Of a stretch of DNA of 64,000 bases, positions 1 to 64,000 are shown one piece after another; position 1 is the first letter of the stretch, and the number at the start of each line of letters is the position of its first letter. Source of the stretch: Candidatus Scatocola faecipullorum. GTDB lineage: Bacteria; Pseudomonadota; Alphaproteobacteria; RF32; CAG-239. The translations under genes and the position numbers were made by a program. The stretch covers positions 76,758 to 140,757 of the forward strand of contig DVNC01000021.1 in assembly GCA_018714685.1 (NCBI GenBank). Direction: 5' to 3'. The notes beneath the pieces were generated by a model. It searched no databases and had not been told where the DNA came from. It worked only from the letters and a program-made list of their open reading frames with translations.

Positions 1-21
1 AAAGATTCAGTTGAAGAATAG
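1..21 (+). CDS. rpsF: 3' end of 30S ribosomal protein S6 gene (partial, runs off left edge)
   Basis: In-frame ...KDSVEE-TAG ends 11 nt before rpsR. rpsF-rpsR-rplI is the conserved order. Only 6 codons are visible. Confidence 0.3.
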
Positions 22-32
22 GAGACAACGTT

Positions 33-260
33 ATGGCTAAACAAGTATTCTTTAGAAGAAAAAAAGCTTGTCCGTTTTCCGGTGAAGACGGTCTTAAAAT
101 CGACTACAAAGATGTAAAACTGCTGTCCAGATACATCTCTGAAAAAGGAAAAATCATTCCGAGCCGTATCACTTCCGTTTCTGCTAAAAAACAAAGAGAA
201 CTGGCCAGAGCAATCAAACGTGCTCGTTATATCGGTCTGCTTCCGTTTGTGGCACAATAA
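33..260 (+). CDS. rpsR: 30S ribosomal protein S18
   Basis: 75-aa ORF with the S18 pattern FRRKKACPF...[37 protein letters not shown] lies 7 nt upstream. Confidence 0.95.
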
Positions 261-278
261 GTTGAAGGAGAGAAAACT

Positions 279-767
279 ATGGAAATTATCCTTTTGGAAC
301 ATGTTGATAAATTAGGTAAAATGGGCGACAAAGTAAACGTTAAAAACGGTTATGCCCGTAACTACCTGTTGCCGCAGAAGAAAGCTTTGCGCGCTACCGA
401 AGCTAATGTTGCTTATTTTGAAAAACAGAAAGCCGAACTGGAAGCCCACAACAAGAAATTGCTGGAAGCTGCCACGGCTAAAGCCGAAGCTCTGAAAGGC
501 TTCAGCGCCATGTTGATCCGTCAGGCTGCCGAAACCGGTCAGCTGTATGGTTCCGTTACCATTCGCGACATTGCTTCCGCTATCAAAGCTGCCGGTTTTG
601 ATGTTGAACGCCGTTGCGTTTATATGGAAAGCCCGATTAAAGATCTGGGTATCTACGAAGTTAAGCTGAACCTGCATCCGGAAGTTACTCAGACCATTCT
701 GGTTAACGTTGCCAGAACAGAAGATGATGCGAAGAAGCAGGCAAAGGCTTATTCTCCCGCAGAATAG
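279..767 (+). CDS. rplI: 50S ribosomal protein L9
   Basis: MEIILLEHVDKLGKMGDKVNVKNGYARNYLLPQKKAL is the canonical L9 N-terminus. The gene follows rpsR. Confidence 0.95.
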   Translation: MEIILLEHVDKLGKMGDKVNVKNGYARNYLLPQKKALRATEANVAYFEKQKAELEAHNKKLLEAATAKAEALKGFSAMLIRQAAETGQLYGSVTIRDIASAIKAAGFDVERRCVYMESPIKDLGIYEVKLNLHPEVTQTILVNVARTEDDAKKQAKAYSPAE

Positions 768-786
768 AACTTTGTCCGGCTGGGGT

Positions 787-866
787 TAGAGCAATTTTGC
801 GAAGCGTTAAAATTTCATGTACACAGGTGTACGTTAGAATTTTTTAGTTTCCCGGAAATCGTTCTA
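787..866. repeat. GTAC-centred palindromic element, copy A (after rplI)
   Basis: Outer arms tagagcaattt / aaatcgttcta, centre catGTACacagGTGTACg. The left part caattttgcgaagcg resembles cagattttgcgag of copies B, G and J. Confidence 0.6.
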
Positions 867-908
867 TTTACGCAGGCTGTTCAAAGTTTATCTTTAATTC
901 TGAAAAAC

Positions 909-941
909 ACCCTCTGTGAAAAAACAGGGGGTATTTTTTTT
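909..941 (+). terminator. Rho-independent terminator after rplI
   Basis: Hairpin accctctg-tgaaaaaa-cagggggt followed by a T8 run. Confidence 0.65.
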
Positions 942-1082
942 ATGGCAATTTGTTTTGCCGCGATGCGGAGAGAGCACGACGGGCAGGTCAGGCCGGAGGA
1001 GGGCGGAAAAAATATGCCGAAGGGTAACCGCAGAACAAGATTTCAAAAGGTATGAACGGACGGTGACAGAAACGGAAAGGTT

Positions 1083-1772
1083 TCAGCGGCAGTATTGTTC
1101 GGGAAAAAGTTTGAAATGCAGCCACAAAATTAAAGCATAGGTTATGGTGGCGCTGAAAAAGACGTCAGAGACAAAATGTGAGCCTTGGGCTATGCGGGCA
1201 ATTCCGGTGGCTATTCCGAGGATAATAACCGCGCTTATTCCCCATTTGCGGTACCGGTGCGGAAGCAGCAGTGCCAGAGCCAGGCTCCAGAAGATGACGG
1301 CCGTGTGTCCGGACATGAAAGAGCAGTCCCAATCGCATTGGTTGGAAATGACCATCGGCGAGGTAAAATTTTTGTTTCCGCCGAATTCGATAATCTGATA
1401 AGGGCGGGCGCGTCCCCAGAAAGTTTTGAAAATTCCGTTAACGATTAAAATCGGGCCGAGCAGCATGGAGCCGGTGGTAAGGAGCATTACTTTGGTGTTT
1501 ATGCCCCAAAGCCAGCGGCGGCGCAGCAGTCCCCACCCCCAGATTAAGCCGAAAGCAGCGGCAATTCCGATGAATATTTCCGGCAAGCCCCGGCGCAAAA
1601 AGGGAAAAAAGCCCCAATCGCCGAGGTAAAAACGGTTATCTCGGAAGAAAAAAGCGCTGACCGCCAAATCCAACTGCGGGGAAACGGCCACAATCATAAA
1701 TAAAGCGCAGATAATCCAGAAATTGAGCTGCGGCGGCGTGCAGACCGGTTTGTTCATATCAGCCGTCCTCAA
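1083..1772 (-). CDS. PAP2-family membrane phosphatase
   Basis: Multi-TM ORF with PAP2 motifs SGH (FMSGHTAV) and ARIAQGSHFVSD. The start could instead be the MNKP Met at 1757. Confidence 0.8.
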   Translation of the reverse strand: MRTADMNKPVCTPPQLNFWIICALFMIVAVSPQLDLAVSAFFFRDNRFYLGDWGFFPFLRRGLPEIFIGIAAAFGLIWGWGLLRRRWLWGINTKVMLLTTGSMLLGPILIVNGIFKTFWGRARPYQIIEFGGNKNFTSPMVISNQCDWDCSFMSGHTAVIFWSLALALLLPHRYRKWGISAVIILGIATGIARIAQGSHFVSDVFFSATITYALILWLHFKLFPEQYCR

Positions 1773-2865
1773 GGTGCAGCAAAACGGTGATGCTTATGAG
1801 CGCGGCAATCAGGGTCGGCGTCCATACGGCCATGAAAGGCGGAATATAGCCGTTGAGCCCGAAAGCATAAATAACCTGAGACAGAAAGTAAAAGATAAAG
1901 CCGGTGGATACGCCGCCGACGATCAGGAACATAACGCCGCCGCGCCGGTTGTTGGGGCGGAGGGCGAAAACCGCGGCAATTAAAATCATGGCGCAGAGCA
2001 GAAACGGTGAGGCCAGCAAAGACAGATAGTGCAGGTAGTGTTTCAAAGCCGAGAAACCGGATTTTTCATAAAAGCGGATAGTGTCTGGCAAATCCCAGAA
2101 GGAAATGGATTCCGGATCAACAAAGTTTTCCTTGATGCGGTCAAGGGTCAGGCTGGTGGTATATTTGACGCTGGGCAGGGCAATGGTGGCTTTGCCGGCC
2201 TCATAAACTTTAACGTCTTTCAGTTCAAAGCCGTTGCTGTCGTCCAGCGTGGCGGCAAAAGCTTCAACCCGGCGGATAAGCTGGGCATTGCGGTCCATTT
2301 CCATAATCGTGACTTCCCGCAGGAGCAGGCTGTTGTTTTCCTGATGAAGGTTGCGCGCCTGGATGACCAGAACCGTGTCTTTGTTGACTGCTTCTCTGGT
2401 CCAGAGGCCTTTATCGGTAAATAAAACGGCATTGGGGTTGCGGGTTTTGAAACGGTAGTCCATGGTTTCATAAAGTTCATACATTTTAGATGAAACCGGG
2501 TTGATGACAGTGATGTTGACGATGCCGATTAAAAAAGTGGTGACCAGTACCGGGAACAGAAAACCCCAGATAGACACTCCGGCCGCGCGGATAATGACAA
2601 ATTCGTTGCTTTTGCTCAAACGCCAGAAAGTTATCATGGCGGCAATCATCATCACAAAAGGAAAGACCATGTCTATCGTCTGCGGAAGTTTGGTGACGGC
2701 CATTTGGATGACAAAGAGGAAGCCGACGTCTTCTCCGGCGGCACGGCGGAGCATTTCAATCAGTTCAAAGATAAAAACCACGCCGAGCACCATCAGCAGC
2801 ACCCCCAGGAAGTTGAGGATAATCTGTTTGCTGAGATAACGGCCGAGAATAGAATTTGGATTCAT
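1759..2865 (-). CDS. lptG: LPS export ABC permease, LptF/LptG family (LptG-like)
   Basis: 368 aa. The N-terminus ILGRYLSKQIILNFLGVLL, the RAAGVSIW motif and the central periplasmic domain between TM blocks are typical of YjgP/YjgQ permeases. Confidence 0.75.
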   Translation of the reverse strand: MNPNSILGRYLSKQIILNFLGVLLMVLGVVFIFELIEMLRRAAGEDVGFLFVIQMAVTKLPQTIDMVFPFVMMIAAMITFWRLSKSNEFVIIRAAGVSIWGFLFPVLVTTFLIGIVNITVINPVSSKMYELYETMDYRFKTRNPNAVLFTDKGLWTREAVNKDTVLVIQARNLHQENNSLLLREVTIMEMDRNAQLIRRVEAFAATLDDSNGFELKDVKVYEAGKATIALPSVKYTTSLTLDRIKENFVDPESISFWDLPDTIRFYEKSGFSALKHYLHYLSLLASPFLLCAMILIAAVFALRPNNRRGGVMFLIVGGVSTGFIFYFLSQVIYAFGLNGYIPPFMAVWTPTLIAALISITVLLHLEDG

Positions 2866-2928
2866 GTTTTTTACACTTTGGTTGCTATATTGGGCTTAAG
2901 ATATAAAAAAAACCTTTATTTGACAAGC

Positions 2929-3861
2929 TTAATCTCGGCGGTTGATTTCAGAAAGAATTTTCTTTTCGGTTTCCGGCTGATCCTGCTTGGCTTCAACGAC
3001 TTCCCGGCGGATTTTGCGGGTGCGGGAAAAAAGCTCGAACAGTTTGTCGCCTTCATCCCAGCGGATGTTGCGTTCCAGTGCAATCAGGTCTTCGACAAAG
3101 CGTTGTATCAACTCAAGAATTGTGGTTTTGTTGTTGAGCAGAATGTCGCGCCACATGGTGGGGTCGGAGCCGGCAATGCGGGTGAAATCGCGGAAACCGG
3201 AGGCCGAGTATTTGATGATTTCTTTTTGTTCGTATCCTTCCAGATCGGCAACGGTGCCGACAATGGAAAAGGCGATCAGGTGCGGCAAATGAGAAACGGC
3301 CGCCATCACTTTGTCGTGATGTTCGGGAGTCATGGAATCAACCCGCATTTTGGCGTGAGCCCAGAGTTTGGAAATCTTTTCGACGGCAGCATCGGAGGAG
3401 CGTTCGTACGGGGTCATAATGAACCAGCGCCCTTCAAACAGTGTGTCAAAGCCGGCTTCGGGGCCTGATTTTTCGGTTCCTGCCACCGGGTGCCCGGGAA
3501 CGACCGAAACTTTTGAATCGGGCGGCAGATTGGCTTCAATTTCCCGAATGACATATTTTTTGATTGATCCGACGTCGGTAATGACAGCGTCATTTTTGAG
3601 AAACGGGGCAATTTCTCTGATGATTTTGCCGTAAGCACCAACCGGGGCGGAGAGAACAATCAGGTCGGCGTTTTTGACGCTGTCGGCTATATTTTTGTGA
3701 ATTTCATCCACGATGCCCAGTTCGAGCGCTTTCTGCATATACTGCGGTTTGACGTCATAACAGGAAATGCGCCGGGCAAGGCCGTCCCTTTTGATGACTC
3801 TTGCCAGAGAGGAACCGATTAAACCGATGCCGATAACAGTTACTTTACCAAATAAAGACAT
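2929..3861 (-). CDS. tyrA: Prephenate/arogenate (cyclohexadienyl) dehydrogenase
   Basis: N-terminal Rossmann motif VTVIGIGLIGSSLA, HPVAGTE active-site block and TyrA-family length of 310 aa. Confidence 0.8.
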   Translation of the reverse strand: MSLFGKVTVIGIGLIGSSLARVIKRDGLARRISCYDVKPQYMQKALELGIVDEIHKNIADSVKNADLIVLSAPVGAYGKIIREIAPFLKNDAVITDVGSIKKYVIREIEANLPPDSKVSVVPGHPVAGTEKSGPEAGFDTLFEGRWFIMTPYERSSDAAVEKISKLWAHAKMRVDSMTPEHHDKVMAAVSHLPHLIAFSIVGTVADLEGYEQKEIIKYSASGFRDFTRIAGSDPTMWRDILLNNKTTILELIQRFVEDLIALERNIRWDEGDKLFELFSRTRKIRREVVEAKQDQPETEKKILSEINRRD

Positions 3862-3869
3862 GGATTTTC

Positions 3870-4799
3870 CTAATCAAAGTAACCGAGTGACAGATATCTT
3901 TCGACGGCAGAAGCCAGAATGACGACCATATTTTTTCCGGCCATTTCCGGTTTCTGCCCGACTTTGATTGCGGCGGCCAATGCGGCGCCGGAAGACAGGC
4001 CGACCGGCAGACCTTCGGTGCGGGCAACGGTCTTGGCCATATCGATGGCTTCTTCGGACGTGACGTCAACCACTTCATCAACCAATGCGGGATCGTAAAA
4101 TTTGGGGACAAAACCGGCACCGATGCCGAGAATTTTATGAGGGCCGGGTTTTCCGCCGTTTAAAACCGGGCTTTCCGCCGGTTCAACCGCGACAACATAT
4201 AAATCGGGGTTGCAGGTTTTAAGCGCGGAAGCAATGCCGGTCAGAGTACCGGAAGTGCCGACGGCGCTGACGAGGCAATCGACCTCGCCGCCGGTGTCTT
4301 CCATGATTTCCATGCTGGTGCCGAGGCGGTGGGCATCGGGATTGGCTTCGTTTTCAAACTGTCGCAGCAGGATGACGTCCGGGCTCTTTTCAGCGAGAAT
4401 GTCCGCTTTGGCAATGGAACCTTTCATGCCGTCTTCCGCCGGGGTCAGAATGACTTCCGCTCCAAAGTGACGTATCAGTTTAATGCGCTCCTGCGACATA
4501 TTTTCCGGCATGACAATCACCAGTTTGTAGCCTTTGGCGGCGCACAAGGCGGCCAGCGCAATGCCGGTGTTGCCGGATGTGGCTTCGACGAAAACGGTAT
4601 TTGCGTTGATTTTGCCTGATTTTTCCGCTTTATCCAGCATGCTGAGGGCAATGCGGTCTTTGACCGAAAACAGGGGATTGTAAAATTCACACTTGGCAAG
4701 CAGGCGCGCTTTGAGACGGTAATTCTTTTCCAGTTTGTGCAGGCGAAGCAGCGGCGTGTGTCCGACCATTTCGGTGACAGAGTTATATATTTTCTTCAT
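3870..4799 (-). CDS. cysK: Cysteine synthase A (O-acetylserine sulfhydrylase)
   Basis: PLP-lysine motif NPLFSVKDRIA, the TSGNTGIALA loop, 309 aa. Confidence 0.9.
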   Translation of the reverse strand: MKKIYNSVTEMVGHTPLLRLHKLEKNYRLKARLLAKCEFYNPLFSVKDRIALSMLDKAEKSGKINANTVFVEATSGNTGIALAALCAAKGYKLVIVMPENMSQERIKLIRHFGAEVILTPAEDGMKGSIAKADILAEKSPDVILLRQFENEANPDAHRLGTSMEIMEDTGGEVDCLVSAVGTSGTLTGIASALKTCNPDLYVVAVEPAESPVLNGGKPGPHKILGIGAGFVPKFYDPALVDEVVDVTSEEAIDMAKTVARTEGLPVGLSSGAALAAAIKVGQKPEMAGKNMVVILASAVERYLSLGYFD

Positions 4800-4898
4800 T
4801 TTTTCCTCGATTGGTGTTTATAAAGCGGAATTTGTGCTTTAATAAGTCTAACGCATTGAGTAGTATAACTATAATATTAAAAAATTAAAAATAAAGAA

Positions 4899-5477
4899 AT
4901 GAAAAAAATAAAAACCCTGGTTTTTACATTCTTATTGCTGTTTTTTTCAGCCAATCTGGTTCAGGCCATGAGTTTGGATGAAATTTACCGTGACGTTGTG
5001 CGTTCGGACAACCGCGGTTATCTGCCGATGTTTGTTAAAAACAGAACTGCGCCGGATTTTTTGGACGAGGAGGTTGTGCTGAAAGACGTTCCGGAACCTA
5101 AGCCGGAAGATACCAGTCCGGTTAATCCGGATTTGGAAATTGTAAAACTGGAAAACCAGAGGAAAATCCACGAGGCCAAACTTCGTGCGGAGCTGGCAGA
5201 ATGGCAGGCGGTGCTGGACAATGTCCGTGCCGGGAAAGTGACGCCGGTGGAGCTGCGGGCTTTGGAGCTCAAAGCGGAGCAGAGCGATCCGCAGGCGGTT
5301 GAAATTCTGGGCTGGATTTATGCCCGCGGGGTAGGGGTAAAGCCGGATTTAATCAAATCGTTCAAATTTTATCAGAAGGCAGCGGATATCGGGGTTCCCG
5401 ACGCATCGCTCAATGCAGCGAAAGTTTATAAAATTATGCCGCGCCGTCTGCGTGAGCAGTTAATTTCCTATCAGTAG
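4899..5477 (+). CDS. Secreted Sel1-like repeat protein
   Basis: Signal peptide MKKIKTLVFTFLLLFFSANLVQA. The C-terminus AVEILGWIYARGVGVKPDLIKSFKFYQKAADIGVPDA fits the Sel1/SLR repeat pattern. Confidence 0.7.
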   Translation: MKKIKTLVFTFLLLFFSANLVQAMSLDEIYRDVVRSDNRGYLPMFVKNRTAPDFLDEEVVLKDVPEPKPEDTSPVNPDLEIVKLENQRKIHEAKLRAELAEWQAVLDNVRAGKVTPVELRALELKAEQSDPQAVEILGWIYARGVGVKPDLIKSFKFYQKAADIGVPDASLNAAKVYKIMPRRLREQLISYQ

Positions 5478-5535
5478 TTTTTAACCGATTGATTAGTTGT
5501 CGTTAGCCTGAGAAATGAGGCTTGTTTATGGTTTG

Positions 5536-5564
5536 TTGACAAATAAGCGCTGATATGATATTCT
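5536..5564 (+). promoter_or_regulatory. Candidate sigma70-type promoter for the Cys-rich protein gene
   Basis: TTGACA-N17-TATTCT, about 40 nt upstream of the 5604 start. Confidence 0.35.
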
Positions 5565-5603
5565 GACAATGGCTTTGGTTCAGTTATATCTATGAGGTGT
5601 ATT

Positions 5604-7763
5604 ATGAAAAACATTAGTTCATACTTGTGCGCCCTGTTTCTGGCTGGCTTTTTTGCGGCTGAAGCAGAGGCTTTGACGTATTCTGATTCTCCTTCATGGT
5701 ACACCGGTCTCATAGGCAAAAGTCAAAACCAAATTCTTGAACCAAAGCCCTTGGGCGACATTTCCCGACTGCTCAAGCTGGCGAAAGTTCATTTTATTGT
5801 TGACAGCAACGACAAGCTCGGTTTTGACAATATTGAACAGAGTTTTGACCATGACAATATTAACCGCTGTAAGGCCCTGGGCTTTAACAAGACCGGCGCC
5901 TGCGGCTCAAATCAAAGGGTGTCGCGCTACTGCCCTTATGACAATTCATATTATGACCAGTGCTGCGACATGAACTTTGCCTATTCCAAAGGCGAATGCT
6001 CTTATCCCAACACCATCAGCGGAAACTCCTGCGGCGGGAAATTCAAATGCTATTGCGACAGAAGCCTGTATCCTTATACCGCCACTTCTTGCCCTTCGCC
6101 GAAAATTCATAATGAAGACAAATGTGCCGAGGTAACTTATTCGGCAGGTAAAGCCGCGACCAATATTTATTATTCCGATTGTCTTTGTCCGTCTTCCTGG
6201 ATTACCTGCGACAGTTCAATCCATCAGAAAGGAAACGGGCAGAAATGTGAATATAACGGCGTTACCACTTATGCTTCATGCAGCTGTGAGCCCGGGTACA
6301 GTCTGCTTTGTGAGGAGTTCGGGCCGAAGTCGCCGATGGATTATTGTTTCCTGAAAGGAACGAAATATTACAAAACCTGCAAGACGGAAAAAGACGTTTG
6401 CGACAGTCTGGGATACAAATATTCCAAAGACAGTCCGTGTGATGCGGACTCGGTGATTGCAAGTTACTGTCCGCGGGGAAGCGGCAACACATATTTCTCA
6501 TGCAAAATCGATCCGGACAAATATTGCAAAAACCGTGGTTTTACAACATCTGCCTGCGGTGAATTTCAAACAGTCAGTTCCGAGAAATGCAATGTGCCGG
6601 GGTTTGGGGTACAGGGACAGTATCGCAAATGCAGCCATACCTGCAAGAGCCGTTTAGCGGCGGCTTATCCCAATTACAATTTTGACGGAGTGCGTTCGTC
6701 TAACGGCGGAACGATGGTCTATACCAAAAATGTGGTTGATAATAATCTGAGCGCTTCCAGCAACAGTTATTTCAAATCGGCCTATTCATTCCGAAACAAT
6801 TATTCGGAATGTGCCAATGTCGGCAAGCCGACGGTAACGGTTAATACCTCCGGCAGTACGGTAACTATTCTCTCCGGTATTAATTTGAGCGATGTAAACG
6901 TAAAACTGAATTTGAGCAACGGTTCGAGATATAACGTTAAATTGGACCGCCCGACAACATTTAACAATGCGACGGTTTCAACCAGCCAAACCGCCAAGAT
7001 GACGGTTTACAAAACAACGCTGTATGTTGAAGGGGGAACGAATCTTACGGGAATTAACCAGTTGGATGTTGAAGGCGAACAAAATGACGGAACGTCGGCG
7101 AATTCGTATATTTATGTGAGAGGGGCGGCTTCTTTGGGCAATGTTTATCTGTTCGGGCGTTCCCGCCTTTATGTGAGCGATACCAGCGGTTCGTCTTCGG
7201 CCAGAAATGTTTATATCGGCTGGCGGTATAACAACAGCAACGGCAATCGCGAAGATCACGGCCGGGCGCTGTTTGAACTGGCGGCCAATTCCAAATTTAA
7301 AGTAACCGGAACTGTTGAAATCGAAACCCGATGGGGCGATGCGCCTTTGTCGGGCAGCGGCGGTCCGGCTTTGTATATGCGTGATAAGTCGCAGCTTTAT
7401 GCCGATTATATAAAGAGTTATAATGCAGAGCATTTTATCGGTTATTATGCCATTGTCTGTGCGCGTAACTATTGGCTGCAAAATAAAAATGACCGTGGCT
7501 ATACCAAGATTAAATTCGGGCGGTATGCCAAACTTTTGACCAGAGACGGTTCCGGCTATTTCCGGGCATCATCGGGGGCAACATCCGGTAATTGTTATGC
7601 TTCCGGCTGTAATAATGTTCAGGAGATTATCAGTAAGTTTAAGTCATCGGATGTTGAATTGTCTGGTGCGGGGCATCATGACAAGTGGGCGATGTCTGTA
7701 CAATGGAGCCGTCCGGATACGACGGGCGCTTATAATACCTATTGCGGCAAGTGGTATTACTGA
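5604..7763 (+). CDS. Large secreted cysteine-rich repeat protein with beta-helix-like C-terminal half (no assignable family)
   Basis: GAGGTG precedes the ATG at 5604. Signal peptide MKNISSYLCALFLAGFFAAEAEA. About 29 Cys fall between residues ~90-350 in recurring Y-x-x-C-x-C modules. The Asn/Ser/Thr/Gly-rich C-terminal half looks like an adhesin passenger. Confidence 0.8.
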   Translation: MKNISSYLCALFLAGFFAAEAEALTYSDSPSWYTGLIGKSQNQILEPKPLGDISRLLKLAKVHFIVDSNDKLGFDNIEQSFDHDNINRCKALGFNKTGACGSNQRVSRYCPYDNSYYDQCCDMNFAYSKGECSYPNTISGNSCGGKFKCYCDRSLYPYTATSCPSPKIHNEDKCAEVTYSAGKAATNIYYSDCLCPSSWITCDSSIHQKGNGQKCEYNGVTTYASCSCEPGYSLLCEEFGPKSPMDYCFLKGTKYYKTCKTEKDVCDSLGYKYSKDSPCDADSVIASYCPRGSGNTYFSCKIDPDKYCKNRGFTTSACGEFQTVSSEKCNVPGFGVQGQYRKCSHTCKSRLAAAYPNYNFDGVRSSNGGTMVYTKNVVDNNLSASSNSYFKSAYSFRNNYSECANVGKPTVTVNTSGSTVTILSGINLSDVNVKLNLSNGSRYNVKLDRPTTFNNATVSTSQTAKMTVYKTTLYVEGGTNLTGINQLDVEGEQNDGTSANSYIYVRGAASLGNVYLFGRSRLYVSDTSGSSSARNVYIGWRYNNSNGNREDHGRALFELAANSKFKVTGTVEIETRWGDAPLSGSGGPALYMRDKSQLYADYIKSYNAEHFIGYYAIVCARNYWLQNKNDRGYTKIKFGRYAKLLTRDGSGYFRASSGATSGNCYASGCNNVQEIISKFKSSDVELSGAGHHDKWAMSVQWSRPDTTGAYNTYCGKWYY

Positions 7764-7765
7764 CA

Positions 7766-7800
7766 AAGAAAAGCCGTCTCGGGTGAGGCGGCTTTTTGTT
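7766..7800. terminator. Bidirectional terminator between convergent genes
   Basis: Hairpin agccgtctc-gggt-gaggcggct flanked by an A-rich run on the left and a T-rich run on the right. Confidence 0.5.
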
Positions 7801-8298
7801 TTATTTTTTGATATTGAACAGGTGCTGAAAAGCCAGCCAATGTGTGTAGTTGATTTTTGTTTTGGCAGAAAAAATGTCCTGTATGTTCAGCCAGGCGGCA
7901 TTGCCGTTTTCCGGCGTGCGCCAGGGCGAGACGGAAGTGTCAAAACCATAGGAAGAAGCATCATAGACAATAAAAGTCTGATCATAAACGCAGTATTCTC
8001 CGAAAGGGCGGGCATCCTCGGCAAAATAATTGACAATCTGCTGGTAAGATTTTTCGCCCCAGTCAAGTTCAAACTCAATGCCGGTTTCTTCATACAGCTT
8101 GCGGTAAAGGCAGCCGCGGAAGTCTTCCCGGCGTGAAACCGTACCGCCCGGAAATTCGGGAACGGATACCTGCGGCGGATAAGTAACCAGAACTTTTTCG
8201 TCTTTTACCAGAATGGCAAAATAGCCTTTCTGGTGCAGGGGGATAATTTCATCGGCATATTTTTCATGACCGCGACGGTCATAAAAGATGTCACTCAT
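7801..8298 (-). CDS. Nudix hydrolase
   Basis: Nudix box GGTVSRREDFRGCLYRKLYEETGI (GX5EX7REUXEEXGU). The gene overlaps the gmk stop by 8 nt. Confidence 0.8.
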   Translation of the reverse strand: MSDIFYDRRGHEKYADEIIPLHQKGYFAILVKDEKVLVTYPPQVSVPEFPGGTVSRREDFRGCLYRKLYEETGIEFELDWGEKSYQQIVNYFAEDARPFGEYCVYDQTFIVYDASSYGFDTSVSPWRTPENGNAAWLNIQDIFSAKTKINYTHWLAFQHLFNIKK

Positions 8299-8968
8299 TC
8301 GCTTCGGCTTCCTTAATCAATTCGTTGACAAACTTCTTCAGTCCGGTTTGACGGACGCGTTTCATTCGTTCGCCGGAAATAATTTTCTGCACTTTGATAA
8401 TGGTTTCTTCAAGATTTACGTTGACGATGACATAGTCAAATTCGTCCCAATGGGTGATTTTATCGAGAATCATGTTCATTCGTTTATCGATGATTTCTTT
8501 GCTGTCGGTGCCGCGGTTTTCAAGCCGGCGGCGGAGTTCTTTGATGGAGGGCGGCAGCAGGTAAATGGTGACGACGTCATCTTTGGCTTTTTCTTTCATT
8601 TGGCGCGCGCCGGCCCAGTCCATGTCGAACAGCACGTCTTCACCGACGTTGATGAAACTGTCAACTTCAGAGCGCAGCGTTCCGTAACGGGAACCGTATT
8701 GGGAATCGACATATTCGTAAAAAGCGTCCTGAGCCAGAAATTCGTCATATTGTTTGTCGGTGATGAAATAGTAGTCAACGCCGTCAACTTCGCCTTCGCG
8801 GGGTTGGCGGGTGGTTACCGAAACCGAGAACTTGATGTTGGGGTCGCGGCGCAGAATTTCTTTGACAACAGCGCTTTTTCCGGTGCCGGAAGGGGCCTCG
8901 ATGATAAACATGGCGCCGCGGCGGACTTTTTTCAGACGGTCGATGATTTCTTCCATAATGTGCTCCAT
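8291..8968 (-). CDS. gmk: Guanylate kinase
   Basis: P-loop RRGAMFIIEAPSGTGKS and the TTRQPREGEVDGVDYYF motif. Confidence 0.9.
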   Translation of the reverse strand: MEHIMEEIIDRLKKVRRGAMFIIEAPSGTGKSAVVKEILRRDPNIKFSVSVTTRQPREGEVDGVDYYFITDKQYDEFLAQDAFYEYVDSQYGSRYGTLRSEVDSFINVGEDVLFDMDWAGARQMKEKAKDDVVTIYLLPPSIKELRRRLENRGTDSKEIIDKRMNMILDKITHWDEFDYVIVNVNLEETIIKVQKIISGERMKRVRQTGLKKFVNELIKEAEANE

Positions 8969-9041
8969 TTAGCTGATGACTTTTATTTTTAATGCCTATA
9001 ATATATCCGTTAATTGTTAAAAAGTCTTTAGGAAAATAGCC

Positions 9042-9809
9042 ATGATCAGGAACAAAAACGTTTTAATTACCGGAGCCAGTTCAGGCATCGGCGAAGCTTT
9101 GGCCGTGTATTATGCCCAAAACGGCGCGGCCAATTTGTTTATCTGCGGGCGCAATGCGGAACGTCTGGCCAAAGTGCGCGAGGCATGCGAACGGTATGGG
9201 GCAAAGGTTTCTGCCGAAGTGCTGGACGTGACGCAGCGCGAGGCGGTTAAAAACTGGGTGGAGCGTTGCAATGTATCGGCGAATTTGAACATTGTGATTG
9301 CCAATGCCGGGACCGGGACAATCAATGAAACCGAAGAGGCGGTGCTGAACACTTTTAATACCAATGTCAACGGCGTGATTAATACGGTGCTTCCGGCGCT
9401 GGCGGCATACCGGAGCCGTCCGTCCCGTTATCACGGAGACATGGCGGTGGCGGTTATCAGCTCAATGGCCGGTTATCACGGTTTGCCGACCTGTCCGGCA
9501 TACAGTGCCAGCAAAGCCTGTGTGAAAGCCTGGGGCGAAGCGCTGCGTCCGGTTTTAAAACGTGAGGGAATCCGGATGAGCGTTGTTTGCCCGGGGTTTG
9601 TGCGGTCACGAATTACGGATCAGAACACCTGTCCGATGCCTTTTTTTATGGAGGCACCGCAGGCGGCGGAGATTATTGCCAGAGGTATTGAAGCCGATAA
9701 GGGGATTATTGCTTTTCCGTGGCCGTTGCGGCTGGCGGTGTGGCTGGCGTCGATTGTGCCGAACTGTCTGAGCGATTTGATATACGGCCGTCTGCCGCCG
9801 AAGGCATAG
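9042..9809 (+). CDS. Short-chain dehydrogenase/reductase (SDR)
   Basis: TGASSGIGEA cofactor motif, NAG, and YSASK catalytic motif. 255 aa. Confidence 0.85.
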   Translation: MIRNKNVLITGASSGIGEALAVYYAQNGAANLFICGRNAERLAKVREACERYGAKVSAEVLDVTQREAVKNWVERCNVSANLNIVIANAGTGTINETEEAVLNTFNTNVNGVINTVLPALAAYRSRPSRYHGDMAVAVISSMAGYHGLPTCPAYSASKACVKAWGEALRPVLKREGIRMSVVCPGFVRSRITDQNTCPMPFFMEAPQAAEIIARGIEADKGIIAFPWPLRLAVWLASIVPNCLSDLIYGRLPPKA

Positions 9810-11088
9810 TTTTGCCCCGGGGATATTTGCGGCGTTCCAGACGCATGAGAATCCAGAGCAGGGCAAGACCGGGTATCATCATCAGGGTCGTTATCAAGAA
9901 AAAGGCCGGCCAGGAGATAATTTCTTTCATATAGCCGCTGCTGGCGGCAAAAACGTCGCGGGCCAGGCTCATTAATGACGAAAGCAGCGCATACTGGGTA
10001 GCGGTATAAGCGACATTGCAAAGCGAAGACAGATAGGCAACCAGTGCGGTGGAGGCCATGCCGCCGGCGATGTTGTCAAATGAGAGAGTCAGCATCAGCA
10101 TGGGAACGCTGTGGCCGACATAAGCCTGAACGACATACATCAAATTGGATATTCCCTGCAAAATGCCGCAAAGCATCAGCCCCTTAAGCATATTCATCCG
10201 GCTCATGACCAGTCCGCCGACCAGCCCGCCGAAAATGGTGGCTCCCATGCCGAAGATTTTGGAAACAAAAGCAATTTCGCCTTTGCTGAATCCCATATCG
10301 TGATAGAAGGGAAAAGCCATCGGGGCCATATAGGAATCGCTCATGCGATAGAAAAAAATAAATGCCAGTATTAATGCCCAGTCGTTTCTTTTCATAAAGT
10401 CAACGAAAGGATCGTAAACGGCTTTATTCATAAAGTCGTTGAAATTTTTGTAAGACTGTTCGCTGAATTTTTCGGCTTTGGAGGGCTCGCGGGAGAGCAG
10501 AATGGTGAGAATGCCGACAAGCGTGCCGAGCGCCATCAGCAGGTAAACTTGGTTCCAGCTCATGAAAGAGGCCATCCAGATGGCACCGGCACCGGAAGCA
10601 ATGGTGCCGATGCGGTAGCCGATGATATAGACAGCGACGCCGGCCCCTTGTTCTTTGAGGGAAAAACTTTCGATACGGTAGGCGTCGAGAACAACGTCCT
10701 GTGAAGCGGAGGCAATAACGACAATGACGCAGAGCACAGCCAGCAGGCGAAGATTGGCTGCGGGGTCAACGGTGGAAATGAGAGCGATGCCCGCCATCAA
10801 AAGCAGCTGGAAAAAAAGAGCCCAGCCCCGGCGGCGTCCGAGCAGACCGAATCCGGGGAGTTTCAGCCGGTCGAGCAGCGGCGCCCACAGCCATTTGAAA
10901 CTGTAAGGAAGTTTGACGAGAGAAAAAAGCCCGATGGCAATATAGGAAATGCCTTCATCTTTCAGCCAGAGATTAAGCGTGCTGAAAACCAATAAAAGCG
11001 GAAAGCCGCTGGAAAAGCCCAGTCCGACCATGATGAGCATGCGGGGATTGAAGTAAACCCGCAGCGCTTTTATCCATTTCATAAGCAT
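9706..11088 (-). CDS. ampG: AmpG-family muropeptide MFS permease
   Basis: N-terminus LGFSSGFPLLLVFSTLNLWLKDEGISYIAIGLFSLVKLPYSFKWLWAPLLDR is characteristic of AmpG. About 12 predicted TM segments. Confidence 0.85.
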   Translation of the reverse strand: MLMKWIKALRVYFNPRMLIMVGLGFSSGFPLLLVFSTLNLWLKDEGISYIAIGLFSLVKLPYSFKWLWAPLLDRLKLPGFGLLGRRRGWALFFQLLLMAGIALISTVDPAANLRLLAVLCVIVVIASASQDVVLDAYRIESFSLKEQGAGVAVYIIGYRIGTIASGAGAIWMASFMSWNQVYLLMALGTLVGILTILLSREPSKAEKFSEQSYKNFNDFMNKAVYDPFVDFMKRNDWALILAFIFFYRMSDSYMAPMAFPFYHDMGFSKGEIAFVSKIFGMGATIFGGLVGGLVMSRMNMLKGLMLCGILQGISNLMYVVQAYVGHSVPMLMLTLSFDNIAGGMASTALVAYLSSLCNVAYTATQYALLSSLMSLARDVFAASSGYMKEIISWPAFFLITTLMMIPGLALLWILMRLERRKYPRGKTMPSAADGRISNRSDSSAQSTPATPPAATATEKQ

Positions 11089-11317
11089 TTAATTCTCCCT
11101 GTGTTTTTACTTTAGGGCAGAGAGGTTAAATTTTATCTAATAAGCGGCGGATAAGTTTATAAAATTTTAAAAGTAATTCTTATTATCAGTTTTGCACAGG
11201 TCGTTCCCGTAAAAACAAAGGTTTGGCGAAAAGTTTAAATTTGCTGTTTACGCCGCGTTTCGAAGCGGCTATTGTCAAGAAAAACTAACTTCACGGGAAG
11301 ATAAAAGGACTTAGATT

Positions 11318-13603
11318 ATGGCGGATATTCAAATAGTTAAAAGAGACGGCCGGCGGCAGTCGTATGATAATAAAAAAGTGGCGGCCGTGGTTGCCCGAGC
11401 CGCGGCCGGGTTTGAGCTGGATGTTTCTCCTCTGCTGGACGCGGTGAACAATTATGTCAAGGAGGGTATCGGCAGCCAGGAAGTGATGAATTTTCTGATT
11501 TTGACGGCGTTGAATTTGACCAGTGTGGAAAATCCGGATTGGAAAAACGTTGCGGGGCGATTGAAACTGTTTGATCTGTATAAGAAGACGGCTTTGGCAA
11601 GGAACTGCAATCATTGTTATGACCGTCTGTACGATTATCCGGTCTTTTTGCAGCAGATGTGGGCGGATGGTTGTTATGACCGGGAATGGCAGGCGAAATA
11701 TTCGGCGGAAGAACTGGCCGAAGCCGGAACCTTTATTAAACCGGCGTATGATTTGGTGTATGATTATGCCGGCATCAATTTGCTGATTAAGCGTTATTTG
11801 TGCGAATACAACGACCGGATTGCCGAGCTGCCGCAGGAAATGTTTCTGACGATTGCCCTGCTGATTGAGCAAAATGAAAAGCCGGAAAATCGCATGGCGC
11901 AGGTAAAAGATACCTATGAAAAACTGGCTAACCGGAAAATTTCGCTGGCAACGCCGCTGCTGATGAATCTGCGGCGGCCGCACGGCAATTTGAGTTCCTG
12001 TTTCATTACGGTTATGGATGACAACCGGGAATCGATTTTTTATGTGATTGATCAGATTTCCGCCATTTCAAAGTTTGGCGGCGGTGTCGGTGTCAACATT
12101 TCCCGGGTGCGCTGCAAAGGGGCGCGCATTAAGGGGATTAAAAATTCCTCCGGCGGCGTGATTCCCTGGATCAGAATTATCAACGACACGGCGGTAGCGG
12201 TCAATCAGCAAGGAAAACGCAAAGGGGCCGTAACCGTTTCGCTTGATATGTGGCATATGGATATTGAAGATTTTCTTCAGCTGCGGACGGAAAACGGCGA
12301 CCAGCGAATGAAAGCCTATGATATCTTTCCGCAGGTGGTGGTGCCGGATTTGTTTATGAAGAAAGTGGAAGCCGATGAAGACTGGCTGGTGGTTGACCCC
12401 TCGGAAGTGCGGACAAAATATCAGGTTGAATTGGGCGATTTGTGGGGGGAAGAATTTAACCGGGTCTATGAGCAGCTTTATTTGGATGCGCAGTTCGGCA
12501 AGCTGGAGATGTTTAAGTTTATTTCGGCGAAGGAGCTGCTGAAAAAAGTGATGCGCTCGCAGATTGAAACAGGTATGCCTTATATCGCTTTCAAGGATAC
12601 GCTGAACAAGTATAATCCGAACAAGCATGACGGCGTGATTGTCGGTACAAACCTGTGTACGGAATCGCACAGCAACGTCAAGCCGACACGGTTTGATGCG
12701 GAGCGAATCGAAAACGGCAAGATTATCCGCGAAATGAGCGGCGGTTTGGTTCATGTCTGCAATCTGGTGTCTATCAATCTGGCCAATGTTGACAGCGATG
12801 AAGAACTGGAAAGCATTTGCCGGACTTCGGTGCGGATTTTGGATAATGCGATTGATTTTACCGAAGTGCCGATTTTGGAAGGGCGGCAGCATAATCTGCG
12901 CTATCGCACCATCGGGGTCGGGGCGATGGGGCTGGCCGACCATTTGGCCAAGAACAATATTCCTTATATCAATTCGGCCGATTATGTTGATGAGCTGTTT
13001 GAAAAAATGGCAATTTACAATATTCGTGCCAGTATTGCGGCCGCACGAGAAAAAGGAACGTTTGAGGCTTATGAGGGTTCTGACTGGCAAAAAGGGATTA
13101 TTATGGGCAAACGCCAATTATGGTTTAATGCCAATTCCAAACATAAAGAGGCCTGGAACGACATTTTCAGAGACTTGCAGAAATACGGCATTCGCAATTC
13201 GCAAATCAGTGCGATTGCTCCGAATACAAGTTCGTCGCTGATTCAAGGGTGCAGCGCCTCGGTGCTGCCGGTTTACAGCAAGTTTTTTGTGGAGACGCAC
13301 GGCAAAGGAAGCATTCCCAACTGTCCGCCTTTTATCAAGGACAAATTCTGGTTTTATCAGGAAAACCGCAATATTAACCAGAAGGTGGTGATTGAGGTGA
13401 TGTCGCGGATTAACAAGTGGATTGACACCGGCATTTCAATTGAGCTGATGTATAATCTTAACCGCAATATCCGGGCGCGGGATATTTATGAAACGATTAT
13501 GGATGCCTGGAAAAAAGATATTAAAACCCTTTATTATACGCGGACGATTCAGAAAGACGGTTCGGCTTCCGAAAAAAGCGAATGTGTCAGCTGCGCCGGT
13601 TAA
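11318..13603 (+). CDS. nrdA: Ribonucleoside-diphosphate reductase alpha subunit (class I)
   Basis: ATP-cone N-terminus VKRDGRRQSYDNKKV, active-site block GTNLCTES, C-terminal CxxC tail ECVSCAG. 761 aa. Confidence 0.95.
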   Translation: MADIQIVKRDGRRQSYDNKKVAAVVARAAAGFELDVSPLLDAVNNYVKEGIGSQEVMNFLILTALNLTSVENPDWKNVAGRLKLFDLYKKTALARNCNHCYDRLYDYPVFLQQMWADGCYDREWQAKYSAEELAEAGTFIKPAYDLVYDYAGINLLIKRYLCEYNDRIAELPQEMFLTIALLIEQNEKPENRMAQVKDTYEKLANRKISLATPLLMNLRRPHGNLSSCFITVMDDNRESIFYVIDQISAISKFGGGVGVNISRVRCKGARIKGIKNSSGGVIPWIRIINDTAVAVNQQGKRKGAVTVSLDMWHMDIEDFLQLRTENGDQRMKAYDIFPQVVVPDLFMKKVEADEDWLVVDPSEVRTKYQVELGDLWGEEFNRVYEQLYLDAQFGKLEMFKFISAKELLKKVMRSQIETGMPYIAFKDTLNKYNPNKHDGVIVGTNLCTESHSNVKPTRFDAERIENGKIIREMSGGLVHVCNLVSINLANVDSDEELESICRTSVRILDNAIDFTEVPILEGRQHNLRYRTIGVGAMGLADHLAKNNIPYINSADYVDELFEKMAIYNIRASIAAAREKGTFEAYEGSDWQKGIIMGKRQLWFNANSKHKEAWNDIFRDLQKYGIRNSQISAIAPNTSSSLIQGCSASVLPVYSKFFVETHGKGSIPNCPPFIKDKFWFYQENRNINQKVVIEVMSRINKWIDTGISIELMYNLNRNIRARDIYETIMDAWKKDIKTLYYTRTIQKDGSASEKSECVSCAG

Positions 13604-13624
13604 CAGCAAAGAAAGGATAGCGAT

Positions 13625-14659
13625 ATGCAAAGAAAGAAACTTTTTAACGTCAGCGGAAACGATGATATTACCAACCGGCGGATGGTCGGCGGCAATGTAA
13701 CCAATCTGTTTAATCTGAACAATGTCAAATATCAGTGGGCCAACAAGCTGTATCGCCTGATGATGGAAAACTTTTGGATTCCGGAGAAGGTTTCGCTGTT
13801 TGACGACAAGCGGGCTTATGACGAATTGACGCCGGCCGAACAAAAAGCTTATGACGGCATATTGTCTTTTTTGGTTTTTCTTGACAGTATTCAGACCAAT
13901 AATCTGCCGAATATCAGCGATTATATTACCGCTCCGGAGGTTAATCTGATTCTGGCCATTCAGACTTATCAGGAAGCAGTACACTCGCAGAGTTATGCTT
14001 ATATCATCGAAAGCATTATTCCGGCGGCAAAACGGGAGGAAATTTATAACAAATGGCGCGAAGACAAGGTTCTGCTGGAACGCAACAAATATATCGCCGA
14101 GATTTATCAGGATTTTATCGATAACCGTAATGACAAAAATTTTGCCCGGGTGCTGGTGGCCAATTTTCTGTTGGAGGGTCTGTATTTTTATAACGGATTT
14201 AATTTCTTTTATAATCTGGCTGCCCGTTCGCTGATGATCGGAACGGCCGACGAAATTAAATATATTAACCGCGACGAGCTGACCCACTGCGTGATTTTTG
14301 CCAATATTATCAAAGAAATCCGCCAGGAAAGGCATGATTTTTTCAATGATGACGAGATTTATGAAATGTTTGCCAAAGCAACCGAGCAGGAAATCAACTG
14401 GAGCAATCATATTATCGGCAATCGGGTGATGGGCATTACGCCGGAAACGATTGAGCAATATACCAAATTTATGGCTAACAAACGTCTGAAAGAAATCGGA
14501 ATGCAACCGTTGTTTGAGGGATTTGACAGCAATCCGTACAAGCAGCTGGAAAATATTGCCGACACGAACGGAGCCGGCAGCGTGAAAGGCAATTTCTTTG
14601 AGGCCAATGTTTCTTCCTATAACCAGAGTACGGCGATTGAGGGTTGGGAGGAAATCTGA
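13625..14659 (+). CDS. nrdB: Ribonucleoside-diphosphate reductase beta subunit
   Basis: Di-iron/tyrosyl motif QEAVHSQSYAYII and a second EGLYF...E..H block. Starts 21 nt after nrdA. Confidence 0.95.
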   Translation: MQRKKLFNVSGNDDITNRRMVGGNVTNLFNLNNVKYQWANKLYRLMMENFWIPEKVSLFDDKRAYDELTPAEQKAYDGILSFLVFLDSIQTNNLPNISDYITAPEVNLILAIQTYQEAVHSQSYAYIIESIIPAAKREEIYNKWREDKVLLERNKYIAEIYQDFIDNRNDKNFARVLVANFLLEGLYFYNGFNFFYNLAARSLMIGTADEIKYINRDELTHCVIFANIIKEIRQERHDFFNDDEIYEMFAKATEQEINWSNHIIGNRVMGITPETIEQYTKFMANKRLKEIGMQPLFEGFDSNPYKQLENIADTNGAGSVKGNFFEANVSSYNQSTAIEGWEEI

Positions 14660-14688
14660 CTGTACGAAAAAAACGTGTTCTGTTTGCA

Positions 14689-14727
14689 AAGCCTTGCTTT
14701 CGTTTCCGTAAAGCAGGGCTTTTGTTT
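14689..14727 (+). terminator. Rho-independent terminator after nrdB
   Basis: Hairpin aagccttgcttt-cgtttccgt-aaagcagggctt followed by ttgttt. Confidence 0.6.
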
Positions 14728-14908
14728 ATAAATCAAAAGTATATAAATATAGAACTAAAGTTGAATTTTAAATTCTTTTTCTCAATTTTTGGTATTTTAT
14801 TTATTTATAAAACAATAAATAGTTAGATTATAGTTGCATAATTTTCTTTTATGTTCTATTAAATAAACAGAGGGGTACAATTTTCCATTAATAGTTTGGG
14901 GAAATGCA

Positions 14909-15373
14909 ATGGTTAAGGACAATTATGCTATGGATACTAAAGACGAAGATATCGTCGGTCAGCCTAATCCCGTTGATATTTATGTTGGCAGCAGACTGAA
15001 ACTCAGGAGATTGATTTTAGGAATTTCGCAGAAAAAAATGGCTGAAAAACTGGGGATTACCTTTCAACAGGTGCAGAAATATGAAAACGGCATTAACCGC
15101 ATCAGCGCCAGCCGTCTCTGGGACATCAGCAAGCTTTTGAAAGTTCAGGTCGAATATTTTTTTGACGGCATGAACGAAAGCATTCAGGCACAAAGCCCGC
15201 GCAGTTTGAGAAAAAATACAATCCGCAGCCGGCAGGAAATCGGGGAATCTTTCGATGATCCGATGCTGCGGCAGGAATCTATCCGGCTTATTAAGGCCTA
15301 TTCCCGTATCAATAATGAGAAATTGTGTCGTAAACTGTTAGATTTGATGATTGAGATGTCACTGCCGAAATGA
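14909..15373 (+). CDS. XRE-family helix-turn-helix transcriptional regulator
   Basis: GSRLKLRRLILGISQKKMAEKLGITFQQVQKYENGINRISASRLWDISKLL is a Cro/C1-type HTH. It follows a long AT-rich upstream region. Confidence 0.8.
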   Translation: MVKDNYAMDTKDEDIVGQPNPVDIYVGSRLKLRRLILGISQKKMAEKLGITFQQVQKYENGINRISASRLWDISKLLKVQVEYFFDGMNESIQAQSPRSLRKNTIRSRQEIGESFDDPMLRQESIRLIKAYSRINNEKLCRKLLDLMIEMSLPK

Positions 15374-15377
15374 AAAT

Positions 15378-15917
15378 TCAACGGTGCCGCCGCAGTAAAA
15401 TATACAAGGCCCCGGAGCCTCCGAGTTTGGCCGGAGGATGATTGAAAGCGAGAATCAACGGGCGGAGTTCGCGACTGTTGAGCCAACGGGGTACACTTTC
15501 TTTCAGCTTGCCTTTAGGCGTAAAAACGTCTGTCTCTTCGGAACGGGTGAGGCCTTTGCCGGTAATGATGATAATGCAACGTTTGTTTTGCAGGTAAGCT
15601 TTCTGTACAAAGCCGAAAACGGCCTCAAAGGCGTCGTCTTCACGGTAACCGTGCAAATCAAGCACCTCTTCGACGGGAAATTCGCAGCGCTTAAAACGTT
15701 TGGCCATGCTGCCGTCCATGCCTTCGGTATCGCCGACGGCAAGTTCGGGAAGAATTTCCCCCCGGTAGGCTGCCGCCAAGTTGACGCTTGGTTTGATTTC
15801 GGGCAGTATCACCGGTTTGGACGGCGGTATTTCTCGGACGGGAAGTTTGCGGATATCCCGGGTAATTTCCTCCCATAAGGCGTTGTCTTCGGAATCATTC
15901 GGCTGCGGCTTGTTCAT
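15378..15917 (-). CDS. Smr-domain protein
   Basis: C-terminal Smr domain LDLHGYREDDAFEAV...IIITGKG...GGSGALYILLRR. The start is set at MNKPQP (ATG 15917) rather than the longer track ORF, which overlaps the upstream gene. Confidence 0.8.
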   Translation of the reverse strand: MNKPQPNDSEDNALWEEITRDIRKLPVREIPPSKPVILPEIKPSVNLAAAYRGEILPELAVGDTEGMDGSMAKRFKRCEFPVEEVLDLHGYREDDAFEAVFGFVQKAYLQNKRCIIIITGKGLTRSEETDVFTPKGKLKESVPRWLNSRELRPLILAFNHPPAKLGGSGALYILLRRHR

Positions 15918-16398
15918 TGTCGGCAGCCTTGTCAGCAGGAGTGTTTTCCGTTTCAACCATATAGTCGGCAAAATTGCGGACGACAAATTCTTTCCAGTCG
16001 CCTTCGGGCGAAACACAGCCTGATTTTTTATCCTGCGCATTGACCAGAACGATACCGCCGAATTCCCAAAGCTTGACGCAGTTGTCATAGCTGCTGGTAA
16101 AATAGTCTTTGGTTCGCTGAATAAGGCAGCGGTCAACTTTCTTTTTGAAATATGCAGTATAAATCATAATCATGGCAATCATAAACGACAGCCCGAAAAT
16201 GACGCTGACGCTTAAAATCAAAATCAGCCCGGTTAAAACCGGGGTGAGAACCGGGAGCAGATTTTCCCAGGCGTCATAGACGGGAGAGCCGGGGCGGTTG
16301 ATTTTGCCGTAGTCCAGATAAATGCGCAGCTGGTCTTTTTCGATTGCCTTGTTAAGCGCTTTATAGATTAAGAGGTCGGCTTTGCTGGGTTTACTCAT
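15895..16398 (-). CDS. Hypothetical membrane protein (two central TM helices)
   Basis: 167-aa ORF tightly packed between mltA (1-nt gap) and smr (23-nt overlap). Hydrophobic core LLPVLTPVLTGLILILSVSVIFGLSFMIAMIMIY. I recognise no family. Confidence 0.55.
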   Translation of the reverse strand: MSKPSKADLLIYKALNKAIEKDQLRIYLDYGKINRPGSPVYDAWENLLPVLTPVLTGLILILSVSVIFGLSFMIAMIMIYTAYFKKKVDRCLIQRTKDYFTSSYDNCVKLWEFGGIVLVNAQDKKSGCVSPEGDWKEFVVRNFADYMVETENTPADKAADNEQAAAE

Positions 16399-16399
16399 G

Positions 16400-17617
16400 T
16401 CAGTTGGCCTTGTTTTGCGGAATTAGAATAAAATAACGGCCGGCGGAGTTCATCTTTCCGGCTTTTTCAAGAACGTCGTCTTTGCCGGAACCCCAGAAAT
16501 AATCGCCGCGAATCGGTCCTTTGATGGCGCTGCCGATATCCTGGGCGACGACCAGCTTTTCAATTTTTTCACGGTCGGGACCGGTCGTTTCCAGCCAAAT
16601 CAGACTGCCGAGAGGAATGTATCTGCGGTCAACGGCGAGGCTGCGGCCGGCATGGAGCGGTACGCCGTGCGCACCGATGGGGCCGTCGGCCCGGGAGATG
16701 CGGTGAAAGATAAAGCGTTTGTTTTCGCGCATTTCGCGGGCGGCAATTTCCGGATTGGCTTTCAGCCATTTTTTTATGTTGCCCATGGTGGCTTCGCCGG
16801 GTTTGATGTAGCCTTTTTCAAGCAAAATGCTGCCGATGCCTTTAAACGGGTGGCCGTTATTGTCGGCATAGCTGATGCGAACCGTTCTTCCGTCGGGCAG
16901 AGTAGCAACGGCAGAACCCTGAATCTGCATGATGTTGATGTCGATATTGCTGTCACCCCAAAGGATAACCGGTGCGGAGATGTTGTTTTTTTCAATTTCT
17001 TCGCGGGTATAATAAGGAATCAGTTTCTGATCTTTTACGCGGCCGATAAGACGTTTGGAAGGCAGCGAAGGATCAAAATCGCGCGGGTTAAATTCTATCA
17101 AATCCAGCGGTTTGCCGTAGATGGGAAATTTGTAAATACCGGTTTGAATCGGCGAGGCGTTAATGGCCGCTTCGTAATAAGAAGTAAATTTTCCCTGATC
17201 GGAACCGTCGGCAATTACCAAAAACGGCAGAAAGTTGCTTTCAAGAAAATATTTGAATTCCACGGCGGTGGAGATGTCCGCATTTATCAGGCGTTGACAA
17301 GCCAGCTGGTAAGCGGCAGTCGGAATTCTTAATTCGGAATCCGACAGGAAAGGGCCTTTTTCCTTCAAGATTTTAAGACAGCTGTGTTTAAAGCCGCTCA
17401 AAGCTTCGACCAGATTATCGTTTTTCCAGTTGGGAAGGTCTTTAAATTGCCGGGCTTCCAGTTTTATTTTTGGCTGCGGCGGTGTGACGGGTACCGGTGT
17501 TTTATCAATGGAAATCTGCGGCAGTTCTTCAACCTGCTGCGGTTTGGGGGAAGATTCCTCTTTGCCGCAGGAAGCCAGCAACAGAGAGAGGACTATCAGC
17601 GAAAACAGTTTTTTCAT
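16400..17617 (-). CDS. mltA: Membrane-bound lytic murein transglycosylase A (lipoprotein)
   Basis: Lipobox LLLASCG. MltA-specific and 3D-domain blocks (YFEAA.., IGRSLAVD, DIGSAIKGPIRGDYFWG). Confidence 0.9.
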   Translation of the reverse strand: MKKLFSLIVLSLLLASCGKEESSPKPQQVEELPQISIDKTPVPVTPPQPKIKLEARQFKDLPNWKNDNLVEALSGFKHSCLKILKEKGPFLSDSELRIPTAAYQLACQRLINADISTAVEFKYFLESNFLPFLVIADGSDQGKFTSYYEAAINASPIQTGIYKFPIYGKPLDLIEFNPRDFDPSLPSKRLIGRVKDQKLIPYYTREEIEKNNISAPVILWGDSNIDINIMQIQGSAVATLPDGRTVRISYADNNGHPFKGIGSILLEKGYIKPGEATMGNIKKWLKANPEIAAREMRENKRFIFHRISRADGPIGAHGVPLHAGRSLAVDRRYIPLGSLIWLETTGPDREKIEKLVVAQDIGSAIKGPIRGDYFWGSGKDDVLEKAGKMNSAGRYFILIPQNKAN

Positions 17618-18276
17618 TATTTTTTAGTCGATACCAGTAGCCAGTTGGGGTTAGTGGAAGTCAGGCAGCGTTCAAACGTCCAGACATCGGTAATATTCTG
17701 AATGAAATTTTCGTCGCCTTCAATGATTTCGTCATCTTTGTTTTTTAACAGGTTAACCTGTTCGGAAACGAATTTGACGGTGATTTTGGCAATATCGTTT
17801 TTGGATATTTTAGCCGCAGTGATTTCGGCCTGATCAAAGCCGATAAGGTCGGTTTCGGCGCTGATGCCTTCGGCCCGGCGCTTTTCGATAATTTCCTGAA
17901 ATTTCTTTATCAGGGATTTGCTGACCAGATTTTCCAGCGTTTCGGTGTCGCCTTTGCTGAAAGCGGTTACAATGATTTCAAAGGCGCGTTTGGCTCCGGT
18001 AATAAAGCGTTCTTTGTTGAAACCGGGAATTTTGACCAGCGTTTTATCCAAATCGCTCATGTTTTCTTCCGGAACGGAATCTTTTTCAACGGCCGTCTGT
18101 TGCTGTTTCTCGGCTTCTTTGACAATCATGTCAAAGATTTTGGCCGCGCTTTCTTCGGAAATTTTGGTGCGGGTAATTTCCGTATCGGGACGGGTTCCGA
18201 GCAGACTCCTGAGTTTCTGAAAAATCAGAATAACCGCAACCAAGAGAATGATAATATCAAGAGAACCCATTTCCAA
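17617..18276 (-). CDS. Tim44-like domain membrane protein
   Basis: N-terminal TM helix plus a C-terminal Tim44-like fold (FITGAKRAFEIIVTAFSKGD...WTFERCL...NPNWLLVST). Its position next to secB is the usual alphaproteobacterial one. Confidence 0.85.
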   Translation of the reverse strand: MEMGSLDIIILLVAVILIFQKLRSLLGTRPDTEITRTKISEESAAKIFDMIVKEAEKQQQTAVEKDSVPEENMSDLDKTLVKIPGFNKERFITGAKRAFEIIVTAFSKGDTETLENLVSKSLIKKFQEIIEKRRAEGISAETDLIGFDQAEITAAKISKNDIAKITVKFVSEQVNLLKNKDDEIIEGDENFIQNITDVWTFERCLTSTNPNWLLVSTKK

Positions 18277-18408
18277 TACCTTTCATTTTGTCATCTGTTA
18301 TCATATATAGCTTTTTATGAGGCATTTATCAACCATAAATGTTTGACCTCGGAATTTATTTGTTGTAGCCTGAGCCTAACCGTTATTATAGCACAAAGGA
18401 TGTTTAAA

Positions 18409-18867
18409 ATGAGTGAAGAACAGCAGAAACAAGCCGGAAACGAAAATAATCCGCAGCCGGCGATTATGGTTAATACCCAGTATATTAAGGACCTGTCCCT
18501 GGAAATTCCGCATGCGCCGGAGATTTTCCGCGAACTGACCGAAGCCCCGAAAGTCGATATTCACGTTGATGTCGATGCTCAGAAACTGCATGACAATTTT
18601 TATAATGTCAGTCTGAGTTTTAAAATGGACGGCGATATTAAGGACAAAAAACTGTTTATCCTTGAACTGGTTTATTCTGCTGTAGTGGCGCTGAATGTGC
18701 CGGAAGAACATCTGGAGCCGGTTTTGCTGATTGAAATTCCGCGGCTGATTTTTCCGTTTGCCCGCAATGTGATCACCAATTGCCTGGTTGAGGGCGGTTT
18801 GCCGCCGTTTATGATTAATCCGATTGATTTTGTCGCAATGTATCAGCAACGGAAACAGACACACTAA
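18409..18867 (+). CDS. secB: Protein-export chaperone SecB
   Basis: NTQYIKDLSLEIPHAPEIF...LIEIPRLIFPFARNVI...GGLPPFMINPIDF matches SecB. The start is at MSEEQQ with AAGGA upstream, so the longer track ORF is rejected. Confidence 0.9.
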   Translation: MSEEQQKQAGNENNPQPAIMVNTQYIKDLSLEIPHAPEIFRELTEAPKVDIHVDVDAQKLHDNFYNVSLSFKMDGDIKDKKLFILELVYSAVVALNVPEEHLEPVLLIEIPRLIFPFARNVITNCLVEGGLPPFMINPIDFVAMYQQRKQTH

Positions 18868-18932
18868 AAAAAAGACTGGATTTTTTAAAAGAAGTGTGTT
18901 AGGTATATTGACATATTAAATGAATTATTGGA

Positions 18933-18958
18933 AGTGGGGTCGAAAGCCCCGCTTTTTT
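18933..18958 (+). terminator. Hairpin plus T-run after secB and upstream of rimP
   Basis: agtgggg-tcgaaag-ccccgct followed by tttttt. Confidence 0.5.
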
Positions 18959-18974
18959 GTTAGGAAAAACCGAT

Positions 18975-19493
18975 ATGCAAAAAAAACATGTTTTACAGGA
19001 TATGCTGGAGCCGGTCATCAGCGGGCTGGGATACGAAACTGTCCGTATTCTGACGATCGGTCAGGCGAATCCGACCCTGCAGATTATGATCGACAAGCTT
19101 GACGGCAGCGATATTGTGGTGGAGGACTGTGCTACGGTCAGTCGCAAAATTTCCGAAGTGCTGGATGCCAATGATCCGATTAAAGACAAATATAATCTGG
19201 AGGTCAGTTCTCCGGGGCTTGACCGGCCGTTGACCAAGCCGGCGCATTTTGTCCGTTTTGCCGGTTATGAAGCCAAGGTTGAGACGGATGAAGCCATTGA
19301 AAACCGCAAGAGGTTTAAAGGCAAAATTACCGGTTTGGACGAGGAAAACAAAGTTCATCTGGAAATGGACGGCCGGGAATATGTTATTCCCTTTGATGCG
19401 GTCAGCAAAGCCAAAATCGTGATTACCGACGAGTTGCTGCAGAAGTATGTCGATGAGCATCCCGAGTGCGGCGAACATGTGATTGAAGAATAA
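18975..19493 (+). CDS. rimP: Ribosome maturation factor RimP
   Basis: LEPVISGLGYETVRI...YNLEVSSPGLDRPL is the RimP signature. The ATG at 18975 has AGGAA upstream. First gene of the nusA operon. Confidence 0.9.
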   Translation: MQKKHVLQDMLEPVISGLGYETVRILTIGQANPTLQIMIDKLDGSDIVVEDCATVSRKISEVLDANDPIKDKYNLEVSSPGLDRPLTKPAHFVRFAGYEAKVETDEAIENRKRFKGKITGLDEENKVHLEMDGREYVIPFDAVSKAKIVITDELLQKYVDEHPECGEHVIEE

Positions 19494-19533
19494 CTAACAA
19501 CGTTTTGTAATAATTAGGACTAACGAGGATAAA

Positions 19534-21063
19534 ATGCAAAGAATCGAAAATATGCCCAGACCTGAAATTATTTTGGTTGCCGATACGGTAGCCCGTGAGA
19601 AAAACATTGATAAAGAAGATGTTTTTGAAGCAATGGAAATTGCCATTCAGAAGGCTGCCCGTTCCAAATACGGTTTCGAACACGACATTCGTGCGACGAT
19701 TGACCGCAAAACCGGCGCCATCAGTCTGGCCCGTTACCGTGAAGTGGTTGATGAGATTGTTCCGGCGGAAGGCGAAGAAGACGACAGTCAGAATGCAACC
19801 AAAATTTTGCTGGAGGATGCTTTGGCTTACGATGAAAATGCCAAAGTCGGCGATTTTATCATTGATGAGCTGCCGCCGATCGATTTCGGCCGCATTGCCG
19901 CCCAGACCGCAAAGCAGGTTATTGTTCAGAAAGTTCGCGATGCCGAACGTAATAAACAATTTGAAGAATACAAAGAAAAAGTCGGTACGATTATTAACGG
20001 AACCATCAAACGAATCGAGTTCGGCAATGTTATTCTCGATATCGGCAAAGCGGAAGCCATTCTGCGCCGCGATGAAATTATTCCGCGGGAAAAATTCAAA
20101 AACGGCGACCGGGTTCGCGCTTATGTCCTTGATGTTCGCCGCGAGAATAAAGGGCCGCAGATTTTCCTTTCCCGTACTTGTCCGGAATTCTTGGCCAAGC
20201 TGTTTACGCAGGAGGTTCCGGAAATTTATGACGGCGTGGTTAAAATTATGGGCGTTGCCCGTGATCCGGGTTCAAAAGCGAAAATTGCCGTTAAAGCCGA
20301 TGATATGACGGTTGACGCCGTCGGTGCCTGCGTCGGTTTGCGCGGTATTCGCGTTCAGGCGGTGGTTACCGAACTGCAGGGCGAAAAAATCGATATTGTT
20401 CCTTATTCCGAAGACAAGGCTCAGTACATTGTCAGTGCTTTGGCTCCGGCCGAAGTGACCAAAGTCGTTTTGGATGAAGAAAACAACCGTATTGAAGCGG
20501 TTGTTCCGCAGGAGCAGTTCTCCATTGCCATCGGCCGCCGCGGACAAAATGTTAAACTGGCTTCCCAGCTGCTGGGCTGCGATATTGACGTTTTGACCGA
20601 AGAACAGGAACAGGAACGCCGCTCAAATGAAAATAAAGTTCGTTCACAACGCTTTATGGAAGCCTTGGACGTTGACGAGATGATTGCGCATCTGTTGATT
20701 GCCGAAGGTTTCTCTACCGTGGACGAAGTTGCATTGGTTCCGCTGAGCGAACTGTCCGAAATTGAAGGTTTTGATGAAGACGTTGCTTCCGAATTGCAGT
20801 CCAGAGCCAAGGCCTTTATCGAAAAACGCAATGCCGAATTTGCCAAGAAGAGTGAAACTCTCGGTATTGACGAGAAACTCAAAGGCATTGAAGGGCTGGA
20901 TCAGGATATGATTTTGACACTGGCCGATAAAGGTGTTAAAACCATTGACGACTTGGGCGATTTAGCCGCAGACGAACTGATGGAAATGCTCGGGGAGAAT
21001 GTTCTTTCCGAAGTAGAAGCTAATCGGATTATTATGGCGGCTCGCGCCCACTGGTTTGAATAA
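19534..21063 (+). CDS. nusA: Transcription termination/antitermination factor NusA
   Basis: 509 aa with S1, KH (IGRRGQNVKLASQL) and C-terminal HhH repeats. Confidence 0.97.
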   Translation: MQRIENMPRPEIILVADTVAREKNIDKEDVFEAMEIAIQKAARSKYGFEHDIRATIDRKTGAISLARYREVVDEIVPAEGEEDDSQNATKILLEDALAYDENAKVGDFIIDELPPIDFGRIAAQTAKQVIVQKVRDAERNKQFEEYKEKVGTIINGTIKRIEFGNVILDIGKAEAILRRDEIIPREKFKNGDRVRAYVLDVRRENKGPQIFLSRTCPEFLAKLFTQEVPEIYDGVVKIMGVARDPGSKAKIAVKADDMTVDAVGACVGLRGIRVQAVVTELQGEKIDIVPYSEDKAQYIVSALAPAEVTKVVLDEENNRIEAVVPQEQFSIAIGRRGQNVKLASQLLGCDIDVLTEEQEQERRSNENKVRSQRFMEALDVDEMIAHLLIAEGFSTVDEVALVPLSELSEIEGFDEDVASELQSRAKAFIEKRNAEFAKKSETLGIDEKLKGIEGLDQDMILTLADKGVKTIDDLGDLAADELMEMLGENVLSEVEANRIIMAARAHWFE

Positions 21064-21075
21064 AACGCGTTCTAT

Positions 21076-21175
21076 GGCCGGCTAGTACAGATTTTGCGGG
21101 TCGGGAAAATGCTCATGTACTTCTGTGTACACTCCGCTTTTCCCACCCTGAAATCTTACTATCCGGCTCATATAA
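21076..21175. repeat. GTAC-centred palindromic element, copy B (nusA-ylxR spacer)
   Basis: ggccggctagtacagattttgcgggtcgggaaaatgctcatGTACttctGTGTACactccgcttttccc...gaaatcttactatccggctcatataa. Identical to copy G at most positions by eye. Confidence 0.75.
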
Positions 21176-21207
21176 CCTATTTTGTTTTTTTATTAACAGG
21201 TTTGTTT

Positions 21208-21780
21208 ATGGTTAAAGAAGATAAGGAACGGAAAGACATTGTCAGCGGGAAGGTAATGGAAAGCAAGGATTTGCTGCGTTTTACCGTGACGCCGGACAAT
21301 CAGGTTATTCCTGATTTCAGGAAACGGCTGCCCGGCAAAGGGATTTATGTGGCCTGTTCTTTGTCGGCATTAAAGGTTGCTGCGGCGAAAAATCTATTTG
21401 CCAAAGCGCTTAAAAAGAATGTAAAAGTAAGTGACGGCCTTATTCCGATGGTGGAGGCCATTTTAAGAAAAAAAGGTTTGGAGGCTGTTTGTCTGGCCAA
21501 AAAAGCCGGGGACTTGGTAACCGGTTTTGAAAAAGTCAGCGAAGCGCTGCGTAAGGACAAAGCGGCTTTTATTCTTGAGGCTAAAGACGCCGGGGCTGAC
21601 GGGCATGCCAAAATGCTTTCGCTGGCCAAAGGGGTTGAGGTTTTCGCGTTGTATGATGTTGAGGAGTTGGACAAGGCATTAGATCGGGTTAATACGGTCC
21701 ATGCGGCATTTTTGAAAAACAGGATGTCTGACATGGTTTATACGGAGTTTAAAAGACTGGACAAGTTTTTAAATTCTTAA
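21208..21780 (+). CDS. YlxR/DUF448-family RNA-binding protein
   Basis: [27 protein letters not shown] matches the DUF448 core, and the nusA-infB position is conserved. The upstream part of the track ORF is a translated repeat and is rejected. Confidence 0.8.
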
Positions 21781-21817
21781 GACGAAGAAGAATATTGAAT
21801 TACGGAGATGGAAATAT

Positions 21818-24283
21818 ATGACAGAAGATAATGCAAAGAGCAAATTAACATTATCGGGAAAATCGACGCTTACTCTCAAAAATCTGGGTGATAAGGCTCA
21901 TACGCACGAAGGCAAAAAAGTTGTGCAGGTGGAAGTACGCAAAAAAAGAGTGATTAATCCGAATGCGCAGCCGGCCGAAAACAATGTTAAGATTGACGAA
22001 GCAACGGCTATGAAACTGAAGCTGATTGCCGAAGCCAAAGAGCATGAGGCCCGCCGCCGTCAGGAAGAAGAGGAGAAAGAACGTCTGCGCCGTCAGGAAC
22101 GCGAACAGGAAGAAAAAGAGCGTTTGGCGCGTCAGGCTGCGGAAGAAGCCAAAAAGGCGGAAATGGTGAAAGAAATCAAATCGGCCCAGATTACAGCTCC
22201 GGTAGTCGAAGCCGAGGAAAAATCTTTTAAGACCAAAGATAAAAAATCAAAAGATTATGATGATGACGAAGATGAAGAGGAAAATTCTTCAAAAAAATTC
22301 CGCAAAGCTTCCGACCTTGAAAAAAGCCGCGAAGATGTATTTGAGCAGGAACGCAAAAAAGTTATGAAACGGAGTTTTGAACCGCAGCGCCGGGGTGGAA
22401 AAGTTAATCTGCACAGCATCGGCAGCGGTGATGACGACGATGACGATTATGGTTTCGGCGGGCCGCGGCGCCGCTTTAAGAAAAAACAGCCTAAACCGGT
22501 TCAACCGGTTCAGCCGCAGGAAAAGGTTATTAAAGAAGTTATTATTCCTGAAATTATTACGGTTCAGGAGCTGGCTAACCGTATGGCCGAGAAGAGTGCC
22601 GATGTTATCAAAAAGCTAATGTCTCTGGGGGTTATGGCAACCATTAACCAGCCGATTGATGCCGATACGGCGCAAATCGTGGTCGAAGAACTGGGACACA
22701 AGTTTAAGCGCGTGGCCGACAGCGATGTTGAAGAAGCTATCAAGGGTGCGGAAGATACGCCGGATCAGATGCTGCCGCGGGCACCGGTGGTTACGGTTAT
22801 GGGGCACGTTGACCATGGTAAGACTTCTTTGCTGGATGCCTTGCGCGAGACAAACGTTGCCGCACGCGAAGCCGGCGGTATTACCCAGCATATCGGTGCA
22901 TATCAGATTGTGACGCCGAAAGGTGACAAGATTACCTTTATTGATACGCCGGGTCACGAGGCCTTTTCGGAAATGCGCGCGCGCGGTGCCAAAGTGACCG
23001 ATATTGTGGTTTTGGTCGTGGCTGCCAATGATGGCATTATGCCGCAGACAATTGAAGCTATCCGCCATGCTCAGGCGGCGGAAGTGCCGATTGTTGTGGC
23101 TATTAACAAAATTGACCTGCCGGGCGCCGACCCGATGAAAGTTAAGACTGCTTTGCTGCAGCACGGCATTGCGGTGGAGGAACTGGGCGGCGAATCGCTT
23201 TGTGCGGAAGTTTCGGCAAAGAAGCGCATCAATATCGATAAGTTGTTGGAAGCTATTCTGCTGCAGGCTGAGATTCTGGATTTGAAAGCGAATCCGAACC
23301 GGACGGCTGACGGTACGGTCATTGAAGCCAAAATGGAAAAAGGCCGCGGTTCGGTGGCAACGGTTTTGGTTCAGCGCGGAACGCTCAAGGTCGGCGACAT
23401 TTGTATTGCCGGCAAAGAATGGGGACGTGTTCGTGCCATGTTTAATGAAATGGGGCACAAAGTTCAGGAAGCCGGTCCGGCAACTCCGGTAGAAGTTCTC
23501 GGTTTGCAGGGAACACCTGCGGCCGGTGACGATTTTACGGTTGTTGCTGATGAAAATCAGGCTCGTGAAGTAACCAATTATCGTATCCGCAAAGAACGTG
23601 ACGCCAAACTGGTAAAAAGCGCCAAGTCAGCGATGGAACAGATGCTGGATAAAATTAAATCCGGCGAAATCAAACACTTGCCGGTTATTATCAAAGCTGA
23701 CGTTCAAGGGTCGATTGAGGCAATTGAAGGAACGTTGAACAAGTTGTCGAATGATGAAGTCAGTGTTCAAATTCTGCACTCGGCGGTCGGTCCGATTTCC
23801 GAATCCGACATTACGCTGGCGAAAGCTTCAAACGCTTTTGTAATCGGGTTTAACGTTCGTGCCATTCCGCAGGCGCGGGATATGGCCCGTCGCGACGGTG
23901 TTGATATTCGTTATTATTCAATTATCTACGATGTGGCCGATGACGTGAAGAAAGGTTTGGAAGGCATGCTGTCGCCCGAACTCAAAGAGAAGATTCTCGG
24001 TTATGCCGAAATCCGCAATGTCTTTAATATTACCGGGGTGGGCAAAGTTGCCGGCTGTATGGTTACCGAAGGGCTGGTCAAACGCGGTGCAAAAGTCCGC
24101 CTGCTGCGTGACAACGTCGTTATCCATGACGGCAATCTCGGCCAACTCAAACGTTTCAAAGAAGACGTCAAGGAAGTTAAAGAAGGCTATGAATGCGGTA
24201 TGAGCTTTGAAAACTATAATGACATTCAGGTCGGTGACTTTATTGAATGTTATGAGATAGAGGCTATTGCCGCCAAACTGTAA
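21818..24283 (+). CDS. infB: Translation initiation factor IF-2
   Basis: 821 aa with a charged low-complexity N-terminus, then the GTPase [25 protein letters not shown] and NKID. Confidence 0.97.
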
Positions 24284-24297
24284 ATGTTTCTGACCGG

Positions 24298-24383
24298 GAA
24301 CTGGCAGGGAAATTGCAGGACGGAAGTGTCCTTCCGTACGTTTGTGTATGTTTCGGTACTTCCGCCTTTATTTTCCCAGCCTG
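24298..24383. repeat. GTAC-centred palindromic element, copy C (after infB)
   Basis: ctggcagggaaattgcaggacggaagtgtccttccGTACgtttGTGTATgtttcggtacttccgcctttattttcccagcc. Inner arms ggacggaagt / acttccgcc. A degenerate F-type copy may follow at about 24400-24500. Confidence 0.7.
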
Positions 24384-24576
24384 CAACATTTTAAGTGAGG
24401 GGCATTATGCCGGTTATTTTGTTGAATATGCATGTCGTTCAAAAGCAACGGTGCCGCATGTTCCTTTCTCAGAACCGTCGGTGAGAGCAGGGGCAAAAAT
24501 TAAGAATTAGTTTTCCCGGCCGGGCATATTTTCAGGTTGAGGTCAGGAATATCAAGTTAGGATAAGGAATAAGAAA

Positions 24577-24966
24577 ATGGCAGTAAAAGAACAATCGCAG
24601 AGACAGCTGCGGGTCGGGCAGGAAATCAAACGGATTTTGGCCGGATTTATTCAAAAAGGGGAAATTCGTAATCTGGAGGGAATTGACACGATTGTGACGA
24701 TTACCGAAGTGACGGTGTCTCCTGATTTGAAATATGCGTCGGTTTATCTGATGACGCTGAACAATGCTCATTTGCAGGAAGTTGTCGGCGGTTTGCAGCT
24801 GGCGGCCAACTATCTGCGCAAGCAAATTGCCGAAAAGATGCAGCTGCGTTACGCTCCGGAGCTGGTCTTTAAGGTTGACAAGACTTTTGAGGAAGTTGAT
24901 AAGATCGAAAAGCTGCTGCGGGATCCTAAAGTGGCTCATGATTTGCAGCAGCCCGATGAAGAATAA
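24577..24966 (+). CDS. rbfA: Ribosome-binding factor A
   Basis: RQLRVGQEIKRILAGFIQKGEI...ITEVTVSPDLKYASVY...LRYAPELVFKVD is the RbfA pattern. Confidence 0.9.
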   Translation: MAVKEQSQRQLRVGQEIKRILAGFIQKGEIRNLEGIDTIVTITEVTVSPDLKYASVYLMTLNNAHLQEVVGGLQLAANYLRKQIAEKMQLRYAPELVFKVDKTFEEVDKIEKLLRDPKVAHDLQQPDEE

Positions 24967-24992
24967 AAAAGCCTCCGAAAGGAGGCTTTTTT
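24965..24992. terminator. Bidirectional rho-independent terminator
   Basis: aaaaaa-gcctcc-gaaa-ggaggc-tttttt, between convergent rbfA and the amidotransferase gene. Confidence 0.8.
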
Positions 24993-25008
24993 ATACGTCT
25001 GTTTGCTT

Positions 25009-25911
25009 TTACAAGCTTTTTTGCTTATGTTGCAGACAGATTTGTTCAAATAATTTTTGCTGATGACGGGAAGCTTCTTCGGCTATCCAGTCATAGATTT
25101 TCTGCATCCGTTTATCACCGATGGCGGCAAAATCTTCGGGGTGCCATTGAATGCAGAGCAGGTGTTTTTCTGCGTTTCCCCAAGCTTCGGGAGTTCCGTC
25201 CGAGGCCGTTGCATAGATTTTCATATCGGAAATCGTATCATTCGGCATCATTGCTTCCCGGTGGCGGGAATTGGTCAGAATATGTCCTTCGCCGATAATG
25301 TCGGCCAGAGGCGTAAACGGTGCAACAAATACATCGTGCGCGGCCAGTTCTTTGGTTTTATGTTCCAGCGGCGTTTGGGTGTATTCCTTAACGCTGCGGT
25401 ACATACGCATGCCGTGCATGCTTCCCAAAAGCTGGGCGCCGGCGCAGATTCCCAAAATCGGCAGACCGTTTTTTTCGGCTTTCATGATTGAGGAGATGTA
25501 AGCGTGCGAACGCGTACCCGGGCGGCTGCCGTTCGGTTTCAGCGGATCGGTGTAAAATTCGTTCGGCGAATCGAAAGCTCCGCCGGGCAGAATTAAACCG
25601 TTGATACCGTCCATCTGGTCAAGATTCTCATTATAAGTAAGAAATCTTAAGCTTGCTCCGGACTGAGCCATTGCTTTCAGATAAGGCATATCAACCGTAT
25701 AGTGCCCTTTTTCACGTCCCATCAGGAATGCAACCACAGGCCCTCCTTTACGGACTTCCGTGTCGGGTGCCAGTTCCTGCAGTGCTTCGTTGCTCAACTC
25801 CAGAATCGGAATTATATTCCGGTCTGTCAATTTTTTTACTTCTTTGTCGCTGATGCCGTAGGCATTGTATTCCGGAAGGAATTGCAGCGAGACAGTTTGT
25901 TTTGTTTGCAT
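25009..25911 (-). CDS. Class I glutamine amidotransferase, peptidase C26 / PuuD-like
   Basis: Nucleophile elbow GICAGAQLLG and the IQWHPE histidine block. 300 aa. Confidence 0.8.
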   Translation of the reverse strand: MQTKQTVSLQFLPEYNAYGISDKEVKKLTDRNIIPILELSNEALQELAPDTEVRKGGPVVAFLMGREKGHYTVDMPYLKAMAQSGASLRFLTYNENLDQMDGINGLILPGGAFDSPNEFYTDPLKPNGSRPGTRSHAYISSIMKAEKNGLPILGICAGAQLLGSMHGMRMYRSVKEYTQTPLEHKTKELAAHDVFVAPFTPLADIIGEGHILTNSRHREAMMPNDTISDMKIYATASDGTPEAWGNAEKHLLCIQWHPEDFAAIGDKRMQKIYDWIAEEASRHQQKLFEQICLQHKQKSL

Positions 25912-26064
25912 TTGTTTGTTTTTTTAGGTTCATAAAAATAGCAATTTCATTCAAAATAGCACCAATTGCGTGTTTTGTCAAAATGTTTGTCGAACAGGGC
26001 TTGCCAAAAACATAAGTTTGTATATAATCGGGACGATAGTTTTTATTATAAATGTTTGATAATT

Positions 26065-27069
26065 ATGGATGTATTGAAAGATTTTGAACTGCGTCAGGTC
26101 GGAAGCAGACTGGTTTTGAGACAGATATGCCCGCCTGATTTTGAGATGAGAACGATTATTGCTGCCGATAAGATTGTGGAGCAAAAGGAAGATTTTTTCG
26201 TGCTCGGCTACAATGAAAAATTTTTCTGTTTATGCCGCTATGATAAGCAAAACAGATGCCTTTGTTCAAAAATAGGCTGTGACGATTATGTCCGGCTCGG
26301 TAAGAAAATTCTGTTTTTGCAGAATATGATGTGGCAGCTGTGGGATGAAGATTTTCAGCTCCATTTTCTGGGCGAATCCGTCGATCAGAAAAAAACGGTA
26401 TTTGTCCGTAAACTTTTCGAAGGCAAAACATGGAACGGGCTTTATTTGCTCAGCTATTTTGAGGGAAACCGGCTCTGTCAAGTCAGGTGCAGCGATTATC
26501 AGAAGACTGAAGGGAAAAGCATTCCCTGTCTGCAAGCTGATATTGCCAAGCTTAAAATAGAAGGTGTTTGGTGTTTTCTCAATATCTTTTCGCGAGGAAA
26601 ATGGTGCCATTGTCCGGGGATGAAAGCTCCGGAATACGGCGTTGAGCGAAAGGTCGTTCTGAGTGAGAAGCCGATGGCTTCTTGGGCGGACTATCATCAT
26701 TTTGTGGAGACATTTCAAAGCAGCAAGTCCGGTTTTGGCTGGATTGCGGATTTTGAAGAAAAATTTGCTAATGCTCTGTGGGAGGGCAAGGATCCTTTCT
26801 TTGATGTGGTCTTACTGCCGTTATTCGGCAGTTGCGGTGAAAGTTTCGGCGTTAAGGTTATTGCCCGGACGCGCAGAATTTTTGAAGGAGAAACACAAGG
26901 TATTTATCAGGTGCTGGCTAAGGACGTGTTTTATAAGCAGGATGCCGATGAGGTTGAAATGGGGCAGTTTGATGGGAAAGACTGTCTTTATGTCCGCTAT
27001 GGCAACAAAGTGCATAAAGTTGTTTGTCAACCGACGGTGATAGGGGCTAAATTGCAGTTAATCGAATGA
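26065..27069 (+). CDS. Hypothetical protein (Cys/Trp/Phe-rich orphan)
   Basis: The long ORF has no recognisable motif, TM segment or signal peptide. The start is uncertain (MDVLKDFEL at 26065, or further upstream at 25966). A strong terminator follows. Confidence 0.5.
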   Translation: MDVLKDFELRQVGSRLVLRQICPPDFEMRTIIAADKIVEQKEDFFVLGYNEKFFCLCRYDKQNRCLCSKIGCDDYVRLGKKILFLQNMMWQLWDEDFQLHFLGESVDQKKTVFVRKLFEGKTWNGLYLLSYFEGNRLCQVRCSDYQKTEGKSIPCLQADIAKLKIEGVWCFLNIFSRGKWCHCPGMKAPEYGVERKVVLSEKPMASWADYHHFVETFQSSKSGFGWIADFEEKFANALWEGKDPFFDVVLLPLFGSCGESFGVKVIARTRRIFEGETQGIYQVLAKDVFYKQDADEVEMGQFDGKDCLYVRYGNKVHKVVCQPTVIGAKLQLIE

Positions 27070-27073
27070 TAAA

Positions 27074-27099
27074 AGCGCTTCTCAGGAAGCGCTTTTTTT
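27074..27099 (+). terminator. Rho-independent terminator
   Basis: agcgcttc-tcag-gaagcgct followed by T7. Confidence 0.75.
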
Positions 27100-27149
27100 G
27101 TTGCCAGAGGCAGAGATATCCGTTAAGAAAGTAATAAAAGGAAAAGAAG

Positions 27150-28058
27150 ATGAGACGAAAAAAAGGCGAAGACATTAACGGCTGGCTGATAGTCGATAAA
27201 CCGCGGGACATCGGGTCAACCCAAGTGGTGAACCTGACCCGGCGGCTGTTTAATGCCAAAAAGAACGGACATGCGGGCACATTGGATCCGTTTGCCACCG
27301 GAATTCTGCCGATTGCTTTCGGCGAGGCAACCAAGCTGCTGCCTTATGTGACGGACGGCCGCAAAGAATATGAATTTGTCGTGCAGTGGGGAAAAGCGAC
27401 CGATACGGGAGATTCCGAAGGAAAAATTGTCAGCGAATCGGATAAAATTCCCGACCGGGAAGAAATTTTGGCGGTTATCCCGCAGTTTGTGGGGCAGATC
27501 AATCAGGTGCCGCCGGCTTATTCGGCCATTAAAATCAACGGCCGTCGGGCTTATGCTTTGGCGCGCAGCGGCGAAGAAGTCAGCATTCCCGAGCGGACGG
27601 TGGAAGTTTATGCCCTGGAGCTGCTGGAGGAACTGCCGGAAGGACAGGCCAGATTCCGGGTGGAATGTTCGAAAGGAACTTATGTGCGCAGTCTGGGTCG
27701 CGATTTGGCTGAAAAACTGGGAACCTGCGGCTTTTTGCAGGAGCTGCGGCGGACAAAATGCGGTCAATTTGGCCTTGAGTCAAAAATTTTACTGGAAAAT
27801 ATAAAAAATATAGTGCATAGTGATGCCCTAAAAGAAATTTTGCTTCCGTTAGAAACATCCCTGCGCGACATCGCGGAGATTGCTGTTTCGGAAGTTGACG
27901 CAGACAAGCTGAAAAAAGGACAAGGCGTTTCGCCCCGGGCTTATGACATTGATAAGCTCATCGGCCGGGAGGCGGCGGCGTTTTGCAACGGCAGTTTGAT
28001 TGCAATCGTGCGAATCGAGGAAAAAAGAATTTCCCCGCTTCGGGTTTTTAATTTGTGA
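27150..28058 (+). CDS. truB: tRNA pseudouridine-55 synthase
   Basis: GWLIVDKPRDIGSTQVV...GHAGTLDPFATGILPIAFGEATKL contains the catalytic Asp motif. Confidence 0.95.
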   Translation: MRRKKGEDINGWLIVDKPRDIGSTQVVNLTRRLFNAKKNGHAGTLDPFATGILPIAFGEATKLLPYVTDGRKEYEFVVQWGKATDTGDSEGKIVSESDKIPDREEILAVIPQFVGQINQVPPAYSAIKINGRRAYALARSGEEVSIPERTVEVYALELLEELPEGQARFRVECSKGTYVRSLGRDLAEKLGTCGFLQELRRTKCGQFGLESKILLENIKNIVHSDALKEILLPLETSLRDIAEIAVSEVDADKLKKGQGVSPRAYDIDKLIGREAAAFCNGSLIAIVRIEEKRISPLRVFNL

Positions 28059-28079
28059 ATAAACGAAAAGGAAAAATAG

Positions 28080-28349
28080 ATGTCGATTACAAATGAAAAA
28101 AAACAGGAATTAATTAAAGAATTCGGCCAGACCCCGGGTGACACCGGTTCTCCGGAAGTTCAGATTGCCATCTGGACCTACAGAATCAACTCTCTGATTG
28201 AGCACTTCAATACGCATCAGAAAGATCTGCACTCCCGTTTGGGCTTGATGAAGATGGTCAGCCGTCGTCGTCACCTGTTGGATCACCTGAAATCAAAAAG
28301 CGAAAGTCGGTATCAGGATCTGATTAAGAAGCTCGACCTCCGTAAATAA
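28080..28349 (+). CDS. rpsO: 30S ribosomal protein S15
   Basis: 89 aa. [11 protein letters not shown]...[30 protein letters not shown]-like S15 pattern. Confidence 0.97.
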
Positions 28350-28472
28350 GATTGATTTTATGCGGTATCTAAAGCAAAAAATGCGAGTACGAAAAAATTC
28401 ATGTACTTTTATGTACATTAAAATTTTTTCGTCTCTGTTTTTCACTTTATCTACTCCCCTAAAATCAATCTT
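28348..28472. repeat. GTAC-centred palindromic element, copy D (rpsO 3' UTR)
   Basis: Perfect 13-nt terminal inverted repeat aagattgatttta / taaaatcaatctt. Inner perfect inverted repeat acgaaaaaatt / aattttttcgt. Centre catGTACttttatGTACa. The left end overlaps the rpsO TAA. Confidence 0.85.
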
Positions 28473-28540
28473 CGGGGGTTTAGGTGTTCAGCCTAAATCA
28501 AACCTTAAAGTAATTCGTTTTATGGTTTGAGAAAATTTTT

Positions 28541-28573
28541 GAATGCGGGGCGGGTGCGTTCCGCATTCTTTGT
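28541..28573 (+). terminator. rpsO terminator/attenuator hairpin in the rpsO-pnp spacer
   Basis: Perfect 8-bp stem gaatgcgg...ccgcattc followed by tttgt. A second hairpin cctgc-tttcg-ggcagg lies downstream in the pnp leader. Confidence 0.5.
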
Positions 28574-28660
28574 AAAAAAATCCTGCTTTCGGGCAGGTGG
28601 CCGGAGCGGGAGGGCCTGCGCCGGTTGATGATTGTAAGAGAATATGAAAGGAAAGATTTT

Positions 28661-30781
28661 ATGATCGATTTTAAAGTTGTCCGCAAGGAAATGGAATGGG
28701 GCGGACGCAAGTTGGTATTGGAAACGGGTAAGTTAGCACGCCAGGCGCAGGGCGCGGTTGTGGTTACCTATGGCGAAACAGAAGTAATTGCAACGGTATG
28801 TGCAGCAAAAGAGGCAAAGGCTGATCAGGATTTCTTTCCTTTGACTGTCAATTATCAGGAAAAATACTATGCAACGGGTAAAGTTCCCGGCGGTTTTATG
28901 AAACGCGAAGGCAAACCCAGCGAGCGCGAAGTTTTGCTTTCCCGTTTGATTGACCGTCCGATCCGTCCGCTGTTTCCCGATGCTTTCAAAAATGAAGTTC
29001 AGGTTATCTGCACGGTTTTGTCGCATGACCAAAACACCGATTCAGACATTCCGGCGATGATTGCCGCTTCTGCCGCTTTGAGCATTTCCGGCATTCCGTT
29101 TTTGGGGCCGATTGCTTCTGCCAAAGTCGGTTACAAAGACGGAAATTATATTTTGAACCCGACGGTTTCCCAGATTAAAGAGTCTGATTTGGAACTGGTT
29201 GTGGCCGGTACCAAGGAAGGCGTGCTGATGGTTGAGTCCGAGGCGCAGGAACTTTCCGAAGAGACGATGCTCGGTGCCGTTATGTTCGGTTTTGAAAACT
29301 TTCAGCCGGTTATTAAACTGATTGAAGAGTTGAAAGCCGAAGCCGGTAAAGAAGCTTGGGAAGCTCCGGTCTTTCCGCCGGAATTTGACGAGCTTTACAA
29401 AAAGCTGGCCGACGGTTATACCGCAGAGTTTGAAGCCGCTTTCAAAGAGACCGACAAGCTGAAACGCGGTGATTTGATTGCTGCCGCTTCGGAAAAATTC
29501 AAAGCGACTTTGGATCCGGAAAACGAGTTTGAACAGCGTTATGCTCAAGATGCGATTGAAAAGCTGATGCATCATGTTATGCGCGAAAGCGTTTTGACGA
29601 CCGGACACCGTATTGACGGCCGCGATACCAAAACCGTACGCCCGATTCAGTGCGAAGTTGACGTTTTGCCGATGGCACACGGTTCGGCTATTTTCACCCG
29701 CGGCGAAACCCAGGCTCTGGTGGTTACCACATTGGGAACCGGCGAAGATGCGCAGATTGTTGACGGTTTGATGGACGAGTATAAAGAAGACTTTATGCTG
29801 AACTATAACTTCCCGCCGTTTTCCGTCGGCGAGTGCGGCCGTATCGGCAGCCCGGGACGTCGTGAAATCGGTCACGGAAAATTGGCCTGGCGTGCGGTTC
29901 ATCCGATGCTGCCGAAAGACAAGGACAGTTTCCCTTATACCATTCGCGTAGTTTCGGAAATTATGGAATCGAACGGTTCGTCTTCAATGGCTACCGTTTG
30001 CGGAACGACCATGTCGTTAATGGCCGCCGGCGTACCGATGGCCAAACCGGTTGCCGGTATTGCCATGGGGCTGATTAAGGAAGATGACGGCCGGGTTGCC
30101 ATTCTGACCGATATTCTCGGTGATGAAGACCATCTGGGCGACATGGACTTTAAGGTTGCCGGTACTAGAGACGGCGTTACCGCTTTGCAGATGGATATTA
30201 AAATCACTTCCATTACCAAAGAAATTATGGAAAAGGCTTTGGCTCAGGCTCATGAAGGCCGTATCCATATTCTGGGTGAAATGGCTAAAGCAATTGAGGC
30301 GCCGCGTCCGCATGTTTCTGACAAGGCTCCGCGAATTATCGCGATTAAAATTCCGGTTGATAAAATCCGTGAAGTTATCGGTTCCGGCGGTAAGGTTATT
30401 CGTGAAATTACCGAGAAAACCAATTCCAAAATCGATATTTCCGATGACGGCATTATCCGTATTGCCACTTTGAAAAAAGAAGACGGCGATGCCGCTTTGG
30501 AATGGATTATGGGCATTGTGGCCGAACCGGAAGAAGGCAAAATCTATAAAGGTGTCATTACCAAAATTATGGATTTCGGCGCATTTGTTCGTTTCTTGGG
30601 AACGACTGAGGGTCTGGTCCACATTTCCGAAGTCAAAAATGAACGAATCGCTTCGGTTTCCGACTTCTATAAAGAAGGCGATACCATGTGGGTTAAATGC
30701 ATCGGCCAGGATAACCGGGGCAAGATTAAACTCTCGGCCAAGAGAGTTAATCAGGAAACCGGCGAAGACCTGGAGAAATAA
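28661..30781 (+). CDS. pnp: Polyribonucleotide nucleotidyltransferase (PNPase)
   Basis: Two RNase PH domains plus KH and S1. The start is at [29 protein letters not shown], with GAAAGGAAAG upstream. Confidence 0.97.
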
Positions 30782-30803
30782 CCGGCTGCTAACGAAAATA
30801 AAA

Positions 30804-30831
30804 AAGGTTTGGATTTCCAAACCTTTTTTTT
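30804..30831 (+). terminator. Rho-independent terminator after pnp
   Basis: aaggtttgg-attt-ccaaacctt followed by a T-run. Confidence 0.85.
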
Positions 30832-30898
30832 ATTTGACGTCAGAAAGGTCCGGGATTATAAAAAGAGTAAATTTTAATTACTGTTTAAATTTATTTTT

Positions 30899-31423
30899 AT
30901 GAAAGATTATTGGTTATGGATTGGAGGAACAATGATTTTCCTCAATTTTGCGAACTTTTTGTATGCCGAATTCCGAATTTCGGTGATGAGTATTGCCAAA
31001 CAGCGTCTTTGGGCGTTTTATGTGATGCTGACGCTGATGTTTGAAGCCTTTATCGGAGTGCTGTCGGTTTTTGAATTATTGTCGGAACGGCCCGATAAAT
31101 ATCTCTGGCTGATTACAGGCGGGGCAAGCGTTGTTTTTTCGTGCTTTTCGATAATCGTTTTGCGTCAGCAGTTTGTCAGGGCCCTGGAAGGCGGCGTTTA
31201 TACATTTAAAATTACGGACAAGAGCTATCGTCCGACCCGGCTGTTTGGCGAATTTGACACGGCGGTCAGCCGCAGACCGCTGTCGGCGGAGTTGGATGTG
31301 AAAAACAAAGACCGTTACAAAATCGGAGATACGTTGTCGGTGGCGGTCAGTTATTGTTCTTATGATCCGTTCGATTTTTTCGGCCTGACGGAAAGTACGA
31401 TAATCGTCGTTCCTTACGGCTGA
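30899..31423 (+). CDS. Hypothetical membrane protein (3 TM plus small C-terminal domain)
   Basis: 174-aa ORF with hydrophobic N-terminal helices, an AT-rich upstream region and its own terminator. I recognise no family. Confidence 0.5.
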   Translation: MKDYWLWIGGTMIFLNFANFLYAEFRISVMSIAKQRLWAFYVMLTLMFEAFIGVLSVFELLSERPDKYLWLITGGASVVFSCFSIIVLRQQFVRALEGGVYTFKITDKSYRPTRLFGEFDTAVSRRPLSAELDVKNKDRYKIGDTLSVAVSYCSYDPFDFFGLTESTIIVVPYG

Positions 31424-31430
31424 CATTTTG

Positions 31431-31470
31431 CAAAAACCTCCCCGTCTGCGGCGGAGGTTTTTGCTTGTTT
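31431..31470 (+). terminator. Rho-independent terminator
   Basis: caaaaacctcc...ggaggtttttg stem followed by cttgttt. Confidence 0.65.
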
Positions 31471-31551
31471 AATTGACAATGCGTTTCTAATGTTTATAAT
31501 AACGGCAAAATCATTTATTTTCTGAATTATTAATCTTAAAAACTATAAACT

Positions 31552-32064
31552 ATGAAACTTGTTGTTTTAATGTATGTCTTGCTGGCTTTTTTTATGGTGA
31601 GATATGCGAACAAGCTTTGGGCCTTTAAAGCAATGTCCCGCCTGCAGGATATTCAGATGCAGATTATGCTATTCGGATTGTGGGTTGTTGTTATGCTCTA
31701 TTCGCAGCAGTTGTCGGCTTGGCCGGGGTTGTTCTGTTTTGCCGCGGCGGCAGTCTATAAATTCTGGATAGATATCCGTTTGTGGCGGCGGGCAAAAAGC
31801 GGGCTCCGTTATCCTTGTCTTTTGCTGCAGAAAGGCGACGGTATTGTCAGAGGGATGATGGTGACACATGTCAGCAACATTCCGGTTATTGCGGTGCAGA
31901 TGCTGAGCCATTATCCGCAGGAAGGCGAATATTACTGGTGCCGGGTTGTTCGGTATTCGTTTTGGTCCGCCCGGGTGGAAGTAGAGCTTTTGGAAAAAAT
32001 GGACTGGGGAGAAAAGGAAAAGTTTCTGGTCAGCCGAAAGCTGAGAAATCTGGGGCTGGCTTAG
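31552..32064 (+). CDS. Hypothetical membrane protein (3 TM plus small C-terminal domain)
   Basis: 170-aa ORF with the same architecture as the preceding orphan. I recognise no family. Confidence 0.5.
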   Translation: MKLVVLMYVLLAFFMVRYANKLWAFKAMSRLQDIQMQIMLFGLWVVVMLYSQQLSAWPGLFCFAAAAVYKFWIDIRLWRRAKSGLRYPCLLLQKGDGIVRGMMVTHVSNIPVIAVQMLSHYPQEGEYYWCRVVRYSFWSARVEVELLEKMDWGEKEKFLVSRKLRNLGLA

Positions 32065-32090
32065 TTTGTTAATCTTCAAAAAACATAGTT

Positions 32091-32393
32091 ATGGAAATGA
32101 TTATTATGCTTGCGGTTATTGCCGCATTGATTGCTTTGGTGTATTGGAAAAATGTTAAAAACGACGTTTCCGTTTCTGCCGGGCAAAGACCCGAAGAGCA
32201 GGAAGTTACGGCCAAACTGGATTATTTTTCCGAAGCGACCGGCTGGCATGCCACGTTTTATAACGGCAGCGTTTTGTGCCACGGCGTTTTTGTTAATTTG
32301 AGTGAAGGACAAGGCCGCTCCGGCGTGTCGCTTCCTGCGGTCGTCGTGGGGAAGCCGGAAGGAGATCGGGAGTTTTATTCTTTGCGCGCCTGA
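32091..32393 (+). CDS. Hypothetical single-pass membrane protein
   Basis: 100-aa ORF starting 26 nt after the previous gene. N-terminal TM helix MEMIIMLAVIAALIALVYW. A terminator follows immediately. Confidence 0.4.
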   Translation: MEMIIMLAVIAALIALVYWKNVKNDVSVSAGQRPEEQEVTAKLDYFSEATGWHATFYNGSVLCHGVFVNLSEGQGRSGVSLPAVVVGKPEGDREFYSLRA

Positions 32394-32394
32394 A

Positions 32395-32427
32395 AAGAGG
32401 GGAGGTTTTCTCCCCTCTTCGGTTTTT
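32395..32427 (+). terminator. Rho-independent terminator
   Basis: Perfect 10-bp stem aagaggggag / ctcccctctt followed by cggttttt. Confidence 0.8.
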
Positions 32428-32437
32428 AAAAAAGCGC

Positions 32438-32466
32438 TTGAAATATCTGAAATAAAGTTGTAAAAG
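32438..32466 (+). promoter_or_regulatory. Candidate promoter of rplY-pth
   Basis: TTGAAA-N17-TAAAAG. Confidence 0.35.
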
Positions 32467-32474
32467 CATTCTTA

Positions 32475-32503
32475 CCTGTGCAACACCCCTGGAGGTGCAC
32501 AGG
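32475..32503 (+). promoter_or_regulatory. Leader hairpin upstream of rplY
   Basis: Perfect 8-bp stem cctgtgca...tgcacagg followed by gatttgttt, lying between the candidate promoter and the rplY RBS. Confidence 0.35.
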
Positions 32504-32534
32504 GATTTGTTTAATTTATTTAAGGAATACAAAG

Positions 32535-32825
32535 ATGGCAGATATTACTTTTGACGCAAAACTGCGTGAAAAAGCAGGTAAGGGGGCAGCTCGTGCATGT
32601 CGTCGTGAAGGCCGCGTTCCCGCGGTTATTTATGGCGGTAACAAAGAAGCCCTGATGATCAGCTTGGATCCGGTTCAGCTGGAAAAAGCTTTGGACATGG
32701 TCGGTTTCTATGACGCCGATATCGAAATCAATGTTGACGGCAAAAAACATAAGGTTGTTTGCCAGGATGTTCAGTTTCATCCGGTAAGCGATATGCCGTT
32801 GCACGTCGATTTCCTCAGAAAATAG
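32535..32825 (+). CDS. rplY: 50S ribosomal protein L25 (short form, no Ctc C-terminal domain)
   Basis: REKAGKGAARACRREGRVPAVIYGGNKE...VQFHPVSDMPLHVDF is the L25 fold. 96 aa. AAGGAA RBS. pth lies downstream as usual. Confidence 0.85.
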   Translation: MADITFDAKLREKAGKGAARACRREGRVPAVIYGGNKEALMISLDPVQLEKALDMVGFYDADIEINVDGKKHKVVCQDVQFHPVSDMPLHVDFLRK

Positions 32826-32933
32826 TTTTATAGACTATCTAAGGCGATTTTACGCGGACTCAAAATTTACGTACTTCTTGTGCGCTGAAATTTTTCTTGC
32901 CGTTAGAAATCGCCTTATTTATGTCTCTAAAAC
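32825..32933. repeat. GTAC-centred palindromic element, copy E (after rplY)
   Basis: Outer inverted repeat gttttatagac / gtctctaaaac. Perfect inner inverted repeat taaggcgattt (32840) / aaatcgcctta (32907). Centre acGTACttcttGTGCGc. Begins at the last base of the rplY TAG. Confidence 0.7.
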
Positions 32934-32957
32934 CGTTTTTTCAAATAGGGAGAGAAA

Positions 32958-33545
32958 ATGTTTTTAATTGTCGGTTTGGGTAATCCCGGGGCAGAATATG
33001 CCAAGACCCGTCATAATGTCGGTTTTATGGTGGCGGACGCCATTCATGACAAGTATGGTTTTGCGCCTTATAAGGCAAAGTTTGACGGTTTGATCAGCGA
33101 GGGAAAAATTGACGGTGAGAAAGTTTATTTGCTTAAACCGCAGACTTATATGAACCTTTCCGGCAATTCGGTGGTCAAAGCGGCTGCCTTTTATAAAATT
33201 CTGCCGCAGAATATTGTCGTTATCCATGATGACATGGATTTGAAAATTACTCAGATAAAGGCCAAGCTCGGCGGCGGTGCCGGCGGGCATAACGGTTTGA
33301 AAAGCATTGATGCGGCGATTGGTCCGAATTATAACCGTGTTCGTCTGGGCATCGGTCATCCGGATAACGGTTTGCCGCCGTCTGCGGTGGTTAATCATGT
33401 TTTGGCGGGTTTTTCAAAAGCCGATCAGGCGGTTTTGGAGCATAATATTTTATTGGTAACCGAGAATATCGGCCTGCTTTTGAAGGACGGTGTCGCCGCC
33501 TTTTCAAATCGAATCGGAAATCTGAATAAATCTACCCTGAAATAG
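32958..33545 (+). CDS. pth: Peptidyl-tRNA hydrolase
   Basis: MFLIVGLGNPGAEYAKTRHNVGF...HNGLKSI is the Pth signature. Confidence 0.95.
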   Translation: MFLIVGLGNPGAEYAKTRHNVGFMVADAIHDKYGFAPYKAKFDGLISEGKIDGEKVYLLKPQTYMNLSGNSVVKAAAFYKILPQNIVVIHDDMDLKITQIKAKLGGGAGGHNGLKSIDAAIGPNYNRVRLGIGHPDNGLPPSAVVNHVLAGFSKADQAVLEHNILLVTENIGLLLKDGVAAFSNRIGNLNKSTLK

Positions 33546-33611
33546 TTGACTTTTCTCCTGCCAGCTAATAGCCTGAACAGGCAATTTTGCAATTAAACAG
33601 GGAGAATAATC

Positions 33612-34616
33612 ATGGAAAAACAGCCGAAAGTATCGGTTATTATTCCGGTTTATAATGTTGAACAATATCTTTCCCGATGTTTGGACAGCGTTATCAGCCA
33701 GAATTTTAACGATATGGAAATTATTTGTATCAATGACGGTTCGAAAGATGCTTCTCTGCGAATTCTGGAAGAATATGCCGGCAAAGACAGCCGGATTGTT
33801 ATTATAGACAAGAAAAATGCAGGAGTTTCGGCCGCCCGGAATGACGGAATTGCCGCCGCAAAAGGTGAATATCTCGCGTTTTTGGACGGGGATGACTTTT
33901 GGGAGGCGGATTGTCTGGCAAAGATTTATCAGGAAGCCAAGCATAATCATTCCGATATCGTGATTTTTGCGCATAATCTATGGGAAAATGATCAAAAGAT
34001 TATCTGGGATAATCCCTTGCTTGAAGGTATTTGCGGGGAAATGGATTTAAATGACGAAGCTGCCATTTATGCTTTTTCTGCGGTTATCTGGAATAAACTG
34101 TATCGCAGGGATTTTATTCTGGCTAATGACATTGTTTTTCCCGTCGGGATTAAAATTGCCGAAGATACGATTTTCAGTATGGTTTGTTATTTTAGCAAAC
34201 CTGTCTGCCGGTATATTCCCGAGCATTTCTATAATTACCGGATGAATCGGAAAGATTCTGCAACAGCTGATTTGGGCTGTGTTCAAGGAGAAGTTGTTGC
34301 TTTTAAATATTTGGAGAAAATGCCGATTTATCAGTGTCAGCCTCAGACGGTTAAGTTGAAAATTGTTCATAAGTTTCTGAGCGGTTTGGAAGGGCATCTT
34401 AATCGTTTTGCTCTATGGGGCAATGAAGAATATATGAAAATCAGAGATGATTTTGTTGCTTATCTGAAAAAAGCTTATGGTTCTTCGGTTATAGAGAAAA
34501 TGACGCATTTTAAGAAGCTGAAACCGGCAGAGAAAATTTTCAGCGTCAAAAATTCTCACTGCAAGAAGTTTAAAATTATTCGTTTTCTGGGGCTGACGTT
34601 TAAAATAAAAAGATAG
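33612..34616 (+). CDS. Glycosyltransferase family 2
   Basis: VSVIIPVYNVEQYLSRCLDSVISQNFNDMEIICINDGSKD...FLDGDD is the GT-A/GT2 N-terminal domain with a DxD motif. Confidence 0.85.
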   Translation: MEKQPKVSVIIPVYNVEQYLSRCLDSVISQNFNDMEIICINDGSKDASLRILEEYAGKDSRIVIIDKKNAGVSAARNDGIAAAKGEYLAFLDGDDFWEADCLAKIYQEAKHNHSDIVIFAHNLWENDQKIIWDNPLLEGICGEMDLNDEAAIYAFSAVIWNKLYRRDFILANDIVFPVGIKIAEDTIFSMVCYFSKPVCRYIPEHFYNYRMNRKDSATADLGCVQGEVVAFKYLEKMPIYQCQPQTVKLKIVHKFLSGLEGHLNRFALWGNEEYMKIRDDFVAYLKKAYGSSVIEKMTHFKKLKPAEKIFSVKNSHCKKFKIIRFLGLTFKIKR

Positions 34617-34758
34617 CTCCGGCAGTTTTGCGGCGTTTGGCGCGGCAGGCGATTTATGCGGTTTCGGACAAAATAAACCGAAACAACAATAAAAGGTTTT
34701 AATTTAAAATAATTTAGTTATTATCTCCTCTACAGAGTCTTGTTCCGAGGAGATGATT

Positions 34759-35829
34759 ATGTCCCAGCCCTTAGTTTCAGTTATCATTCCCATTTACAAA
34801 GTTGAAGAGTTTCTGCCGGATTGTTTGGAATCGGTCATTCATCAGACATACAGCGATTTGGAAATTATCTGTGTCAATGACGGTTCGCCGGACCGTTGTG
34901 AAGACATTCTTAAAGATTATGCCATGCTTGACCGCCGGATTAAAGTGATTAACAAAGTCAACGGCGGTTTGTCTTCGGCGCGGAATGCCGCTTTGCCGGT
35001 TGCTCAGGGGGAATATGTCTTTTTTCTTGATTCCGACGATTGGCTGAGTTTGGATTGTATTGAAAATTTGGTTAAGGATATGTTGCGGAGCAAGGCCGAC
35101 ATTGCTTGTGTTCATGATATTTTGTCTTATTATCAGCCGAAGCGAATCGATCGGCAGCGGATGCTTTCCGGGCATGAGTCCGGCACTTTTGAAATTACCA
35201 ACGAAATACTTAAACAATTGTGGGTGGTGGCCTGGGGAAAGCTTTACCGCCGCCAGACGCTGCTTGATCTGGGGATGAAGTTTCCCGAGGGATATATTTA
35301 TGAGGATGAGTATTTTCACCATGTGTTGCTGCCGCACTTGAAAAAAATCGTCATCAGTGACGGCGGTGCCTATTATTACCGCCAGCGGGACAATTCGATT
35401 ATGAGCAGCCGAAAACTGCGCAGCGGCAAAGATAATTTGGTTATTTTCCAGCGCATTTTTGACTATTATAAAGAGCAGCACTGGTTGGGTAAATTTGATT
35501 TGCCGGGGCGTATTTTGGTGACGGGATTTACCAATAACGAAAATCCGGCAGCTTATTATGAGCAGGTTAAAGCTTTGCTGCATAAGCTCGGCGTTTCTTA
35601 TGACGATATGGCCAGGAACGAACTGTTGAAAGGGTTGATGGAAAGCGCCGATTATAAGAGCTATTGCCGCTGCGAAACCTGTTGCAAGGTTAAAAAAGCG
35701 GTCAAAGGGATGCGCAAGTCTCTGTTGCGTTTGAAAATCGGACGCAAAACACATATTGCGCTGTTGGGGCTGACGCTGTTTCACAAAGCCAAAGGCGAAA
35801 GAACGGTTTTGTTCGGGTTTAAGCTGTAG
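34759..35829 (+). CDS. Glycosyltransferase family 2
   Basis: VSVIIPIYKVEEFLPDCLESVIHQTYSDLEIICVNDGSPD...FLDSDD. GAGGAG lies 6 nt before the ATG at 34759. Confidence 0.85.
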   Translation: MSQPLVSVIIPIYKVEEFLPDCLESVIHQTYSDLEIICVNDGSPDRCEDILKDYAMLDRRIKVINKVNGGLSSARNAALPVAQGEYVFFLDSDDWLSLDCIENLVKDMLRSKADIACVHDILSYYQPKRIDRQRMLSGHESGTFEITNEILKQLWVVAWGKLYRRQTLLDLGMKFPEGYIYEDEYFHHVLLPHLKKIVISDGGAYYYRQRDNSIMSSRKLRSGKDNLVIFQRIFDYYKEQHWLGKFDLPGRILVTGFTNNENPAAYYEQVKALLHKLGVSYDDMARNELLKGLMESADYKSYCRCETCCKVKKAVKGMRKSLLRLKIGRKTHIALLGLTLFHKAKGERTVLFGFKL

Positions 35830-35912
35830 AGTGCCAGAATAGGCTTGAAATCTCTGACTCTATCAGGTATAAGACTCCTTAATTTGAGATTGAAAATTAA
35901 GGAGTTTTTATT

Positions 35913-37022
35913 ATGGGTTTTAATTGCGGAATCGTCGGTTTGCCGAATGTGGGAAAATCAACTTTGTTTAATGCCCTGACGCAGACCATTGCAGCGCAGG
36001 CGGCCAATTTTCCCTTTTGTACGATTGAGCCGAACACCGGACGGGTGGCCGTTCCCGATGCCCGGCTGGATAAACTGGCCGAGATTGTCAAACCGCGGAT
36101 GGTGACTCCGACACAGCTGGAATTTGTCGATATTGCCGGTTTGGTAAAGGGAGCCTCCAAAGGCGAGGGACTGGGTAATCAGTTTCTGGCCAATATCCGC
36201 GAGGTTGATGCGATTATTCACGTTTTACGCTGTTTTGAGAATGATAATATTACCCATGTCGAAGGGTCGGTTGACCCTATCCGCGATGCGGAAATCGTTG
36301 AAACCGAATTGATGATTGCCGATTTGGAATCACTGGAAAAGCGTTATGACCAGGTACAGAAAAAAGCCAAAACCGGCGAGAAGGAATATGTGGTGCGTGA
36401 GGCGGTCATGCGTCCGGTTATTGAGGCACTGAAGGCCGGAAAACCGGCTCGTACCGCTGCGCCGGCGCCAACGGAAAAAGATGCCTGCAAAGAATATAAA
36501 ATGCTGCAGCTGCTGACGGCCAAGCCGGTTTTGTATGTTTGCAACGTTGATGAAGATTCCGCCGCTACGGGCAATAAATTTTCAGATATGGTTATGACCA
36601 AAGCTGCTGCCGAAGGGGCGGGTGCGGTTATCATTTCCGCCGAAATCGAATCGGAAGTGGCGCAGCTGGAATCGGAAGAAGAGAAGAAGGAATTTCTTGC
36701 CTCTCTGGGGCTGGAAGAAACCGGTCTGGCAAAAATCATCCGGGCAGGTTACAAACTTTTGGGGCTGGAAACCTATTTTACCGCCGGGCCGAAAGAAGTG
36801 CGTGCCTGGACATTTCTGAAAGGTTCAAAAGCGCCGGTTTGTGCCGGTATCATTCACTCCGATTTTGAACGCGGTTTTATTCGTGCGGAAACGATTTCAT
36901 ACGATGACTTTGTCAAATACGGTTCCGAACAGGCCTGTAAAGATGCCGGTAAAATGCGTTCGGAAGGCAAAGATTATGTTGTAAAAGACGGGGATATGAT
37001 GAATTTCCTCTTCAATGTTTGA
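35913..37022 (+). CDS. ychF: Redox-regulated ATPase YchF
   Basis: [19 protein letters not shown]...[10 protein letters not shown] and the C-terminal TGS-like domain ending MNFLFNV. Confidence 0.97.
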
Positions 37023-37028
37023 TTTTGC

Positions 37029-37237
37029 TAAAGGCTTGTCATGCTTGTAATTTTTTCACTCGTGTAGCTGGATGTACACGTCGTTCAAAAGTTACTTCGC
37101 AGCACAAGCCTTTATCAAAATCAACGTTTAAAAGCTTGCCATACTTGTAATTTTTATTCGTGTAGCTGGATGTACACGTTGTTCAGAAGTTACTTCGCAG
37201 CATAAGCCTTTATTGAAATCAACGTTTAAAAGTTTGT
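37029..37237. repeat. Tandem duplication (about 2.1 copies of a 98-100 nt unit) of an F-type palindromic element
   Basis: Units start at 37029, 37129 and (partial) 37227. Each has arms aaggcttgt / acaagcctt (copy 2: ataagcctt) and centre gtgtagctggatGTACAcg. Confidence 0.85.
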
Positions 37238-37296
37238 TCTGTCGGTGATTGGAACAATTTTACGAAATGCCGGAAAAAATTTTTTTGGACAAAAAT

Positions 37297-37325
37297 TTGA
37301 CTCTTGTCGTAAGTTGTGTTATTTT
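37297..37325 (+). promoter_or_regulatory. Candidate promoter of the orphan gene at 37369
   Basis: TTGACT-N17-TATTTT. Confidence 0.3.
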
Positions 37326-37368
37326 AGCGGTCAAGATTAAATTATTATAAACCCAAATACCTAAGATT

Positions 37369-37890
37369 ATGTGCAAGAGAATAGAGGAACTGGTTGCGGA
37401 TCAGTTCAGAAACTTTACTGGTGTTGTTGTTAAAGATGAAAATCAACTGTTGAATCTGGAGGTTTTTCCGCAAAAGCGCGAACCGTTTAAGCAGTTGCTA
37501 CGCAATGTGCTTCCCGATTTGCGGCTGAGATCATCTTACGGTTTGGTTACCGTCGCCGATTTTGCCGGTTATGTGGAGAAAGAGGAAGACAAGCGTACGG
37601 CTTTCTTTCAGAAAGGCTTGGAAATTGCCCGACAGATGACCGGAAACAATGCTTTGACCCTTGAGGACGACTTATATGCCGAGTTGCGTCCTCGGGAGGA
37701 ACATCACGGAACCAATGCCTATCTTTCCGAGCAATGCCGTTATTTTGTGCAGGCCAATAAGGTTTACACGGCATGGGCTAACGGTTTGAAGGGCAGGCAC
37801 TGGGCTTATTATCCGCCGGTTTCTGCATTGGAAAAGTGTCGGAAGCTGCGGGATATGATTGATTTATATTATCGCCGCGGCAAGTTCTGA
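37369..37890 (+). CDS. Hypothetical protein
   Basis: 173-aa ORF with no recognisable motif, flanked by a candidate promoter and a hairpin/T-run. Confidence 0.5.
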   Translation: MCKRIEELVADQFRNFTGVVVKDENQLLNLEVFPQKREPFKQLLRNVLPDLRLRSSYGLVTVADFAGYVEKEEDKRTAFFQKGLEIARQMTGNNALTLEDDLYAELRPREEHHGTNAYLSEQCRYFVQANKVYTAWANGLKGRHWAYYPPVSALEKCRKLRDMIDLYYRRGKF

Positions 37891-37907
37891 TACGGCCGGG
37901 CTTATTG

Positions 37908-37941
37908 AGGGAGCATCTTTAACGGTGCTCCTTTTGCTGTT
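37908..37941 (+). terminator. Possible rho-independent terminator
   Basis: ggagca-N10-tgctcc followed by ttttgctgtttt. Confidence 0.45.
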
Positions 37942-38010
37942 TTAAAAGCTTGCGCTGAAGATGATTTGGAGCTATGGAGAAAGAAAACCATTCTGGAGAG
38001 GAGATTTAAA

Positions 38011-38487
38011 ATGCGTCTGGCGTTGTTTCAACCTGACATTCCGCAAAATACCGGCACATTATTGCGTCTTGGAGCATGTTTGGACATTGAGCTTGATATC
38101 ATAGAGCCGTGCGGGTTTATTTTCTCCGAGAGGACCTTAAAACGGGCGGGAATGGATTATCTGGACATGGTGAGATACCGTCGTCACCATTCCTGGGAGC
38201 ATTTTTTGCAATATCGGGCCGAGCATCCGGAAGAATACGGACGAATCGTGCTTTTGACAACACATGCCAGCGAGCCTTATTATAATTTTGAATTTCGGCC
38301 GAACGATATTATCCTGATGGGACGCGAATCGGCCGGCGTGCCGGAGGAAGTACATCAAACCGCCGATGCCCGCCTGCTGATTCCGATGAATCACAATGCA
38401 CGGTCAATCAATGTGGCCGTGTCGGCGGTGATGGTGGTGGGGGAGTGTCTTCGCCAAGTAAACGGTTTTCCTGCTATGGAGGATTAA
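38011..38487 (+). CDS. trmL: tRNA (cytidine/uridine-2'-O)-methyltransferase TrmL (SpoU/TrmH family)
   Basis: MRLALFQPDIPQNTGTLLRLGAC...LLMGRESAGVP...IPM...RSINVAVSA are the SPOUT knot motifs. GGAGAGGAG RBS. Confidence 0.9.
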   Translation: MRLALFQPDIPQNTGTLLRLGACLDIELDIIEPCGFIFSERTLKRAGMDYLDMVRYRRHHSWEHFLQYRAEHPEEYGRIVLLTTHASEPYYNFEFRPNDIILMGRESAGVPEEVHQTADARLLIPMNHNARSINVAVSAVMVVGECLRQVNGFPAMED

Positions 38488-38576
38488 TACAGATTTTGCG
38501 AGTGGGGAAATGCTCGTGTACTAAGGTGTACACTCCGCTTTCTCCTCTCTAAAATCTTATTACTCCTCTCATATAA
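38479..38576. repeat. GTAC-centred palindromic element, copy G (overlaps the trmL 3' end)
   Basis: ggaggattaatacagattttgcgagtggggaaatgctcgtGTACtaagGTGTACactccgctttctcctctctaaaatcttattactcctctcatataa. Confidence 0.8.
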
Positions 38577-38690
38577 GTCTCTGCGGGTAGCTGATACTGC
38601 TTTTTTTTGATTGATTCTTTGTACCGGTATGATATGACAAAACAAAATCAAGTTATTTTGTTTTTATTATCAACTAAAAAACTAATTTTT

Positions 38691-39476
38691 ATGAAACAGT
38701 ATTTAGATTTGCTGTCGGATATCATGGAGCATGGTATCGATAAAAGTGACCGTACCGGTACAGGAACCCGTTCGGTTTTCGGCCGCCAGCTGCGATTTGA
38801 CTTAACCAAAGGTTTTCCTTTGCTGACGACCAAAAAGCTTTATACCCGGGCGATTATTCATGAGTTGTTATGGTTTATCAAAGGGGATACGAATATTAAG
38901 TATCTGCATGACAATAACGTGACCATCTGGGATGAATGGGCAGATGAAAACGGAGATCTCGGTCCGGTTTACGGTGCACAATGGCGGAATTGGAACGGTG
39001 AGGGAATCGATCAGCTGAAAGACCTGGTTAATCAGCTGAAGCATAATCCTGACAGCCGCCGTATGATTGTGACGGCGTGGAATCCGTCTCAGCTCGGGCA
39101 GATGCAGCTGCCGCCCTGTCATATGATGTATCAGTGTTATGTTGCCGAGGGCCGGTTGTCGCTGATGTTATATCAGCGCAGCTGTGACAGTTTTCTCGGG
39201 GTGCCCTTTAATATTGCATCTTATGCTTTGTTGACAATGATGCTGGCACAGGTATGCGGGTTGGAAGCTTATGAATTTATTCATACTTTCGGCGATACGC
39301 ATATTTATTCCAATCACTTTGAGCAGGTTAAGGAGCAGTTAAGCCGGACTCCGCGCCCGCTTCCGACGATGACCCTTAATTCCGAAGTCAGAAATCTGGA
39401 AGATTTTGTGTATGAAGATTTTCGTTTGGATGGATACGATCCCTGGCCGACGATTAAGGCGCCGGTTGCGGTTTAA
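38691..39476 (+). CDS. thyA: Thymidylate synthase (ThyA type)
   Basis: [19 protein letters not shown]...LPPCH..YQ..V...[21 protein letters not shown] is the ThyA signature. Confidence 0.97.
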
Positions 39477-39509
39477 CGTTTGTATAGCGGCTCTTTTGAA
39501 CCGAAGGAT

Positions 39510-39551
39510 AAAAGCCTCTCTGAATTTGTTTCGGGAGGCTTTTCTTTATTT
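39510..39551 (+). terminator. Rho-independent terminator after thyA
   Basis: aaaagcctctc-N12-gggaggctttt followed by a T-rich tail. Confidence 0.6.
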
Positions 39552-39671
39552 GACAAAAATTTTTGATTTTTAGACTAGCAATGACCTCAAAAATGTGGTA
39601 TAGTCCCTCCCGTAGTCAGAACGATATATTCACAATCAATCAGCTTCAAATAAACAGAACAGGACAGATAA

Positions 39672-40178
39672 ATGAATAAAAAAACTTCATCTGCTATTGC
39701 ATTCAACTCCGGTGATTATGTTGTTTATCCGGCACACGGCGTCGGTAAAGTTGCCGATATTTCCAAACAGAAAATTGCCGGTTCGGAGTTGGAATTGATC
39801 GTTGTTAATTTTGCCAAAGACAAAATGACTTTGCGTATTCCGATGGCCAAAGCCGAGAATGTCGGATTACGCAAAATCTCTGAAGCTTCGACCATGAATG
39901 ACGCCTTAAACGTTTTGAAAGGCAAGGCCAAAGTTAAAAAGATTATGTGGTCACGCCGCGCCCAGGAATACGAGAACAAAATCAATTCCGGCAATCCGGT
40001 TGCCATTGCGGAGGTTGTCCGCGATTTGTACCGCAATGAAAATCTGGCCGAACAATCTTACAGCGAACGTCAAATCTATGAGCAGGCGCTTGACCGCTTG
40101 GCCAACGAAGTTGCCGTTTGCGACAATATTACTTCGGAAGAGGCTACTAAAAAGTTGCTTTCCATCCTCGCAAAATAA
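39672..40178 (+). CDS. carD: CarD-family transcriptional regulator
   Basis: FNSGDYVVYPAHGVGKVADI...MTLRIPM is the CarD/TRCF RNAP-interacting domain. 168 aa. Confidence 0.9.
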   Translation: MNKKTSSAIAFNSGDYVVYPAHGVGKVADISKQKIAGSELELIVVNFAKDKMTLRIPMAKAENVGLRKISEASTMNDALNVLKGKAKVKKIMWSRRAQEYENKINSGNPVAIAEVVRDLYRNENLAEQSYSERQIYEQALDRLANEVAVCDNITSEEATKKLLSILAK

Positions 40179-40188
40179 TTTGTATAAA

Positions 40189-40280
40189 GGGTAACTAATA
40201 CAGAAATATCAGGGCGGAAGTGTCCTCACGTACTAAAGTGTATGCTCCGGTACTTCCACCTTTATTTCTTATTATTTACC
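40189..40280. repeat. GTAC-centred palindromic element, copy H (after carD)
   Basis: Outer arms ggtaactaatacagaaata / tatttcttattatttacc, inner arms ggcggaagt / acttccacc, centre acGTACtaaaGTGTATg. Confidence 0.7.
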
Positions 40281-40319
40281 TCATTCTCCAAATTATTTTT
40301 AGAAGAAATATATAAAAAA

Positions 40320-40347
40320 GAGTCCCTAAATCGGGACTCTTTTTTTT
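40320..40347 (+). terminator. Rho-independent terminator
   Basis: gagtccc-taaatc-gggactc followed by T8. Confidence 0.75.
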
Positions 40348-40494
40348 GCGACTCCGATTAAGAAAAGACTCAAATTGCAAGAAAAATTTTGCTCCTCAAA
40401 ATAGGTGGGGATAATGCTGTGAACAAGTAAAGACTCAGTTTGCGAATCAGTGTCGGCTTATTTATTAATAAATTATTAATTAATTGCAAACGGG

Positions 40495-40914
40495 ATGAAG
40501 ATGATGTTTGAAGAGAATGAGCCGGTTGTTGCTTCCAGCGATGATATCGTAATTACGGCCTGTCCGACTTTGGTCGAGGAAAACAGAGCGACGCAGGAGT
40601 TTCTGTGGGGTTATTATTTCTGTATTGAAAACAATTCTTCCGAGCGTATTCAGCTGGTGGGCAAAAGCTGGAACATTACCGATGACAAAGGCAACCGTTT
40701 TTGTGATGATTCGGCCGGTTTCAAAGGCGAGATTCCCGAGCTGGAGCCCGGCGAAAGTTTTGAGTTCACCAGTCTGGCGCCGCTGACATCGCCGCATGCG
40801 GTTTTTTACGGCAGCTGCCGAATCCGCAAAGAAGGCCGAACCGAATCCAAAGACATTAAGATTCCGACATTTACGATGTCGGTACCTCTACGGCAGTCGG
40901 CTTGTTTGAATTAG
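40495..40914 (+). CDS. apaG: ApaG (DUF525) protein
   Basis: YYFCIENNSSERIQLVGKSWNITDDKGN...GFKGEIPELEPGESFEFTS is the ApaG pattern. Three alternative Met starts lie within 9 nt. Confidence 0.85.
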   Translation: MKMMFEENEPVVASSDDIVITACPTLVEENRATQEFLWGYYFCIENNSSERIQLVGKSWNITDDKGNRFCDDSAGFKGEIPELEPGESFEFTSLAPLTSPHAVFYGSCRIRKEGRTESKDIKIPTFTMSVPLRQSACLN

Positions 40915-40917
40915 AAA

Positions 40918-40947
40918 AAGGCTCCGTTTTCGGAGCCTTTGTTTTTT
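40918..40947. terminator. Bidirectional rho-independent terminator
   Basis: aaggctccg-tttt-cggagcctt with A-rich and T-rich flanks, between convergent genes. Confidence 0.8.
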
Positions 40948-41575
40948 AATATTCCTGAATATAGTTACTGTCTTGAACGTACATGTTCAGATATTGATGA
41001 ATGTTGCGTTCCATGCGAAGGTTGAATTCATCAAACAGTTTGGTCACCATGCCGTTCCAATATTTTTCCTTTTCGGCAATATCGGTGTCGGCGGGAATAA
41101 TCAGTTCGCGCCAGGCCTGGATTTCGGTTTCGGCGTTGGATAGTTTCTGCGGGTCGCTGATGCGGATGACAACATTCAGCGTTGCACGGTATTTCATGCG
41201 GTCTCTTTCAAAAACCTTATCGGTGGTTTCCAGCTCTTCGGTTACGCTGGCATCTTTGATGATGAACTGGGCAACTTTGTCGGAAGAGAAGTCAACCGCT
41301 TCCAGCCTGTCGCGAGCCCAGGTCTTAGCAGTCTTTTCGATTGAAATGGGGAACAGGTGTTCAACGTTCGGCCGGCGGAAAGACGGCGTAAATTCGGAGA
41401 TAACGTCAACTTTGCTGACTTTGAGCTTAATCGGTTTCTGATCTTCAAAACGCAGTTCGGTGTAGCGGGCCGGCTCGTCGCCTTCATAGCTGCCGAAAAT
41501 CGCGGAGCAGCCGCCGGTCAGGCCGATTAACAGGACTGTAAATAAAATTTTTCGGATTGAGAACATAGCTTTCAT
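40946..41575 (-). CDS. Putative lipoprotein
   Basis: Lipobox LIGLTGGCS. 209 aa. I recognise no family. Confidence 0.6.
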   Translation of the reverse strand: MKAMFSIRKILFTVLLIGLTGGCSAIFGSYEGDEPARYTELRFEDQKPIKLKVSKVDVISEFTPSFRRPNVEHLFPISIEKTAKTWARDRLEAVDFSSDKVAQFIIKDASVTEELETTDKVFERDRMKYRATLNVVIRISDPQKLSNAETEIQAWRELIIPADTDIAEKEKYWNGMVTKLFDEFNLRMERNIHQYLNMYVQDSNYIQEY

Positions 41576-41649
41576 CTCTCTGCAGTTATTCTTTTGCCCT
41601 AATATATCGCCGGAAGTTTAAGATTTGCTTAATGGACTCGCCGCCGCGA

Positions 41650-41683
41650 AGAAAAGAAAAAGGCAGGAAATTCTGTCCTGCCC
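41650..41683 (-). terminator. Rho-independent terminator of the small Met/His-rich gene
   Basis: ggcagga-N7-tcctgcc, with an A-run on the + strand (a T-run on the - strand) at 41650-41661. Confidence 0.55.
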
Positions 41684-41701
41684 GGAGAAAGAAAAAGTTT
41701 T

Positions 41702-41995
41702 TCAGTTGTTCATCATTTTTTGATGGTCGTCCATAATCCGGCGGTGTTCATCCATAATTTTTTTCTGGTTGTCCTGCAGGTTTCGGATGTCACTTTTCAT
41801 GGTTTTGTGTTCGTCCATGATTTGGGCGTGCTGATCCCTGATTTGTTTGATTTCTTTTTGCATATTGTCATGCTGTTGCTGCATTTCGGCAGACATGGCC
41901 GGCATGGCTGACGGGTTCTGCGCATTGGCGGTTCCCGAATCGCAGCCCATGAGGGCAAAAGCCGAAACGGCTAAGACGGCAAAGGTTTTGTTCAT
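41702..41995 (-). CDS. Small Met/His/Asp-rich coiled-coil lipoprotein
   Basis: Lipobox FALMGCDSG. The mature part is dominated by M, H, D and Q, with IMDEH / IMDDH repeated three times. Confidence 0.55.
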   Translation of the reverse strand: MNKTFAVLAVSAFALMGCDSGTANAQNPSAMPAMSAEMQQQHDNMQKEIKQIRDQHAQIMDEHKTMKSDIRNLQDNQKKIMDEHRRIMDDHQKMMNN

Positions 41996-42089
41996 TCCGA
42001 TTCTCCTTAATTTTTTGATTACGGGAATGATGTAATCGCTGCCGCCTTAATATCAAGTCTGCTTAAACTTTTGTTATAGCCGCGGGCTT

Positions 42090-43013
42090 TTAATGGGAGA
42101 GAAGCTCTCCTTTGTCGAAGCTGTAAACTTCGCCGCAGAAATGACAGGTGGCGGTAATCTTGTTATTTTCGCACATGTCTTCAATATCTTTGTCTGCCAT
42201 GGCGTGCAGTGTGTTAAACAGCTTGTCGCGGCTGCAGCGGCAGCCGAAATGATATTCTTTGGTTTTGGTAATTTCCAGCTTGTTGGCATGAAACAGACGG
42301 GTAAGAATTTCTTCGGCGGAAAGTTTCTCGTCAAAAACTTCTTCGGCTTTCAGGCTTTGGGCGAAAATGACGGCTTCGTTCCAGGCTTCGTTTAAAGCTT
42401 CGGTATCGTCAGAGATTTTGCCGCCGTTGTCAGGCAGTTTTTGCAACAGAATGCCGGCCGCTTTCCAGCTTTCGCCGTCTTTGTCGGGCGCCTGAAGAAA
42501 AAGCTGCAGATAGGTTTCAATTTGTTCCGATTGTTTGAAATAGCGCAAAGCGCATTCGCTTAAGTTTTTGCCCTGCAAATCGACAATGCCCTGATAAAGA
42601 TCGGTTTCCGGCCCTTGGTCAACGGTGAAGGCCAGATGTCCGTTACCCATGTAGTGCGGCGCAGCAAGCAGTTCGTCGGTGTCGCTTTTCCTTAATTCCA
42701 GCGCTTTATCAAGCATCTCCTGGTTAACGTTGGCGCAAGCGCGTATTCTGCCCTCGGAAGTGACGTCAACCACCACCATGGTTACCGGTCCGCTGCTTTG
42801 GGTTTGCAGCGTGAACAGGCCGTTATATTTAATGGTGCTGGAAAGCAGGGCGCCGAGGGCGGTACTTTCGGCAACGACGGCCGAAACCTGACGGGGATAT
42901 TGGTGGCGGCCGAGAATGGTGTTGACGACCTTGTCCAAACGGACCAGACGTCCCATGAAAGCGCCGTTGTCAATATGAAAAGATGTGCAATTGTCAAAAT
43001 TATTGTTAACCAC
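42090..43013 (-). CDS. hslO: Hsp33 redox-regulated chaperone
   Basis: C-terminal zinc centre CRCS...CHFCGEVYSF (CxC...CxxC). 307 aa. Confidence 0.92.
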   Translation of the reverse strand: MVNNNFDNCTSFHIDNGAFMGRLVRLDKVVNTILGRHQYPRQVSAVVAESTALGALLSSTIKYNGLFTLQTQSSGPVTMVVVDVTSEGRIRACANVNQEMLDKALELRKSDTDELLAAPHYMGNGHLAFTVDQGPETDLYQGIVDLQGKNLSECALRYFKQSEQIETYLQLFLQAPDKDGESWKAAGILLQKLPDNGGKISDDTEALNEAWNEAVIFAQSLKAEEVFDEKLSAEEILTRLFHANKLEITKTKEYHFGCRCSRDKLFNTLHAMADKDIEDMCENNKITATCHFCGEVYSFDKGELLSH

Positions 43014-43073
43014 CGGATTGTTCCTTTATATACTGAATTAAACTAAGCAATATGTAGTTTCTTTCGGGAGATT

Positions 43074-43646
43074 TTGCAAGTGGTAGAAGACGAAGCCAAA
43101 AAAATTCAGCGCCGTCCGGCTAAAAAAGTGACCAAGACAAGGTTAAAAAACATAGGCCTTTATTACTTGGAGCGCTTTGAATCATCGGTTGACAATCTGC
43201 GGCAGGTGCTGACCAAGCGGGTGAATGACTATGCTTTTCAGAATCCCGGTTATGACAAGAGCGAAGCCTTGGGGTGGATTGAAGAACTGCTGGCTGATTT
43301 TGAACGTTACGGATATCTGAATGACAGCCGCTATGCCGAACTGAAAATTCGCGATTATCTGGCAGCCGGAAAGTCTGCCCGCTATATTAAAGGGAAACTG
43401 TTGCAGAAAGGCATTGGGGAAGACGAGGCGGAACGTTTGCTTGCCGAGCAGGATTATAACCCGGAAGAACTGGCGCTGAGGCTGGCAAAGAAGAAAAAAA
43501 TCGGTCCTTTTCGGGCAGATGAAGAAACCCGGCGTGAGAATCGCCGTAAGGATTTGGCCGTTTTGGTGCGTGCGGGTTTTGATTATGCGGTGGCGCAAAA
43601 AGTTCTGGGAAGCGATTATTCGGAAGAAGAATATTATGGAGACTGA
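43074..43646 (+). CDS. recX: RecA regulator RecX
   Basis: Three-helix repeats with YLNDSRYAE and LLQKGI. The start is TTG at 43074 or GTG at 43080 (GGGAG upstream). Confidence 0.85.
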   Translation: MQVVEDEAKKIQRRPAKKVTKTRLKNIGLYYLERFESSVDNLRQVLTKRVNDYAFQNPGYDKSEALGWIEELLADFERYGYLNDSRYAELKIRDYLAAGKSARYIKGKLLQKGIGEDEAERLLAEQDYNPEELALRLAKKKKIGPFRADEETRRENRRKDLAVLVRAGFDYAVAQKVLGSDYSEEEYYGD

Positions 43647-43670
43647 TTGTTAACCAGTCTCCGTTGGCGG

Positions 43671-43910
43671 TTAGTCAATCCATTCGATTTTTAATTTTTT
43701 ATCCAGGCAGGACGCAATATAATTGCACTGGGCAAGGTCGGGATTGGCTCGTCCTTCTTCGATGGCATTGATGAAAGACGAGGGAATATCGGTCATGCTT
43801 TCCCAAAGGTGCAATTCCAAACCTTGTTTCTGTCGCTGCTGTCGGCAGGCATCGCCAAATTCTCGGCGGAGTTGTTTGAGATTTCTTAAACGTTGATTTT
43901 TTTCTATCAT
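43671..43910 (-). CDS. Small XRE-like helix-turn-helix protein
   Basis: 79 aa. SMTDIPSSFINAIEEGRANPDLAQCNYIASCL resembles the second half of a Cro/C1 HTH. No partner gene is present. Confidence 0.45.
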   Translation of the reverse strand: MIEKNQRLRNLKQLRREFGDACRQQRQKQGLELHLWESMTDIPSSFINAIEEGRANPDLAQCNYIASCLDKKLKIEWID

Positions 43911-43931
43911 AATTAAGCTCCTGTTCGTTTG

Positions 43932-43964
43932 TTAAAACAAAACCGCCTTAAAGAAATAAGGCGG
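43932..43964 (-). terminator. Rho-independent terminator on the minus strand, about 170 nt downstream of truA
   Basis: Perfect stem ccgcctta / taaggcgg with aaaacaaaa on the + strand (ttttgtttt on the - strand). Confidence 0.6.
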
Positions 43965-44136
43965 AGGAGCTCAAAAACTGTCGAATTACAGTCGGTCTTA
44001 TTCGTCCGCGAGGGCTTAGTTCAACCACTCCTCCAAAGAGGATTGCTTTAAATTCGAGATGTTTTTGAGACACCACAGCCGTTCTGGCAGCTGCAGGGTT
44101 ATGATAGCGGTTTCAGGTTAAAAAGCAATTAAAATG

Positions 44137-45108
44137 TTAATAAACGACTTTGGTTAAGTATAATCCGCAGGCAGGGGCGTTGACCCCGGCGGCGGCACGG
44201 TTCTTCGCCTCTAATATCCGTTTGACATCTTCGGGGTGCAAATGTCCGTCGCCGACCATCTTCAGCGTGCCAACCATATTACGCACTTGGTGGTGCAGGA
44301 AAGAGCGGGCTTCGACAATGAAATGAATTTCTTCTCCTCTGACCTCAATATCCAGTCTGTCCAGCGTTTTAACCGGGGATTTGGCCTGGCATGCCGCGGC
44401 GCGGAAAGAACTGAAATCATGGTGCCCGATAAGATAACCGGCTCCCTCACGCATTTTTTCAACATCCAAAGGCACCGGAACCCACCAAACCCGGTTTTTT
44501 TCCAATACGGCCGGAGCCCGGCGGTTAAGAATCCGGTAGAGGTAACCGCGTCCTCTGGCGCTGAAACGGGCATGGAAATCATTTCCGACTTTTTCAACCG
44601 CAATAACGCTGACCGGAGCTTCCATTTCGCGCAAACGGGCGTTTATCGCTTCCCGTAACTTCCAATCGACCAAATCTTCTTTTAAGTCGAAATGTGCAAC
44701 CTGAGCTGTGGCATGGACGCCGGCGTCTGTTCTTCCTGCTCCGGAAACAATGATTTTATCGGTCTTCTGCAGGCGTCTTCCGGTGCCCGCGTCCTCACGT
44801 ACGTCTATGTACGCTGCGGTTCTGCGCTCCGTGGAGCCACCAGCATAAGCCTCACTAAAATCATTGTTGAAAAAAGCATCGGTCTTCTGCAGGCGTCTTC
44901 CGGTGCCCGCCTCCTCATACAATTCTTGAATGGGGAAATCCTCTTCTGATTTTTCCTTGTTATTAAGAGAGCAGGTATCCGTGTCGTTGACAGGAGTGAA
45001 GCAGTTCAGGGCTTTTTGCAAATAGTCCTGCACCGAGGGGCCGTCCAGTTGTTCCTGCCAGCCGAGGAGGCTGGTTCCGTCATATTCGATTGTTATTTTG
45101 TAGCGCAT
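44137..45108 (-). CDS. truA: tRNA pseudouridine-38/39/40 synthase TruA carrying an in-frame repeat insertion
   Basis: MRYKITIEYDGTSLLGWQEQ...SVQ and the catalytic GAGRTDAGVHA. 323 aa, versus about 250-270 aa for TruA proteins I know. Confidence 0.9.
   Translation of the reverse strand: MRYKITIEYDGTSLLGWQEQLDGPSVQDYLQKALNCFTPVNDTDTCSLNNKEKSEEDFPIQELYEEAGTGRRLQKTDAFFNNDFSEAYAGGSTERRTAAYIDVREDAGTGRRLQKTDKIIVSGAGRTDAGVHATAQVAHFDLKEDLVDWKLREAINARLREMEAPVSVIAVEKVGNDFHARFSARGRGYLYRILNRRAPAVLEKNRVWWVPVPLDVEKMREGAGYLIGHHDFSSFRAAACQAKSPVKTLDRLDIEVRGEEIHFIVEARSFLHHQVRNMVGTLKMVGDGHLHPEDVKRILEAKNRAAAGVNAPACGLYLTKVVY
44747..44917. repeat. GTAC-centred palindromic element, copy I, plus a duplicated left arm, inside the truA ORF
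   Basis: Terminal inverted repeat acaatgatttta (44747) / taaaatcattgt (44856). Centre cacGTACgtctatGTACgctgcggt. An exact 33-nt repeat occurs at 44758-44790 and 44878-44910. Confidence 0.8.
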
Positions 45109-45179
45109 TTTGTTCCGTATAAATCAATAGGGGCTTTACTGCCCCTATTGATAACTTAATTTCAGAGATTAATCAATAC

Positions 45180-46199
45180 TTACTCGGCGGCGGCAATTGC
45201 AGAATTGCTGCTGTTTTTCAGAAACCCGAGTTTTTCCTGAACCTCCCAGATAACTTTCAGGGCGTTCAAAGCCATTTCGCCGGTAATGCGCGGGGTGGCT
45301 TCACCGCGGATGCAGGCCAGAAAGTGGCCGAGTTCGGCAGACAACGGCTGGTTGGTCGGAATAAACAGCTGTTCAACGCTGCCTTTCAGACCGTAATGCA
45401 TCCATTCGGGGATTTCTTCCTGATTGACATAGGGCATGCGTCCCTGTGAGTGAACGTTGATGCTCTGGTTGATGAAATCCATGTCGATATAGTTGGTGTC
45501 GGTGGTGACCGTCAGGGTGCGGACGCGCGCCTGAGTAATGCGGCTGGCCGTGAGGTTGGCGGTTACGCCGTTTTCAAATTCAACCAGTGCGGTGATGTAG
45601 TTTTTGCCGTCCGGCTGGTCAGGCGTTTTAACCGCAGAAGCCTGAACGTTGGCAACCGGAGATTTAACCAGCGACTGAATAACTTCAATATCGTGAATCA
45701 TCAAATCCATTGAAACGTCAACGTCGGTAATACGGCCGGAAGCGGCAGACATTCTCTGTGCCGTCAGCGAGCGGATGCGGGTGCTGTCGGAGAGGATTTT
45801 GTGCATCTGTTCAACCGCGGGGTTAAACTGTTCGATGTGGCCGACAAGCAAAACAACATTGTTCTTCCGGGCGGCATCAATCAGAATGCGGCATTCTTCT
45901 TCAGAGCAGGCCAACGGTTTTTCCATCAGGCAGTGAATGCCTTTGTTGAGGAAAAAGCTGCCGACGTTGCAGTGGGTGACCGATGTGGTAACCACGCTGA
46001 CGGCGTCAACGCTGGCGGCAACTTCTTCCATAGAAGAAAAAGCTTTGATGCCGAAGGTTTCGGCAGCTGCTTTGGCGGCGTCGGAGAAAATGTCATAAAC
46101 GCCGACCAAATCGACTCCCGGCAGAGATTTGTATGTTTTCAGGTGGTTTTTGCCCATCATACCGGCGCCGATAACAGCAACTTTAATGTTGTTTGACAT
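45180..46199 (-). CDS. Gfo/Idh/MocA-family NAD(P)-dependent oxidoreductase
   Basis: IKVAVIGAGMMGKNHLKTY Rossmann N-terminus, EKPLA motif. 339 aa. Confidence 0.85.
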   Translation of the reverse strand: MSNNIKVAVIGAGMMGKNHLKTYKSLPGVDLVGVYDIFSDAAKAAAETFGIKAFSSMEEVAASVDAVSVVTTSVTHCNVGSFFLNKGIHCLMEKPLACSEEECRILIDAARKNNVVLLVGHIEQFNPAVEQMHKILSDSTRIRSLTAQRMSAASGRITDVDVSMDLMIHDIEVIQSLVKSPVANVQASAVKTPDQPDGKNYITALVEFENGVTANLTASRITQARVRTLTVTTDTNYIDMDFINQSINVHSQGRMPYVNQEEIPEWMHYGLKGSVEQLFIPTNQPLSAELGHFLACIRGEATPRITGEMALNALKVIWEVQEKLGFLKNSSNSAIAAAE

Positions 46200-46358
46200 G
46201 AATTTTACCTCTAAAGTTAAGTTTATGCTGAAATTATTTGGTTTACTAATAGCAAATTTCTTGCTAAAAAGCTCTTAAAAAGATGTTACATATTGTTACA
46301 AAATGCAGCATTTACCCGTAACCCCTGGTTCTGTTAGCTTTTGATAAGGTTTACGCTG

Positions 46359-48140
46359 ATGGCGGATATGATTAAAAAAGTTCTAAGTGTTTCATTTTTG
46401 GTAATTTTGGCTTCGTGCCGTTCTGCTCCCGTAGCGCAAACCGGCGAAGCGGTCATTGAGCAGGAAACGGCCGTTATCAATCCCGAGCCGGTCAAGGGGC
46501 GGGTGGACGTTTACGAATCAATGGCGCGCAGCGTCAAGTACAATACCGGCGCCACCCTGCGCGAGCTGCGGAAGAAGGTGGTCTATGACAAAAACACCAA
46601 TCCGCGCAGCATTGTCAACAATATCCTTAAAATGAAGAACCTTAATCAGAATCCGCTGTATGACAGTTTGCGCGCGCTTGACTTTGCGATTATTTATGCT
46701 GCGGTCAATTTGAGCGACGACGAGCATTTTACCAGCGCCTATTTGAATGCCAAGGCTTCGCAGACTGCGGCTCTGGCTGCGATTAAGGCGCACAAGGACG
46801 CTTTGTTTGCACAGCGAAAGATTAAGGAAATCGAGCGCATGGTTAAGCGGGAGCAGCGCGAGGTCGATACGCTGAAAGCCAAGCAAGACCGCCTGGGTGT
46901 GCTGAACAGCGATGACGAGGCCTATAAAAAAGGGCTGGAGGTTGTTATCTATAAATTGTCGGAAATTAAGAAAAAGCTGGAGGAAGAAGTTGTCCTTTAC
47001 CGCCAGGTTACAAGGATTGACAGTGATAAGCTGACGCTGGAAGGACGCCGCTTTTATGAAATGGACGATTTGGACGCCGGGCTTAAGGCCGGTGATTTTC
47101 AGGCTTCGGCATTTGCAAACCGACAGGAATTCAAATTGGCGGACGAGCTGAACAGGCAATACAGTTATGAGCAGGTACGCACCATGCTGCGGCATGAGTA
47201 TCCGCAGGTGGAACGTCTGGAAATCAACGGTTTTGACATTGAGGATCCGGTTTATTTGAAAGAATTGCAGCAACGGGCCGATTTTCAGTCCAATTATCTG
47301 GCAGACAAGGTCAGACAGTATATGGAAGCCGGCAATGGCGGTGCCAGACGGGCACTGCGGCAGGAGGCCTTTGAAGAGATGGCGACGGCGATCATGACGC
47401 AGAATGAAGTGGCCTATAATGTGGTTATGCGGGCAGATTTGGATGATGAGGCGGTCAACAAAAGAATTGCCGAGCTGAAAAAAACGATAGCGGAAGGCGA
47501 AAAACGCTATCGTCCGGGCGTTAATCAGAAAATAGACCTGCTGGAACAGAAAACGGCTCTGATTAATTTAGAGCGGCAGGCCAGCCAGATTTTGGCCGAA
47601 AAGGCAATGGCAATCCGCGCCCTGTATTTTTATGCCGGATTTAATCCGTTTACACCCAAGCTGACGGAAGCGCCGGTCAAGGATATCAGCGGCAATTTGA
47701 AGGTCGGTTTTAACAAAGACGTGGTCGAAATGCTGGCGAAAAAAGTTCCGCAGCCGGAGACTCCGCTGAAAACGGAGAAAAACGACTGGGCCAAGCAGGA
47801 CAACTGGCTGGAAAAACTGCTGGAAGGAAAAGACAAACCGCAGAGCGAATCGGTCAATATACGGCGTTATGTCGGTAATTTCGAGCTTTATGAGGGGGCG
47901 GTCTATAACAAGCGCAAGATTATGCAGCTGGGCTCTTACCGGCAAAAGGAAAATGCGGATATGGACTGGAAGATGCTGAAAGAGCTTTATCCCGAACTGC
48001 GGGCATACAGTCCGGTGGTGGAAAAGGCACAAGTCAAGGGCGCGCCGATGTATCGCCTGATTATCAGACAGGAAAACGGAGGTCTGATGGATTTGTGCAA
48101 TAAGCTGCGGGCAGATAAAACGGACTGTCTGCTGCGTTAA
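46359..48140 (+). CDS. Coiled-coil lipoprotein with a C-terminal SPOR (peptidoglycan-binding) domain
   Basis: Lipobox LVILASCRS, a long helical/charged middle, and the C-terminus IMQLGSYRQKENADMDWKMLKE...APMYRLIIRQENGG...LCNKLRADKTDC, which fits the SPOR pattern. Confidence 0.7.
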   Translation: MADMIKKVLSVSFLVILASCRSAPVAQTGEAVIEQETAVINPEPVKGRVDVYESMARSVKYNTGATLRELRKKVVYDKNTNPRSIVNNILKMKNLNQNPLYDSLRALDFAIIYAAVNLSDDEHFTSAYLNAKASQTAALAAIKAHKDALFAQRKIKEIERMVKREQREVDTLKAKQDRLGVLNSDDEAYKKGLEVVIYKLSEIKKKLEEEVVLYRQVTRIDSDKLTLEGRRFYEMDDLDAGLKAGDFQASAFANRQEFKLADELNRQYSYEQVRTMLRHEYPQVERLEINGFDIEDPVYLKELQQRADFQSNYLADKVRQYMEAGNGGARRALRQEAFEEMATAIMTQNEVAYNVVMRADLDDEAVNKRIAELKKTIAEGEKRYRPGVNQKIDLLEQKTALINLERQASQILAEKAMAIRALYFYAGFNPFTPKLTEAPVKDISGNLKVGFNKDVVEMLAKKVPQPETPLKTEKNDWAKQDNWLEKLLEGKDKPQSESVNIRRYVGNFELYEGAVYNKRKIMQLGSYRQKENADMDWKMLKELYPELRAYSPVVEKAQVKGAPMYRLIIRQENGGLMDLCNKLRADKTDCLLR

Positions 48141-48147
48141 AAAATAT

Positions 48148-48176
48148 TTGTCAAAAGGCGGCAGATAAGTTAAAAT
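48148..48176 (+). promoter_or_regulatory. Candidate promoter of the pentapeptide/T4CP gene pair
   Basis: TTGTCA-N17-TAAAAT, 39 nt upstream of the ATG at 48215. Confidence 0.4.
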
Positions 48177-48214
48177 GGCGGTTAGTCTGTAAATTAGGGA
48201 GCTGGCGCGGTAAG

Positions 48215-49474
48215 ATGGCTGAGGACGAAAAGAATAATTTTGACGGAAGTCCGTCTCACAGAGAAAAAACGGCAGAAAAGAAGCGTTCCGATTATGCCGT
48301 CCGCAGCAAAATGCCGGAACGGGACGAGAATGAAGGCGCTGATACAGGGTTTTCCTGGAGTGCGGTGGCTCATCGGGACAGTGCGGCGAATGCCGCGGCG
48401 CTGGGACCGGATAATTTTATGTCTAACCGGATAGAATTCGGCGGCAAGAATCTTGAAAACGGCAAATTTGCCAATGAAAATTTTGAAAATGCCAATTTTT
48501 CGGTAGCAAACCTGAAAGGCGTCGATTTTTCCGGCGCAAACCTGAAAGGCGTCGATTTTTCCGGTGCCGATTTGAGCGATGCTAATCTTTCCGGTGCCGA
48601 TTTGAGCGGTGCCGTGCTTTCCAATGCGGTTCTGAAGCACACGAATTTCAGCGGGGCGGTTCTGAACGGAGTGGTTCTGACCGATGCCGATCTGGATAAT
48701 GCTATTTTGCTGGATATTACGATTGATGCCATTGCATTGGAAGATTTGCAGGAACTGGTCGAATATCTGGCTAAATATGCGCCGCATAAGCTTAATCTGG
48801 CCAAAATGAATCTGACGATGTTCAATTTGGCCAAAATCGATCTGAAGAATCTTAATTTGCGTGGGGTTGATTTTACCGGCTGCGATTTTACCGGCGTTAA
48901 TATCATGGAGCTTGATTTAAGCGAGTGTATTATTACGCCGCAGCAGATAGCCCAGGCTTTGGGGCGGGTGCCGAATGCCGAGGAACTGCGGCGGATTATG
49001 GCGCCGAAGGTTAAGCCGAAAGGGCCGAAGTCGCAGGGTATTGACCTGACCGATTTGTTTTTTGACAACGGCAAAGAAGCCGGTGTTTGGGAAACTGCGA
49101 AAGACAAAGGTATTTCCACCGCGAAGATTGTGGACATGATCAAGGCAGGGCACAAGGTTTATCGTCGGGTGGTCAAGCGTCCGGAAGGGAACAGGTTTGA
49201 AGCGGCGGCCAAAGAAAGCGCCGAACGCAAAGAAGCTCAGGTATCCAACTCCAATGAAGAACTCAAGAAAGTTTTGGAAGAAAACAAAAGGGCGCTGATT
49301 GAGAAACATAAGCGGGAGGAACTGGAAGCCCGCCGGAACAAAAAAATGGAGCTGGAACAGGCGCTGGCCCGGGAAAACGAACAGGAAAAAACGCCCGAAA
49401 AAACCGAACAGCCAAAAATCAGGCCGTTGACGGCGGAGCGGATTGCGTCGTTCCGCGACCGTTCAAGAGATTAG
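48215..49474 (+). CDS. Pentapeptide-repeat protein with a Lys/Glu-rich C-terminal tail
   Basis: Two blocks of A(D/N)LxG-type pentapeptides: NFSVANLKGVDFSGANLKGVDFSGADLSDANLSGADLSGAVLSNAVL... and LNLRGVDFTGCDFTGVNIMELDLSEC. Confidence 0.85.
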   Translation: MAEDEKNNFDGSPSHREKTAEKKRSDYAVRSKMPERDENEGADTGFSWSAVAHRDSAANAAALGPDNFMSNRIEFGGKNLENGKFANENFENANFSVANLKGVDFSGANLKGVDFSGADLSDANLSGADLSGAVLSNAVLKHTNFSGAVLNGVVLTDADLDNAILLDITIDAIALEDLQELVEYLAKYAPHKLNLAKMNLTMFNLAKIDLKNLNLRGVDFTGCDFTGVNIMELDLSECIITPQQIAQALGRVPNAEELRRIMAPKVKPKGPKSQGIDLTDLFFDNGKEAGVWETAKDKGISTAKIVDMIKAGHKVYRRVVKRPEGNRFEAAAKESAERKEAQVSNSNEELKKVLEENKRALIEKHKREELEARRNKKMELEQALARENEQEKTPEKTEQPKIRPLTAERIASFRDRSRD

Positions 49475-49480
49475 CCGGCA

Positions 49481-51850
49481 ATGAGAGAAAAACTTTATCT
49501 GGAATCCGATAGTTCTTTTTTCAGACGTTTTGTGCTGCTGCCGATTATCGTTTTGCTGATGGTGGTCGGTTTTGTCCTGTCGGCGGTGGTTTTTCTGAGC
49601 CTTTCCCATGTGATGTTTTATGGTTTCAATGAACAGTCGCTGGCAGATTTGGGGCATTTCTGGCTGAGTTGTCTGACCCGTCCGCAAAGGCTGTGGGAGG
49701 CTTATGCCGAGTGGTTTTACGTTTTCCGGCTGGCGGCGGCTTATCACAAGCTTGTGCCGGCCAGCTTTATGCCTTTGCTGGGGCCGCTGCTGTTTATCGG
49801 CGCAACGGTGTGGGCTTATGTCAAGAGTCCGAGTTCGTTTAAGCTGTGGTATCGACTGAAAAATCATTATGCCAAATTTGAAGATGTTCAGAAAATGGGC
49901 ATTTTGAACGGAACTCTGTTTGCCTTGGGGCGTTTTCAGAATCAGGTGCTGCGGTTGTGTCGTCCGCTGTCGGTTTTTGTCTGGGGCGGTGAGGGGTTAG
50001 GCAAAAGCAGCTGCGTTTCCCTTCCGTCGGTTCTCGAATCTGATGATACCTGTCTGGCGGTGGCCGACAGCACGGGAATTCTGGCAAAATATTCAAGCGG
50101 TTACCGGTCGCGGTTGGGTAAGGTTTTTTATTTTAACTGGGGTTTGACCGATGTGCCGGAAAAGGGCGAATTCTGGCCGCGTTGGAATCCGGTGTCGCCT
50201 AAGGATCTGCCGGTTCGCGGCGAGGGGCGTCTGGCTTATATCAAAATGTTGGTTTCCTGCCTTTTCCCTTCCGAAAAGCATAATTTTTGGGAAAAAATCA
50301 GTCAGACTGCTTTGGAAGGATTGCTGCTGTTTTATGTTTCCAAAATCGAACAGGCCATGGCCAATGACTATTTTCTCAGCGGTTTGCTTGAAAAAGGCCG
50401 GATAGCCAAAGAAGACAGAGAACTTTTGCAGAGCTATTACCGGGCAATGAATCCGGAATTGGCGGCGCCGGCGCTGAAAGCTTTGGAGAGCGGGAAACTG
50501 ACGCTGGACAATTATCTGCCGGTGGGCAGTTGGGAAAATGTTTCCGAATCCTGGCGGGGAAAGGAGTTTTGTCTGCCGATGTTTGCCGACTGCCTGATGC
50601 AGCGTTATTTTGCAATTACACAGGAAGACGAAGAAAAAGCCGCGGTCGGCGGATTTAAGGTTATGCTGGGCGAGTTTATCAAAGAAGCGCAGGTTTTCGG
50701 TTATGACCGCCGCGCCATTCAGGTTATGCAGCAGTTGTACTATATGACCCGCAAACAGCGGCGGATTATCTTTACCATGCTGATGGCTCCGCTGACGGTT
50801 TTCCGCAAGAGCACCATCCGGTCGCGCACCAGTTTGAGCGATTTTTCCCTGAACCAGCTGCGCGGCATTTGTGAAGACGGCAGTTGGCGGGTTACCACGC
50901 TCTACACCGTGGCGGATGCGGTGAAATCTTCCGGGTTTATGAGCCGCTTTCTGATTGATATGCTTATTGCGCATAATCTGCGCCCGCGTTCGGAGGAAGG
51001 GCCTTTTGCGCTGGCTTTTGTTCTGGATGATTTCGAACGTTTGCCGAAACTTTCAAAGCTGGCGGCAGGACTGACACAAGGGCCCGAACTCAGAATGTCT
51101 TTCCTGATGCTGACGGACGGGCTGCACCTGATTCAGAACAAATACGGCATGGAAGAGCTGGAAGATATTATCGGCAACAGTTCGGTCAAGCTGATGATGG
51201 CCGAAGACAAGCGTCGGATGAGCGAGCATTTTAACAAACTGGCGGTTTACGGAACCCGTTCGGTTCAGATTCCGGCGGTGGATGCGGGAGCCTTTTACAA
51301 GGTTAAGAAAGGGTTGGCCGATGCCAATTATTATCACCGAATTGCCAGAGATTTGATGAATCATCCGAAGACGGTATCCTTTGACAAATCGCATTATCTG
51401 CTTTTGGTGGAAGGTTTTTATCATCTGCCGGTAAATATTTCTTCCAATAATTTTCTTCGCGACGGCAAGCTGAAAAGCAAGGCTGCCTGCGGTGCCAGTT
51501 ATATTCTTGATGAAACGCTGGCGGCGCAGCGCAATGTGCAGGATGTGGATGCGCCGGATTTGATTGCGGTTTTGCAGGAGGGCGGCATCAATATTGAAAA
51601 AGAGGAAGACGTCGATATTTATCTGGAAGACAAGTATGACGAGGTGGTCGAAACGCTGGAGGAAGATTCCGACGTGCAGACGGTGTGGGCGGAGGAAATT
51701 TCAAACCGGTGGAATTCGGCGCCCTCGGCGGCAGAAAATCCGCAGGATCTGAGGGTGAAGAATGATGACTGGTGGCTGGACGAGGAGGCTTTTAAAACGG
51801 CGGACAGCGATAATGCGAATCCTTTTGAAAGCTTGAACGAAAAGAATTAA
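49481..51850 (+). CDS. VirD4/TraG-family type IV coupling protein-like ATPase (divergent, orphan)
   Basis: Two N-terminal TM helices, Walker A VWGGEGLGKSSCVSLPSVLE, the RWNPV block, Walker B FVLDDFERLPKL, then LMLTDGLHLIQNKYG, and an acidic C-terminal tail. Starts 6 nt after the previous stop. Confidence 0.75.
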   Translation: MREKLYLESDSSFFRRFVLLPIIVLLMVVGFVLSAVVFLSLSHVMFYGFNEQSLADLGHFWLSCLTRPQRLWEAYAEWFYVFRLAAAYHKLVPASFMPLLGPLLFIGATVWAYVKSPSSFKLWYRLKNHYAKFEDVQKMGILNGTLFALGRFQNQVLRLCRPLSVFVWGGEGLGKSSCVSLPSVLESDDTCLAVADSTGILAKYSSGYRSRLGKVFYFNWGLTDVPEKGEFWPRWNPVSPKDLPVRGEGRLAYIKMLVSCLFPSEKHNFWEKISQTALEGLLLFYVSKIEQAMANDYFLSGLLEKGRIAKEDRELLQSYYRAMNPELAAPALKALESGKLTLDNYLPVGSWENVSESWRGKEFCLPMFADCLMQRYFAITQEDEEKAAVGGFKVMLGEFIKEAQVFGYDRRAIQVMQQLYYMTRKQRRIIFTMLMAPLTVFRKSTIRSRTSLSDFSLNQLRGICEDGSWRVTTLYTVADAVKSSGFMSRFLIDMLIAHNLRPRSEEGPFALAFVLDDFERLPKLSKLAAGLTQGPELRMSFLMLTDGLHLIQNKYGMEELEDIIGNSSVKLMMAEDKRRMSEHFNKLAVYGTRSVQIPAVDAGAFYKVKKGLADANYYHRIARDLMNHPKTVSFDKSHYLLLVEGFYHLPVNISSNNFLRDGKLKSKAACGASYILDETLAAQRNVQDVDAPDLIAVLQEGGINIEKEEDVDIYLEDKYDEVVETLEEDSDVQTVWAEEISNRWNSAPSAAENPQDLRVKNDDWWLDEEAFKTADSDNANPFESLNEKN

Positions 51851-51910
51851 AAGCTGTTATTTTGCAAATAATCTGTTAAGATAAAGCGTTAAAAAAATAC
51901 GAATCGAAAG

Positions 51911-53227
51911 ATGATGGAAGAGACCCTTTTTTCAAATAACGTCAAACGTCCTTTGGCTGACCGCCTGCGTCCGCAAAGCCTTAAAGAGGTTGTGGGGCAG
52001 GAACATATTGTCGGCGATGATGCGCCGTTGGGACGAATGATTAAAAGCGGCAAGATTACCTCCTTTATTCTCTGGGGGCCTCCCGGCTGCGGAAAAACAA
52101 CAATCGCCCGTTTGATTGCCGAGAATACAAATTTATATTTTGAGCAGATTTCCGCCGTTTTTTCCGGCGTGGCCGATTTGAAACGGGTGTTTCAGTATGC
52201 GCAGGAACGTCGGGCCACGCAGGGAAAAGGCACTTTGCTGTTTGTCGATGAAATTCACAGGTTTAACAAATCGCAGCAGGACGGCTTTCTGCCCTATGTG
52301 GAAGACGGCACGATTATTCTGGTCGGAGCAACGACGGAGAATCCTTCTTTTGAACTTAACGCGGCGTTGCTGTCGCGGTGTCAGGTTTTTGTTTTGAACC
52401 GTCTGAACGAAGATAATTTTGAAGAACTGCTGGCGCGGGCAGAACGGGAGACCGGACGGAAGCTTCCGGTTGACGGAGAAGCGCGGCAGATTATGAAATC
52501 GACCGCCGACGGGGACGGTCGGTATATCCTTAATTTGGCGGAAAGTGTCTGGGCTTATGCCAAAGAAGGAGAGGTTTTTGACAAAGACAGCATTCTGAAA
52601 GTCATCCGTTCACGGGCACCGATTTATGACAAGGGGCGTGACGGTCACTATAACCTGATTTCGGCAGTGCATAAATCGCTGCGCGGTTCCGATGTCGATG
52701 CGGCGTTATATTGGGCAGCGCGTATGCTGGAGGCGGGAGAGGATCCGAAATATCTGCTGCGGCGGCTGACCCGTTTTGCCGTTGAAGACGTTTCGTTGGC
52801 AGAGCCTAATGCCGTAACTCAGGCCATTGCCTGCTGGGAGACATACGAGCGGCTTGGTTCGCCGGAAGGCGATTTGGCGATTATGCAGTTGGTGGCTTAT
52901 CTGGCGACGGCGCCGAAATCCGTGGGCGTTTACAAAGCGATGTATAAAGCCCGGGAACTTGCCCGCAAGACCGGTTCGCTGATGCCGCCGAAAAATATTC
53001 TGAACGCGCCGACCAAACTGATGAAACAATTGGGTTACAGCGAAGGATATGAATATGATCCCGATTGCGAAGACGGCTTTTCCGGTGCCAATTACTTTCC
53101 CGACGGCATGAGTCGGGTTAAGATTTATTTTCCGGTTGACCGCGGCTTTGAACGGGAGATTAAGAAGAGGGTGGAGTATTTTGATAAACTCCGGAAGGAA
53201 AAGCAAAATCGCAAGGCGGAAAACTAA
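51911..53227 (+). CDS. rarA: Replication-associated recombination protein A (AAA+)
   Basis: LADRLRPQSLKEVVGQEHI...LWGPPGCGKTTIARLIA...LFVDEIHRFNK plus the MgsA C-terminal domain. Confidence 0.95.
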   Translation: MMEETLFSNNVKRPLADRLRPQSLKEVVGQEHIVGDDAPLGRMIKSGKITSFILWGPPGCGKTTIARLIAENTNLYFEQISAVFSGVADLKRVFQYAQERRATQGKGTLLFVDEIHRFNKSQQDGFLPYVEDGTIILVGATTENPSFELNAALLSRCQVFVLNRLNEDNFEELLARAERETGRKLPVDGEARQIMKSTADGDGRYILNLAESVWAYAKEGEVFDKDSILKVIRSRAPIYDKGRDGHYNLISAVHKSLRGSDVDAALYWAARMLEAGEDPKYLLRRLTRFAVEDVSLAEPNAVTQAIACWETYERLGSPEGDLAIMQLVAYLATAPKSVGVYKAMYKARELARKTGSLMPPKNILNAPTKLMKQLGYSEGYEYDPDCEDGFSGANYFPDGMSRVKIYFPVDRGFEREIKKRVEYFDKLRKEKQNRKAEN

Positions 53228-53309
53228 TACAGATTTTGCGAGCAGCCAACAGCCTCACGTACTTCTGTGTACGCTGCGGTGTTGTCTCTCTGAAATCTTA
53301 TTATTTTCC
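53218..53309. repeat. GTAC-centred palindromic element, copy J (overlaps the rarA 3' end)
   Basis: ggaaaactaatacagattttgcgagcagccaacagcctcacGTACttctGTGTACgctgcggtgttgtctctctgaaatcttattattttcc. Confidence 0.8.
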
Positions 53310-53347
53310 TCGCCTATCGACATGAGGGATTTTAAGGACAAGCACAA

Positions 53348-53704
53348 ATGACTGTTTTCAGTGTTTTTTTAGGCGGAGGAATCGGCTCGGTTTTACGCTG
53401 GCTGGTAACCTCGAGAATAGCTTCGCATTGGGGCGTTATGCTGGCCAATGTTTTCGGGGCGATGCTTATCGGCATGGCATCGGAATATTTTTTAAGCCGG
53501 GCGGATTTGCGGCCGGAGGTGCGCAGTTTTATTGTTACCGGTTTTTTAGGCGGTTTTACGACTTTTTCGACTTATTTGCTTGATTTTAATCATTTGCTCA
53601 GTCATGAAAAATGGTCGGAAGCCGGCATTTATCTGGCGGGATCGATTGTGGTCGGTTTTGCTTTTTTGCTTGCCGGATCCAGACTGATGAAACTGTTTCT
53701 GTAG
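53348..53704 (+). CDS. crcB: Fluoride channel CrcB/FluC
   Basis: GGGIGSVLRW...GFLGGFTTFSTY. 118 aa, 4 TM. Confidence 0.9.
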   Translation: MTVFSVFLGGGIGSVLRWLVTSRIASHWGVMLANVFGAMLIGMASEYFLSRADLRPEVRSFIVTGFLGGFTTFSTYLLDFNHLLSHEKWSEAGIYLAGSIVVGFAFLLAGSRLMKLFL

Positions 53705-53723
53705 CTTGACGCCGGGTTAAAAG

Positions 53724-53762
53724 TAACTTATATTTCGGCTATGTTATAAGTTATTTTGTTTT
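53724..53762 (+). terminator. Possible AT-rich terminator after crcB
   Basis: Perfect 9-bp inverted repeat taacttata-N12-tataagtta followed by ttttgtttt. Confidence 0.4.
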
Positions 53763-53779
53763 ACTAAAATTATAATTAT

Positions 53780-54199
53780 ATGGAAAAAGTCAAAAAAGAC
53801 GGTGAAATCGTGAGGGAAACTGCCAAAGCAGCGGTTGTTCACGGCGGCCGGAAAGTTTTGCTGATTGCGGCCGGGGCTGTTGTTCCGGTGCGGCAAAGAG
53901 AGGATAACCTGACGGATGTTTCAGCAGCCGAGAGGCCGGACTTTTCCGGCGGAAGCAGAGGCAGTCTGAAAGCTTTTGCACAGGAACTGATCAATCTGAC
54001 GACAAAGGAAGTTCGTGCTTTGGCCGAGATTTTGAAAGAAGAGTACGGTATTGTGCCTGCGGAACCCCTGATTATCGAAGAGTCTCCGCATCCGGCGGAC
54101 GGGAAACGGCAGCAAACCGTGCCGGTGCTCCGCCGAAAGCAGAACCATTATGTTCCGAAAAAGCTGGGAAAGGTCAACAGCCGCCCGAAGAAAAGATGA
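53780..54199 (+). CDS. Hypothetical protein with a bL12 N-terminal-domain-like segment and a basic tail
   Basis: 139-aa [28 protein letters not shown] resembles the L7/L12 dimerisation helix-hairpin. No SD is present, and TATAAT ends 3 nt before the ATG. A terminator follows. Confidence 0.4.
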
Positions 54200-54209
54200 T
54201 TTTAAACCA

Positions 54210-54246
54210 ACGGCCGTAACAAAAAAGTTATGGCTGTTTGTTTTTT
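54210..54246 (+). terminator. Rho-independent terminator
   Basis: acggccgtaac-aaaaaa-gttatggctgt (two G-U pairs) followed by ttgtttttt. Confidence 0.55.
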
Positions 54247-54304
54247 AAATTTGTAAATCAGCAAAGATTAATTTAAACTGGCGGAAGTTTAAGAGAGGAA
54301 TAAA

Positions 54305-55240
54305 ATGCCGGGAGTGGAAATAAAAAAGGTGAAAGCGGAAGATGACGGAATGCGTCTGAACCGCTGGTTTATGAAATATTATCCCAATCTGACGCTGGGG
54401 CGGCTGCAAAAACTGTTGCGGACGAAGCAAATCAAAGTTGACGGCAAACGGGCCGAAACATCGCTGAAACTGGCGGCAGGCAGTGAAGTGAGAGTACCGC
54501 CGATGGATGAACAGCCGGAGACCGGAGCGAATCGTTCGGAAATTTCCCGCCGTGATGCGGAGTTTATTCTCTCTCTGGTTATTTATAAAGACGACAATAT
54601 CATTGTTTTGAACAAACCCTCCGGTTTGGCGGTGCAGGGCGGTACCAACACCAGCCGCCATGTTGACGGTATGTTGGAGGCATTGCGGTTTGAATTGAAT
54701 GAAAAGCCCAAACTGGTGCACCGGATTGATAAAGATACCAGCGGGGTTTTGGTTCTGGCGCGCAACCGGACATGGGCGGACAGGCTGACTAAGGCTTTTC
54801 GGGAGCATACGCTGCCGAAGACTTATCTGGCACTGGTTAATTCCTGTCCGAAAAATCCGGCCGGGGAGATTAAGGCTCCGTTGGAAAAATGTGGCGAAAA
54901 GAGTTTGGTCGGCCCGGATGGCAAGCCGGCAGCAACGGTCTATAAAACGCTGGATGAGGTGGGCAGCAAGTTTGCTTTGGTTGAGGCTTCGCCTTTGACC
55001 GGACGGACGCATCAAATTCGTGCGCATATGGAATATATCGGTTGTCCGATTGTGGGGGACGATAAATATTTCGGCGGCGAAAAACGGCAAAAATACGCCT
55101 CAATTCCGGATAAACTCTATTTGCATGCATACAAAATCGATTTATCTGCCTTATATAATAAGAAAACAGTTATCAAAGCGGCTTTGCCGGAGCATTTTAA
55201 AAAAGCTTTGGCTGCGCTCGGAATTGAATTTAAGGGGTAA
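54305..55240 (+). CDS. rluC: RluA-family 23S rRNA pseudouridine synthase (RluC-like, with S4 domain)
   Basis: N-terminal S4 domain (RLNRWF...), catalytic HRIDKDTSGVLVLA, and GRTHQIRAH. Confidence 0.85.
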   Translation: MPGVEIKKVKAEDDGMRLNRWFMKYYPNLTLGRLQKLLRTKQIKVDGKRAETSLKLAAGSEVRVPPMDEQPETGANRSEISRRDAEFILSLVIYKDDNIIVLNKPSGLAVQGGTNTSRHVDGMLEALRFELNEKPKLVHRIDKDTSGVLVLARNRTWADRLTKAFREHTLPKTYLALVNSCPKNPAGEIKAPLEKCGEKSLVGPDGKPAATVYKTLDEVGSKFALVEASPLTGRTHQIRAHMEYIGCPIVGDDKYFGGEKRQKYASIPDKLYLHAYKIDLSALYNKKTVIKAALPEHFKKALAALGIEFKG

Positions 55241-55246
55241 GACAGA

Positions 55247-57385
55247 ATGAAAAAGTTTTTTAAGTTTATCGGTATTTTGTTTTTGGTTTTAATTGTCGCA
55301 CTTGTCGGCGGCGGCTATTATTTTATCAAGAATTTTGACCTTAATAAATATAAAAGCTATGCCGAAGATTTGGTTTATAAAGAAACCGGACGGAAACTGG
55401 CTCTGAACGGCGAGGCCGATTTGGGAATTTCGCTGGTGCCGACTTTGGTTTTGAATGATGTTTCGCTGTCTAATGCTTCTTGGGCGTCTCAGCCGCAAAT
55501 GCTGAAAGTCAAACAACTGGAAATCAGCTTTGCTGTTTTGCCGCTGCTGCACAAAGAAATTATGATTAACAATATCAACCTGGTGGCGCCGGAAATTTAT
55601 CTGGAACAGAATGCCGTCGGTCAGGCAAACTGGGAGTTCAGCAAACCGGCAGACGGCGAGACAGCGGCGGTAAAGGCTGCCGAAGCGGAGCTTCCTCAGG
55701 CGGCAGAACGGGTTAAAACGGCGGAAAAAGCCGGTCCCGCAGCGGCGGTGTTGGCCGGTTTTGCCGCAAAAAACGTTTCGATTGAAAATGGTTTGGTCCG
55801 TTTTTCCGACCAGAAGGCCAAGCAGACGGTTAATTTGCAGATTAACAGCTTTAATTTTTCCGCCGACGGGATGGATGCTCCGATAACGGCAGATTTTGAT
55901 TTGCTGTATGACAATCAGCCGATAAAAGGGAATACCGTTTTGGGATCCATTAATCAGTTTTTGGCAGCCGCCGAGCCTTTTCCGGTTAAGCTGACGGCCG
56001 GTGCCTACGGGGTAAACGTCAATGCGGACGGAACCGTTGCCGATATGATGAAGAATCCTGTTTTCGATTTTAATGCCAATATTTATAATCCGGCCGGAAA
56101 TTTCGATGCTCCGGAGACTACGCTGGCTGCCAAAATAAGCGGTGACATTAAAAAGGTGAAAGCGGATATTTCGACCCTGAATGTTGCCAACAATCTGATA
56201 ACCGGAACGGTAACTGCCGATTTAAACGGCAAAAAACCGTTGATTAATGCCAATTTGAGCAGTGACCGCTTTGACTTAACCAGTTTGAACCGGGCTCAGC
56301 CGCTGGCGTGGAATTTTCCCGGCATTATCGGCGAAGCGCAGGCTTCGCAGCTGGTGCCGAACACGCCGGTTCCTTACAGTGCTTTAAACAGTGTGAATGC
56401 CAATGCCGCGGTTCGGGTTAAACAGTTAATTATTAATCCGGCGATGACGGCTGAAAATGTGGTGCTGACAGCCAAACTGAACAACGGTGTTTTGACGGTT
56501 AATCCTCTGAAGCTGGATTTCGGCGGAGGAGATATCGATGCGTCGCTGACGGTTAATGCTCCGGCTCAGACAGTGGCTTTGAAGCTGAACAGTAAGAATA
56601 TTCTGCTGCAAAACATGCACAAGGAATTTCAGATTGAAGGAAAAGGGGACTTTGGTATCGAATCCGGCGGACAGACTTTGGTTTCGGCAGATTTGACAAC
56701 CGGAGGTGCAACCTATCGGCAGCTGGTTCAGCATTTGAACGGCCAGCTGGTGGCAATTGTTGACAAATCGGTTATTAAAACCGGTGCGCTGAAATTTATG
56801 ACCGGCAATGTTCTGACCCAGATTTTGAACATGATCAATCTTAATGTCGTCAAAAATCCGGAAATCAATCTTGCCTGTGCAGTAGTTCGAGCCGATTTTG
56901 CCAACGGCAAGGCTAATTTTCCGCAGAGTATTGCCGTTCAGTCCAATCAGATTACGTTGGTGAGCAATGGTGCGCTTAATTTGGTCAGCGACAAAATCGA
57001 TTTTACGGTAACGCCGACCCTGAGCATTAAAGATGCCAATGTTGCTCAGGCATTATCTTCATTTATCAAGGTGGGCGGAACATTGGAAAATCCGAAAATT
57101 GCCCTTGATGAAAAGCAGGCGCTGCAAACGATTGTCGGTGTTGCGACGACGGGGCCGGCTTTTCTGGGAGCGCAGCTGGTTTCGGAATCGAATTCGGCGC
57201 CTTGCTGGACGGCTTTGCAGGGGACGCCTTATTCGACCCGGTTTAAGGCGCCGAGCAAAACCTCAACCGTGACCAATGATGTGGTCAGCGGTACCAAAAA
57301 TGCCGTTAAGGATACCGGAAAGGCGATTGAAAAGAGCGTCCGGGGAATTCGCGACGGAGTTAAAGACTTGTTTAAATCATTTTAG
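55247..57385 (+). CDS. asmA: AsmA-family outer-membrane biogenesis protein
   Basis: N-terminal anchor followed by FDLNKYKSYAEDLVYKETGRKLALNGEADLGISLVPTLVLNDVSLSN. 712 aa of repetitive beta-rich sequence. Confidence 0.8.
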   Translation: MKKFFKFIGILFLVLIVALVGGGYYFIKNFDLNKYKSYAEDLVYKETGRKLALNGEADLGISLVPTLVLNDVSLSNASWASQPQMLKVKQLEISFAVLPLLHKEIMINNINLVAPEIYLEQNAVGQANWEFSKPADGETAAVKAAEAELPQAAERVKTAEKAGPAAAVLAGFAAKNVSIENGLVRFSDQKAKQTVNLQINSFNFSADGMDAPITADFDLLYDNQPIKGNTVLGSINQFLAAAEPFPVKLTAGAYGVNVNADGTVADMMKNPVFDFNANIYNPAGNFDAPETTLAAKISGDIKKVKADISTLNVANNLITGTVTADLNGKKPLINANLSSDRFDLTSLNRAQPLAWNFPGIIGEAQASQLVPNTPVPYSALNSVNANAAVRVKQLIINPAMTAENVVLTAKLNNGVLTVNPLKLDFGGGDIDASLTVNAPAQTVALKLNSKNILLQNMHKEFQIEGKGDFGIESGGQTLVSADLTTGGATYRQLVQHLNGQLVAIVDKSVIKTGALKFMTGNVLTQILNMINLNVVKNPEINLACAVVRADFANGKANFPQSIAVQSNQITLVSNGALNLVSDKIDFTVTPTLSIKDANVAQALSSFIKVGGTLENPKIALDEKQALQTIVGVATTGPAFLGAQLVSESNSAPCWTALQGTPYSTRFKAPSKTSTVTNDVVSGTKNAVKDTGKAIEKSVRGIRDGVKDLFKSF

Positions 57386-57397
57386 GATAAGGACACA

Positions 57398-57898
57398 ATG
57401 ACAGCAGACTTGAAAGCGATGGCAAAGGATGTGGCTCAGCATCGCGACGAAATTATTGAGCGGATGGTTAATTTTTCCCTGACGGATACTTTGTTGTTCC
57501 GCAATCCCGATGCAGAAGACCTGATCGCCGAAGAACGTCAGGTTTGGGATCCGATTGTCGAGTGGGCGAAAAAAAACATGGACGCCGATTTTAAGACCAG
57601 CGAGAGTTTGGAAGTTCCGATGGAAAATAATGCATCGCTGCCTCGTTTGCAGGTTTTTTTAGAAAAGCTTTCCGATAAAGAACTGGCGGCTTTTTATCAG
57701 ACCGGAAAAATTACAAAGTCGGTTTTGCTGGCCGCGGCGCTGGTCAAAAAGCAGATTACGGCCGATGAGGCTTTTCGCGCCGCTTTTCTGGAAGAAATCT
57801 GGCAGGCCGACAAATGGGGACATGATGCCGAAGCAGATCAGAGACGGGAAGTCATCCGGCAGGAACTGATTGACGTCGAGAAGTTTTTGGCCGAGTGA
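57398..57898 (+). CDS. ATP12-family F1-ATPase assembly chaperone (short, C-terminal part only)
   Basis: DTLLFRNPDAEDLIAEERQVWDPIVEWA...ITKSVLLAAALVKKQITADEAFRAAFLEEIWQADKWGHDAEA matches the ATP12 helical domain. Confidence 0.7.
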   Translation: MTADLKAMAKDVAQHRDEIIERMVNFSLTDTLLFRNPDAEDLIAEERQVWDPIVEWAKKNMDADFKTSESLEVPMENNASLPRLQVFLEKLSDKELAAFYQTGKITKSVLLAAALVKKQITADEAFRAAFLEEIWQADKWGHDAEADQRREVIRQELIDVEKFLAE

Positions 57899-58188
57899 TG
57901 GAAAAGGAAGTCTATCTGAAAATCAAAGGTCGGGTGCAAGGAATCGGTTTTCGCTGGTGGGCAGTTAAAACGGCAGAGGAAATCGGCGGCATTTCCGGCT
58001 GGGTTCATAATGCGGCAGACGGGTCGGTTGAAATTCTGATGAGCGGCGAAGAAGATAATATTGACCGGATGATTTTGGCCTGCCATGCAGGACCGCCGCT
58101 GGCTCGTGTGGACAGCGTGAGTTTTATTGTCGGGCGGCGGTCGGGATTTTTGCCGCCGATTGTGGCAGGTGTATTCAAAAGAGTTTGA
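57898..58188 (+). CDS. acyP: Acylphosphatase
   Basis: VYLKIKGRVQGIGFRWWAVKTAEEIGGISGWVHNAADGSVEILMSGEE. The ATG overlaps the ATP12 TGA (TGATG). Confidence 0.85.
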   Translation: MEKEVYLKIKGRVQGIGFRWWAVKTAEEIGGISGWVHNAADGSVEILMSGEEDNIDRMILACHAGPPLARVDSVSFIVGRRSGFLPPIVAGVFKRV

Positions 58189-58194
58189 AATCCA

Positions 58195-58270
58195 GGGCTT
58201 TCTCTGCGGGTTAAAAGTGTCCTTACCTACTTCTGTGTACGCTACGGTACTTTTGACGACTGTTATTCGA
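58195..58270. repeat. GTAC-centred palindromic element, copy K (after acyP, degenerate)
   Basis: gggctttctctgcgggttaaaagtgtccttaccTACttctGTGTACgctacggtacttttgacgactg. The centre is nearly identical to copy J. Confidence 0.55.
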
Positions 58271-58427
58271 CACATTCTCCAAACTTTTAGCGTTGTTGAT
58301 ATGGCCGACTAAGGCGTTTTTTTCGAACGGAAAGTTGCGCTGATTAATACCAAGGTTTAGGGTTGCATTTAAGGGATTGCTTCATACTTCTTGAAGGTAA
58401 ATTTATAAGCTTTAAGGAGAGAAGATT

Positions 58428-58766
58428 ATGAGCGAAGTAGCCAGAACCAAAGAAAATCTTGAGCATTGCCGCTGTATGGACTGCCCGTCATATACGCTGG
58501 GCTGCAAAGTTAAAAATATGCCGGGAAATGTCTATAAGCTGATGGGCGATTTGAATGACGTCGAACATTTTGAAGCTTTGTATTGCGCTTTTGAGAAAAG
58601 CCGGTGTATCGAGGAAGACCGCGGCTGTTTGTGTGAGCAATGTCCGGTTCATGCCCAGTATCATTTGAACCGTGAGGACTATTGTCTGAAAACCGGCGGA
58701 TTGACCGAACCCGAGGCGGCAGAGGCTTATCAAAATCATATTGAACAAGAACGGCTGAGGCATTAG
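58428..58766 (+). CDS. Cys-rich DUF2769-like protein
   Basis: CRCMDCPSYTLGC...LYCAFEKSRC...GCLCEQCPVH is the CxCxxCP-type pattern I associate with DUF2769. AAGGAGAG RBS. Confidence 0.55.
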   Translation: MSEVARTKENLEHCRCMDCPSYTLGCKVKNMPGNVYKLMGDLNDVEHFEALYCAFEKSRCIEEDRGCLCEQCPVHAQYHLNREDYCLKTGGLTEPEAAEAYQNHIEQERLRH

Positions 58767-58778
58767 GTCGAGAGCGAA

Positions 58779-59657
58779 ATGCCGCAGCAACCTAACGATA
58801 TTCTGCATTATTACCGTCTGGCAAGCCAGCAGGCCGCTTTGGCACAGACTCCGGAAGAAGAGGCTGCGGCCTATCGTCAGGTGGTCGATTTTTGCGAGGA
58901 CAGCCGGGTTTGCCGTCTGGATGACAGCATTAAACGCAATTCGGTCATGTTTTGGTCTTACAACAACATCGGCGATGCGTTGTTGAAAAAAGGGCGCAGC
59001 CTGTTGGGTTTTAAGGCTGCGTCTAAAAATTATGCCGAAGTCTTGCACAGTTATGATCAAGCGCTGCATTCGGCTCGTGATGCGGCGGAGAAGATTTCTA
59101 CGCTGAATAAAATGGCGCAGACTTATCGATTGATGGGGGACAAGGAAAACTGGATTAAAACGGAAGAGAAAGTGATTGAAAATCTGGCAGATTCATTTAA
59201 GCGCCCGGCTTATTTGAAACTGGCGGAACAGGCGGATGACTTGTCTCTGGCGGCAGCGTTGACGGAAAAAGCGCTTGACTATGTTTTGGCGGAAATGGTG
59301 TCGCTGCGGCAGAAATTCCGGAACTTGCTGGATATTTGCTCCAGGCTGGAAAAACTGTATCGTCGTTTAAAGGACGGGCGCAACCGGACGCGTCTGCTGG
59401 AACTTAAACGAAAGACCGTCCGACTGTTGATGTCGGCGCTTGAAAATAAAATAATCCGTGAGACGGACAGCAGGCGGAAATATGTCCTTTATGATGAGCT
59501 TATGAGGTTGGGAAATCATTATTTGGAAGATGACAGGTTGTGGAAGGTTCAGATTTTACAGCTGCTGAAAAGCGAATTGGCGGAAGGAGAAGTCTGGCAT
59601 TTGGACGGAACAAAATACAGCCGTAAAATTATTGATAAAATGTTGCGGAAAATATAA
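58779..59657 (+). CDS. Hypothetical all-helical (TPR-like) protein, paralogue 1
   Basis: 292-aa ORF starting 12 nt after the DUF2769-like gene. Shares the block Y..A....D...K.S.L...A.......NW with the next gene. Confidence 0.55.
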   Translation: MPQQPNDILHYYRLASQQAALAQTPEEEAAAYRQVVDFCEDSRVCRLDDSIKRNSVMFWSYNNIGDALLKKGRSLLGFKAASKNYAEVLHSYDQALHSARDAAEKISTLNKMAQTYRLMGDKENWIKTEEKVIENLADSFKRPAYLKLAEQADDLSLAAALTEKALDYVLAEMVSLRQKFRNLLDICSRLEKLYRRLKDGRNRTRLLELKRKTVRLLMSALENKIIRETDSRRKYVLYDELMRLGNHYLEDDRLWKVQILQLLKSELAEGEVWHLDGTKYSRKIIDKMLRKI

Positions 59658-59734
59658 ATTTTTAAGATAAAGCATCTGGACAGCGATAGTGAATGGTTGT
59701 ACCCTTAACAGAAAGGAGAAAGGGAGACAACCCG

Positions 59735-60316
59735 ATGAATGAAACAGCAGAACGAGTGGAAAAAGCCGGTGATATTAATGAAGCTTATCGGCTGGTTTAT
59801 ATTTACGGCAAAGAAAACCCCAAGGATATTGACGGTTTGATTGCTTTGAACAAACTGCTTATCAGCAAAACGGGAGACCGAGCCAATAATGCCAATGACC
59901 GCAACATCATTTATGAGGCCTATCGTTCGATTGCACGCTGCTATAAGAATAAAAATCTGTTGGGGTCAGGTTATCCTTATGATGCCAAAAACTATGAAAT
60001 GGCGGCAGATTATTATTTGAAAGCGTTTGACAAAGCTCCGGACAGCGGAACCAAACTCAGTTCGCTGGATGGTGCGGCTTCGATGTTTTGGAATTTGGAC
60101 CAAATGCAGAATTGGTGTCGGGTACGGCTGCAACAGGCGGAATTGCTTTCGGATAAGGATAAAACCCGGATTTATATGGATATTGCGCGGGAAACGGCAG
60201 ATGGCGAAGCGCAGCGCAGTTATTATCGGCTGGCATTAAAGTATGCTTCGTTTATGGCGGCAGCACCGAATATACGTGACGGAATTGTCGCCGTTCTGAA
60301 AGAACGTATCGGCTGA
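59735..60316 (+). CDS. Hypothetical all-helical (TPR-like) protein, paralogue 2
   Basis: The start is set at MNETAE, with AGGGAGA 7 nt upstream. Helical repeat composition. A terminator follows. Confidence 0.5.
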   Translation: MNETAERVEKAGDINEAYRLVYIYGKENPKDIDGLIALNKLLISKTGDRANNANDRNIIYEAYRSIARCYKNKNLLGSGYPYDAKNYEMAADYYLKAFDKAPDSGTKLSSLDGAASMFWNLDQMQNWCRVRLQQAELLSDKDKTRIYMDIARETADGEAQRSYYRLALKYASFMAAAPNIRDGIVAVLKERIG

Positions 60317-60322
60317 GATTAC

Positions 60323-60351
60323 AGAAGAGCCCTTCGGGGTTCTTTTTTCTT
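60323..60351. terminator. Bidirectional terminator with a UUCG loop
   Basis: agaagagccc-ttcg-gggttctttt followed by ttctt, between convergent genes. Confidence 0.6.
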
Positions 60352-61798
60352 ATTCTCTGTTGCAGAGTTGGGTGAATTCGGCTTTTTTGTGATCGAGCAT
60401 GGTTCGGTTTTCGCCGGTGAGCGGCGCCGGTTTGCGGGCAATGCAATATTGCGGCAACAGTTTTTTTATGTTTTCAATATTCAGCTCCGGAACTGTTTTT
60501 TGTTCTTCTTTTTCGTTGCGACAATATTGGATTTTGCATTTGTTAAAATCTATGCGGATTTTTTTGCCTTGTCCGGCGGAAACTTTGGCGGTGATTTCGC
60601 CGCTGTCGGCGTCTTCAAATTCGTCAAAAGTTATTCGCAGATTATCCAGTGTTCCGGGAAGGAGAAATTCAATGAATTCGCCTTTGTCAATGTAGTTGCG
60701 GATTTCAAAAATTGCTTGGTTGCCCTGCCATTCAACAATTGAACCGGCAAACAGCCAATCGCCCAATGTGCGGGTGTATTCATAGTTTTGGCTGATGTTG
60801 GTCAGTTTTCCGTCGTGAAAGCCGAGGCAATAACCGCGGTTCTGCAAGGTGTAGAGGTCATCCATATAGTGGCGGAAATCCCAATGTCGGGGATCGCTGT
60901 AATAATCGTCGATTGCCTGGCGGTAAGTGCGGGCGACAACAGCCGCATAGTATTCGGTTTTATTGCGGCCTTCGACTTTGAGCGAATCCATGCCGAGGTT
61001 CAGCAAATCAGGCAGGCGCGGCAGCAGGCACATATCTTTGGAGTTAAGCATATAGCCGCCGTGTTCGTCTTCGACGACTTCGTACAGTTCGCCGGGGCGG
61101 AATTCTTCTTCCAGCAGAAATTCAAAGGCGTCTTTGTTCTGGTCGTTGATTTCGATTTCTTTAACAGAGCCGTCTTTCAGGCGGAGATGAAGCTTATAAT
61201 GCCAGCGGCAGCAGTGGGCGCATTTGCCCTGGTTGGCGCTGCGGTCGGCAAGATAATTGGAAATCAGACAGCGGCCGGAGTAAGACATGCACATGGCGCC
61301 ATGCATAAAACATTCGAGCAGAATGTCAGGACATTGCCGGCGGATTTCCTGCATCTCCTCAAAGGTGACTTCCCGTCCGAGCACACAGAGTTTGGCTCCC
61401 TGCTGTTGCCAGAACTTGACGGCCAGAGAGGAGCAGATGTTGGCCTGAGTGGAAACGAAAAGGTTTAATTCCGGGGCGTGTTCTTTAACATACATGAAAA
61501 CGCCGGGGTCGGCAATGAGAACGCCGTCCGGCTGCAAATGACGCAGGGTTTCGACAAATTGCGGCAGCTTGGCGACGTCACGGTTATGCATAAACAGGTT
61601 TAAGGTCAGGTAGATTTTTTTGCCGTTTTGGTGAACAAACCTGATGCCTTCTTCCAAGTCTTCCAACGTCATTTTGGACTGGGCGCGGAGGCACATGTCC
61701 GGTGTTCCGGCGTAAACGGCATCGGCGCCGTAAAGAATTGCGGTTTTGAGTTTGACCAGTGAACCGGCCGGAAGCAGAAGTTCCGCTTTATCTAACAT
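60350..61798 (-). CDS. Peptidase U32-family protein (RNA/quinone hydroxylation-type)
   Basis: ELLLPAGSLVKLKTAILYGADAVY N-terminus and the Cys cluster HGAMCMSYSGRCLISNY...GKCAHCCRW typical of U32 proteins. 482 aa. Confidence 0.85.
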   Translation of the reverse strand: MLDKAELLLPAGSLVKLKTAILYGADAVYAGTPDMCLRAQSKMTLEDLEEGIRFVHQNGKKIYLTLNLFMHNRDVAKLPQFVETLRHLQPDGVLIADPGVFMYVKEHAPELNLFVSTQANICSSLAVKFWQQQGAKLCVLGREVTFEEMQEIRRQCPDILLECFMHGAMCMSYSGRCLISNYLADRSANQGKCAHCCRWHYKLHLRLKDGSVKEIEINDQNKDAFEFLLEEEFRPGELYEVVEDEHGGYMLNSKDMCLLPRLPDLLNLGMDSLKVEGRNKTEYYAAVVARTYRQAIDDYYSDPRHWDFRHYMDDLYTLQNRGYCLGFHDGKLTNISQNYEYTRTLGDWLFAGSIVEWQGNQAIFEIRNYIDKGEFIEFLLPGTLDNLRITFDEFEDADSGEITAKVSAGQGKKIRIDFNKCKIQYCRNEKEEQKTVPELNIENIKKLLPQYCIARKPAPLTGENRTMLDHKKAEFTQLCNRE

Positions 61799-61801
61799 TT
61801 T

Positions 61802-62581
61802 TTACTCCTCAATGGTTATGTTGTGAGTGTAAACATTCATTTTGCCGAGCGGGGTTTCTTCGACCTCTATGCGGGCAATAAACGGAATGCCGGTTTTTTT
61901 ATCGGCAAGAATCCAAAAATAAATCGGGCGGTCGGAGGTAAACTGCCAAAGCAGGTCGTCGCCTTCGGAGCCGAGCTTGTCAATATACATGGAACATTTG
62001 CTTGCTGTTCCGGTCAGCGGCGAAAACTGGTTGGGCGCCAGTTCTTCTTTACCCTCGTCTTTGAAGATAACGTCAAAGCGGCGTTTGCCGTCAAAAACCT
62101 CCATGCGGGAATCGCAGAATTTAACCTGATTGTATTGACGGGCAAGTTCGGCAAAAACAGTTTGAAGGTCGGTCGTTTCGTTGTTTTTGGGATCGGGTGT
62201 GATTTCAACCTTTTTTTCTTTGTCGTTTTTGGAGCTGATGCGGTAAACCGGTACGCCCTGTTCATTATAAATCAGTTCTTTTTTGCGTTTGGTGAAACGC
62301 GACTGTGATTGATATTTGTAGCTGGTGGTTTCAAGTTTGCCGTTTTTAATGTGTCCGGTGGTAGCATAGCGTGCTTCAAAGGGGTAAAGGGTGTCGAACA
62401 AGCCGAAAGTTTTGACTTTGGAGGCAACGGCATAACTGTCAGGGCTGAGCGCGTAGGTAAAGGATGTTTGACTGGCATTAAAAGGGCCGATGAAAACGGT
62501 GAAGTCATGCGTGACGCTGAAAGCGCCGGCTTCCCGGCACAGGCACAGCAGGGAGAATAACGTAAACAGAGTTTTTTTCAT
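61802..62581 (-). CDS. DUF3108-like secreted protein
   Basis: Signal peptide MKKTLFTLFSLLCLCREAGA and a beta-rich body resembling DUF3108. Separated from the U32 gene start by 3 nt. Confidence 0.5.
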   Translation of the reverse strand: MKKTLFTLFSLLCLCREAGAFSVTHDFTVFIGPFNASQTSFTYALSPDSYAVASKVKTFGLFDTLYPFEARYATTGHIKNGKLETTSYKYQSQSRFTKRKKELIYNEQGVPVYRISSKNDKEKKVEITPDPKNNETTDLQTVFAELARQYNQVKFCDSRMEVFDGKRRFDVIFKDEGKEELAPNQFSPLTGTASKCSMYIDKLGSEGDDLLWQFTSDRPIYFWILADKKTGIPFIARIEVEETPLGKMNVYTHNITIEE

Positions 62582-62668
62582 TGTGTTGCAGAGCTTTCTT
62601 AATAAAATATCAAAACTTGAGGGCTACAATAACATAAAATTAGTTTAAATAAAGGATTTTGTTGCGCA

Positions 62669-63613
62669 ATGACGGTTTTGAAGCATCCGGTGGTGGTAAT
62701 TGCCGGTCCGACGGCTTCCGGCAAGTCCGGTTTGGCGCTGGATTTGGCCGAGGCTTTAAACGGCGTGGTGATTAATGCGGATTCTATGCAGATTTATCAG
62801 GATACGCCGATAATTTCAGCGGTTCCTTCTGCTGCCGACAAGGCACGGGTACCACATCGGCTGTATGAGATTTTTCCGGCGGATGTCAACAGTTCGGTGG
62901 TGGATTGGCTGAATTTGGCAGCGGCGGAAATCCGCAGCGCCTGGCTGGCGCAGAAGCTGCCGGTGGTGGCGGGCGGTACCGGTTTGTATCTGGACAATCT
63001 GATTAACGGAACCACGCCCATACCCGAAACTTCGGCGGCGGTTAGACAGGAAGTGGCAGCATTGCTGCGGGAATACGGCGTGCAGGCTCTGCATGAAAAG
63101 CTGCGGGAATACGATCCGGCGACGGCGAAAAGGCTGAGCCCGAATGATACTACCAGGGTACGCCGGGCTTATGAAGTCTGGCGGGATACAGGCGTGCCTC
63201 TGAGTGTGTGGCACCGGAAACCGATGGTTAAAAAGCTGCCCGAAGCCTCGTTTGTGGTTATTAAAATCATTCCCGGACGTGAGGAGCTGGACAGCCGCTG
63301 TTACCGGCGCTGGGAACAAATGCTGGCAGCCGGAGCGCTTAAAGAGGCAGCGGAGCTTGCGGCCAGAAAGCTGGACAGCCGCCTGCCGGCGATGAAGGCG
63401 CTCGGTGTGCCGGAACTGCTGGCTTTTGTCGAAGGAAAATGCTCGCTGGACGAAGCCTCGGCGCAGGCTAAGCTGCACACCCGGCAATATGCCAAAAGAC
63501 AGATGACCTGGTTTAAGAATAAACTTGCCGCCGATATCGTGCTCGACTCCTGTTATAAGGGGAGTCCGGAAGAGCGGGAAAAAGTCATTTTTGATGTTAA
63601 AAAACGATTATAA
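62669..63613 (+). CDS. miaA: tRNA dimethylallyltransferase
   Basis: VVVIAGPTASGKSGLALDLA...INADSMQIYQD..I....P is the MiaA pattern. Confidence 0.95.
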   Translation: MTVLKHPVVVIAGPTASGKSGLALDLAEALNGVVINADSMQIYQDTPIISAVPSAADKARVPHRLYEIFPADVNSSVVDWLNLAAAEIRSAWLAQKLPVVAGGTGLYLDNLINGTTPIPETSAAVRQEVAALLREYGVQALHEKLREYDPATAKRLSPNDTTRVRRAYEVWRDTGVPLSVWHRKPMVKKLPEASFVVIKIIPGREELDSRCYRRWEQMLAAGALKEAAELAARKLDSRLPAMKALGVPELLAFVEGKCSLDEASAQAKLHTRQYAKRQMTWFKNKLAADIVLDSCYKGSPEEREKVIFDVKKRL

Positions 63614-63685
63614 GGGTTGCACAATAACGTAAAGGGTTATAAAACTCAAATAATAGTAAATTCAAATAATCCGGAGATATAATAA

Positions 63686-64000
<315 letters not shown>

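What the first reader, a model, noticed from the sequence alone, without database searches (positions are those of the whole stretch)
787..58270. Dispersed family of GTAC-centred long palindromic elements at gene 3' ends (11 loci in 64 kb, all in one orientation)
Eleven loci carry an 85-125 nt imperfect palindrome with the same architecture: outer inverted repeats, inner arms and an asymmetric centre.

- **Loci:** 787, 21076, 24298, 28348, 32825, 37029 (x2), 38479, 40189, 44747, 53218 and 58195.
- **Outer inverted repeats:** aagattgatttta/taaaatcaatctt at 28348/28460 and acaatgatttta/taaaatcattgt at 44747/44856.
- **Inner inverted repeat:** taaggcgattt/aaatcgcctta at 32840/32907.
- **Centre:** (C/T)GTAC-N4-6-GT(G)TAC.
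- **Shared ends:** copies B, G and J share tacagattttgcg(a/g)g on the left and (g/a)aaatcttat on the right.
- **Position:** ten copies start 0-15 nt from the stop codon of a + strand gene (rplI, nusA, infB, rpsO, rplY, ychF, trmL, carD, rarA, acyP). One lies inside truA.
- **Orientation:** judged from the asymmetric centre and ends, every copy points the same way on the + strand, including the one in the minus-strand gene truA.
- **Mobility genes:** no transposase or RAYT gene is present in the window.

In concept this is comparable to REP/BIME, Correia or Rickettsia RPE elements, but I do not recognise the sequence as any of them. The likely roles are 3'-UTR stabiliser, terminator, RNA-processing site, or a non-autonomous mobile element. 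These roles are inference.
Basis: partly seen in the sequence, partly recalled or inferred. Interest (0 to 1): 0.8.

Follow-up and report, generated by a model that had tools for sequence, protein, structure and literature searches.

The report
RPE-1-like palindromic repeats after genes
The window from an uncultured gut alphaproteobacterium carries twelve copies of a 100-125-base hairpin-forming repeat. The repeat is a distant relative of the "Rickettsia palindromic element 1", sits right at the stop codons of housekeeping genes (once in frame inside a gene), and is conserved far better than neutral DNA.

Summary
Twelve copies at eleven loci, all on the + strand, form long hairpins with a shared apex (CTCAYGTAC-N6-GTACRCTSCG) and co-varying stems. 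Chance expectation is about 0.1.

It is not an unknown family.
- The same apex pattern retrieves genuine RPE-1 copies in Rickettsia tamurae. Their translations pass the curated RPE1 domain model at 67-69 bits.
- The in-frame insertion in truA encodes an RPE1-like peptide. A profile built from such inserts retrieves RPE1-domain proteins.
- The pattern also hits more than 120 genome stretches across Proteobacteria, Chlorobi, Acidobacteria and Nitrospirota.
- Neisseria Correia elements share a composite signature with part of this set.

Copies begin at or within about 12 nt of a stop codon, upstream of separate canonical terminators. Four sites are shared with a related species and empty in two more distant ones. 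Orthologous copies are 82-90% identical, against 57-66% at third codon positions, with nine double compensatory pair changes.

Best reading: an ancient non-autonomous palindromic insertion element of the RPE-1 superfamily, now maintained as a co-transcribed structured module. The mobilising enzyme and the function are unknown. I classify it as a new member of a known kind.

The parts
765..888 (+). Copy A, after rplI. It starts with the stop codon TAG. Outer inverted repeat TAGAACTTTG/CAAAGTTTA. A canonical terminator follows at about 905-940.
   Evidence: (model hit 777-877, 61.6 bits)
21061..21195 (+). Copy B, between nusA and infB. The degenerate outer repeat starts with the nusA stop codon TAA. 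The core is flanked by TA...TA.
   Evidence: z -9.6; 21074-21172, 97.9 bits
24281..24393 (+). Copy C, after infB. It starts with the stop codon TAA. Outer repeat TAAATGTT/AACATTTTA.
   Evidence: (24293-24385, 67 bits)
28347..28472 (+). Copy D, between rpsO and pnp. It starts with the rpsO stop codon TAA. Outer repeat TAAGATTGATTTTA/TAAAATCAATCTT. No length difference from the window in six metagenome strains (98.7-100% identity over the locus).
   Evidence: (28361-28460, 70 bits)
32823..32937 (+). Copy E, between the L25 gene and pth. It starts with the stop codon TAG. The apex has a one-base deletion.
   Evidence: z -7.4; 32830-32928, 60.7 bits
37029..37114 (+). Copy F-a, 6 nt after the ychF stop codon. 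Its apex is the variant CTCGTGTAG-CTGGA-TGTACACG.
   Evidence: (2 mismatches). The orthologous site is filled in L136.
37129..37212 (+). Copy F-b, a tandem copy with a 100-nt period and a weaker hairpin. The start of a third unit lies at about 37225.
38474..38577 (+). Copy G, after trmL (SpoU). The ORF reads into the element and stops at the TAA of GGATTAATAC. The copy is flanked by TA...TA.
   Evidence: z -8.1; 38476-38573, 89 bits
40176..40297 (+). Copy H, after carD. It starts with the stop codon TAA. Outer repeat TAATTTG/CAAATTA. A canonical terminator follows at 40314-40345.
   Evidence: (40187-40285, 92 bits)
44747..44868 (+). Copy I, inside truA (minus strand, 44137-45108). It is in frame and encodes an RPE1-like peptide on the complement strand.
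   Evidence: (44756-44854, 57.6 bits)
44878..44917 (+). A second left arm of copy I, duplicated at a spacing of 120 nt (40 codons). This unit is absent from the common 283-aa TruA allele of the same species.
53205..53325 (+). Copy J, inserted into the 3' end of rarA/mgsA. It replaces the last ~9 codons and supplies the stop codon TAA.
   Evidence: (53216-53314, 98.7 bits)
58180..58290 (+). Copy K, after the acylphosphatase gene. The left arm is decayed and the stop codon TGA lies inside the element.
   Evidence: z -0.95; 58184-58285, 57.3 bits
58291..58350 (+). Remnant of a second tandem copy after K. It aligns with the left arm of the second copy in the syntenic locus L088.

Best explanation
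**What it is.** The copies are members of an ancient, widely distributed superfamily of non-autonomous palindromic insertion elements. Its named representative is Rickettsia palindromic element 1 (RPE-1).

**Anatomy.** Each copy is a 100-125-nt imperfect palindrome. Full-length relatives elsewhere are 150-180 nt and carry terminal inverted repeats of the form TAG...CTA.

**Insertion.** An unidentified trans-acting enzyme placed the copies at, or a few bases into, the 3' end of genes. As a result the element begins with, or supplies, the stop codon. One copy entered truA in frame.

**Persistence.** In this lineage the copies are old, inherited vertically and kept under purifying selection.

**Proposed action (inferred).** The copies lie between a stop codon and either the next cistron or a separate terminator, so they are probably co-transcribed. 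I infer that they act as long RNA hairpins: double-stranded RNA processing or stability determinants, either RNase III substrates or barriers to 3' exonucleases. This has been shown experimentally for Correia/NEMIS and ERIC elements.

**Shown versus inferred.** Shown here: family membership, structure, position, orientation, gain and loss between species, and sequence constraint. Inferred: transcription through the copies, the RNA-level role and the insertion mechanism.
For: **Family and structure**
- Model and pattern statistics.
- Hairpin energies.
- Covariation in a 90-sequence alignment that the search pattern did not impose: at columns 53/79, 45 G-C, 41 C-G and 1 G-G; at columns 58/73, 48 C-G and 41 U-A.
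- A GTAC/GTAC to GTAG/CTAC compensatory variant of the apex stem occurs in L136.

**RPE-1 link**
- Two R. tamurae copies found with the apex pattern score 67-69 bits on TIGR01045, whose cutoff is 30. The window TruA insert scores 22 bits, E 1e-4.
- A profile of TruA inserts retrieves proteins that pass TIGR01045: P0149 at 89.6, P0123 at 50 and an RNase HI at 33.9 bits.
- The window-only model hits the Rickettsia copy L092 at 49 bits. It also finds a further copy in L041 that the pattern did not find.

**Mobility**
- The TruA site is empty or holds one, two or three units across relatives. Within the species there is a 40-codon copy-number difference.
- The sites after rarA, carD, trmL and ychF are filled in the window and in L136, and empty in L137 and L138.
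- Tandem arrays occur.
- No neighbouring gene recurs across the loci.

**Stop-codon position**
- Window copies.
- Across 134 hits, an ORF ends 50-89 nt 5' of the apex in 69 cases.

**Constraint**
- Orthologous copies are 82-90% identical, against 57-66% at third codon positions.
- Among changed pairs, 9 are double compensatory, 4 are kept by a one-sided change and 6 are broken.

**Not terminators**
-.

**Published roles of relatives**
- RNase III processing of Correia-containing transcripts and RNase E effects of ERIC are described in PMC10969869.
Against: - No transcript data exist for these copies.
- In 104 of 123 non-window copies (RNA parameters; 115 of 123 with DNA parameters) the complement strand folds better, by about 6 and 4 kcal/mol. 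The strand that usually lies in the mRNA is therefore the weaker hairpin.
- Orientation tracks the G-rich chromosome strand even where no ORF abuts the element (29 versus 9).
- In L137 and L138 the copies next to truA are antisense to both flanking genes. Together with the previous point, this suggests a DNA or replication-level determinant.
- Compensatory changes in palindromes can arise by hairpin-templated repair without selection.
- A target-site duplication could not be shown. Stop codons at the element's end are TGA as often as TAA or TAG.
- The window TruA insert scores below the curated RPE1 cutoff.
Confidence: 0.55

Rival explanations
1. The element acts as single-stranded DNA and is tied to replication, in the manner of REPIN/RAYT or IS200/IS605 systems. 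In this reading the hairpin matters as DNA, and orientation is set by the replication fork. That could happen through strand-specific insertion. It could also happen because copies survive only when the weaker-folding strand lies on the lagging-strand template. The association with genes would then be secondary to gene-strand bias.
For: - All 12 window copies lie on the G-rich strand of a window with uniformly positive GC skew.
- After masking adjacent ORFs, the element strand is G-rich in 72 of 104 hits. It is G-rich in 29 of 38 hits that have no adjacent ORF and no gene-strand bias.
- The L137 and L138 copies are antisense to both neighbouring genes but keep the regional orientation.
- The strongly folding, purine-rich strand is systematically the complement.
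Against: - No HUH or RAYT-like gene, or any other recurrent gene, lies near copies in the 120 loci.
- Terminal inverted repeats and TA flanks are atypical of single-strand transposons.
- GC skew over 8-kb loci is a noisy proxy for replication direction and is confounded by transcription.
- This reading does not explain the precise abutment to stop codons.
Confidence: 0.2
2. The copies are purely selfish or neutral relics of a miniature transposon with no present role. In this reading they persist because the interval between a stop codon and a terminator is the least harmful place to sit. Their palindromic symmetry would be kept by hairpin-templated repair rather than by selection.
For: - No function is known for RPE-1 in the papers read here.
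- K and F-b are visibly decaying.
- Copy number changes by tandem duplication.
Against: - Orthologous copies are 82-90% identical, while synonymous-type sites of the flanking genes are 57-66% identical.
- Unpaired positions change about twice as fast as paired ones.
- The apex sequence is retained across phyla.
- Paralogues within the genome differ much more than orthologues do (mean column identity 51-58%). Concerted evolution therefore does not explain the conservation.
Confidence: 0.12
3. The copies act as double-stranded DNA sites. In this reading they are binding sites for a dimeric or nucleoid-associated protein at the YGTAC-N6-GTACR inverted repeat. This would be comparable to IHF sites in Correia and RIB elements or gyrase sites in REP. 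The long arms would be only a legacy of the element's origin.
For: - The most conserved part is a short dyad, GTAC-N6-GTAC.
- Correia elements carry a functional IHF site (PMC10969869).
Against: - A dyad site would not need a fixed orientation. It would also not need conserved asymmetric flanks (CTCA on the 5' side, CTSCG on the 3' side).
- Stems far from the apex co-vary and stay paired.
- The GTAG/CTAC variant keeps the pairing but not the dyad sequence.
Confidence: 0.08
4. The copies are intrinsic transcription terminators or attenuators built from long hairpins.
For: - They lie after stop codons.
- In many relatives the inner hairpin is bracketed by an A-run and a T-run.
- Copy H is followed by TTTTT.
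Against: - Copies B, C, D, E, G and J lie between genes on the same strand, with no canonical terminator called between them.
- Separate canonical short GC-rich terminators follow A and H.
- The consensus scan does not call the elements terminators.
- One copy is translated within truA.
Confidence: 0.05

Closest known systems
Rickettsia palindromic element 1 (RPE-1; NCBIfam TIGR01045 'palindromic element RPE1 domain')
   Same: - Both are 100-150-nt whole-length palindromes.
- They share the apex CTCAYGTAC-N6-GTACRCTSCG. The pattern found R. tamurae copies whose translations pass TIGR01045 at 67-69 bits.
- Both insert in frame into housekeeping genes and are read on the same (complement) strand. 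The peptide is similar: TAAYIDVRED in the window against TAAYTLVRKD and TATYTSVRED in Rickettsia.
- Reciprocal profile hits link the two.
- R. conorii truB is reported to carry an RPE-1 (PMC3733652). Here it is truA.
   Different: - The host is an uncultured gut alphaproteobacterium, not Rickettsia.
- The window's TruA insert scores only 22 bits, below the 30-bit cutoff.
- Most window copies are intergenic and abut stop codons.
- The arms are only about 50% identical to Rickettsia copies.
- Most window copies lack the long outer inverted repeat of the Rickettsia type (TAGACTTCC...GGAAGTCTA).
Correia / NEMIS / CREE elements of Neisseria
   Same: - Both are whole-length hairpins of about 106 nt.
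- Both have a GTAC-N5-GTAC apex.
- The composite signature GCGTTG...GTAC-N5-6-GTAC...CGCCTTG occurs in the same order and orientation as in 17 non-Neisseria members, with none in 50 shuffles.
- The 12-mer TACGGCGTTGCC is identical to L007 and L097.
- The ends are flanked by TA.
- Both are found in or beside transcription units.
   Different: - nhmmer with the superfamily profile does not detect Correia copies.
- The Correia apex lacks the CTCA and CTSCG flanks and has a 5-nt loop.
- The defining 26-bp Correia repeat (TATAGTGGATTAA...) is absent from the window. Relatives such as L014 share only TATAGTGGA, at a position that seems not to be homologous.
- Promoter and IHF features were not examined here.
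REP/BIME and REPIN-RAYT systems
   Same: - Both are abundant extragenic palindromes that fold as hairpins, usually after genes.
- Both show an orientation bias relative to the chromosome strand.
- REP-type elements also insert in frame occasionally (PMC3733652).
   Different: - REPs are 20-40 nt and carry a GTAG or CGTC end tag, and a RAYT or TIRYT gene is usually present.
- Here the unit is a single hairpin of 100-180 nt whose apex, not its ends, is conserved.
- There is no GTAG or CGTC tag and no associated tyrosine transposase in the flanks examined.
ERIC (enterobacterial repetitive intergenic consensus)
   Same: - Both are imperfect palindromes of about 127 nt that are transcribed with neighbouring genes.
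- ERIC placement at the 3' end of genes affects mRNA decay (PMC10969869).
   Different: No sequence relationship was seen, and there is no Rfam or other match. ERIC is confined to enterobacteria and vibrios (from my own knowledge).

Membership tests
RPE-1 (Rickettsia palindromic element 1) | Interspersed repeat of about 100-150 bp whose whole length is an imperfect palindrome forming one long hairpin | tested here: met
   Hairpins of 100-125 nt at -24 to -48 kcal/mol. There are 12 copies in 64 kb.
RPE-1 (Rickettsia palindromic element 1) | Sequence similarity to bona fide RPE-1 copies | tested here: met
   The apex pattern derived from window copies retrieves R. tamurae copies that pass TIGR01045. 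The window-only model scores L092 at 49 bits. It also finds a further Rickettsia-endosymbiont copy in L041 that the pattern did not pick. Caveat: L092 was itself selected by the pattern. No curated RPE-1 nucleotide model was available.
RPE-1 (Rickettsia palindromic element 1) | In-frame insertion in ORFs that encodes the RPE1 peptide (TIGR01045, cutoff 30 bits) | tested here: inconclusive
   The truA copy is in frame and tolerated. It scores 22.2 bits, E 1e-4, below the cutoff. A profile of such inserts does retrieve proteins that pass the cutoff, at 34-90 bits.
RPE-1 (Rickettsia palindromic element 1) | Restricted to Rickettsia or Rickettsiales, as in the papers read here | tested here: not met
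   The host proteins are labelled only 'Alphaproteobacteria bacterium' and come from gut metagenomes. Pattern hits occur in Mesorhizobium, Devosia, Legionella and Chlorobium isolates and in many MAGs. This is a limit of the published description rather than a structural criterion.
Correia / NEMIS | 26-bp terminal inverted repeat TATAGTGGATTAA(C/A)... | tested here: not met
   It is absent from all window copies. G has only GGATTAA, and relatives L014 and L103 have only TATAGTGGA.
Correia / NEMIS | TA target-site duplication | tested here: inconclusive
   B, G and their L136 orthologues are flanked by TA...TA. Comparisons of filled and empty sites are too diverged to show a duplication. Stop codons at element ends are TGA as often as TAA or TAG.
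Correia / NEMIS | Overall sequence similarity to the Correia core | tested here: inconclusive
   nhmmer is negative. The composite motif is shared by 6 Correia copies and 17 other loci, with none in shuffles.
REP / REPIN-RAYT | 20-40-nt units tagged with GTAG (or CGTC), and a cognate RAYT gene | tested here: not met
   The unit length is 100-180 nt and there is no end tag. No recurrent neighbouring gene was found in 120 loci. The whole genome was not available to search for a RAYT gene.
Intrinsic terminators | Short GC-rich hairpin immediately followed by a U-tract at the end of a transcription unit | tested here: not met
   The elements are not called by the scan. Separate canonical terminators follow A and H, and six copies lie between same-strand genes with no canonical terminator called between them.
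Any Rfam family | Match to a curated covariance model | tested here: not met
   No hit at gathering score in the window or in 18 related loci. Nothing overlaps the copies at E up to 5.

The most novel reading that the evidence does not exclude
RPE-1 of Rickettsia, Correia/NEMIS of Neisseria, these gut-alphaproteobacterial elements and many unnamed repeats may be one ancient superfamily. The unnamed repeats occur in Alpha-, Beta-, Gamma- and Deltaproteobacteria, Chlorobi, Acidobacteria and Nitrospirota. The shared design would be a 100-180-nt hairpin module with a conserved apex (YGTAC-N5-6-GTACR plus an asymmetric internal loop). It docks at stop codons, keeps a fixed orientation on the chromosome and is under purifying selection. 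That would imply recognition by a conserved, still unidentified cellular factor, and a real function at gene 3' ends rather than mere selfish persistence.
Probability: 0.35. Interest if true: 0.8.

Novelty: new member of a known kind. Interest (0 to 1): 0.62.

Why it matters
The papers I could read treat RPEs as a peculiarity of Rickettsia and Wolbachia, and treat Correia/NEMIS and Bru-RS as genus-specific repeats.

This window shows an RPE-1 relative, including a "protein-coding palindrome" in truA, in a very common human-gut alphaproteobacterium. The same apex occurs in many phyla.

Three features argue that these are not inert junk:
- the copies abut stop codons;
- they keep one orientation;
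- they evolve more slowly than synonymous-type sites.

If a shared factor reads the apex, the family offers a tractable route to two old questions: what mobilises RPE and Correia elements, and what long 3'-end hairpins do in bacteria.

There is also a practical point. The copies create spurious short ORFs and alter C-termini (rarA, trmL) and internal loops (TruA, HemW, RNase HI, RnpA) of annotated proteins.

Tried and rejected
- **Rfam.** No family matched at gathering score or at a permissive E-value, in the window or in 18 related loci.
- **tRNA or tmRNA.** None found.
- **Literature search by DNA strings from the apex.** Only unrelated primer hits.
- **'RPE-like' literature search.** Only retina papers.
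- **Ogata 2002.** Not held in the library.
- **Bru-RS and RIME.** No sequence was obtainable, so a suspected link to the Rhizobiales subgroup stays untested.
- **nhmmer, superfamily profile against Neisseria loci.** Negative.
- **Word-indexed protein search with the 41-aa insert peptide.** No candidates, because the query was too short for the index.
- **Neighbour-gene clustering.** Only housekeeping families such as ABC-F, FtsH and OmpA-like recur; no transposase.
- **TA-into-stop-codon targeting as the sole explanation for position.** Rejected, because TGA is as frequent as TAA or TAG at the element's 5' end.
- **The idea that the mRNA-sense strand is the better folder.** Rejected for the superfamily. 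Window copies are mixed.
- **Using the truA copy as evidence for replication-linked orientation.** Rejected, because only one strand has an open frame.

Full report

Yes.
- An alignment of ten copies shows an invariant centre and variable arms.
- Each copy folds into one long hairpin of -24 to -48 kcal/mol. Z-scores reach -9.6. Copy K and the second 37029 copy are weak.
- A covariance model built from the ten copies, run with filters off over both strands, returns those ten at 57-99 bits. Nothing else appears except reverse-strand shadows of at most 23 bits.
- The apex pattern CTYNYGTACNNNNRTGTAYRYTNCG with up to three mismatches gives ten matches, all on the + strand, against 0.13 expected by chance. 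This adds the first copy of the 37029 pair. That pair is a 100-nt tandem repeat.
- The total is therefore twelve copies at eleven loci, all in one orientation.

**2. Anatomy**

- The apex is a 5-bp stem, YGUAC/GUACR, closing a 6-nt variable loop.
- Below the apex is an asymmetric internal loop: UCA on the 5' side and CUSC on the 3' side.
- Below that are long, interrupted stems.
- In a 90-sequence alignment that includes copies from other phyla, positions the search pattern left free are almost perfectly complementary. At columns 53/79 there are 45 G-C, 41 C-G and 1 G-G. At columns 58/73 there are 48 C-G and 41 U-A.
- Two L136 copies have GTAG...CTAC instead of GTAC...GTAC. This keeps the pairing but not the sequence.
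- Most window copies also have an outer inverted repeat whose first three bases are the stop codon of the upstream gene. Examples: A TAGAACTTTG/CAAAGTTTA, C TAAATGTT/AACATTTTA, D TAAGATTGATTTTA/TAAAATCAATCTT, E TAGTTTTATAGAC/GTCTCTAAAAC, H TAATTTG/CAAATTA.
- In G, J and K the ORF runs into the element and stops there.
- For rarA, comparison with empty-site relatives shows that the element replaced about nine C-terminal codons and supplies the TAA.
- Separate canonical terminators follow A and H. The consensus scan does not call the elements terminators.

**3. What family is it?**

- Rfam has nothing.
My estimate of the chance expectation for the whole collection is about 17.
- The hits are in Alpha-, Beta-, Gamma- and Deltaproteobacteria, Chlorobi, Acidobacteria, Nitrospirota and others. 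They include cultured Mesorhizobium, Devosia, Legionella and Chlorobium strains.
- Almost all hits fold into the same long hairpin.
- Full-length relatives are 150-180 nt and have terminal inverted repeats of the type TAG...CTA.

Two of the hits are in Rickettsia tamurae, and this gives the link to RPE-1.
- Translating their complement strand gives peptides that pass the curated NCBIfam model TIGR01045, "palindromic element RPE1 domain", at 67 and 69 bits against a cutoff of 30.
- The window's truA copy, read on the same strand, encodes RRTAAYIDVREDAGTGRRLQ. It hits the same model at 22 bits, E 1e-4, which is below the cutoff.
- A profile built only from TruA inserts of this clade, searched against 1.84 billion proteins, retrieves proteins that pass TIGR01045 at 34-90 bits. 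It also finds further in-frame hosts: HemW, RNase HI and RnpA.
- I therefore place the family in the RPE-1 superfamily as a distant member.

**4. Correia**

- Real Correia copies were fetched from Neisseria-type viral contigs.
- They share a GTAC-N5-GTAC apex and the ordered signature GCGTTG...GTAC-N5-6-GTAC...CGCCTTG with 17 non-Neisseria members. No such match occurs in 50 Markov shuffles of all loci.
- The 12-mer TACGGCGTTGCC is identical to L007 and L097.
- A profile search is nevertheless negative, and the defining 26-bp Correia repeat is absent from the window.
- I treat Correia as a probable distant relative, not as the family of these copies.

**5. Mobility and age**

TruA proteins of this clade range from 248 to 391 aa.
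- The site is empty in some relatives. In others it holds a remnant, or one, two or three units.
- The common allele of the window's own species (283 aa, seen on 351 contigs) differs from the window's 323-aa protein by exactly 40 codons, which is one 120-nt unit.

Three syntenic loci were fetched through TruA homologues.
- In L136 (TruA 69% identical), copies lie after rarA, carD, trmL (two copies) and ychF. These are the positions of window copies J, H, G and F.
- In L137 and L138 (63% and 59% identical) those sites are empty, and the carD stop codon is followed directly by its terminator.
- L088 is syntenic with the right end of the window. It has two tandem copies where the window has K plus a remnant.
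- No gene recurs next to the copies in 120 loci.

This is the behaviour of a non-autonomous insertion element that has been inherited vertically for a long time.

**6. Constraint**

- Orthologous copies in the window and L136 are 82-90% identical. The third codon positions of the flanking carD, rarA, trmL and ychF are 57-66% identical.
- Among base pairs that changed, four were kept by a one-sided change, nine by changes on both sides, and six were broken.
- Unpaired positions changed about twice as often as paired ones.
- Paralogues within the genome are far less alike than orthologues (mean column identity 51-58%), so concerted evolution does not explain the conservation.
- Templated repair within palindromes could produce double changes. 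It would not hold the primary sequence constant.
- I conclude that the copies are under purifying selection.

**7. Position and orientation across the superfamily**

- In 134 hits, a long ORF ends 50-89 nt 5' of the apex, at the element's 5' end, in 69 cases. The equivalent antisense arrangement occurs in 28. The stop codons are TGA, TAA and TAG in about equal numbers.
- The pattern strand lies on the G-rich chromosome strand in 72 of 104 hits after masking adjacent ORFs. It does so in 29 of 38 hits with no adjacent ORF.
- In L137 and L138 the copies next to truA are antisense to both neighbouring genes but keep the regional orientation.
- Unexpectedly, the pattern strand of the element is pyrimidine-rich. 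The complement folds better in 104 of 123 copies with RNA parameters and in 115 of 123 with DNA parameters. Part of the difference may come from the apex internal loop, which on paper could form tandem G.A plus G.U pairs on the complement strand.
- Window copies are mixed in this respect.
- These facts keep a replication or DNA-level explanation of orientation alive.

**8. Mechanism**

- *Shown:* family membership, structure, placement between a stop codon and the next cistron or terminator, gain and loss between species, and constraint.
- *Inferred:* that the copies are transcribed and act as double-stranded RNA processing or stability modules. This rests on analogy with Correia (RNase III) and ERIC (RNase E), as summarised in PMC10969869.
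- The mobilising enzyme is unknown, as it is for RPE-1 and Correia.
- A TA duplication is suggested by the flanks of B and G, but it is not demonstrated.

**9. Verdict**

It is not a new kind of element. It is a new, divergent member of the RPE-1 class in a non-rickettsial host. Three observations deserve follow-up: the cross-phylum apex, the docking at stop codons, and purifying selection.

Noticed in passing
window 44137-45108 (truA): Within the species, TruA differs by exactly 40 aa. The window allele is 323 aa and the common allele 283 aa. The difference comes from in-frame tandem duplication of one 120-nt element unit. Relatives range from 248 to 391 aa at the same site.
   Followed up: yes
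L137 9632-9981 and L138 9713-9981: Two or three tandem copies fill the spacer between the GFO_IDH-family gene and truA. They are antisense to both genes. In the window the equivalent spacer (45109-45179) is only about 70 nt and holds no copy.
   Followed up: partly
L011 (uncultured Clostridiales UMGS1366), hits at 6592-6619 and 6771-6798: Two apex-pattern matches lie 179 nt apart with near-identical right-hand flanks, but there is no long hairpin. They sit inside a crude long-ORF call. This may be a coding repeat or a decayed array.
   Followed up: no
L013 and L025: In these copies the right arm is interrupted by an extra insert of roughly 30-60 nt. In L025 the insert is itself a small hairpin. 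This suggests nested insertions.
   Followed up: no
window 46341-51850; L136 3308-8746: A conserved chromosomal block sits between truA and rarA in all four related genomes. It holds a TraG/VirD4-like protein (T4SS-DNA_transf hits, weak in two relatives), a pentapeptide-repeat protein and a ~590-aa protein with no domain hit or only a weak SPOR hit.
   Followed up: no
L001 1070-3077 (ERZ28759960 contig_12759): In this strain truB and pnp are each split or shortened relative to the other five strains. These are either frameshifts or errors in a long-read assembly.
   Followed up: no
window 1-64000: GC skew is positive in every 4-kb bin (+0.08 to +0.19) and most genes are on the + strand. The whole window therefore lies on one replichore.
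   Followed up: partly
P0121-P0164: Most database proteins that match the RPE1-like peptide profile are 37-120-aa ORFs. They are probably spurious gene calls laid over intergenic copies of the element.
   Followed up: partly

Follow-up and report, generated by a model that had tools for sequence, protein, structure and literature searches.

A cysteine-rich modular protein, putatively adhesin-like, from an apparently recombining gene family of human-gut Alphaproteobacteria

Host interaction in this uncultured group of gut Alphaproteobacteria is essentially unexplored, and the 64-kb stretch of DNA analyzed here (the window) carries a gene that may bear on it: its product, apparently secreted, is so dense in cysteines that the original prediction read it as EGF-like modules fused to a beta-helix-like region, eukaryote-like in appearance and perhaps a surface or host-interaction factor. 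What kind of protein this is, where its unusual N-terminal half comes from and what it might do outside the cytoplasm are the questions that the locus raises.

Architecture of the gene product

The open reading frame of this secreted Cys-rich modular protein was located at 5604 to 7763 (+ strand, as are all features given with coordinates below), where it had been predicted, with a length of 719 codons plus stop, and every peptide quoted in the original prediction was recovered from its translation. The ATG at 5604 starts 4 nt downstream of an invariant Shine-Dalgarno-like motif (GAGGTG, 5594 to 5599); an in-frame ATG farther upstream (5592) was not conserved and reads ACG in a paralogous leader. 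Read directly from the sequence, aa 1 to 23 (5604 to 5672) have the form of a Sec signal peptide, in line with the signal peptide that had been claimed, with MKN, a hydrophobic core and a putative cleavage site between AEA and L, and contain no lipobox; C9, which lies within it, was unconserved in the family alignment. The N-terminal extension that follows (aa 24 to 85, 5673 to 5858) is predicted to be disordered (pLDDT of <35). It holds two conserved motifs (S-x-Y-x2-L-x4-QNQ-x2-E-x-KP and KLAKVHFIVD...GFD..EQ.FDHDN), and K58, A60, V62, H63, F64, F74 and F81 are invariant despite the low pLDDT. Standalone mini-proteins have the V-x-F-[IL] strand right at the start of the mature chain.

The protein contains 35 cysteines, C9 of the signal peptide and an even number, 34, in the mature protein. 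The extreme cysteine density and modular build ascribed to the N-terminal half held up on inspection: about 29 cysteines had been estimated for residues ~90 to 350, and exactly 29 lie in residues 89 to 347, where cysteine accounts for 11.2% of residues against an average of 1.4% for all window ORFs of ≥150 aa. In a 30-sequence family alignment, these 29 cysteines and C403 were conserved in essentially every sequence covering each position; judged from the alignment, this conservation is far from chance and reads as a signature of structural disulfides. The Cys-rich region (aa 86 to 350, 5859 to 6653), with its 29 invariant cysteines, combines three 4-Cys helix-plus-hairpin modules with several C-x-C beta-hairpin modules, and was modeled by AF2 at a pLDDT of 70 to 90 as short hairpins with short helices at aa 85 to 91, 262 to 268 and 304 to 310. 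A regular expression placed the repeated 4-Cys module (C-x3-G-[FY]-x4-8-C-x8-11-C-x8-14-C) at aa 86 to 121, 262 to 301 and 304 to 348, and profile-profile comparison related the copies to one another (E = 4e-8 and 4e-7). The earlier description of recurring modules thus stood for this one true repeat, present three times, and not for the C-x-C hairpins, which resembled one another only weakly (E of about 1e-3 by profile-profile comparison); plain self-BLAST returned no internal repeat, the repeats being visible only between profiles. The 4-Cys module begins with a short helix; small bacterial Lcl_C/DUF1566 proteins from these organisms contain it too. The founding 8-Cys domain (aa 86 to 152, 5859 to 6059; C-x3-G-F..C..CP.D..Y..CC..Y.Y...C.YP.....C.G.FKCYC), together with the preceding strand motif, is likewise found free-standing, as secreted proteins of ~115 aa, and 45 of the 142 newly retrieved representatives were mini-proteins of <140 aa.

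The C-terminal half begins with a junction subdomain (aa 351 to 435, 6654 to 6908; C403 and P409 invariant) that is related to the equivalent region in head types D and E (hhalign probability of 96 to 98%) and bears a weaker likeness to types B and C. It leads into the type-A variable head (aa 436 to 719, 6909 to 7760), predicted to be all-beta and beta-solenoid-like, with cysteines at 619, 664, 669 and 714 and the tail YCGKWYY. AF2 assigned the head a pLDDT of 85 to 95 in the full-length model and a pTM of 0.83 as a domain alone, with its C-terminus modeled as a solenoid end plus a short helix; in the head model, pLDDT was low at about aa 649 to 707. The Asn/Ser/Thr/Gly-rich, beta character noted originally for this half is evident, since it is predicted almost entirely as beta-strand, the strands of the head being short and recurring every 7 to 11 residues. 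Its proposed resemblance to adhesin passenger domains also agrees with the modeled architecture: the top 50 Foldseek matches of the head model in the PDB were all beta-helix or solenoid proteins (beta-helix adhesins, passenger domains, tailspikes and lyases), none of them significant (best E of 0.63, probability of ≤0.15, TM of ≤0.36), and at E ≤ 0.001 there was no match for the full model in PDB or BFVD or for the head alone in PDB. The terms “beta-solenoid” and “binding head” are accordingly provisional here, both being taken solely from architecture.

Searches of Pfam, NCBIfam, PHROGs, PADLOC and PDB sequences gave no match to the window protein, and no strong homology to a characterized family emerged from them. 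Neither the single protein nor profiles A1 and A3 retrieved anything relevant from PDB sequences, and four or five representatives with other heads yielded just weak Lcl_C matches (P0026 and P0136) in Pfam, NCBIfam, PHROGs and PADLOC. In agreement with the original prediction, neither an autotransporter barrel nor an anchor motif was identified by Pfam, which was empty even at E ≤ 10: the 12-strand beta-barrel PF03797 is absent from the C-terminus, and the TPS domain PF05860 had no match. No TpsB gene is adjacent, the neighbors being a Sel1-like and a NUDIX gene, and the Foldseek matches to FHA and HpmA map to the C-terminal head (E of ≥0.8). No Dsb-like gene was recognizable in the 64-kb window. 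A literature search found nothing specific on this Cys-rich family or the biology of the lineage. Repeats named CysRRep in a preprint from 2026 (spacing Cx6-9Cx5-7Cx8-11Cx7-8CC; 10.64898/2026.06.07.730663) were considered and set aside as unrelated, their cysteine spacing being different. A phage origin was also rejected: PHROGs gave no match, viral contigs yielded no relatives and the genes around this one include none of phage type.

The gene family, its mosaic structure and its leader

On sequence comparison, we assign the gene to a multigene family of human-gut alphaproteobacterial MAGs that is abundant, gut-specific and undescribed in domain databases. It comprises 30 close clusters and 169 remote representatives, nearly all carried by human-gut metagenome contigs or alphaproteobacterial MAGs; the P0001 cluster has 488 members, an identical or near-identical protein across many human-gut assemblies, and several paralogs occur in one genome or contig. 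The features by which we propose to define the family (signal peptide, QNQ and K-V-H-F motifs, 8-Cys domain, and promoter plus 33-nt leader) were found in its members, whose invariant Cys ladder ends in C-x3-C-K-S-R. The Cys-rich N-terminal region is conserved and joined to at least four C-terminal head types that are largely unrelated (types A, B, C, D and E) and nearly equal in length (350 to 390 aa). Among 1.84e9 representatives, the type-A head was confined to P0002, P0003, P0007, P0008 and the fragments P0032 and P0067. Three paralogs (P0026, P0136 and L008_504) carry, on the same Cys-rich N-terminal region, either a weak Lcl_C match, below threshold in P0026 (28.4 bits) and P0136 (28.0 bits), or the motif W-[YFW]-[LIV]-P-[ST], which we take to be a hallmark of Lcl_C/DUF1566.

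The alignments further indicate that the family recombines and is mosaic at module borders. P0015 is 100% identical to the window protein over aa 24 to 163 and then continues into another head type. DNA breakpoints at 5522, 6079 and 6653 recurred in independent contigs at module borders, 6079 lying just past the founding 8-Cys domain and 6653 at the end of the Cys-rich region. Concerted evolution is indicated because the N-terminal region is nearer to type-B paralogs (89 to 95% identity) than to P0002 and P0003, the orthologs with the same head (75 to 85%). Chimeric assembly across the shared 558-bp 5′ segment could account for some apparent mosaics (L015, L024 and L100). Between alleles, comparison delimited a hypervariable segment at 7314 to 7718 (aa 571 to 705), where 29% of sites were polymorphic over the 12 full-length alleles of the 90% cluster, versus 3% in the Cys-rich region. 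This segment had a dS of 0.90, compared with 0.025 elsewhere in the gene, at a dN/dS of 0.20, and is therefore best read as an imported divergent segment. Because the same values (dS = 0.90, dN/dS = 0.2) mark such an import, DGR-type targeted mutagenesis was rejected as its source; nor is any part of the gene duplicated in the window. The gene is under purifying selection (dN/dS of about 0.2 against a second allele), and purifying selection on aa 571 to 705 is alone no indication of immune-driven diversification.

Expression signals are shared across the family as well. A promoter-like site (5536 to 5564; TTGACA-17 nt-TATTCT, with TG ahead of the −10 hexamer) precedes the gene, and the same −35/−10 arrangement is kept upstream of paralogs at other loci. 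Between this site and the start codon lies a conserved 33-nt 5′ leader (5571 to 5603; GGCTTTGGTTCAGTTATATCTATGAGGTGTATT), which includes the Shine-Dalgarno-like GAGGTG and remains ~80% identical upstream of paralogs with just 30 to 40% protein identity. A degenerate leader pattern matched at least 117 metagenome stretches, lying directly before family ORFs in 106 of 117, and it is this conserved promoter and 33-nt 5′UTR that precede nearly all family genes; the 64-kb window holds one copy of the leader. The idea of an RNA element in the leader was unsupported, with no structure predicted (z = 0.28) and no match in Rfam. Past the stop codon by 5 nt, a terminator-like intrinsic hairpin (7768 to 7807) has a 13-bp stem with 6 G-C pairs followed by a T-run, and the gene is equipped with its own promoter-like site, Shine-Dalgarno-like motif and strong terminator. 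Neither a homopolymer tract nor an invertible promoter was detected, and no phase-variation switch was seen, the upstream region having the same orientation in all contigs.

Upstream, the adjoining secreted Sel1-repeat gene of the original prediction was found at 4899 to 5477 (192 aa, 0 Cys, signal peptide-like N-terminus), with a Sel1 score of 28.7 bits that is below the cutoff of 30.7. It is kept beside the ortholog P0003 in a related species and absent beside paralogs at other loci; the gene is syntenic, and a functional link to the Cys-rich gene is putative and unproven. Downstream, beyond the terminator, lies a convergent NUDIX housekeeping gene.

Possible roles of the protein

We favor, with a rough probability of 0.5, an adhesin-like protein, located on the surface or outside the cell and belonging to a recombining family, in which a disulfide-stapled stalk bears a variable binding head. 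The signal peptide would deliver the protein to the periplasm through Sec, and its 34 cysteines might form about 17 disulfides, 15 of them within the N-terminal rod plus junction and the remaining 2 within the head. Aa 86 to 350 would constitute an elongated, protease-resistant stalk of small hairpin and helix-hairpin modules, with aa 351 to 719 mounted on it as a beta-solenoid-like head of ~370 aa and serving as the ligand-binding part. The disordered N-terminal extension (QNQ motif and KVHF strand) and the first 8-Cys domain would form a common handle of the family, acting to carry the protein across the outer membrane or to hold it on that membrane. Heads would be swapped between paralogs and alleles through homologous recombination at the borders of modules, which could yield a strain-specific repertoire of binding or antigenic specificities, while the shared promoter and 5′UTR cassette may co-regulate the family.

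Export, heavy disulfide stabilization, multiple paralogs, head swapping and allele-level hypervariability are hallmarks of outward-facing proteins, and the earlier suggestion of a surface or host-interaction factor is now better motivated by the mosaic, hypervariable heads and the Lcl_C paralogs. Surface exposure is nonetheless a property that we infer, because a search of the window protein turned up neither an anchor, a lipobox, a beta-barrel nor a TPS domain, and no known sorting signal either, and it could stay in the periplasm. Substrates of type V secretion would not be expected to carry 15 putative disulfides in their N-terminal half. A more elaborate arrangement, which we offer tentatively, is an antigenic or adhesive variation system, so far unrecognized, in which disulfide-knotted rods present interchangeable heads that recombination shuffles at module borders, the handle docks to a surface partner by strand complementation or is itself a new export signal, and the conserved 33-nt 5′UTR puts the whole repertoire, small Lcl_C proteins included, under one post-transcriptional regulator.

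It appears extremely unlikely that the gene came from a eukaryote by horizontal transfer and encodes an EGF-repeat mimic of host EGF or Notch-type ligands. A single module (aa 193 to 236, 6180 to 6311; C-x-C-x6-C-x12-C-x10-C-x-C-EPGY-x3-C) does have EGF-like Cys spacing and a C-x-C-x2-G-Y motif, and weak EGF-clan matches top the Pfam list for the fragment aa 188 to 237, but all of them fall below threshold (cEGF, E = 0.086, 13.1 bits versus a cutoff of 26.6; EGF_2, 8.8 to 9.6 bits versus 22.1, and EGF_Teneurin, 9.5 to 9.7 bits versus 24.3, both at E > 1). The full-length protein matched no EGF profile in Pfam at E ≤ 10, and the “EGF-like modules” described in the plural come down to this one sub-threshold resemblance. 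The near-fit that had been pointed out, CSCEPGYSLLC at aa 226, is just that, matching only a relaxed pattern with x(3) for x(4,8); neither of the PROSITE-type EGF_1/EGF_2 patterns, taken here as C-x-C-x(2)-[GP]-[FYW]-x(4,8)-C and C-x-C-x(5)-G-x(2)-C, was matched. Foldseek did list Pvs25 and DLL1, at E of about 1 to 3 (probability of ≤0.06), and a PDB sequence profile search returned no EGF protein. The “eukaryote-like” label fails on further grounds: the repeated 4-Cys unit is found in bacterial DUF1566 proteins too, GC and GC3 are native (gene GC of 46.6% versus 47.3% for the window), and all 169 relatives come from prokaryotic (bacterial) MAGs or metagenomes, no sister sequence from a eukaryote having been seen so far. 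Nothing points to a eukaryotic origin, for which Cys density is by itself no evidence.

Three further readings accept a bacterial origin. It seems doubtful to us that the protein is a periplasmic or envelope-structural component (a spacer, scaffold or sensor partner, for example), Sec-exported and Dsb-oxidized and never passing the outer membrane. The Sec signal peptide is indeed its only recognizable feature, no feature for outer-membrane translocation or anchoring was found, and family genes lie amid housekeeping and envelope genes (LptF/G, BamE, OmpA-like, MltA, AsmA, flagellar); against this, conserved envelope machinery does not typically come with numerous paralogs in each genome, largely unrelated heads that can be exchanged and a hypervariable distal part of the head, traits that are typical of exposed proteins, and some paralogs have Lcl_C heads, a domain that in Legionella Lcl is part of an extracellular adhesin head (PMC11162425). 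A secreted carbohydrate-active enzyme, its head a polysaccharide lyase, hydrolase or depolymerase and its Cys-rich modules stabilizing or carbohydrate-binding, would suit the gut, where glycan foraging is common, and pectin lyases, GH87, polygalacturonase, PL6 alginate lyases and phage capsule depolymerases all figure in the Foldseek lists. We consider this unlikely: those matches are non-significant (E ≥ 0.6, TM ≤ 0.36) and mixed with non-enzymatic adhesins, Pfam and NCBIfam gave no enzyme match even at E ≤ 10, and an active site would not easily tolerate largely unrelated head types and a distal head replaced between alleles. The conserved N-terminus, variable C-termini and recombination at the junction also recall a polymorphic toxin or competition effector, in which the N-terminal region delivers a C-terminal toxin that is swapped by recombination. 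Such a role is very unlikely here, given that the convergent NUDIX gene past the strong terminator leaves no candidate immunity gene, that no PADLOC, Pfam or toxin-domain match and no T6SS, CDI or Rhs features were found, and that the heads are large, beta-solenoid-like domains of 350 to 390 aa, unlike compact toxin domains.

Should the disulfide-stapled stalk with its variable binding head prove correct, new disulfide-rich bacterial domains would be defined, a neglected gut lineage would gain a candidate set of adhesins or antigens, and the conserved regulatory leader would provide a handle for finding the whole repertoire in metagenomes.

Comparison with known systems

Lcl, the collagen-like adhesin of Legionella pneumophila, leaves the cell by type II secretion and stays attached to the surface by its N-terminus; its C-terminal domain, which is without disulfides, binds glycosaminoglycans, and Lcl_C forms part of the head of this stalked adhesin (PMC11162425). 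Lcl (Lcl_C/DUF1566, PF07603) and the window protein are alike in having a signal peptide, a short conserved N-terminal region, a long repetitive putative stalk and a C-terminal head, but the stalk of Lcl is made of collagen triplets in place of disulfide-rich modules, and the head of the window protein is not Lcl_C and has no Pfam match at E ≤ 10. With EGF arrays such as Plasmodium Pvs25 and the Notch ligands, the protein shares small tandem modules, presumably disulfide-held, and the 6 Cys with EGF-like spacing at aa 193 to 236; it differs in a repeated unit of 4 Cys that starts with a short helix and is of bacterial origin. EGF-like domains have six Cys, bonded 1-3, 2-4 and 5-6, in a fold of two hairpins. 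By predicted architecture the head resembles beta-helix adhesins and passenger domains (pertactin, EspP, Ag43, FHA/HpmA TPS domains, L. reuteri SRRP and Candida Awp), a likeness that is architectural only (best E of 0.63, TM of ≤0.36), the window protein having neither barrel nor TPS domain.

Two further systems are instructive at the level of composition and of family organization. The Hcp proteins of Helicobacter consist of alpha-helical Sel1 repeats, each with one disulfide. Like them, the window protein is apparently secreted, Cys-rich and from a host-associated proteobacterium, and a Sel1-like gene adjoins its own; unlike them, it has no Sel1 match, and its Sel1-like neighbor has no Cys. 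The Vlp, Vsp and Vsa proteins of Mycoplasma form multigene families of variable surface proteins with a conserved 5′ cassette. The family described here differs from these in that its members are not lipoproteins and in showing no sign of a homopolymer tract or an invertible promoter, yet it shares with them a near-identical promoter, 5′UTR and N-terminal region ahead of distal parts that differ, and paralog recombination that gives rise to chimeras.

Gene structure, domain layout and surroundings

Translation of the ORF at 5604-7763 (+) is uninterrupted and yields 719 aa (720 in the original prediction), confirming that the ORF is real and open throughout, and all peptides quoted from it earlier were found in the product. 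GAGGTG (5594-5599) lies 5′ of the start ATG at 5604 (+). The conserved leader contains another in-frame ATG (5592), which is not conserved as a start codon; 5′ of a paralogous gene the same place holds ACG. A promoter-like site (TTGACA-17-TATTCT; 5536-5564, +) and a terminator with a 13-bp stem and T-run (7768-7807, +) mark the gene off as monocistronic. Its base composition is native (GC of 46.6% and GC3 of 51%; window GC of 47.3%). Some members of the protein's 90% cluster (P0212, P0213, P0214 and P0218 in the P0001 cluster) were called as a 475-aa version from M245 (MDYCFLKG...), within the Cys-rich region; truncation by gene calling or at contig ends is the probable explanation, not the existence of true isoforms.

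The protein opens with a Sec-type signal peptide lacking a lipobox (aa 1-23, as read from the sequence), followed by an N-terminal extension (aa 24-85) that is predicted to be disordered (pLDDT <35) despite two conserved motifs, one containing QNQ and the other K-L-A-K-V-H-F-I-V-D...F-D-H-D-N. The Cys-rich region (aa 86-350, the stalk) was modelled at pLDDT 70-90 as short hairpins and short helices (aa 85-91, 262-268 and 304-310). Of 35 cysteines, one lies in the signal peptide and 34 in the mature chain; the reported cysteine richness was borne out, with 29 between residues 89 and 347 (11.2% of that stretch, against an average of 1.4% for window ORFs of ≥150 aa), and these 29 plus C403 are conserved at every covered position of a 30-sequence family alignment. 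Where recurring modules had been proposed, profile-profile comparison (E = 4e-8 and 4e-7) and a regex recovered one 4-Cys module, C-x3-G-[FY]...C...C-[PN]...[YF]-x2-C, in three copies (aa 86-121, 262-301 and 304-348), while the C-x-C hairpin modules resembled each other weakly. A junction subdomain with invariant C403 and P409 (aa 351-435; family alignment and hhalign), common to head types A, D and E, leads into an all-beta domain (aa 436-719) with a strand every 7-11 residues, pLDDT 85-95, a pTM of 0.83 when modelled alone and two further putative disulfides.

The neighborhood is one of housekeeping genes (LptF/G, prephenate dehydrogenase, a PALP-family [PLP-dependent] enzyme, NUDIX, guanylate kinase and class I ribonucleotide reductase); no phage genes were found near the gene, and no relatives in viral contigs. 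The adjacent gene at 4899-5477 (+), previously described as encoding a secreted Sel1-repeat protein, does encode a secreted, Sel1-like product (192 aa, no Cys), with a Sel1 score of 28.7 bits, below cut-off. It has its own terminator-like hairpin (5505-5522). Synteny with the window gene is kept at the ortholog of a related species (contig L012) and is absent beside paralogs elsewhere, so any functional link would be conjectural. Farther along, a short-chain dehydrogenase gene (9042-9809, +) and an MFS/AmpG-like transporter gene (9706-11088, −) converge with an overlap of about 104 nt, called alike in all related contigs (L002, L003 and L012). An ORF at 26065-27069 (+) encodes 334 aa with 15 Cys (4.5%), without signal peptide or Pfam match, and is an orphan Cys-rich protein, apparently cytoplasmic. 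Class I ribonucleotide reductase, whose chemistry is oxygen-dependent, is encoded at 11318-13603 and 13625-14659 (+, large and small subunits) and a peptidase U32 family protein at 60350-61798 (−); together in a gut MAG, they hint at exposure of the organism to oxygen, e.g., close to the mucosa.

An unannotated gut family with a shared promoter and leader

Only 30 close matches to the window protein were found among 5.8e9 protein clusters, all of them from MAGs or metagenomes and either unnamed or labeled "hypothetical protein [Alphaproteobacteria bacterium]"; the gut MAG "Azospirillum sp. 51_20" was the sole match in 185,579 reference genomes. The protein's own 90% cluster comprises 488 sequences, drawn from many independent studies of the human gut and in some cases located on contigs of up to 1.9 Mb (one such record encodes MFR4114017.1), and a profile search of 1.84e9 representatives found 169 remote relatives. 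The window protein is a member of no described family, and we class it among secreted modular proteins of an adhesin-like or variable-surface kind, assembled from disulfide-rich modules not described before. The most widespread unit (residues ∼57-150) is also found on its own, in secreted proteins of about 115 aa with a V-x-F-[IL] strand directly at the mature N terminus, and large relatives carry many repeats of C-x-C-P-x2-[WY]-x2-C...G-x-G-x2-C...Y-x-S-C.

At least four head types of 350-390 aa were distinguished: A (together with D, with the junction alone in common), B, C and E. These show little or no detectable likeness outside the junction subdomain, past which hhalign returned a single weak similarity (types A versus C, 88% probability). 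Lcl_C heads are a further kind beside types A-E; the motif W-[YFW]-[LIV]-P-[ST], which we take to be an Lcl_C/DUF1566 hallmark, occurs in 14 of 172 retrieved proteins (P0001-P0172). Types A and B, otherwise largely unrelated in sequence, have in common a C-terminal C-G-x-[WY]-Y aromatic tail (YCGKWYY at aa 713-719 of the window protein; RCGYYGG and NCGWYYK in relatives P0010 and P0017), and a Cys lies close to the C terminus in 26 of 30 family members; this tail might contribute a capping disulfide or act in sorting. Several paralogs occur per contig or MAG and can be arranged as convergent pairs or close together, and small secreted proteins of 168-283 aa border the type-C members (L016, 6599-8740 [+] and 8778-10841 [−]; L008, 8001-9974 and 12969-14483; L014, 10077-10925; L009, 10455-10961). 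These small proteins begin with the same C-x-S-L-G-Y...C...C-P...C module, and two of the three have a DUF1566-like region at their end.

Nearly every family gene is preceded by a cassette (window positions 5536-5606) made of the promoter layout and a 33-nt leader (5571-5603; GGCTTTGGTTCAGTTATATCTATGAGGTGTATT, then ATG). The leader retains about 80% identity or better between paralogs with 30-40% protein identity and is better kept than the promoter spacer and signal-peptide codons, both divergent among paralogs. A degenerate leader pattern matched at least 117 metagenome stretches, nearly all from human gut, and among the matches listed a family ORF lay directly 3′ in 106 of 117. The cassette was also found in contigs L006, L008 (two genes), L009, L012, L014, L016 (two genes) and L017-L133, and 5′ of at least one small Cys-module plus Lcl_C protein (L008, 6908-7711). 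Structure prediction on the leader found no RNA structure (z = 0.28), and Rfam gave no match to it.

Mosaicism and allelic variation

In its N-terminal region, the window protein is closer to type-B paralogs (89-95% identity) than to P0002 and P0003, the orthologs with the same head (75-85%), and this points to stalks evolving in concert within a species. In relative P0015, aa 24-163 are 100% identical to the window protein before a type-C head follows. At the DNA level, homology tracts stop at recurrent points (contigs L014, L015, L024, L061, L099 and L100): just 5′ of the promoter (5522), after the founding 8-Cys domain (6079, codon 159) and where the Cys-rich region ends (6653, codon 350). 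A type-C 3′ part is fused to the window's left flank in L024 (99.2% identity over 6 kb), a type-B head lies behind the Sel1-like gene and N-terminal region in L061, and L100 has the reciprocal arrangement with flagellar genes upstream. These reciprocal combinations of upstream flank (Sel1-like or flagellar genes) and head type across contigs suggest either that paralogous loci have rearranged or that the assemblies are chimeric; some of these joins could be chimeras, but they were seen again in independent samples.

Within the 90% cluster, polymorphism reaches 29% at aa 571-705 versus 3% in the stalk. Against allele 2 (contig L134), dS in this segment was 0.90 versus 0.025 in the remainder of the gene, with dN/dS of 0.20, which marks the segment as imported and divergent rather than locally hypermutated. 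The whole gene is under purifying selection.

Possible function and relation to known adhesins

We consider it about an even chance (∼0.5) that the window protein is a Sec-exported, disulfide-stapled stalk with an N-terminal handle and a variable, beta-solenoid-like binding head exchanged by recombination. After export by Sec, oxidation in the periplasm, with about 17 disulfides expected, would turn the Cys-rich part into a rigid stalk bearing the head; the conserved extension and founding domain would be the handle common to the family, used for export or for staying on the surface, and recombination at module borders would swap heads. What is said here of the protein's location, disulfides, ligand and expression is all inferred.

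When the head alone was searched with Foldseek, all 50 of the 50 best matches were beta-helix or solenoid proteins, including pectin lyase and GH87 along with EspP, HpmA, SRRP, tailspikes and tapirin, at a best E of 0.63 and TM of ≤0.36 throughout, and the full model matched nothing in PDB or BFVD at E ≤ 0.001. The proposed beta-helix-like region is thus supported as an architectural class only. Pfam, NCBIfam, PHROGs and PADLOC gave no match to the window protein even at E ≤ 10, and nothing relevant came from searching PDB sequences with the protein or with family profiles; no strong homology to a well-characterized family emerged. One module (aa 193-236) has EGF-like Cys spacing and the motif C-S-C-E-P-G-Y-x3-C, and in an isolated-module Pfam scan it alone gave EGF-clan matches, all sub-threshold (cEGF, 13 bits versus a 26.6-bit cut-off; EGF_2 and EGF_Teneurin, E > 1); two PROSITE-type EGF patterns had no match in the protein. 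Past this resemblance the label "EGF-like modules" is unsupported; overall, the observation in the original prediction is confirmed and its interpretation partly supported. Among the alternative readings, a periplasmic or envelope protein is the least improbable, albeit unlikely; a beta-helix carbohydrate-active enzyme is somewhat less probable, a polymorphic toxin improbable, and a eukaryote-derived EGF mimic the least probable, and very much so.

This unannotated family, abundant and specific to the gut, bears a clear evolutionary signature of exposure; its hosts are uncultured and any function assigned to it is inferred. For a stalk bearing an exchangeable binding head, the closest functional analogue would be Legionella Lcl, a type II-secreted adhesin kept on the surface by its N terminus, with a stalk and a glycosaminoglycan-binding, DUF1566-containing head (PMC11162425). 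In the family described here, the head domain type of Lcl occurs in paralogs of the window protein.

What the first reader, a model, noticed from the sequence alone, without database searches (positions are those of the whole stretch)
38479..38576. Element copy supplies the last codons and stop codon of trmL
The left outer arm of copy G begins at ggaggattaatacag. The final sense codons ATG-GAG-GAT and the TAA of trmL therefore lie inside the arm that pairs with tattactcctc on the right side. The same left terminus (c)taatacagattttgcgag provides the TAA of rarA at 53225. The rpsO TAA (28347-28349) sits in the 13-nt terminal repeat of copy D. Copy E starts at the last base of the rplY TAG. This suggests that insertion happens at, or creates, stop codons and can remodel C-termini.
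Basis: seen in the sequence. Interest (0 to 1): 0.6.

Follow-up and report, generated by a model that had tools for sequence, protein, structure and literature searches.

The report
Palindromic repeat ends the trmL gene
A 138-base hairpin-forming repeat, common in uncultured gut Alphaproteobacteria, sits on the stop codon of trmL and encodes the enzyme's last four amino acids; this is a known kind of selfish-DNA effect, but this family is unusually strictly tied to stop codons and to the direction of DNA replication.

Summary
The last four codons of trmL (GCT ATG GAG GAT) and its TAA lie in the 5' arm of a nested-hairpin repeat (38456-38592) and pair with 38558-38576.

The repeat has about 35 copies in this 1.74 Mb genome. 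It occurs in 55 of 61 genomes of the taxonomic family and in 16 other alphaproteobacterial families.

In 24 of 29 first-in-array intergenic copies, a same-strand gene ends within the first 31 nt. The stop is either the TAA at the foot (18 copies) or the TA[AG] of TA[AG]TACAG (6 copies, including trmL and rarA).

Orthologues show limited remodelling:
- TrmL keeps its length (158 aa) and only the last four residues change. They co-vary with the 3' arm between species (AMED versus SAAK).
- The variable RarA tail is replaced.
- S15 and L25 are unchanged, so those two cases are close packing.

New here: every copy has its top strand on the G-rich strand, that is, on the lagging-strand template. No Y1, IS110 or TnpB transposase gene is present in this genome.

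Best reading: an RPE/REP-like selfish palindrome. It probably spreads as an ssDNA hairpin and is tolerated only at gene ends.

The scan had already noted this repeat family (e1-3530877, e1-3530878, e1-1176762).

The parts
38011..38487 (+). trmL (SpoU-type tRNA methyltransferase, 158 aa) including its TAA stop at 38485-38487
   Evidence: ORF list. Pfam PF00588 covers residues 2-142. The same gene was called in 10 independent assemblies.
38456..38592 (+). Element copy G: full covariance-model match. This copy lacks a proper outer stem.
   Evidence: R1 match of 112.6 bits. Hairpin of -48.6 kcal/mol, z = -7.7.
38473..38487 (+). Second-tier motif GCTATGG, the variable 5-mer AGGAT and the TAA of TAATACAG. 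These are the last four trmL codons plus the stop, inside the 5' arm.
   Evidence: Alignment to the family consensus T[CA]TA[AT]TGG-N5-[CT]TA[AG]TACAG. The region pairs with 38558-38576.
38512..38538 (+). Apical core GCTCGTGTAC-TAAGGT-GTACACTCCGC. This is the most conserved part of the family and the part that resembles RPE1.
   Evidence: Nearly invariant columns in alignments A1/A2. Sub-threshold TIGR01045 hits fall on this core in other copies.
38551..38577 (+). 3' arm AAAATCTTATTA-CTCCT-CTCATATAAG, complementary to the trmL tail
38601..38608 (+). T8 run after a weak hairpin, downstream of the element. A possible terminator remnant.
   Evidence: Sequence. In 8 of 10 strains a 70-nt half-element lies between the copy and this run.
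53196..53333 (+). rarA copy. The RarA tail NRKAEN and its TAA (53225-53227) are encoded by the 5' arm.
   Evidence: None of 29 orthologous loci has the element.
28340..28480 (+). rpsO copy. The TAA at 28347-28349 is at the foot. The S15 C-terminus is unchanged.
32811..32947 (+). rplY copy. The TAG at 32823-32825 is in the foot. The L25 C-terminus is unchanged.
40167..40304 (+). cdnL copy. The stop is the TAA at the foot. A canonical terminator follows at 40314-40345.
21054..21191 (+). Copy after a 509-aa gene. The stop is the TAA at the foot.
24282..24402 (+). Divergent copy after an 821-aa gene (...EIAAKL*). The same site is occupied in two genomes of another genus.
759..897 (+). Divergent copy. 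The stop is a TAG at the foot.
58170..58295 (+). Weak, partial copy
44739..44875 (+). Related copy lying in frame inside truA. It is antisense to the gene but has the same strand orientation as all other copies.
37019..37236 (+). Two tandem F-type variant elements after ychF. The ychF TGA lies in the outer repeat.

Best explanation
Copy G belongs to an old, family-wide, non-autonomous palindromic repeat of about 138 nt. It has four to five stacked stems with conserved motifs between them and is related to the Rickettsia RPE-type elements.

What the 5' arm does to reading frames:
- The 5' arm carries built-in stop triplets: TAA at the A-rich foot, TA[AG] in TATAATGG, and TA[AG] in TA[AG]TACAG.
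- A gene that runs into the element is therefore closed within 31 nt in two of the three frames.
- In trmL the copy lacks the outer stem. Its second tier replaces the last four codons, and the motif TAA falls exactly on the ancestral stop position.
- From then on these codons evolve as part of the hairpin. They co-vary with the 3' arm rather than keeping an amino-acid sequence.

Which steps are shown:
- The anatomy of the element and the stop overlap.
- The replacement of short, non-domain protein tails.
- The sense orientation of the copies.
- The strict co-orientation with replication.

Which steps are inferred:
- The repeat is propagated or homogenised as a folded single strand on the lagging-strand template. 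That template has the top-strand sequence and carries the conserved G-T wobble.
- Copies survive only where they do no harm, namely directly on the stop codon of a leading-strand gene. There a terminating ribosome can melt the foot, and the element can serve as, or sit before, the terminator.
For: Anatomy and covariation:
- 31 of 43 pairs show compensatory changes among 18 copies in this genome.
- The best copies of 29 other genomes have 40-42 of 43 Watson-Crick pairs.

Stop overlap:
- 18 copies use the stop at the foot and 6 use the TA[AG]TACAG stop, making 24 of 29 against a 12.8% null.
- The pattern is the same in 29 other genomes, with none antisense.
- Ordinary terminators in this genome lie a median of 16 nt from the stop.

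trmL:
- Ten strains carry the copy.
- The same-genus genome G053 has an orthologous copy. It ends TCT GCG GCA AAA TAA and pairs with TTCTTTTGCGCA.
- Element-free orthologues end K[ILM]xK* at the same length.
- One relative (L024) is two codons shorter than its nearest element-free relatives.

rarA: the tail after the conserved EKQ is replaced, and 29 orthologues lack the element.

Element-encoded residues lie beyond the last Pfam domain in TrmL, RarA, RsfS and RlmE.

Orientation:
- 31 of 33 intergenic copies are sense to the upstream gene.
- 35 of 35 copies lie on the G-rich strand, including the three antisense exceptions, although only 59% of genes are on the leading strand.
- In 16 of 16 contigs with several loci, from 9 other genomes, all copies share one strand.
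- 36 of 37 copies in other genomes show positive local GC skew.

Folding strand: there are 111 G-U pairs against 28 A-C mismatches, and one G-U pair is conserved.

Signs of turnover:
- Copy number varies from 0 to 54 or more within the family.
- Tandem arrays occur.
- Strains differ by a half-element indel and by an insert in the apical loop.

Precedents: REP termini supply TAG stops (PMC3733652). [quoted passage not shown]
Against: - No empty-versus-filled polymorphism of a whole copy was seen. The trmL, cdnL and rpsO copies are fixed in 10 strains each, so current mobility of the element itself is not shown.
- No Y1/HUH, IS110 or TnpB gene is in this genome, and Y1 presence in the family does not track copy number. 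MAGs often lose IS elements, which weakens this absence.
- No target-site duplication or conserved target word was found.
- Retention at orthologous sites across genera, with near-perfect pairing, could mean host function rather than selfishness.
- Leading-strand restriction could partly reflect the strand bias of essential genes.
Confidence: 0.6

Rival explanations
1. The elements are not mobile DNA. They are a family of host-selected structured 3'-UTR RNAs or long-hairpin intrinsic terminators. Each is kept because it terminates or stabilises the upstream mRNA. The stop-codon overlap would reflect translation-gated termination.
For: - The orientation is sense, and the foot carries an A-tract and a T-tract.
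- At least four consecutive T follow the 3' foot in 20 of 28 loci, and only 7 of 28 have a separate canonical terminator behind the element.
- Orthologous sites are occupied across genera, and stems change by compensation.
- A G-U pair is conserved.
- At the rplY locus, some relatives show shorter hairpins that look like decayed copies now serving as plain terminators.
Against: - An RNA function does not explain why all 35 copies, including three that are antisense to genes, follow the replication strand.
- The same core sequence at more than 30 unlinked loci needs copying of DNA.
- Several copies sit inside tight operon junctions (rplY-pth, rarA-crcB), where a strong terminator would be harmful.
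- Some copies are followed by a canonical terminator.
- Copy number ranges from 0 to 54 among close genomes.
- Rfam has no match.
Confidence: 0.2
2. For trmL the overlap is mere close packing. The tail AMED is ordinary drift of a hypervariable C-terminus, and the element begins only at or after the TAA.
For: - TrmL length is unchanged at 158 aa.
- TrmL tails after ...FP vary widely among 60 orthologues.
- One element-poor relative (L003) ends AAA ATG GAG AAA TAA, sharing ATGGAG with the window.
- S15 and L25 are clearly close packing.
Against: - GCTATGG-AGGAT-TAA matches the conserved second-tier motif and its spacing, as seen in unrelated loci.
- The tail pairs with CTCCT-CTCATATAA, which is itself the conserved 3' motif.
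- In G053 the tail differs (TCTGCGG-CAAAA-TAA) and pairs with its own 3' arm.
- L003 carries an element remnant, GTTTGTAATGGCTGTCC, directly after its TAA.
Confidence: 0.1
3. The family is a REPIN or a palindrome-associated transposable element, mobilised by a Y1 HUH transposase (RAYT or IS200/IS605 TnpA) by peel-and-paste at the replication fork.
For: - The orientation rule is the one described for IS200/IS605, with the active strand on the lagging-strand template (PMC5027513).
- The substrate is a hairpin.
- Like REPs, the copies lie downstream of genes and supply stops (PMC3733652).
Against: - PF01797 is not found in this genome. It is found in only 25 of 61 family genomes and is absent from those with 39-54 copies. 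A genome with 16 Y1 matches has no element.
- No conserved 4-5 nt target lies 5' of the left end.
- The elements are 138-nt nested hairpins, not 20-40 nt REPs.
Confidence: 0.1

Closest known systems
Rickettsia palindromic element RPE-1 (Ogata et al. 2000, 2002; NCBIfam TIGR01045)
   Same: - A palindromic repeat of 100-150 nt in small alphaproteobacterial genomes.
- It can be read as protein and alters proteins without destroying them.
- The reverse-strand translation of the apical core gives weak RPE1-domain hits.
- Related copies lie in frame inside truA and hemW of this genome (earlier notes e1-3530878, e1-1176762).
   Different: - All hits are below the curated cut-off: 28.4 bits at best, and 12.8-15.2 bits for the 3'-end copies.
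- Most copies here are not internal. They are anchored on stop codons, in sense orientation and polarised with replication. I do not know these features to be described for RPEs.
GTAG/CGTC-tagged REP elements (Di Nocera et al. 2013, PMC3733652)
   Same: They lie mostly downstream of genes, between unidirectional or convergent ORFs. [quoted passage not shown] Some copies are intragenic.
   Different: REPs are 20-40 nt single hairpins with a GTAG or CGTC tag and usually come with a RAYT gene. Here the element is a 138-nt multi-tier hairpin with a TAAAAA foot, and this genome has no RAYT.
Coxiella burnetii QMITE1/QMITE2 (PMC5896051)
   Same: These MITEs overlap the 3' ends of functional genes by 1-50 bp. 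They supply C-terminal residues and stops without a notable change in protein size, and they are hot spots for a second element.
   Different: QMITEs have terminal inverted repeats and direct repeats, and no replication polarity was reported. Here no target duplication was found, and the stems co-vary tier by tier.
IS200/IS605 peel-and-paste ssDNA transposition (PMC5027513, PMC3333891)
   Same: Strand-specific orientation relative to the replication fork, with the folding strand on the lagging-strand template. Recognition depends on a hairpin.
   Different: No Y1 transposase is present in this genome, and there is no correlation with copy number across the family. No conserved target tetranucleotide was found.
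Terminator-like and transcribed repeats: SPRITE of S. pneumoniae (reviewed in PMC10969869) and Neisseria Correia elements (my own knowledge)
   Same: Dispersed repeats that fold into hairpins in mRNAs and can terminate or process transcripts.
   Different: Those are not reported to sit on the stop codon as a rule. Correia elements have TA duplications and occur in both orientations.

Membership tests
RPE-1 (TIGR01045 RPE1 domain) | Translation matches the RPE1 domain above the curated cut-off (30 bits) | tested here: not met
   Six-frame search of this genome. The best hits are 28.4 and 24.6 bits, both for intragenic copies. The 3'-end copies score 15.2 and 12.8 bits. Only profile positions 14-33 match.
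RPE-1 (TIGR01045 RPE1 domain) | Dispersed palindromic repeat of 100-150 nt | tested here: met
RPE-1 (TIGR01045 RPE1 domain) | In-frame insertion inside ORFs | tested here: inconclusive
   Two related intragenic copies exist. The copy in question replaces a C-terminal tail and is not an internal insertion.
RPE-1 (TIGR01045 RPE1 domain) | DNA homology to the Rickettsia RPE-1 consensus | not testable with these tools
R1 hits 16 other alphaproteobacterial families, but I could not tell which they are.
REP / REPIN with RAYT | A RAYT (Y1_Tnp, PF01797) gene in the genome | tested here: not met
   No candidates in this genome. There is no relation to copy number across 61 genomes.
REP / REPIN with RAYT | Short (20-40 nt) hairpin with a terminal GTAG or CGTC tag | tested here: not met
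   The element has 138 nt and four to five tiers. The foot consensus is TAAAAAnnTYG.
REP / REPIN with RAYT | Located downstream of genes, with termini supplying stops | tested here: met
IS200/IS605-derived palindrome-associated element | Orientation locked to the lagging-strand template | tested here: met
   35 of 35 copies in this genome, 16 of 16 contigs in other genomes, and a replication-driven GC skew.
IS200/IS605-derived palindrome-associated element | Conserved 4-5 nt target abutting the left end | tested here: not met
   Left flanks share only A-richness.
Classical DDE-type MITE | Direct target-site duplication flanking terminal inverted repeats | tested here: not met
   No consistent direct repeat was seen at the ends of about 50 copies.
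Intrinsic (Rho-independent) terminator | Hairpin followed directly by a U-run | tested here: inconclusive
   At least four T follow the 3' foot in 20 of 28 loci. The stem is about 60 bp rather than short and GC-rich, and some copies are followed by a canonical terminator.
Rfam RNA families | Match at gathering threshold | tested here: not met
   No matches in the 64-kb window.

The most novel reading that the evidence does not exclude
The family is a replication-polarised, stop-codon-anchored mobile hairpin module.

- It copies itself as folded single-stranded DNA on the lagging-strand template, using an enzyme that is not an HUH, IS110 or TnpB protein and may be host replication or repair machinery.
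- At the RNA level it acts as a translation-gated terminator or insulator. A ribosome reaching the stop codon in the foot melts the outer tiers and lets transcription run on. Untranslated transcripts terminate.
- Gene tails caught in the arm then evolve under base-pairing constraints rather than protein constraints.
Probability: 0.2. Interest if true: 0.75.

Novelty: new variant of a known kind. Interest (0 to 1): 0.45.

Why it matters
Repeats that donate stop codons and a few C-terminal residues are already known from REPs, QMITEs and RPEs, so the trmL case alone is a modest annotation point. The last residues of TrmL, RarA, RsfS, RlmE, PepA and one oxidoreductase in this organism are repeat-encoded and should not be read as conserved protein sequence.

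The family as a whole is more interesting, for four reasons:
- It is present in nearly all genera of a large clade of uncultured gut Alphaproteobacteria and in other small-genome Alphaproteobacteria.
- Its stems co-vary tier by tier, and this covariation includes protein-coding codons.
- Its foot coincides with stop codons about six times more often than ordinary terminators do.
- Every copy follows the replication strand, although no known ssDNA transposase is present.

This combination gives a concrete handle on how RPE-like palindromes spread and why they are tolerated, a question left open since their discovery in Rickettsia.

Tried and rejected
- **Rfam.** A scan of the window found no family.
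- **L25 truncation.** I asked whether the element had cut the L25 C-terminal domain. Rejected: L25 is the short 96-aa form in all 40 genomes, with or without the element.
- **Resident transposases.** Y1/HUH, IS110 and TnpB are all absent from this genome.
- **TA or other target-site duplication, or a conserved target word.** None was found.
- **Promoter in the second tier.** TATAATGG, often preceded by TG, could act as an internal promoter. I consider this weak. The motif co-varies with its partner (TATAAC/CGTTCT, TATTTT/CAAACT, TCTATGG/CATATA), and a consensus scan is not above shuffles.
- **Outer stem as a pre-existing host terminator whose loop was invaded.** Partly rejected, because outer stems share the consensus AAAAnnTYG/CRAnnTTTT. 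However, the rplY copies do use the gene's own AGAAAA as the outer arm.
- **Strain-level empty sites.** I looked at trmL, cdnL and rpsO and found none among 10 assemblies each. Only a half-element indel and an apical-loop insert vary.
- **Integron attC reading.** By inspection, no RYYYAAC/GTTRRRY core sites are present.

Full report
**1. What is at the coordinates**

trmL is a SpoU-type methyltransferase. Pfam PF00588 covers residues 2-142 of 158. The gene runs from 38011 to the TAA at 38485-38487 and ends ...GGT TTT CCT GCT ATG GAG GAT TAA.

Bases 38470-38590 fold into one long hairpin of -48.6 kcal/mol, z = -7.7 against shuffles. In it the last codons CUAUGGAGGAU and UAAUA pair with UAUUA and CUCCUCUCAUA on the 3' side.

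- The rarA TAA at 53225-53227 lies in the same TAATACAG motif.
- The AA of the rpsO TAA (28347-28349) lies in the 13-nt outer repeat.
- The rplY TAG (32823-32825) lies in the foot of copy 32811-32947.

**2. The element family**

nhmmer and then a covariance model (R1: 138 positions, 43 pairs, built from 18 copies in this genome) find about 35 copies in the 1.74 Mb genome. Ten of them are in the window.

The layout, 5' to 3', is:
- an A-rich foot, (T)AAAAnnTYG
- T[AC]TA[AT]TGG
- a variable 5-mer
- [CT]TA[AG]TACAG
- two variable stems
- an apical core, CTCAYGTAC-N4-6-GTACRCTSCGG
- the complementary half, ending CRAnnTTTT.

Thirty-one of 43 pairs show compensatory changes within this one genome. 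The best copies of 29 other genomes have 40-42 of 43 Watson-Crick pairs, although their stem sequences differ.

R1 matches 55 of 61 genomes of the taxonomic family (22 of 23 genera), with 1 to 54 or more copies each. It also matches 16 other alphaproteobacterial families, mostly with small genomes. Rfam has nothing.

The RPE1 protein profile (TIGR01045) hits only the apical core and stays below its cut-off. The family is therefore RPE-like, but membership is not shown.

**3. Stop codons**

I counted copies in this genome.
- In 18 copies a same-strand ORF of at least 70 aa stops at the foot (relative position -4 to +12, mostly TAA).
- In 6 copies the ORF reads through the outer arm and stops at the TA[AG] of TA[AG]TACAG (relative position 29). 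These genes are trmL, rarA, rsfS, rlmE, pepA and an FAD oxidoreductase.
- Together that is 24 of 29 first-in-array intergenic copies. Random intergenic placements give 12.8% (p about 2e-17).

Among the best copies of 29 other genomes, about 20 have the stop at the foot, three have it in TATAATGG, and none is antisense.

Measured from the outermost paired base, the stop lies within +/-2 nt in about 43% of copies. For 416 ordinary hairpin-plus-T-run terminators of this genome the figure is 7%, and the median distance is 16 nt.

The last sense codon is NAA in 12 of 16 foot-type genes, against 23% genome-wide.

**4. Do C-termini change?**

*TrmL.* The closest element-free orthologues end GFPK[ILM]xK* and have 158 aa. 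The window ends GFPAMED*, also 158 aa.

The same-genus genome G053 is syntenic, and its TrmL is 90% identical. It has an orthologous copy whose TrmL ends GFPSAAK*, encoded by TCT GCG GCA AAA TAA GGCAG. Those codons pair with ...CTTATTCTTTTGCGCA.

In both species the last four codons match the family's second-tier motif. Both pair with their own 3' arm, yet they share few bases with each other. So the tail is element sequence, and it evolves under pairing.

The stop position is ancestral. One relative (L024) is two codons shorter than its nearest element-free relatives. Another (L026) has TAG directly abutting TAAAAG. All ten strain assemblies of this species carry the copy.

*RarA.* Twenty-nine orthologues lack the element. 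They carry a variable basic tail of 2-16 residues after the conserved EKQ. In the window the tail is NRKAEN, encoded by the arm.

*L25.* It is the short 96-aa form and matches full length in all 40 genomes. In the 30 loci I read it ends HVDF[LMV]R[KRQVA]* at the same position. Where the element is present (6-7 genomes) it starts 0 nt after the stop. Ordinary terminators at that locus lie 4-25 nt away.

*S15.* It ends LDLRK* as usual.

In all tail-replacement cases the element-coded residues lie beyond the last Pfam domain.

**5. Orientation**

Thirty-one of 33 intergenic copies are sense to the upstream gene.

More strikingly, all 35 copies lie with their top strand on the G-rich strand. This includes the one antisense intergenic copy and the two intragenic copies, which are antisense to their genes.

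The skew is replication-driven. Genes on both strands of a contig show the same sign, about +/-0.13. Only 59% of genes are on the leading strand.

In 9 other genomes, all 16 contigs with two or more separate loci have every copy on one strand. Thirty-six of 37 copies in other genomes show positive local skew.

The G-rich strand is the lagging-strand template. The top strand also carries a conserved G-T wobble, and overall there are 111 G-U pairs against 28 A-C mismatches. This is the orientation rule described for IS200/IS605 single-strand transposition (PMC5027513).

Yet PF01797 is absent from this genome and does not track copy number in the family. IS110 and TnpB are also absent.

**6. Terminator or not**

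At least four T follow the 3' foot in 20 of 28 loci, and only 7 of 28 have a separate compact terminator behind the element. One of those seven is the cdnL copy.

Several copies sit inside tight junctions: rplY-pth, and rarA-crcB, which overlap or are at most about 25 nt apart in relatives. At the rplY locus some relatives carry shorter hairpins that look like decayed copies.

A role as terminator or mRNA hairpin is plausible but untested.

**7. Signs of turnover**

- Copy number varies widely between genomes.
- Tandem arrays occur.
- A 70-nt half-element indel lies next to the trmL copy. It is present in 8 of 10 strains.
- G053 has a partial duplicate that repeats the last 13 nt of trmL together with the left arm.
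- A separate 110-190 nt insert occupies the apical loop in four copies of this genome. It is polymorphic at the rpsO copy, present in 1 of 10 strains.
- No whole-copy presence/absence polymorphism was caught.

**8. Verdict**

The phenomenon has precedents. REP termini supply TAG stops (PMC3733652), and Coxiella QMITEs overlap gene 3' ends (PMC5896051). I therefore rate it as a new variant of a known kind.

Two features set it apart: the strict replication polarity without a known ssDNA transposase, and the tier-by-tier covariation that extends into coding sequence. The mechanism (ssDNA hairpin copying plus selection against polarity) is inferred, not shown.

Noticed in passing
window 28340-28480 (rpsO copy) versus locus L206; own genome C41:5567, C35:29849(-), C21:169(-), C47:169(-): A separate 110-190 nt sequence (ATTCCGACTAAGTTG...ACTATTTTTACTGCCGCAG) sits inside the apical GTAC loop of four element copies. 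At the rpsO copy it is present in 1 of 10 strain assemblies, where it replaces TATGTACA. Something still moves into the apical hairpin.
   Followed up: partly
window 38577/38578 junction; loci L117-L126: A 70-nt right-half element lies directly after the trmL copy in 8 of 10 strains. It is missing in the window strain and in two others.
   Followed up: yes
L111 (G053) about 2520-2700: A partial tandem duplicate repeats the last 13 nt of trmL plus the element's left arm. The second copy (TGGAGATAAAATAATACAG) resembles the window's version of the arm.
   Followed up: partly
window 37019-37236: Two tandem F-type variant palindromes follow ychF. The ychF TGA lies inside the outer inverted repeat TTGATTTTG/CAAAATCAA, so the stop-in-foot rule extends to a second subfamily.
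   Followed up: partly
window 32538-32825 and loci L127-L156: Ribosomal protein L25 is the short 96-aa form, without a Ctc-type C-terminal domain, in all 40 genomes of the family searched. From my own knowledge, Alphaproteobacteria usually have the long form.
   Followed up: partly
window 53196-53350; loci L161-L190: In relatives, rarA and the downstream crcB-like gene overlap or lie at most about 25 nt apart. In the window the 138-nt element splits this junction, and AAGGA before the crcB ATG follows the element.
   Followed up: partly
window 40314-40345: A canonical bidirectional terminator (AAAAAAGAGTCCC-loop-GGGACTCTTTTTT) lies 9 nt after the cdnL element copy. There the element sits between the stop codon and the real terminator.
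   Followed up: yes
L003 about 645-665: In the TrmL orthologue ending KMEK*, a remnant of the element's left arm (GTTTGTAATGGCTGTCC) directly follows the TAA. This suggests a lost copy at the same site.
   Followed up: no
own genome contig C42, 10-30 kb (upstream of the window): The GC skew changes sign here, consistent with the origin/parS region noted earlier by the scan. The genome-wide skew is strong (about +/-0.13) and is carried by genes on both strands.
   Followed up: partly
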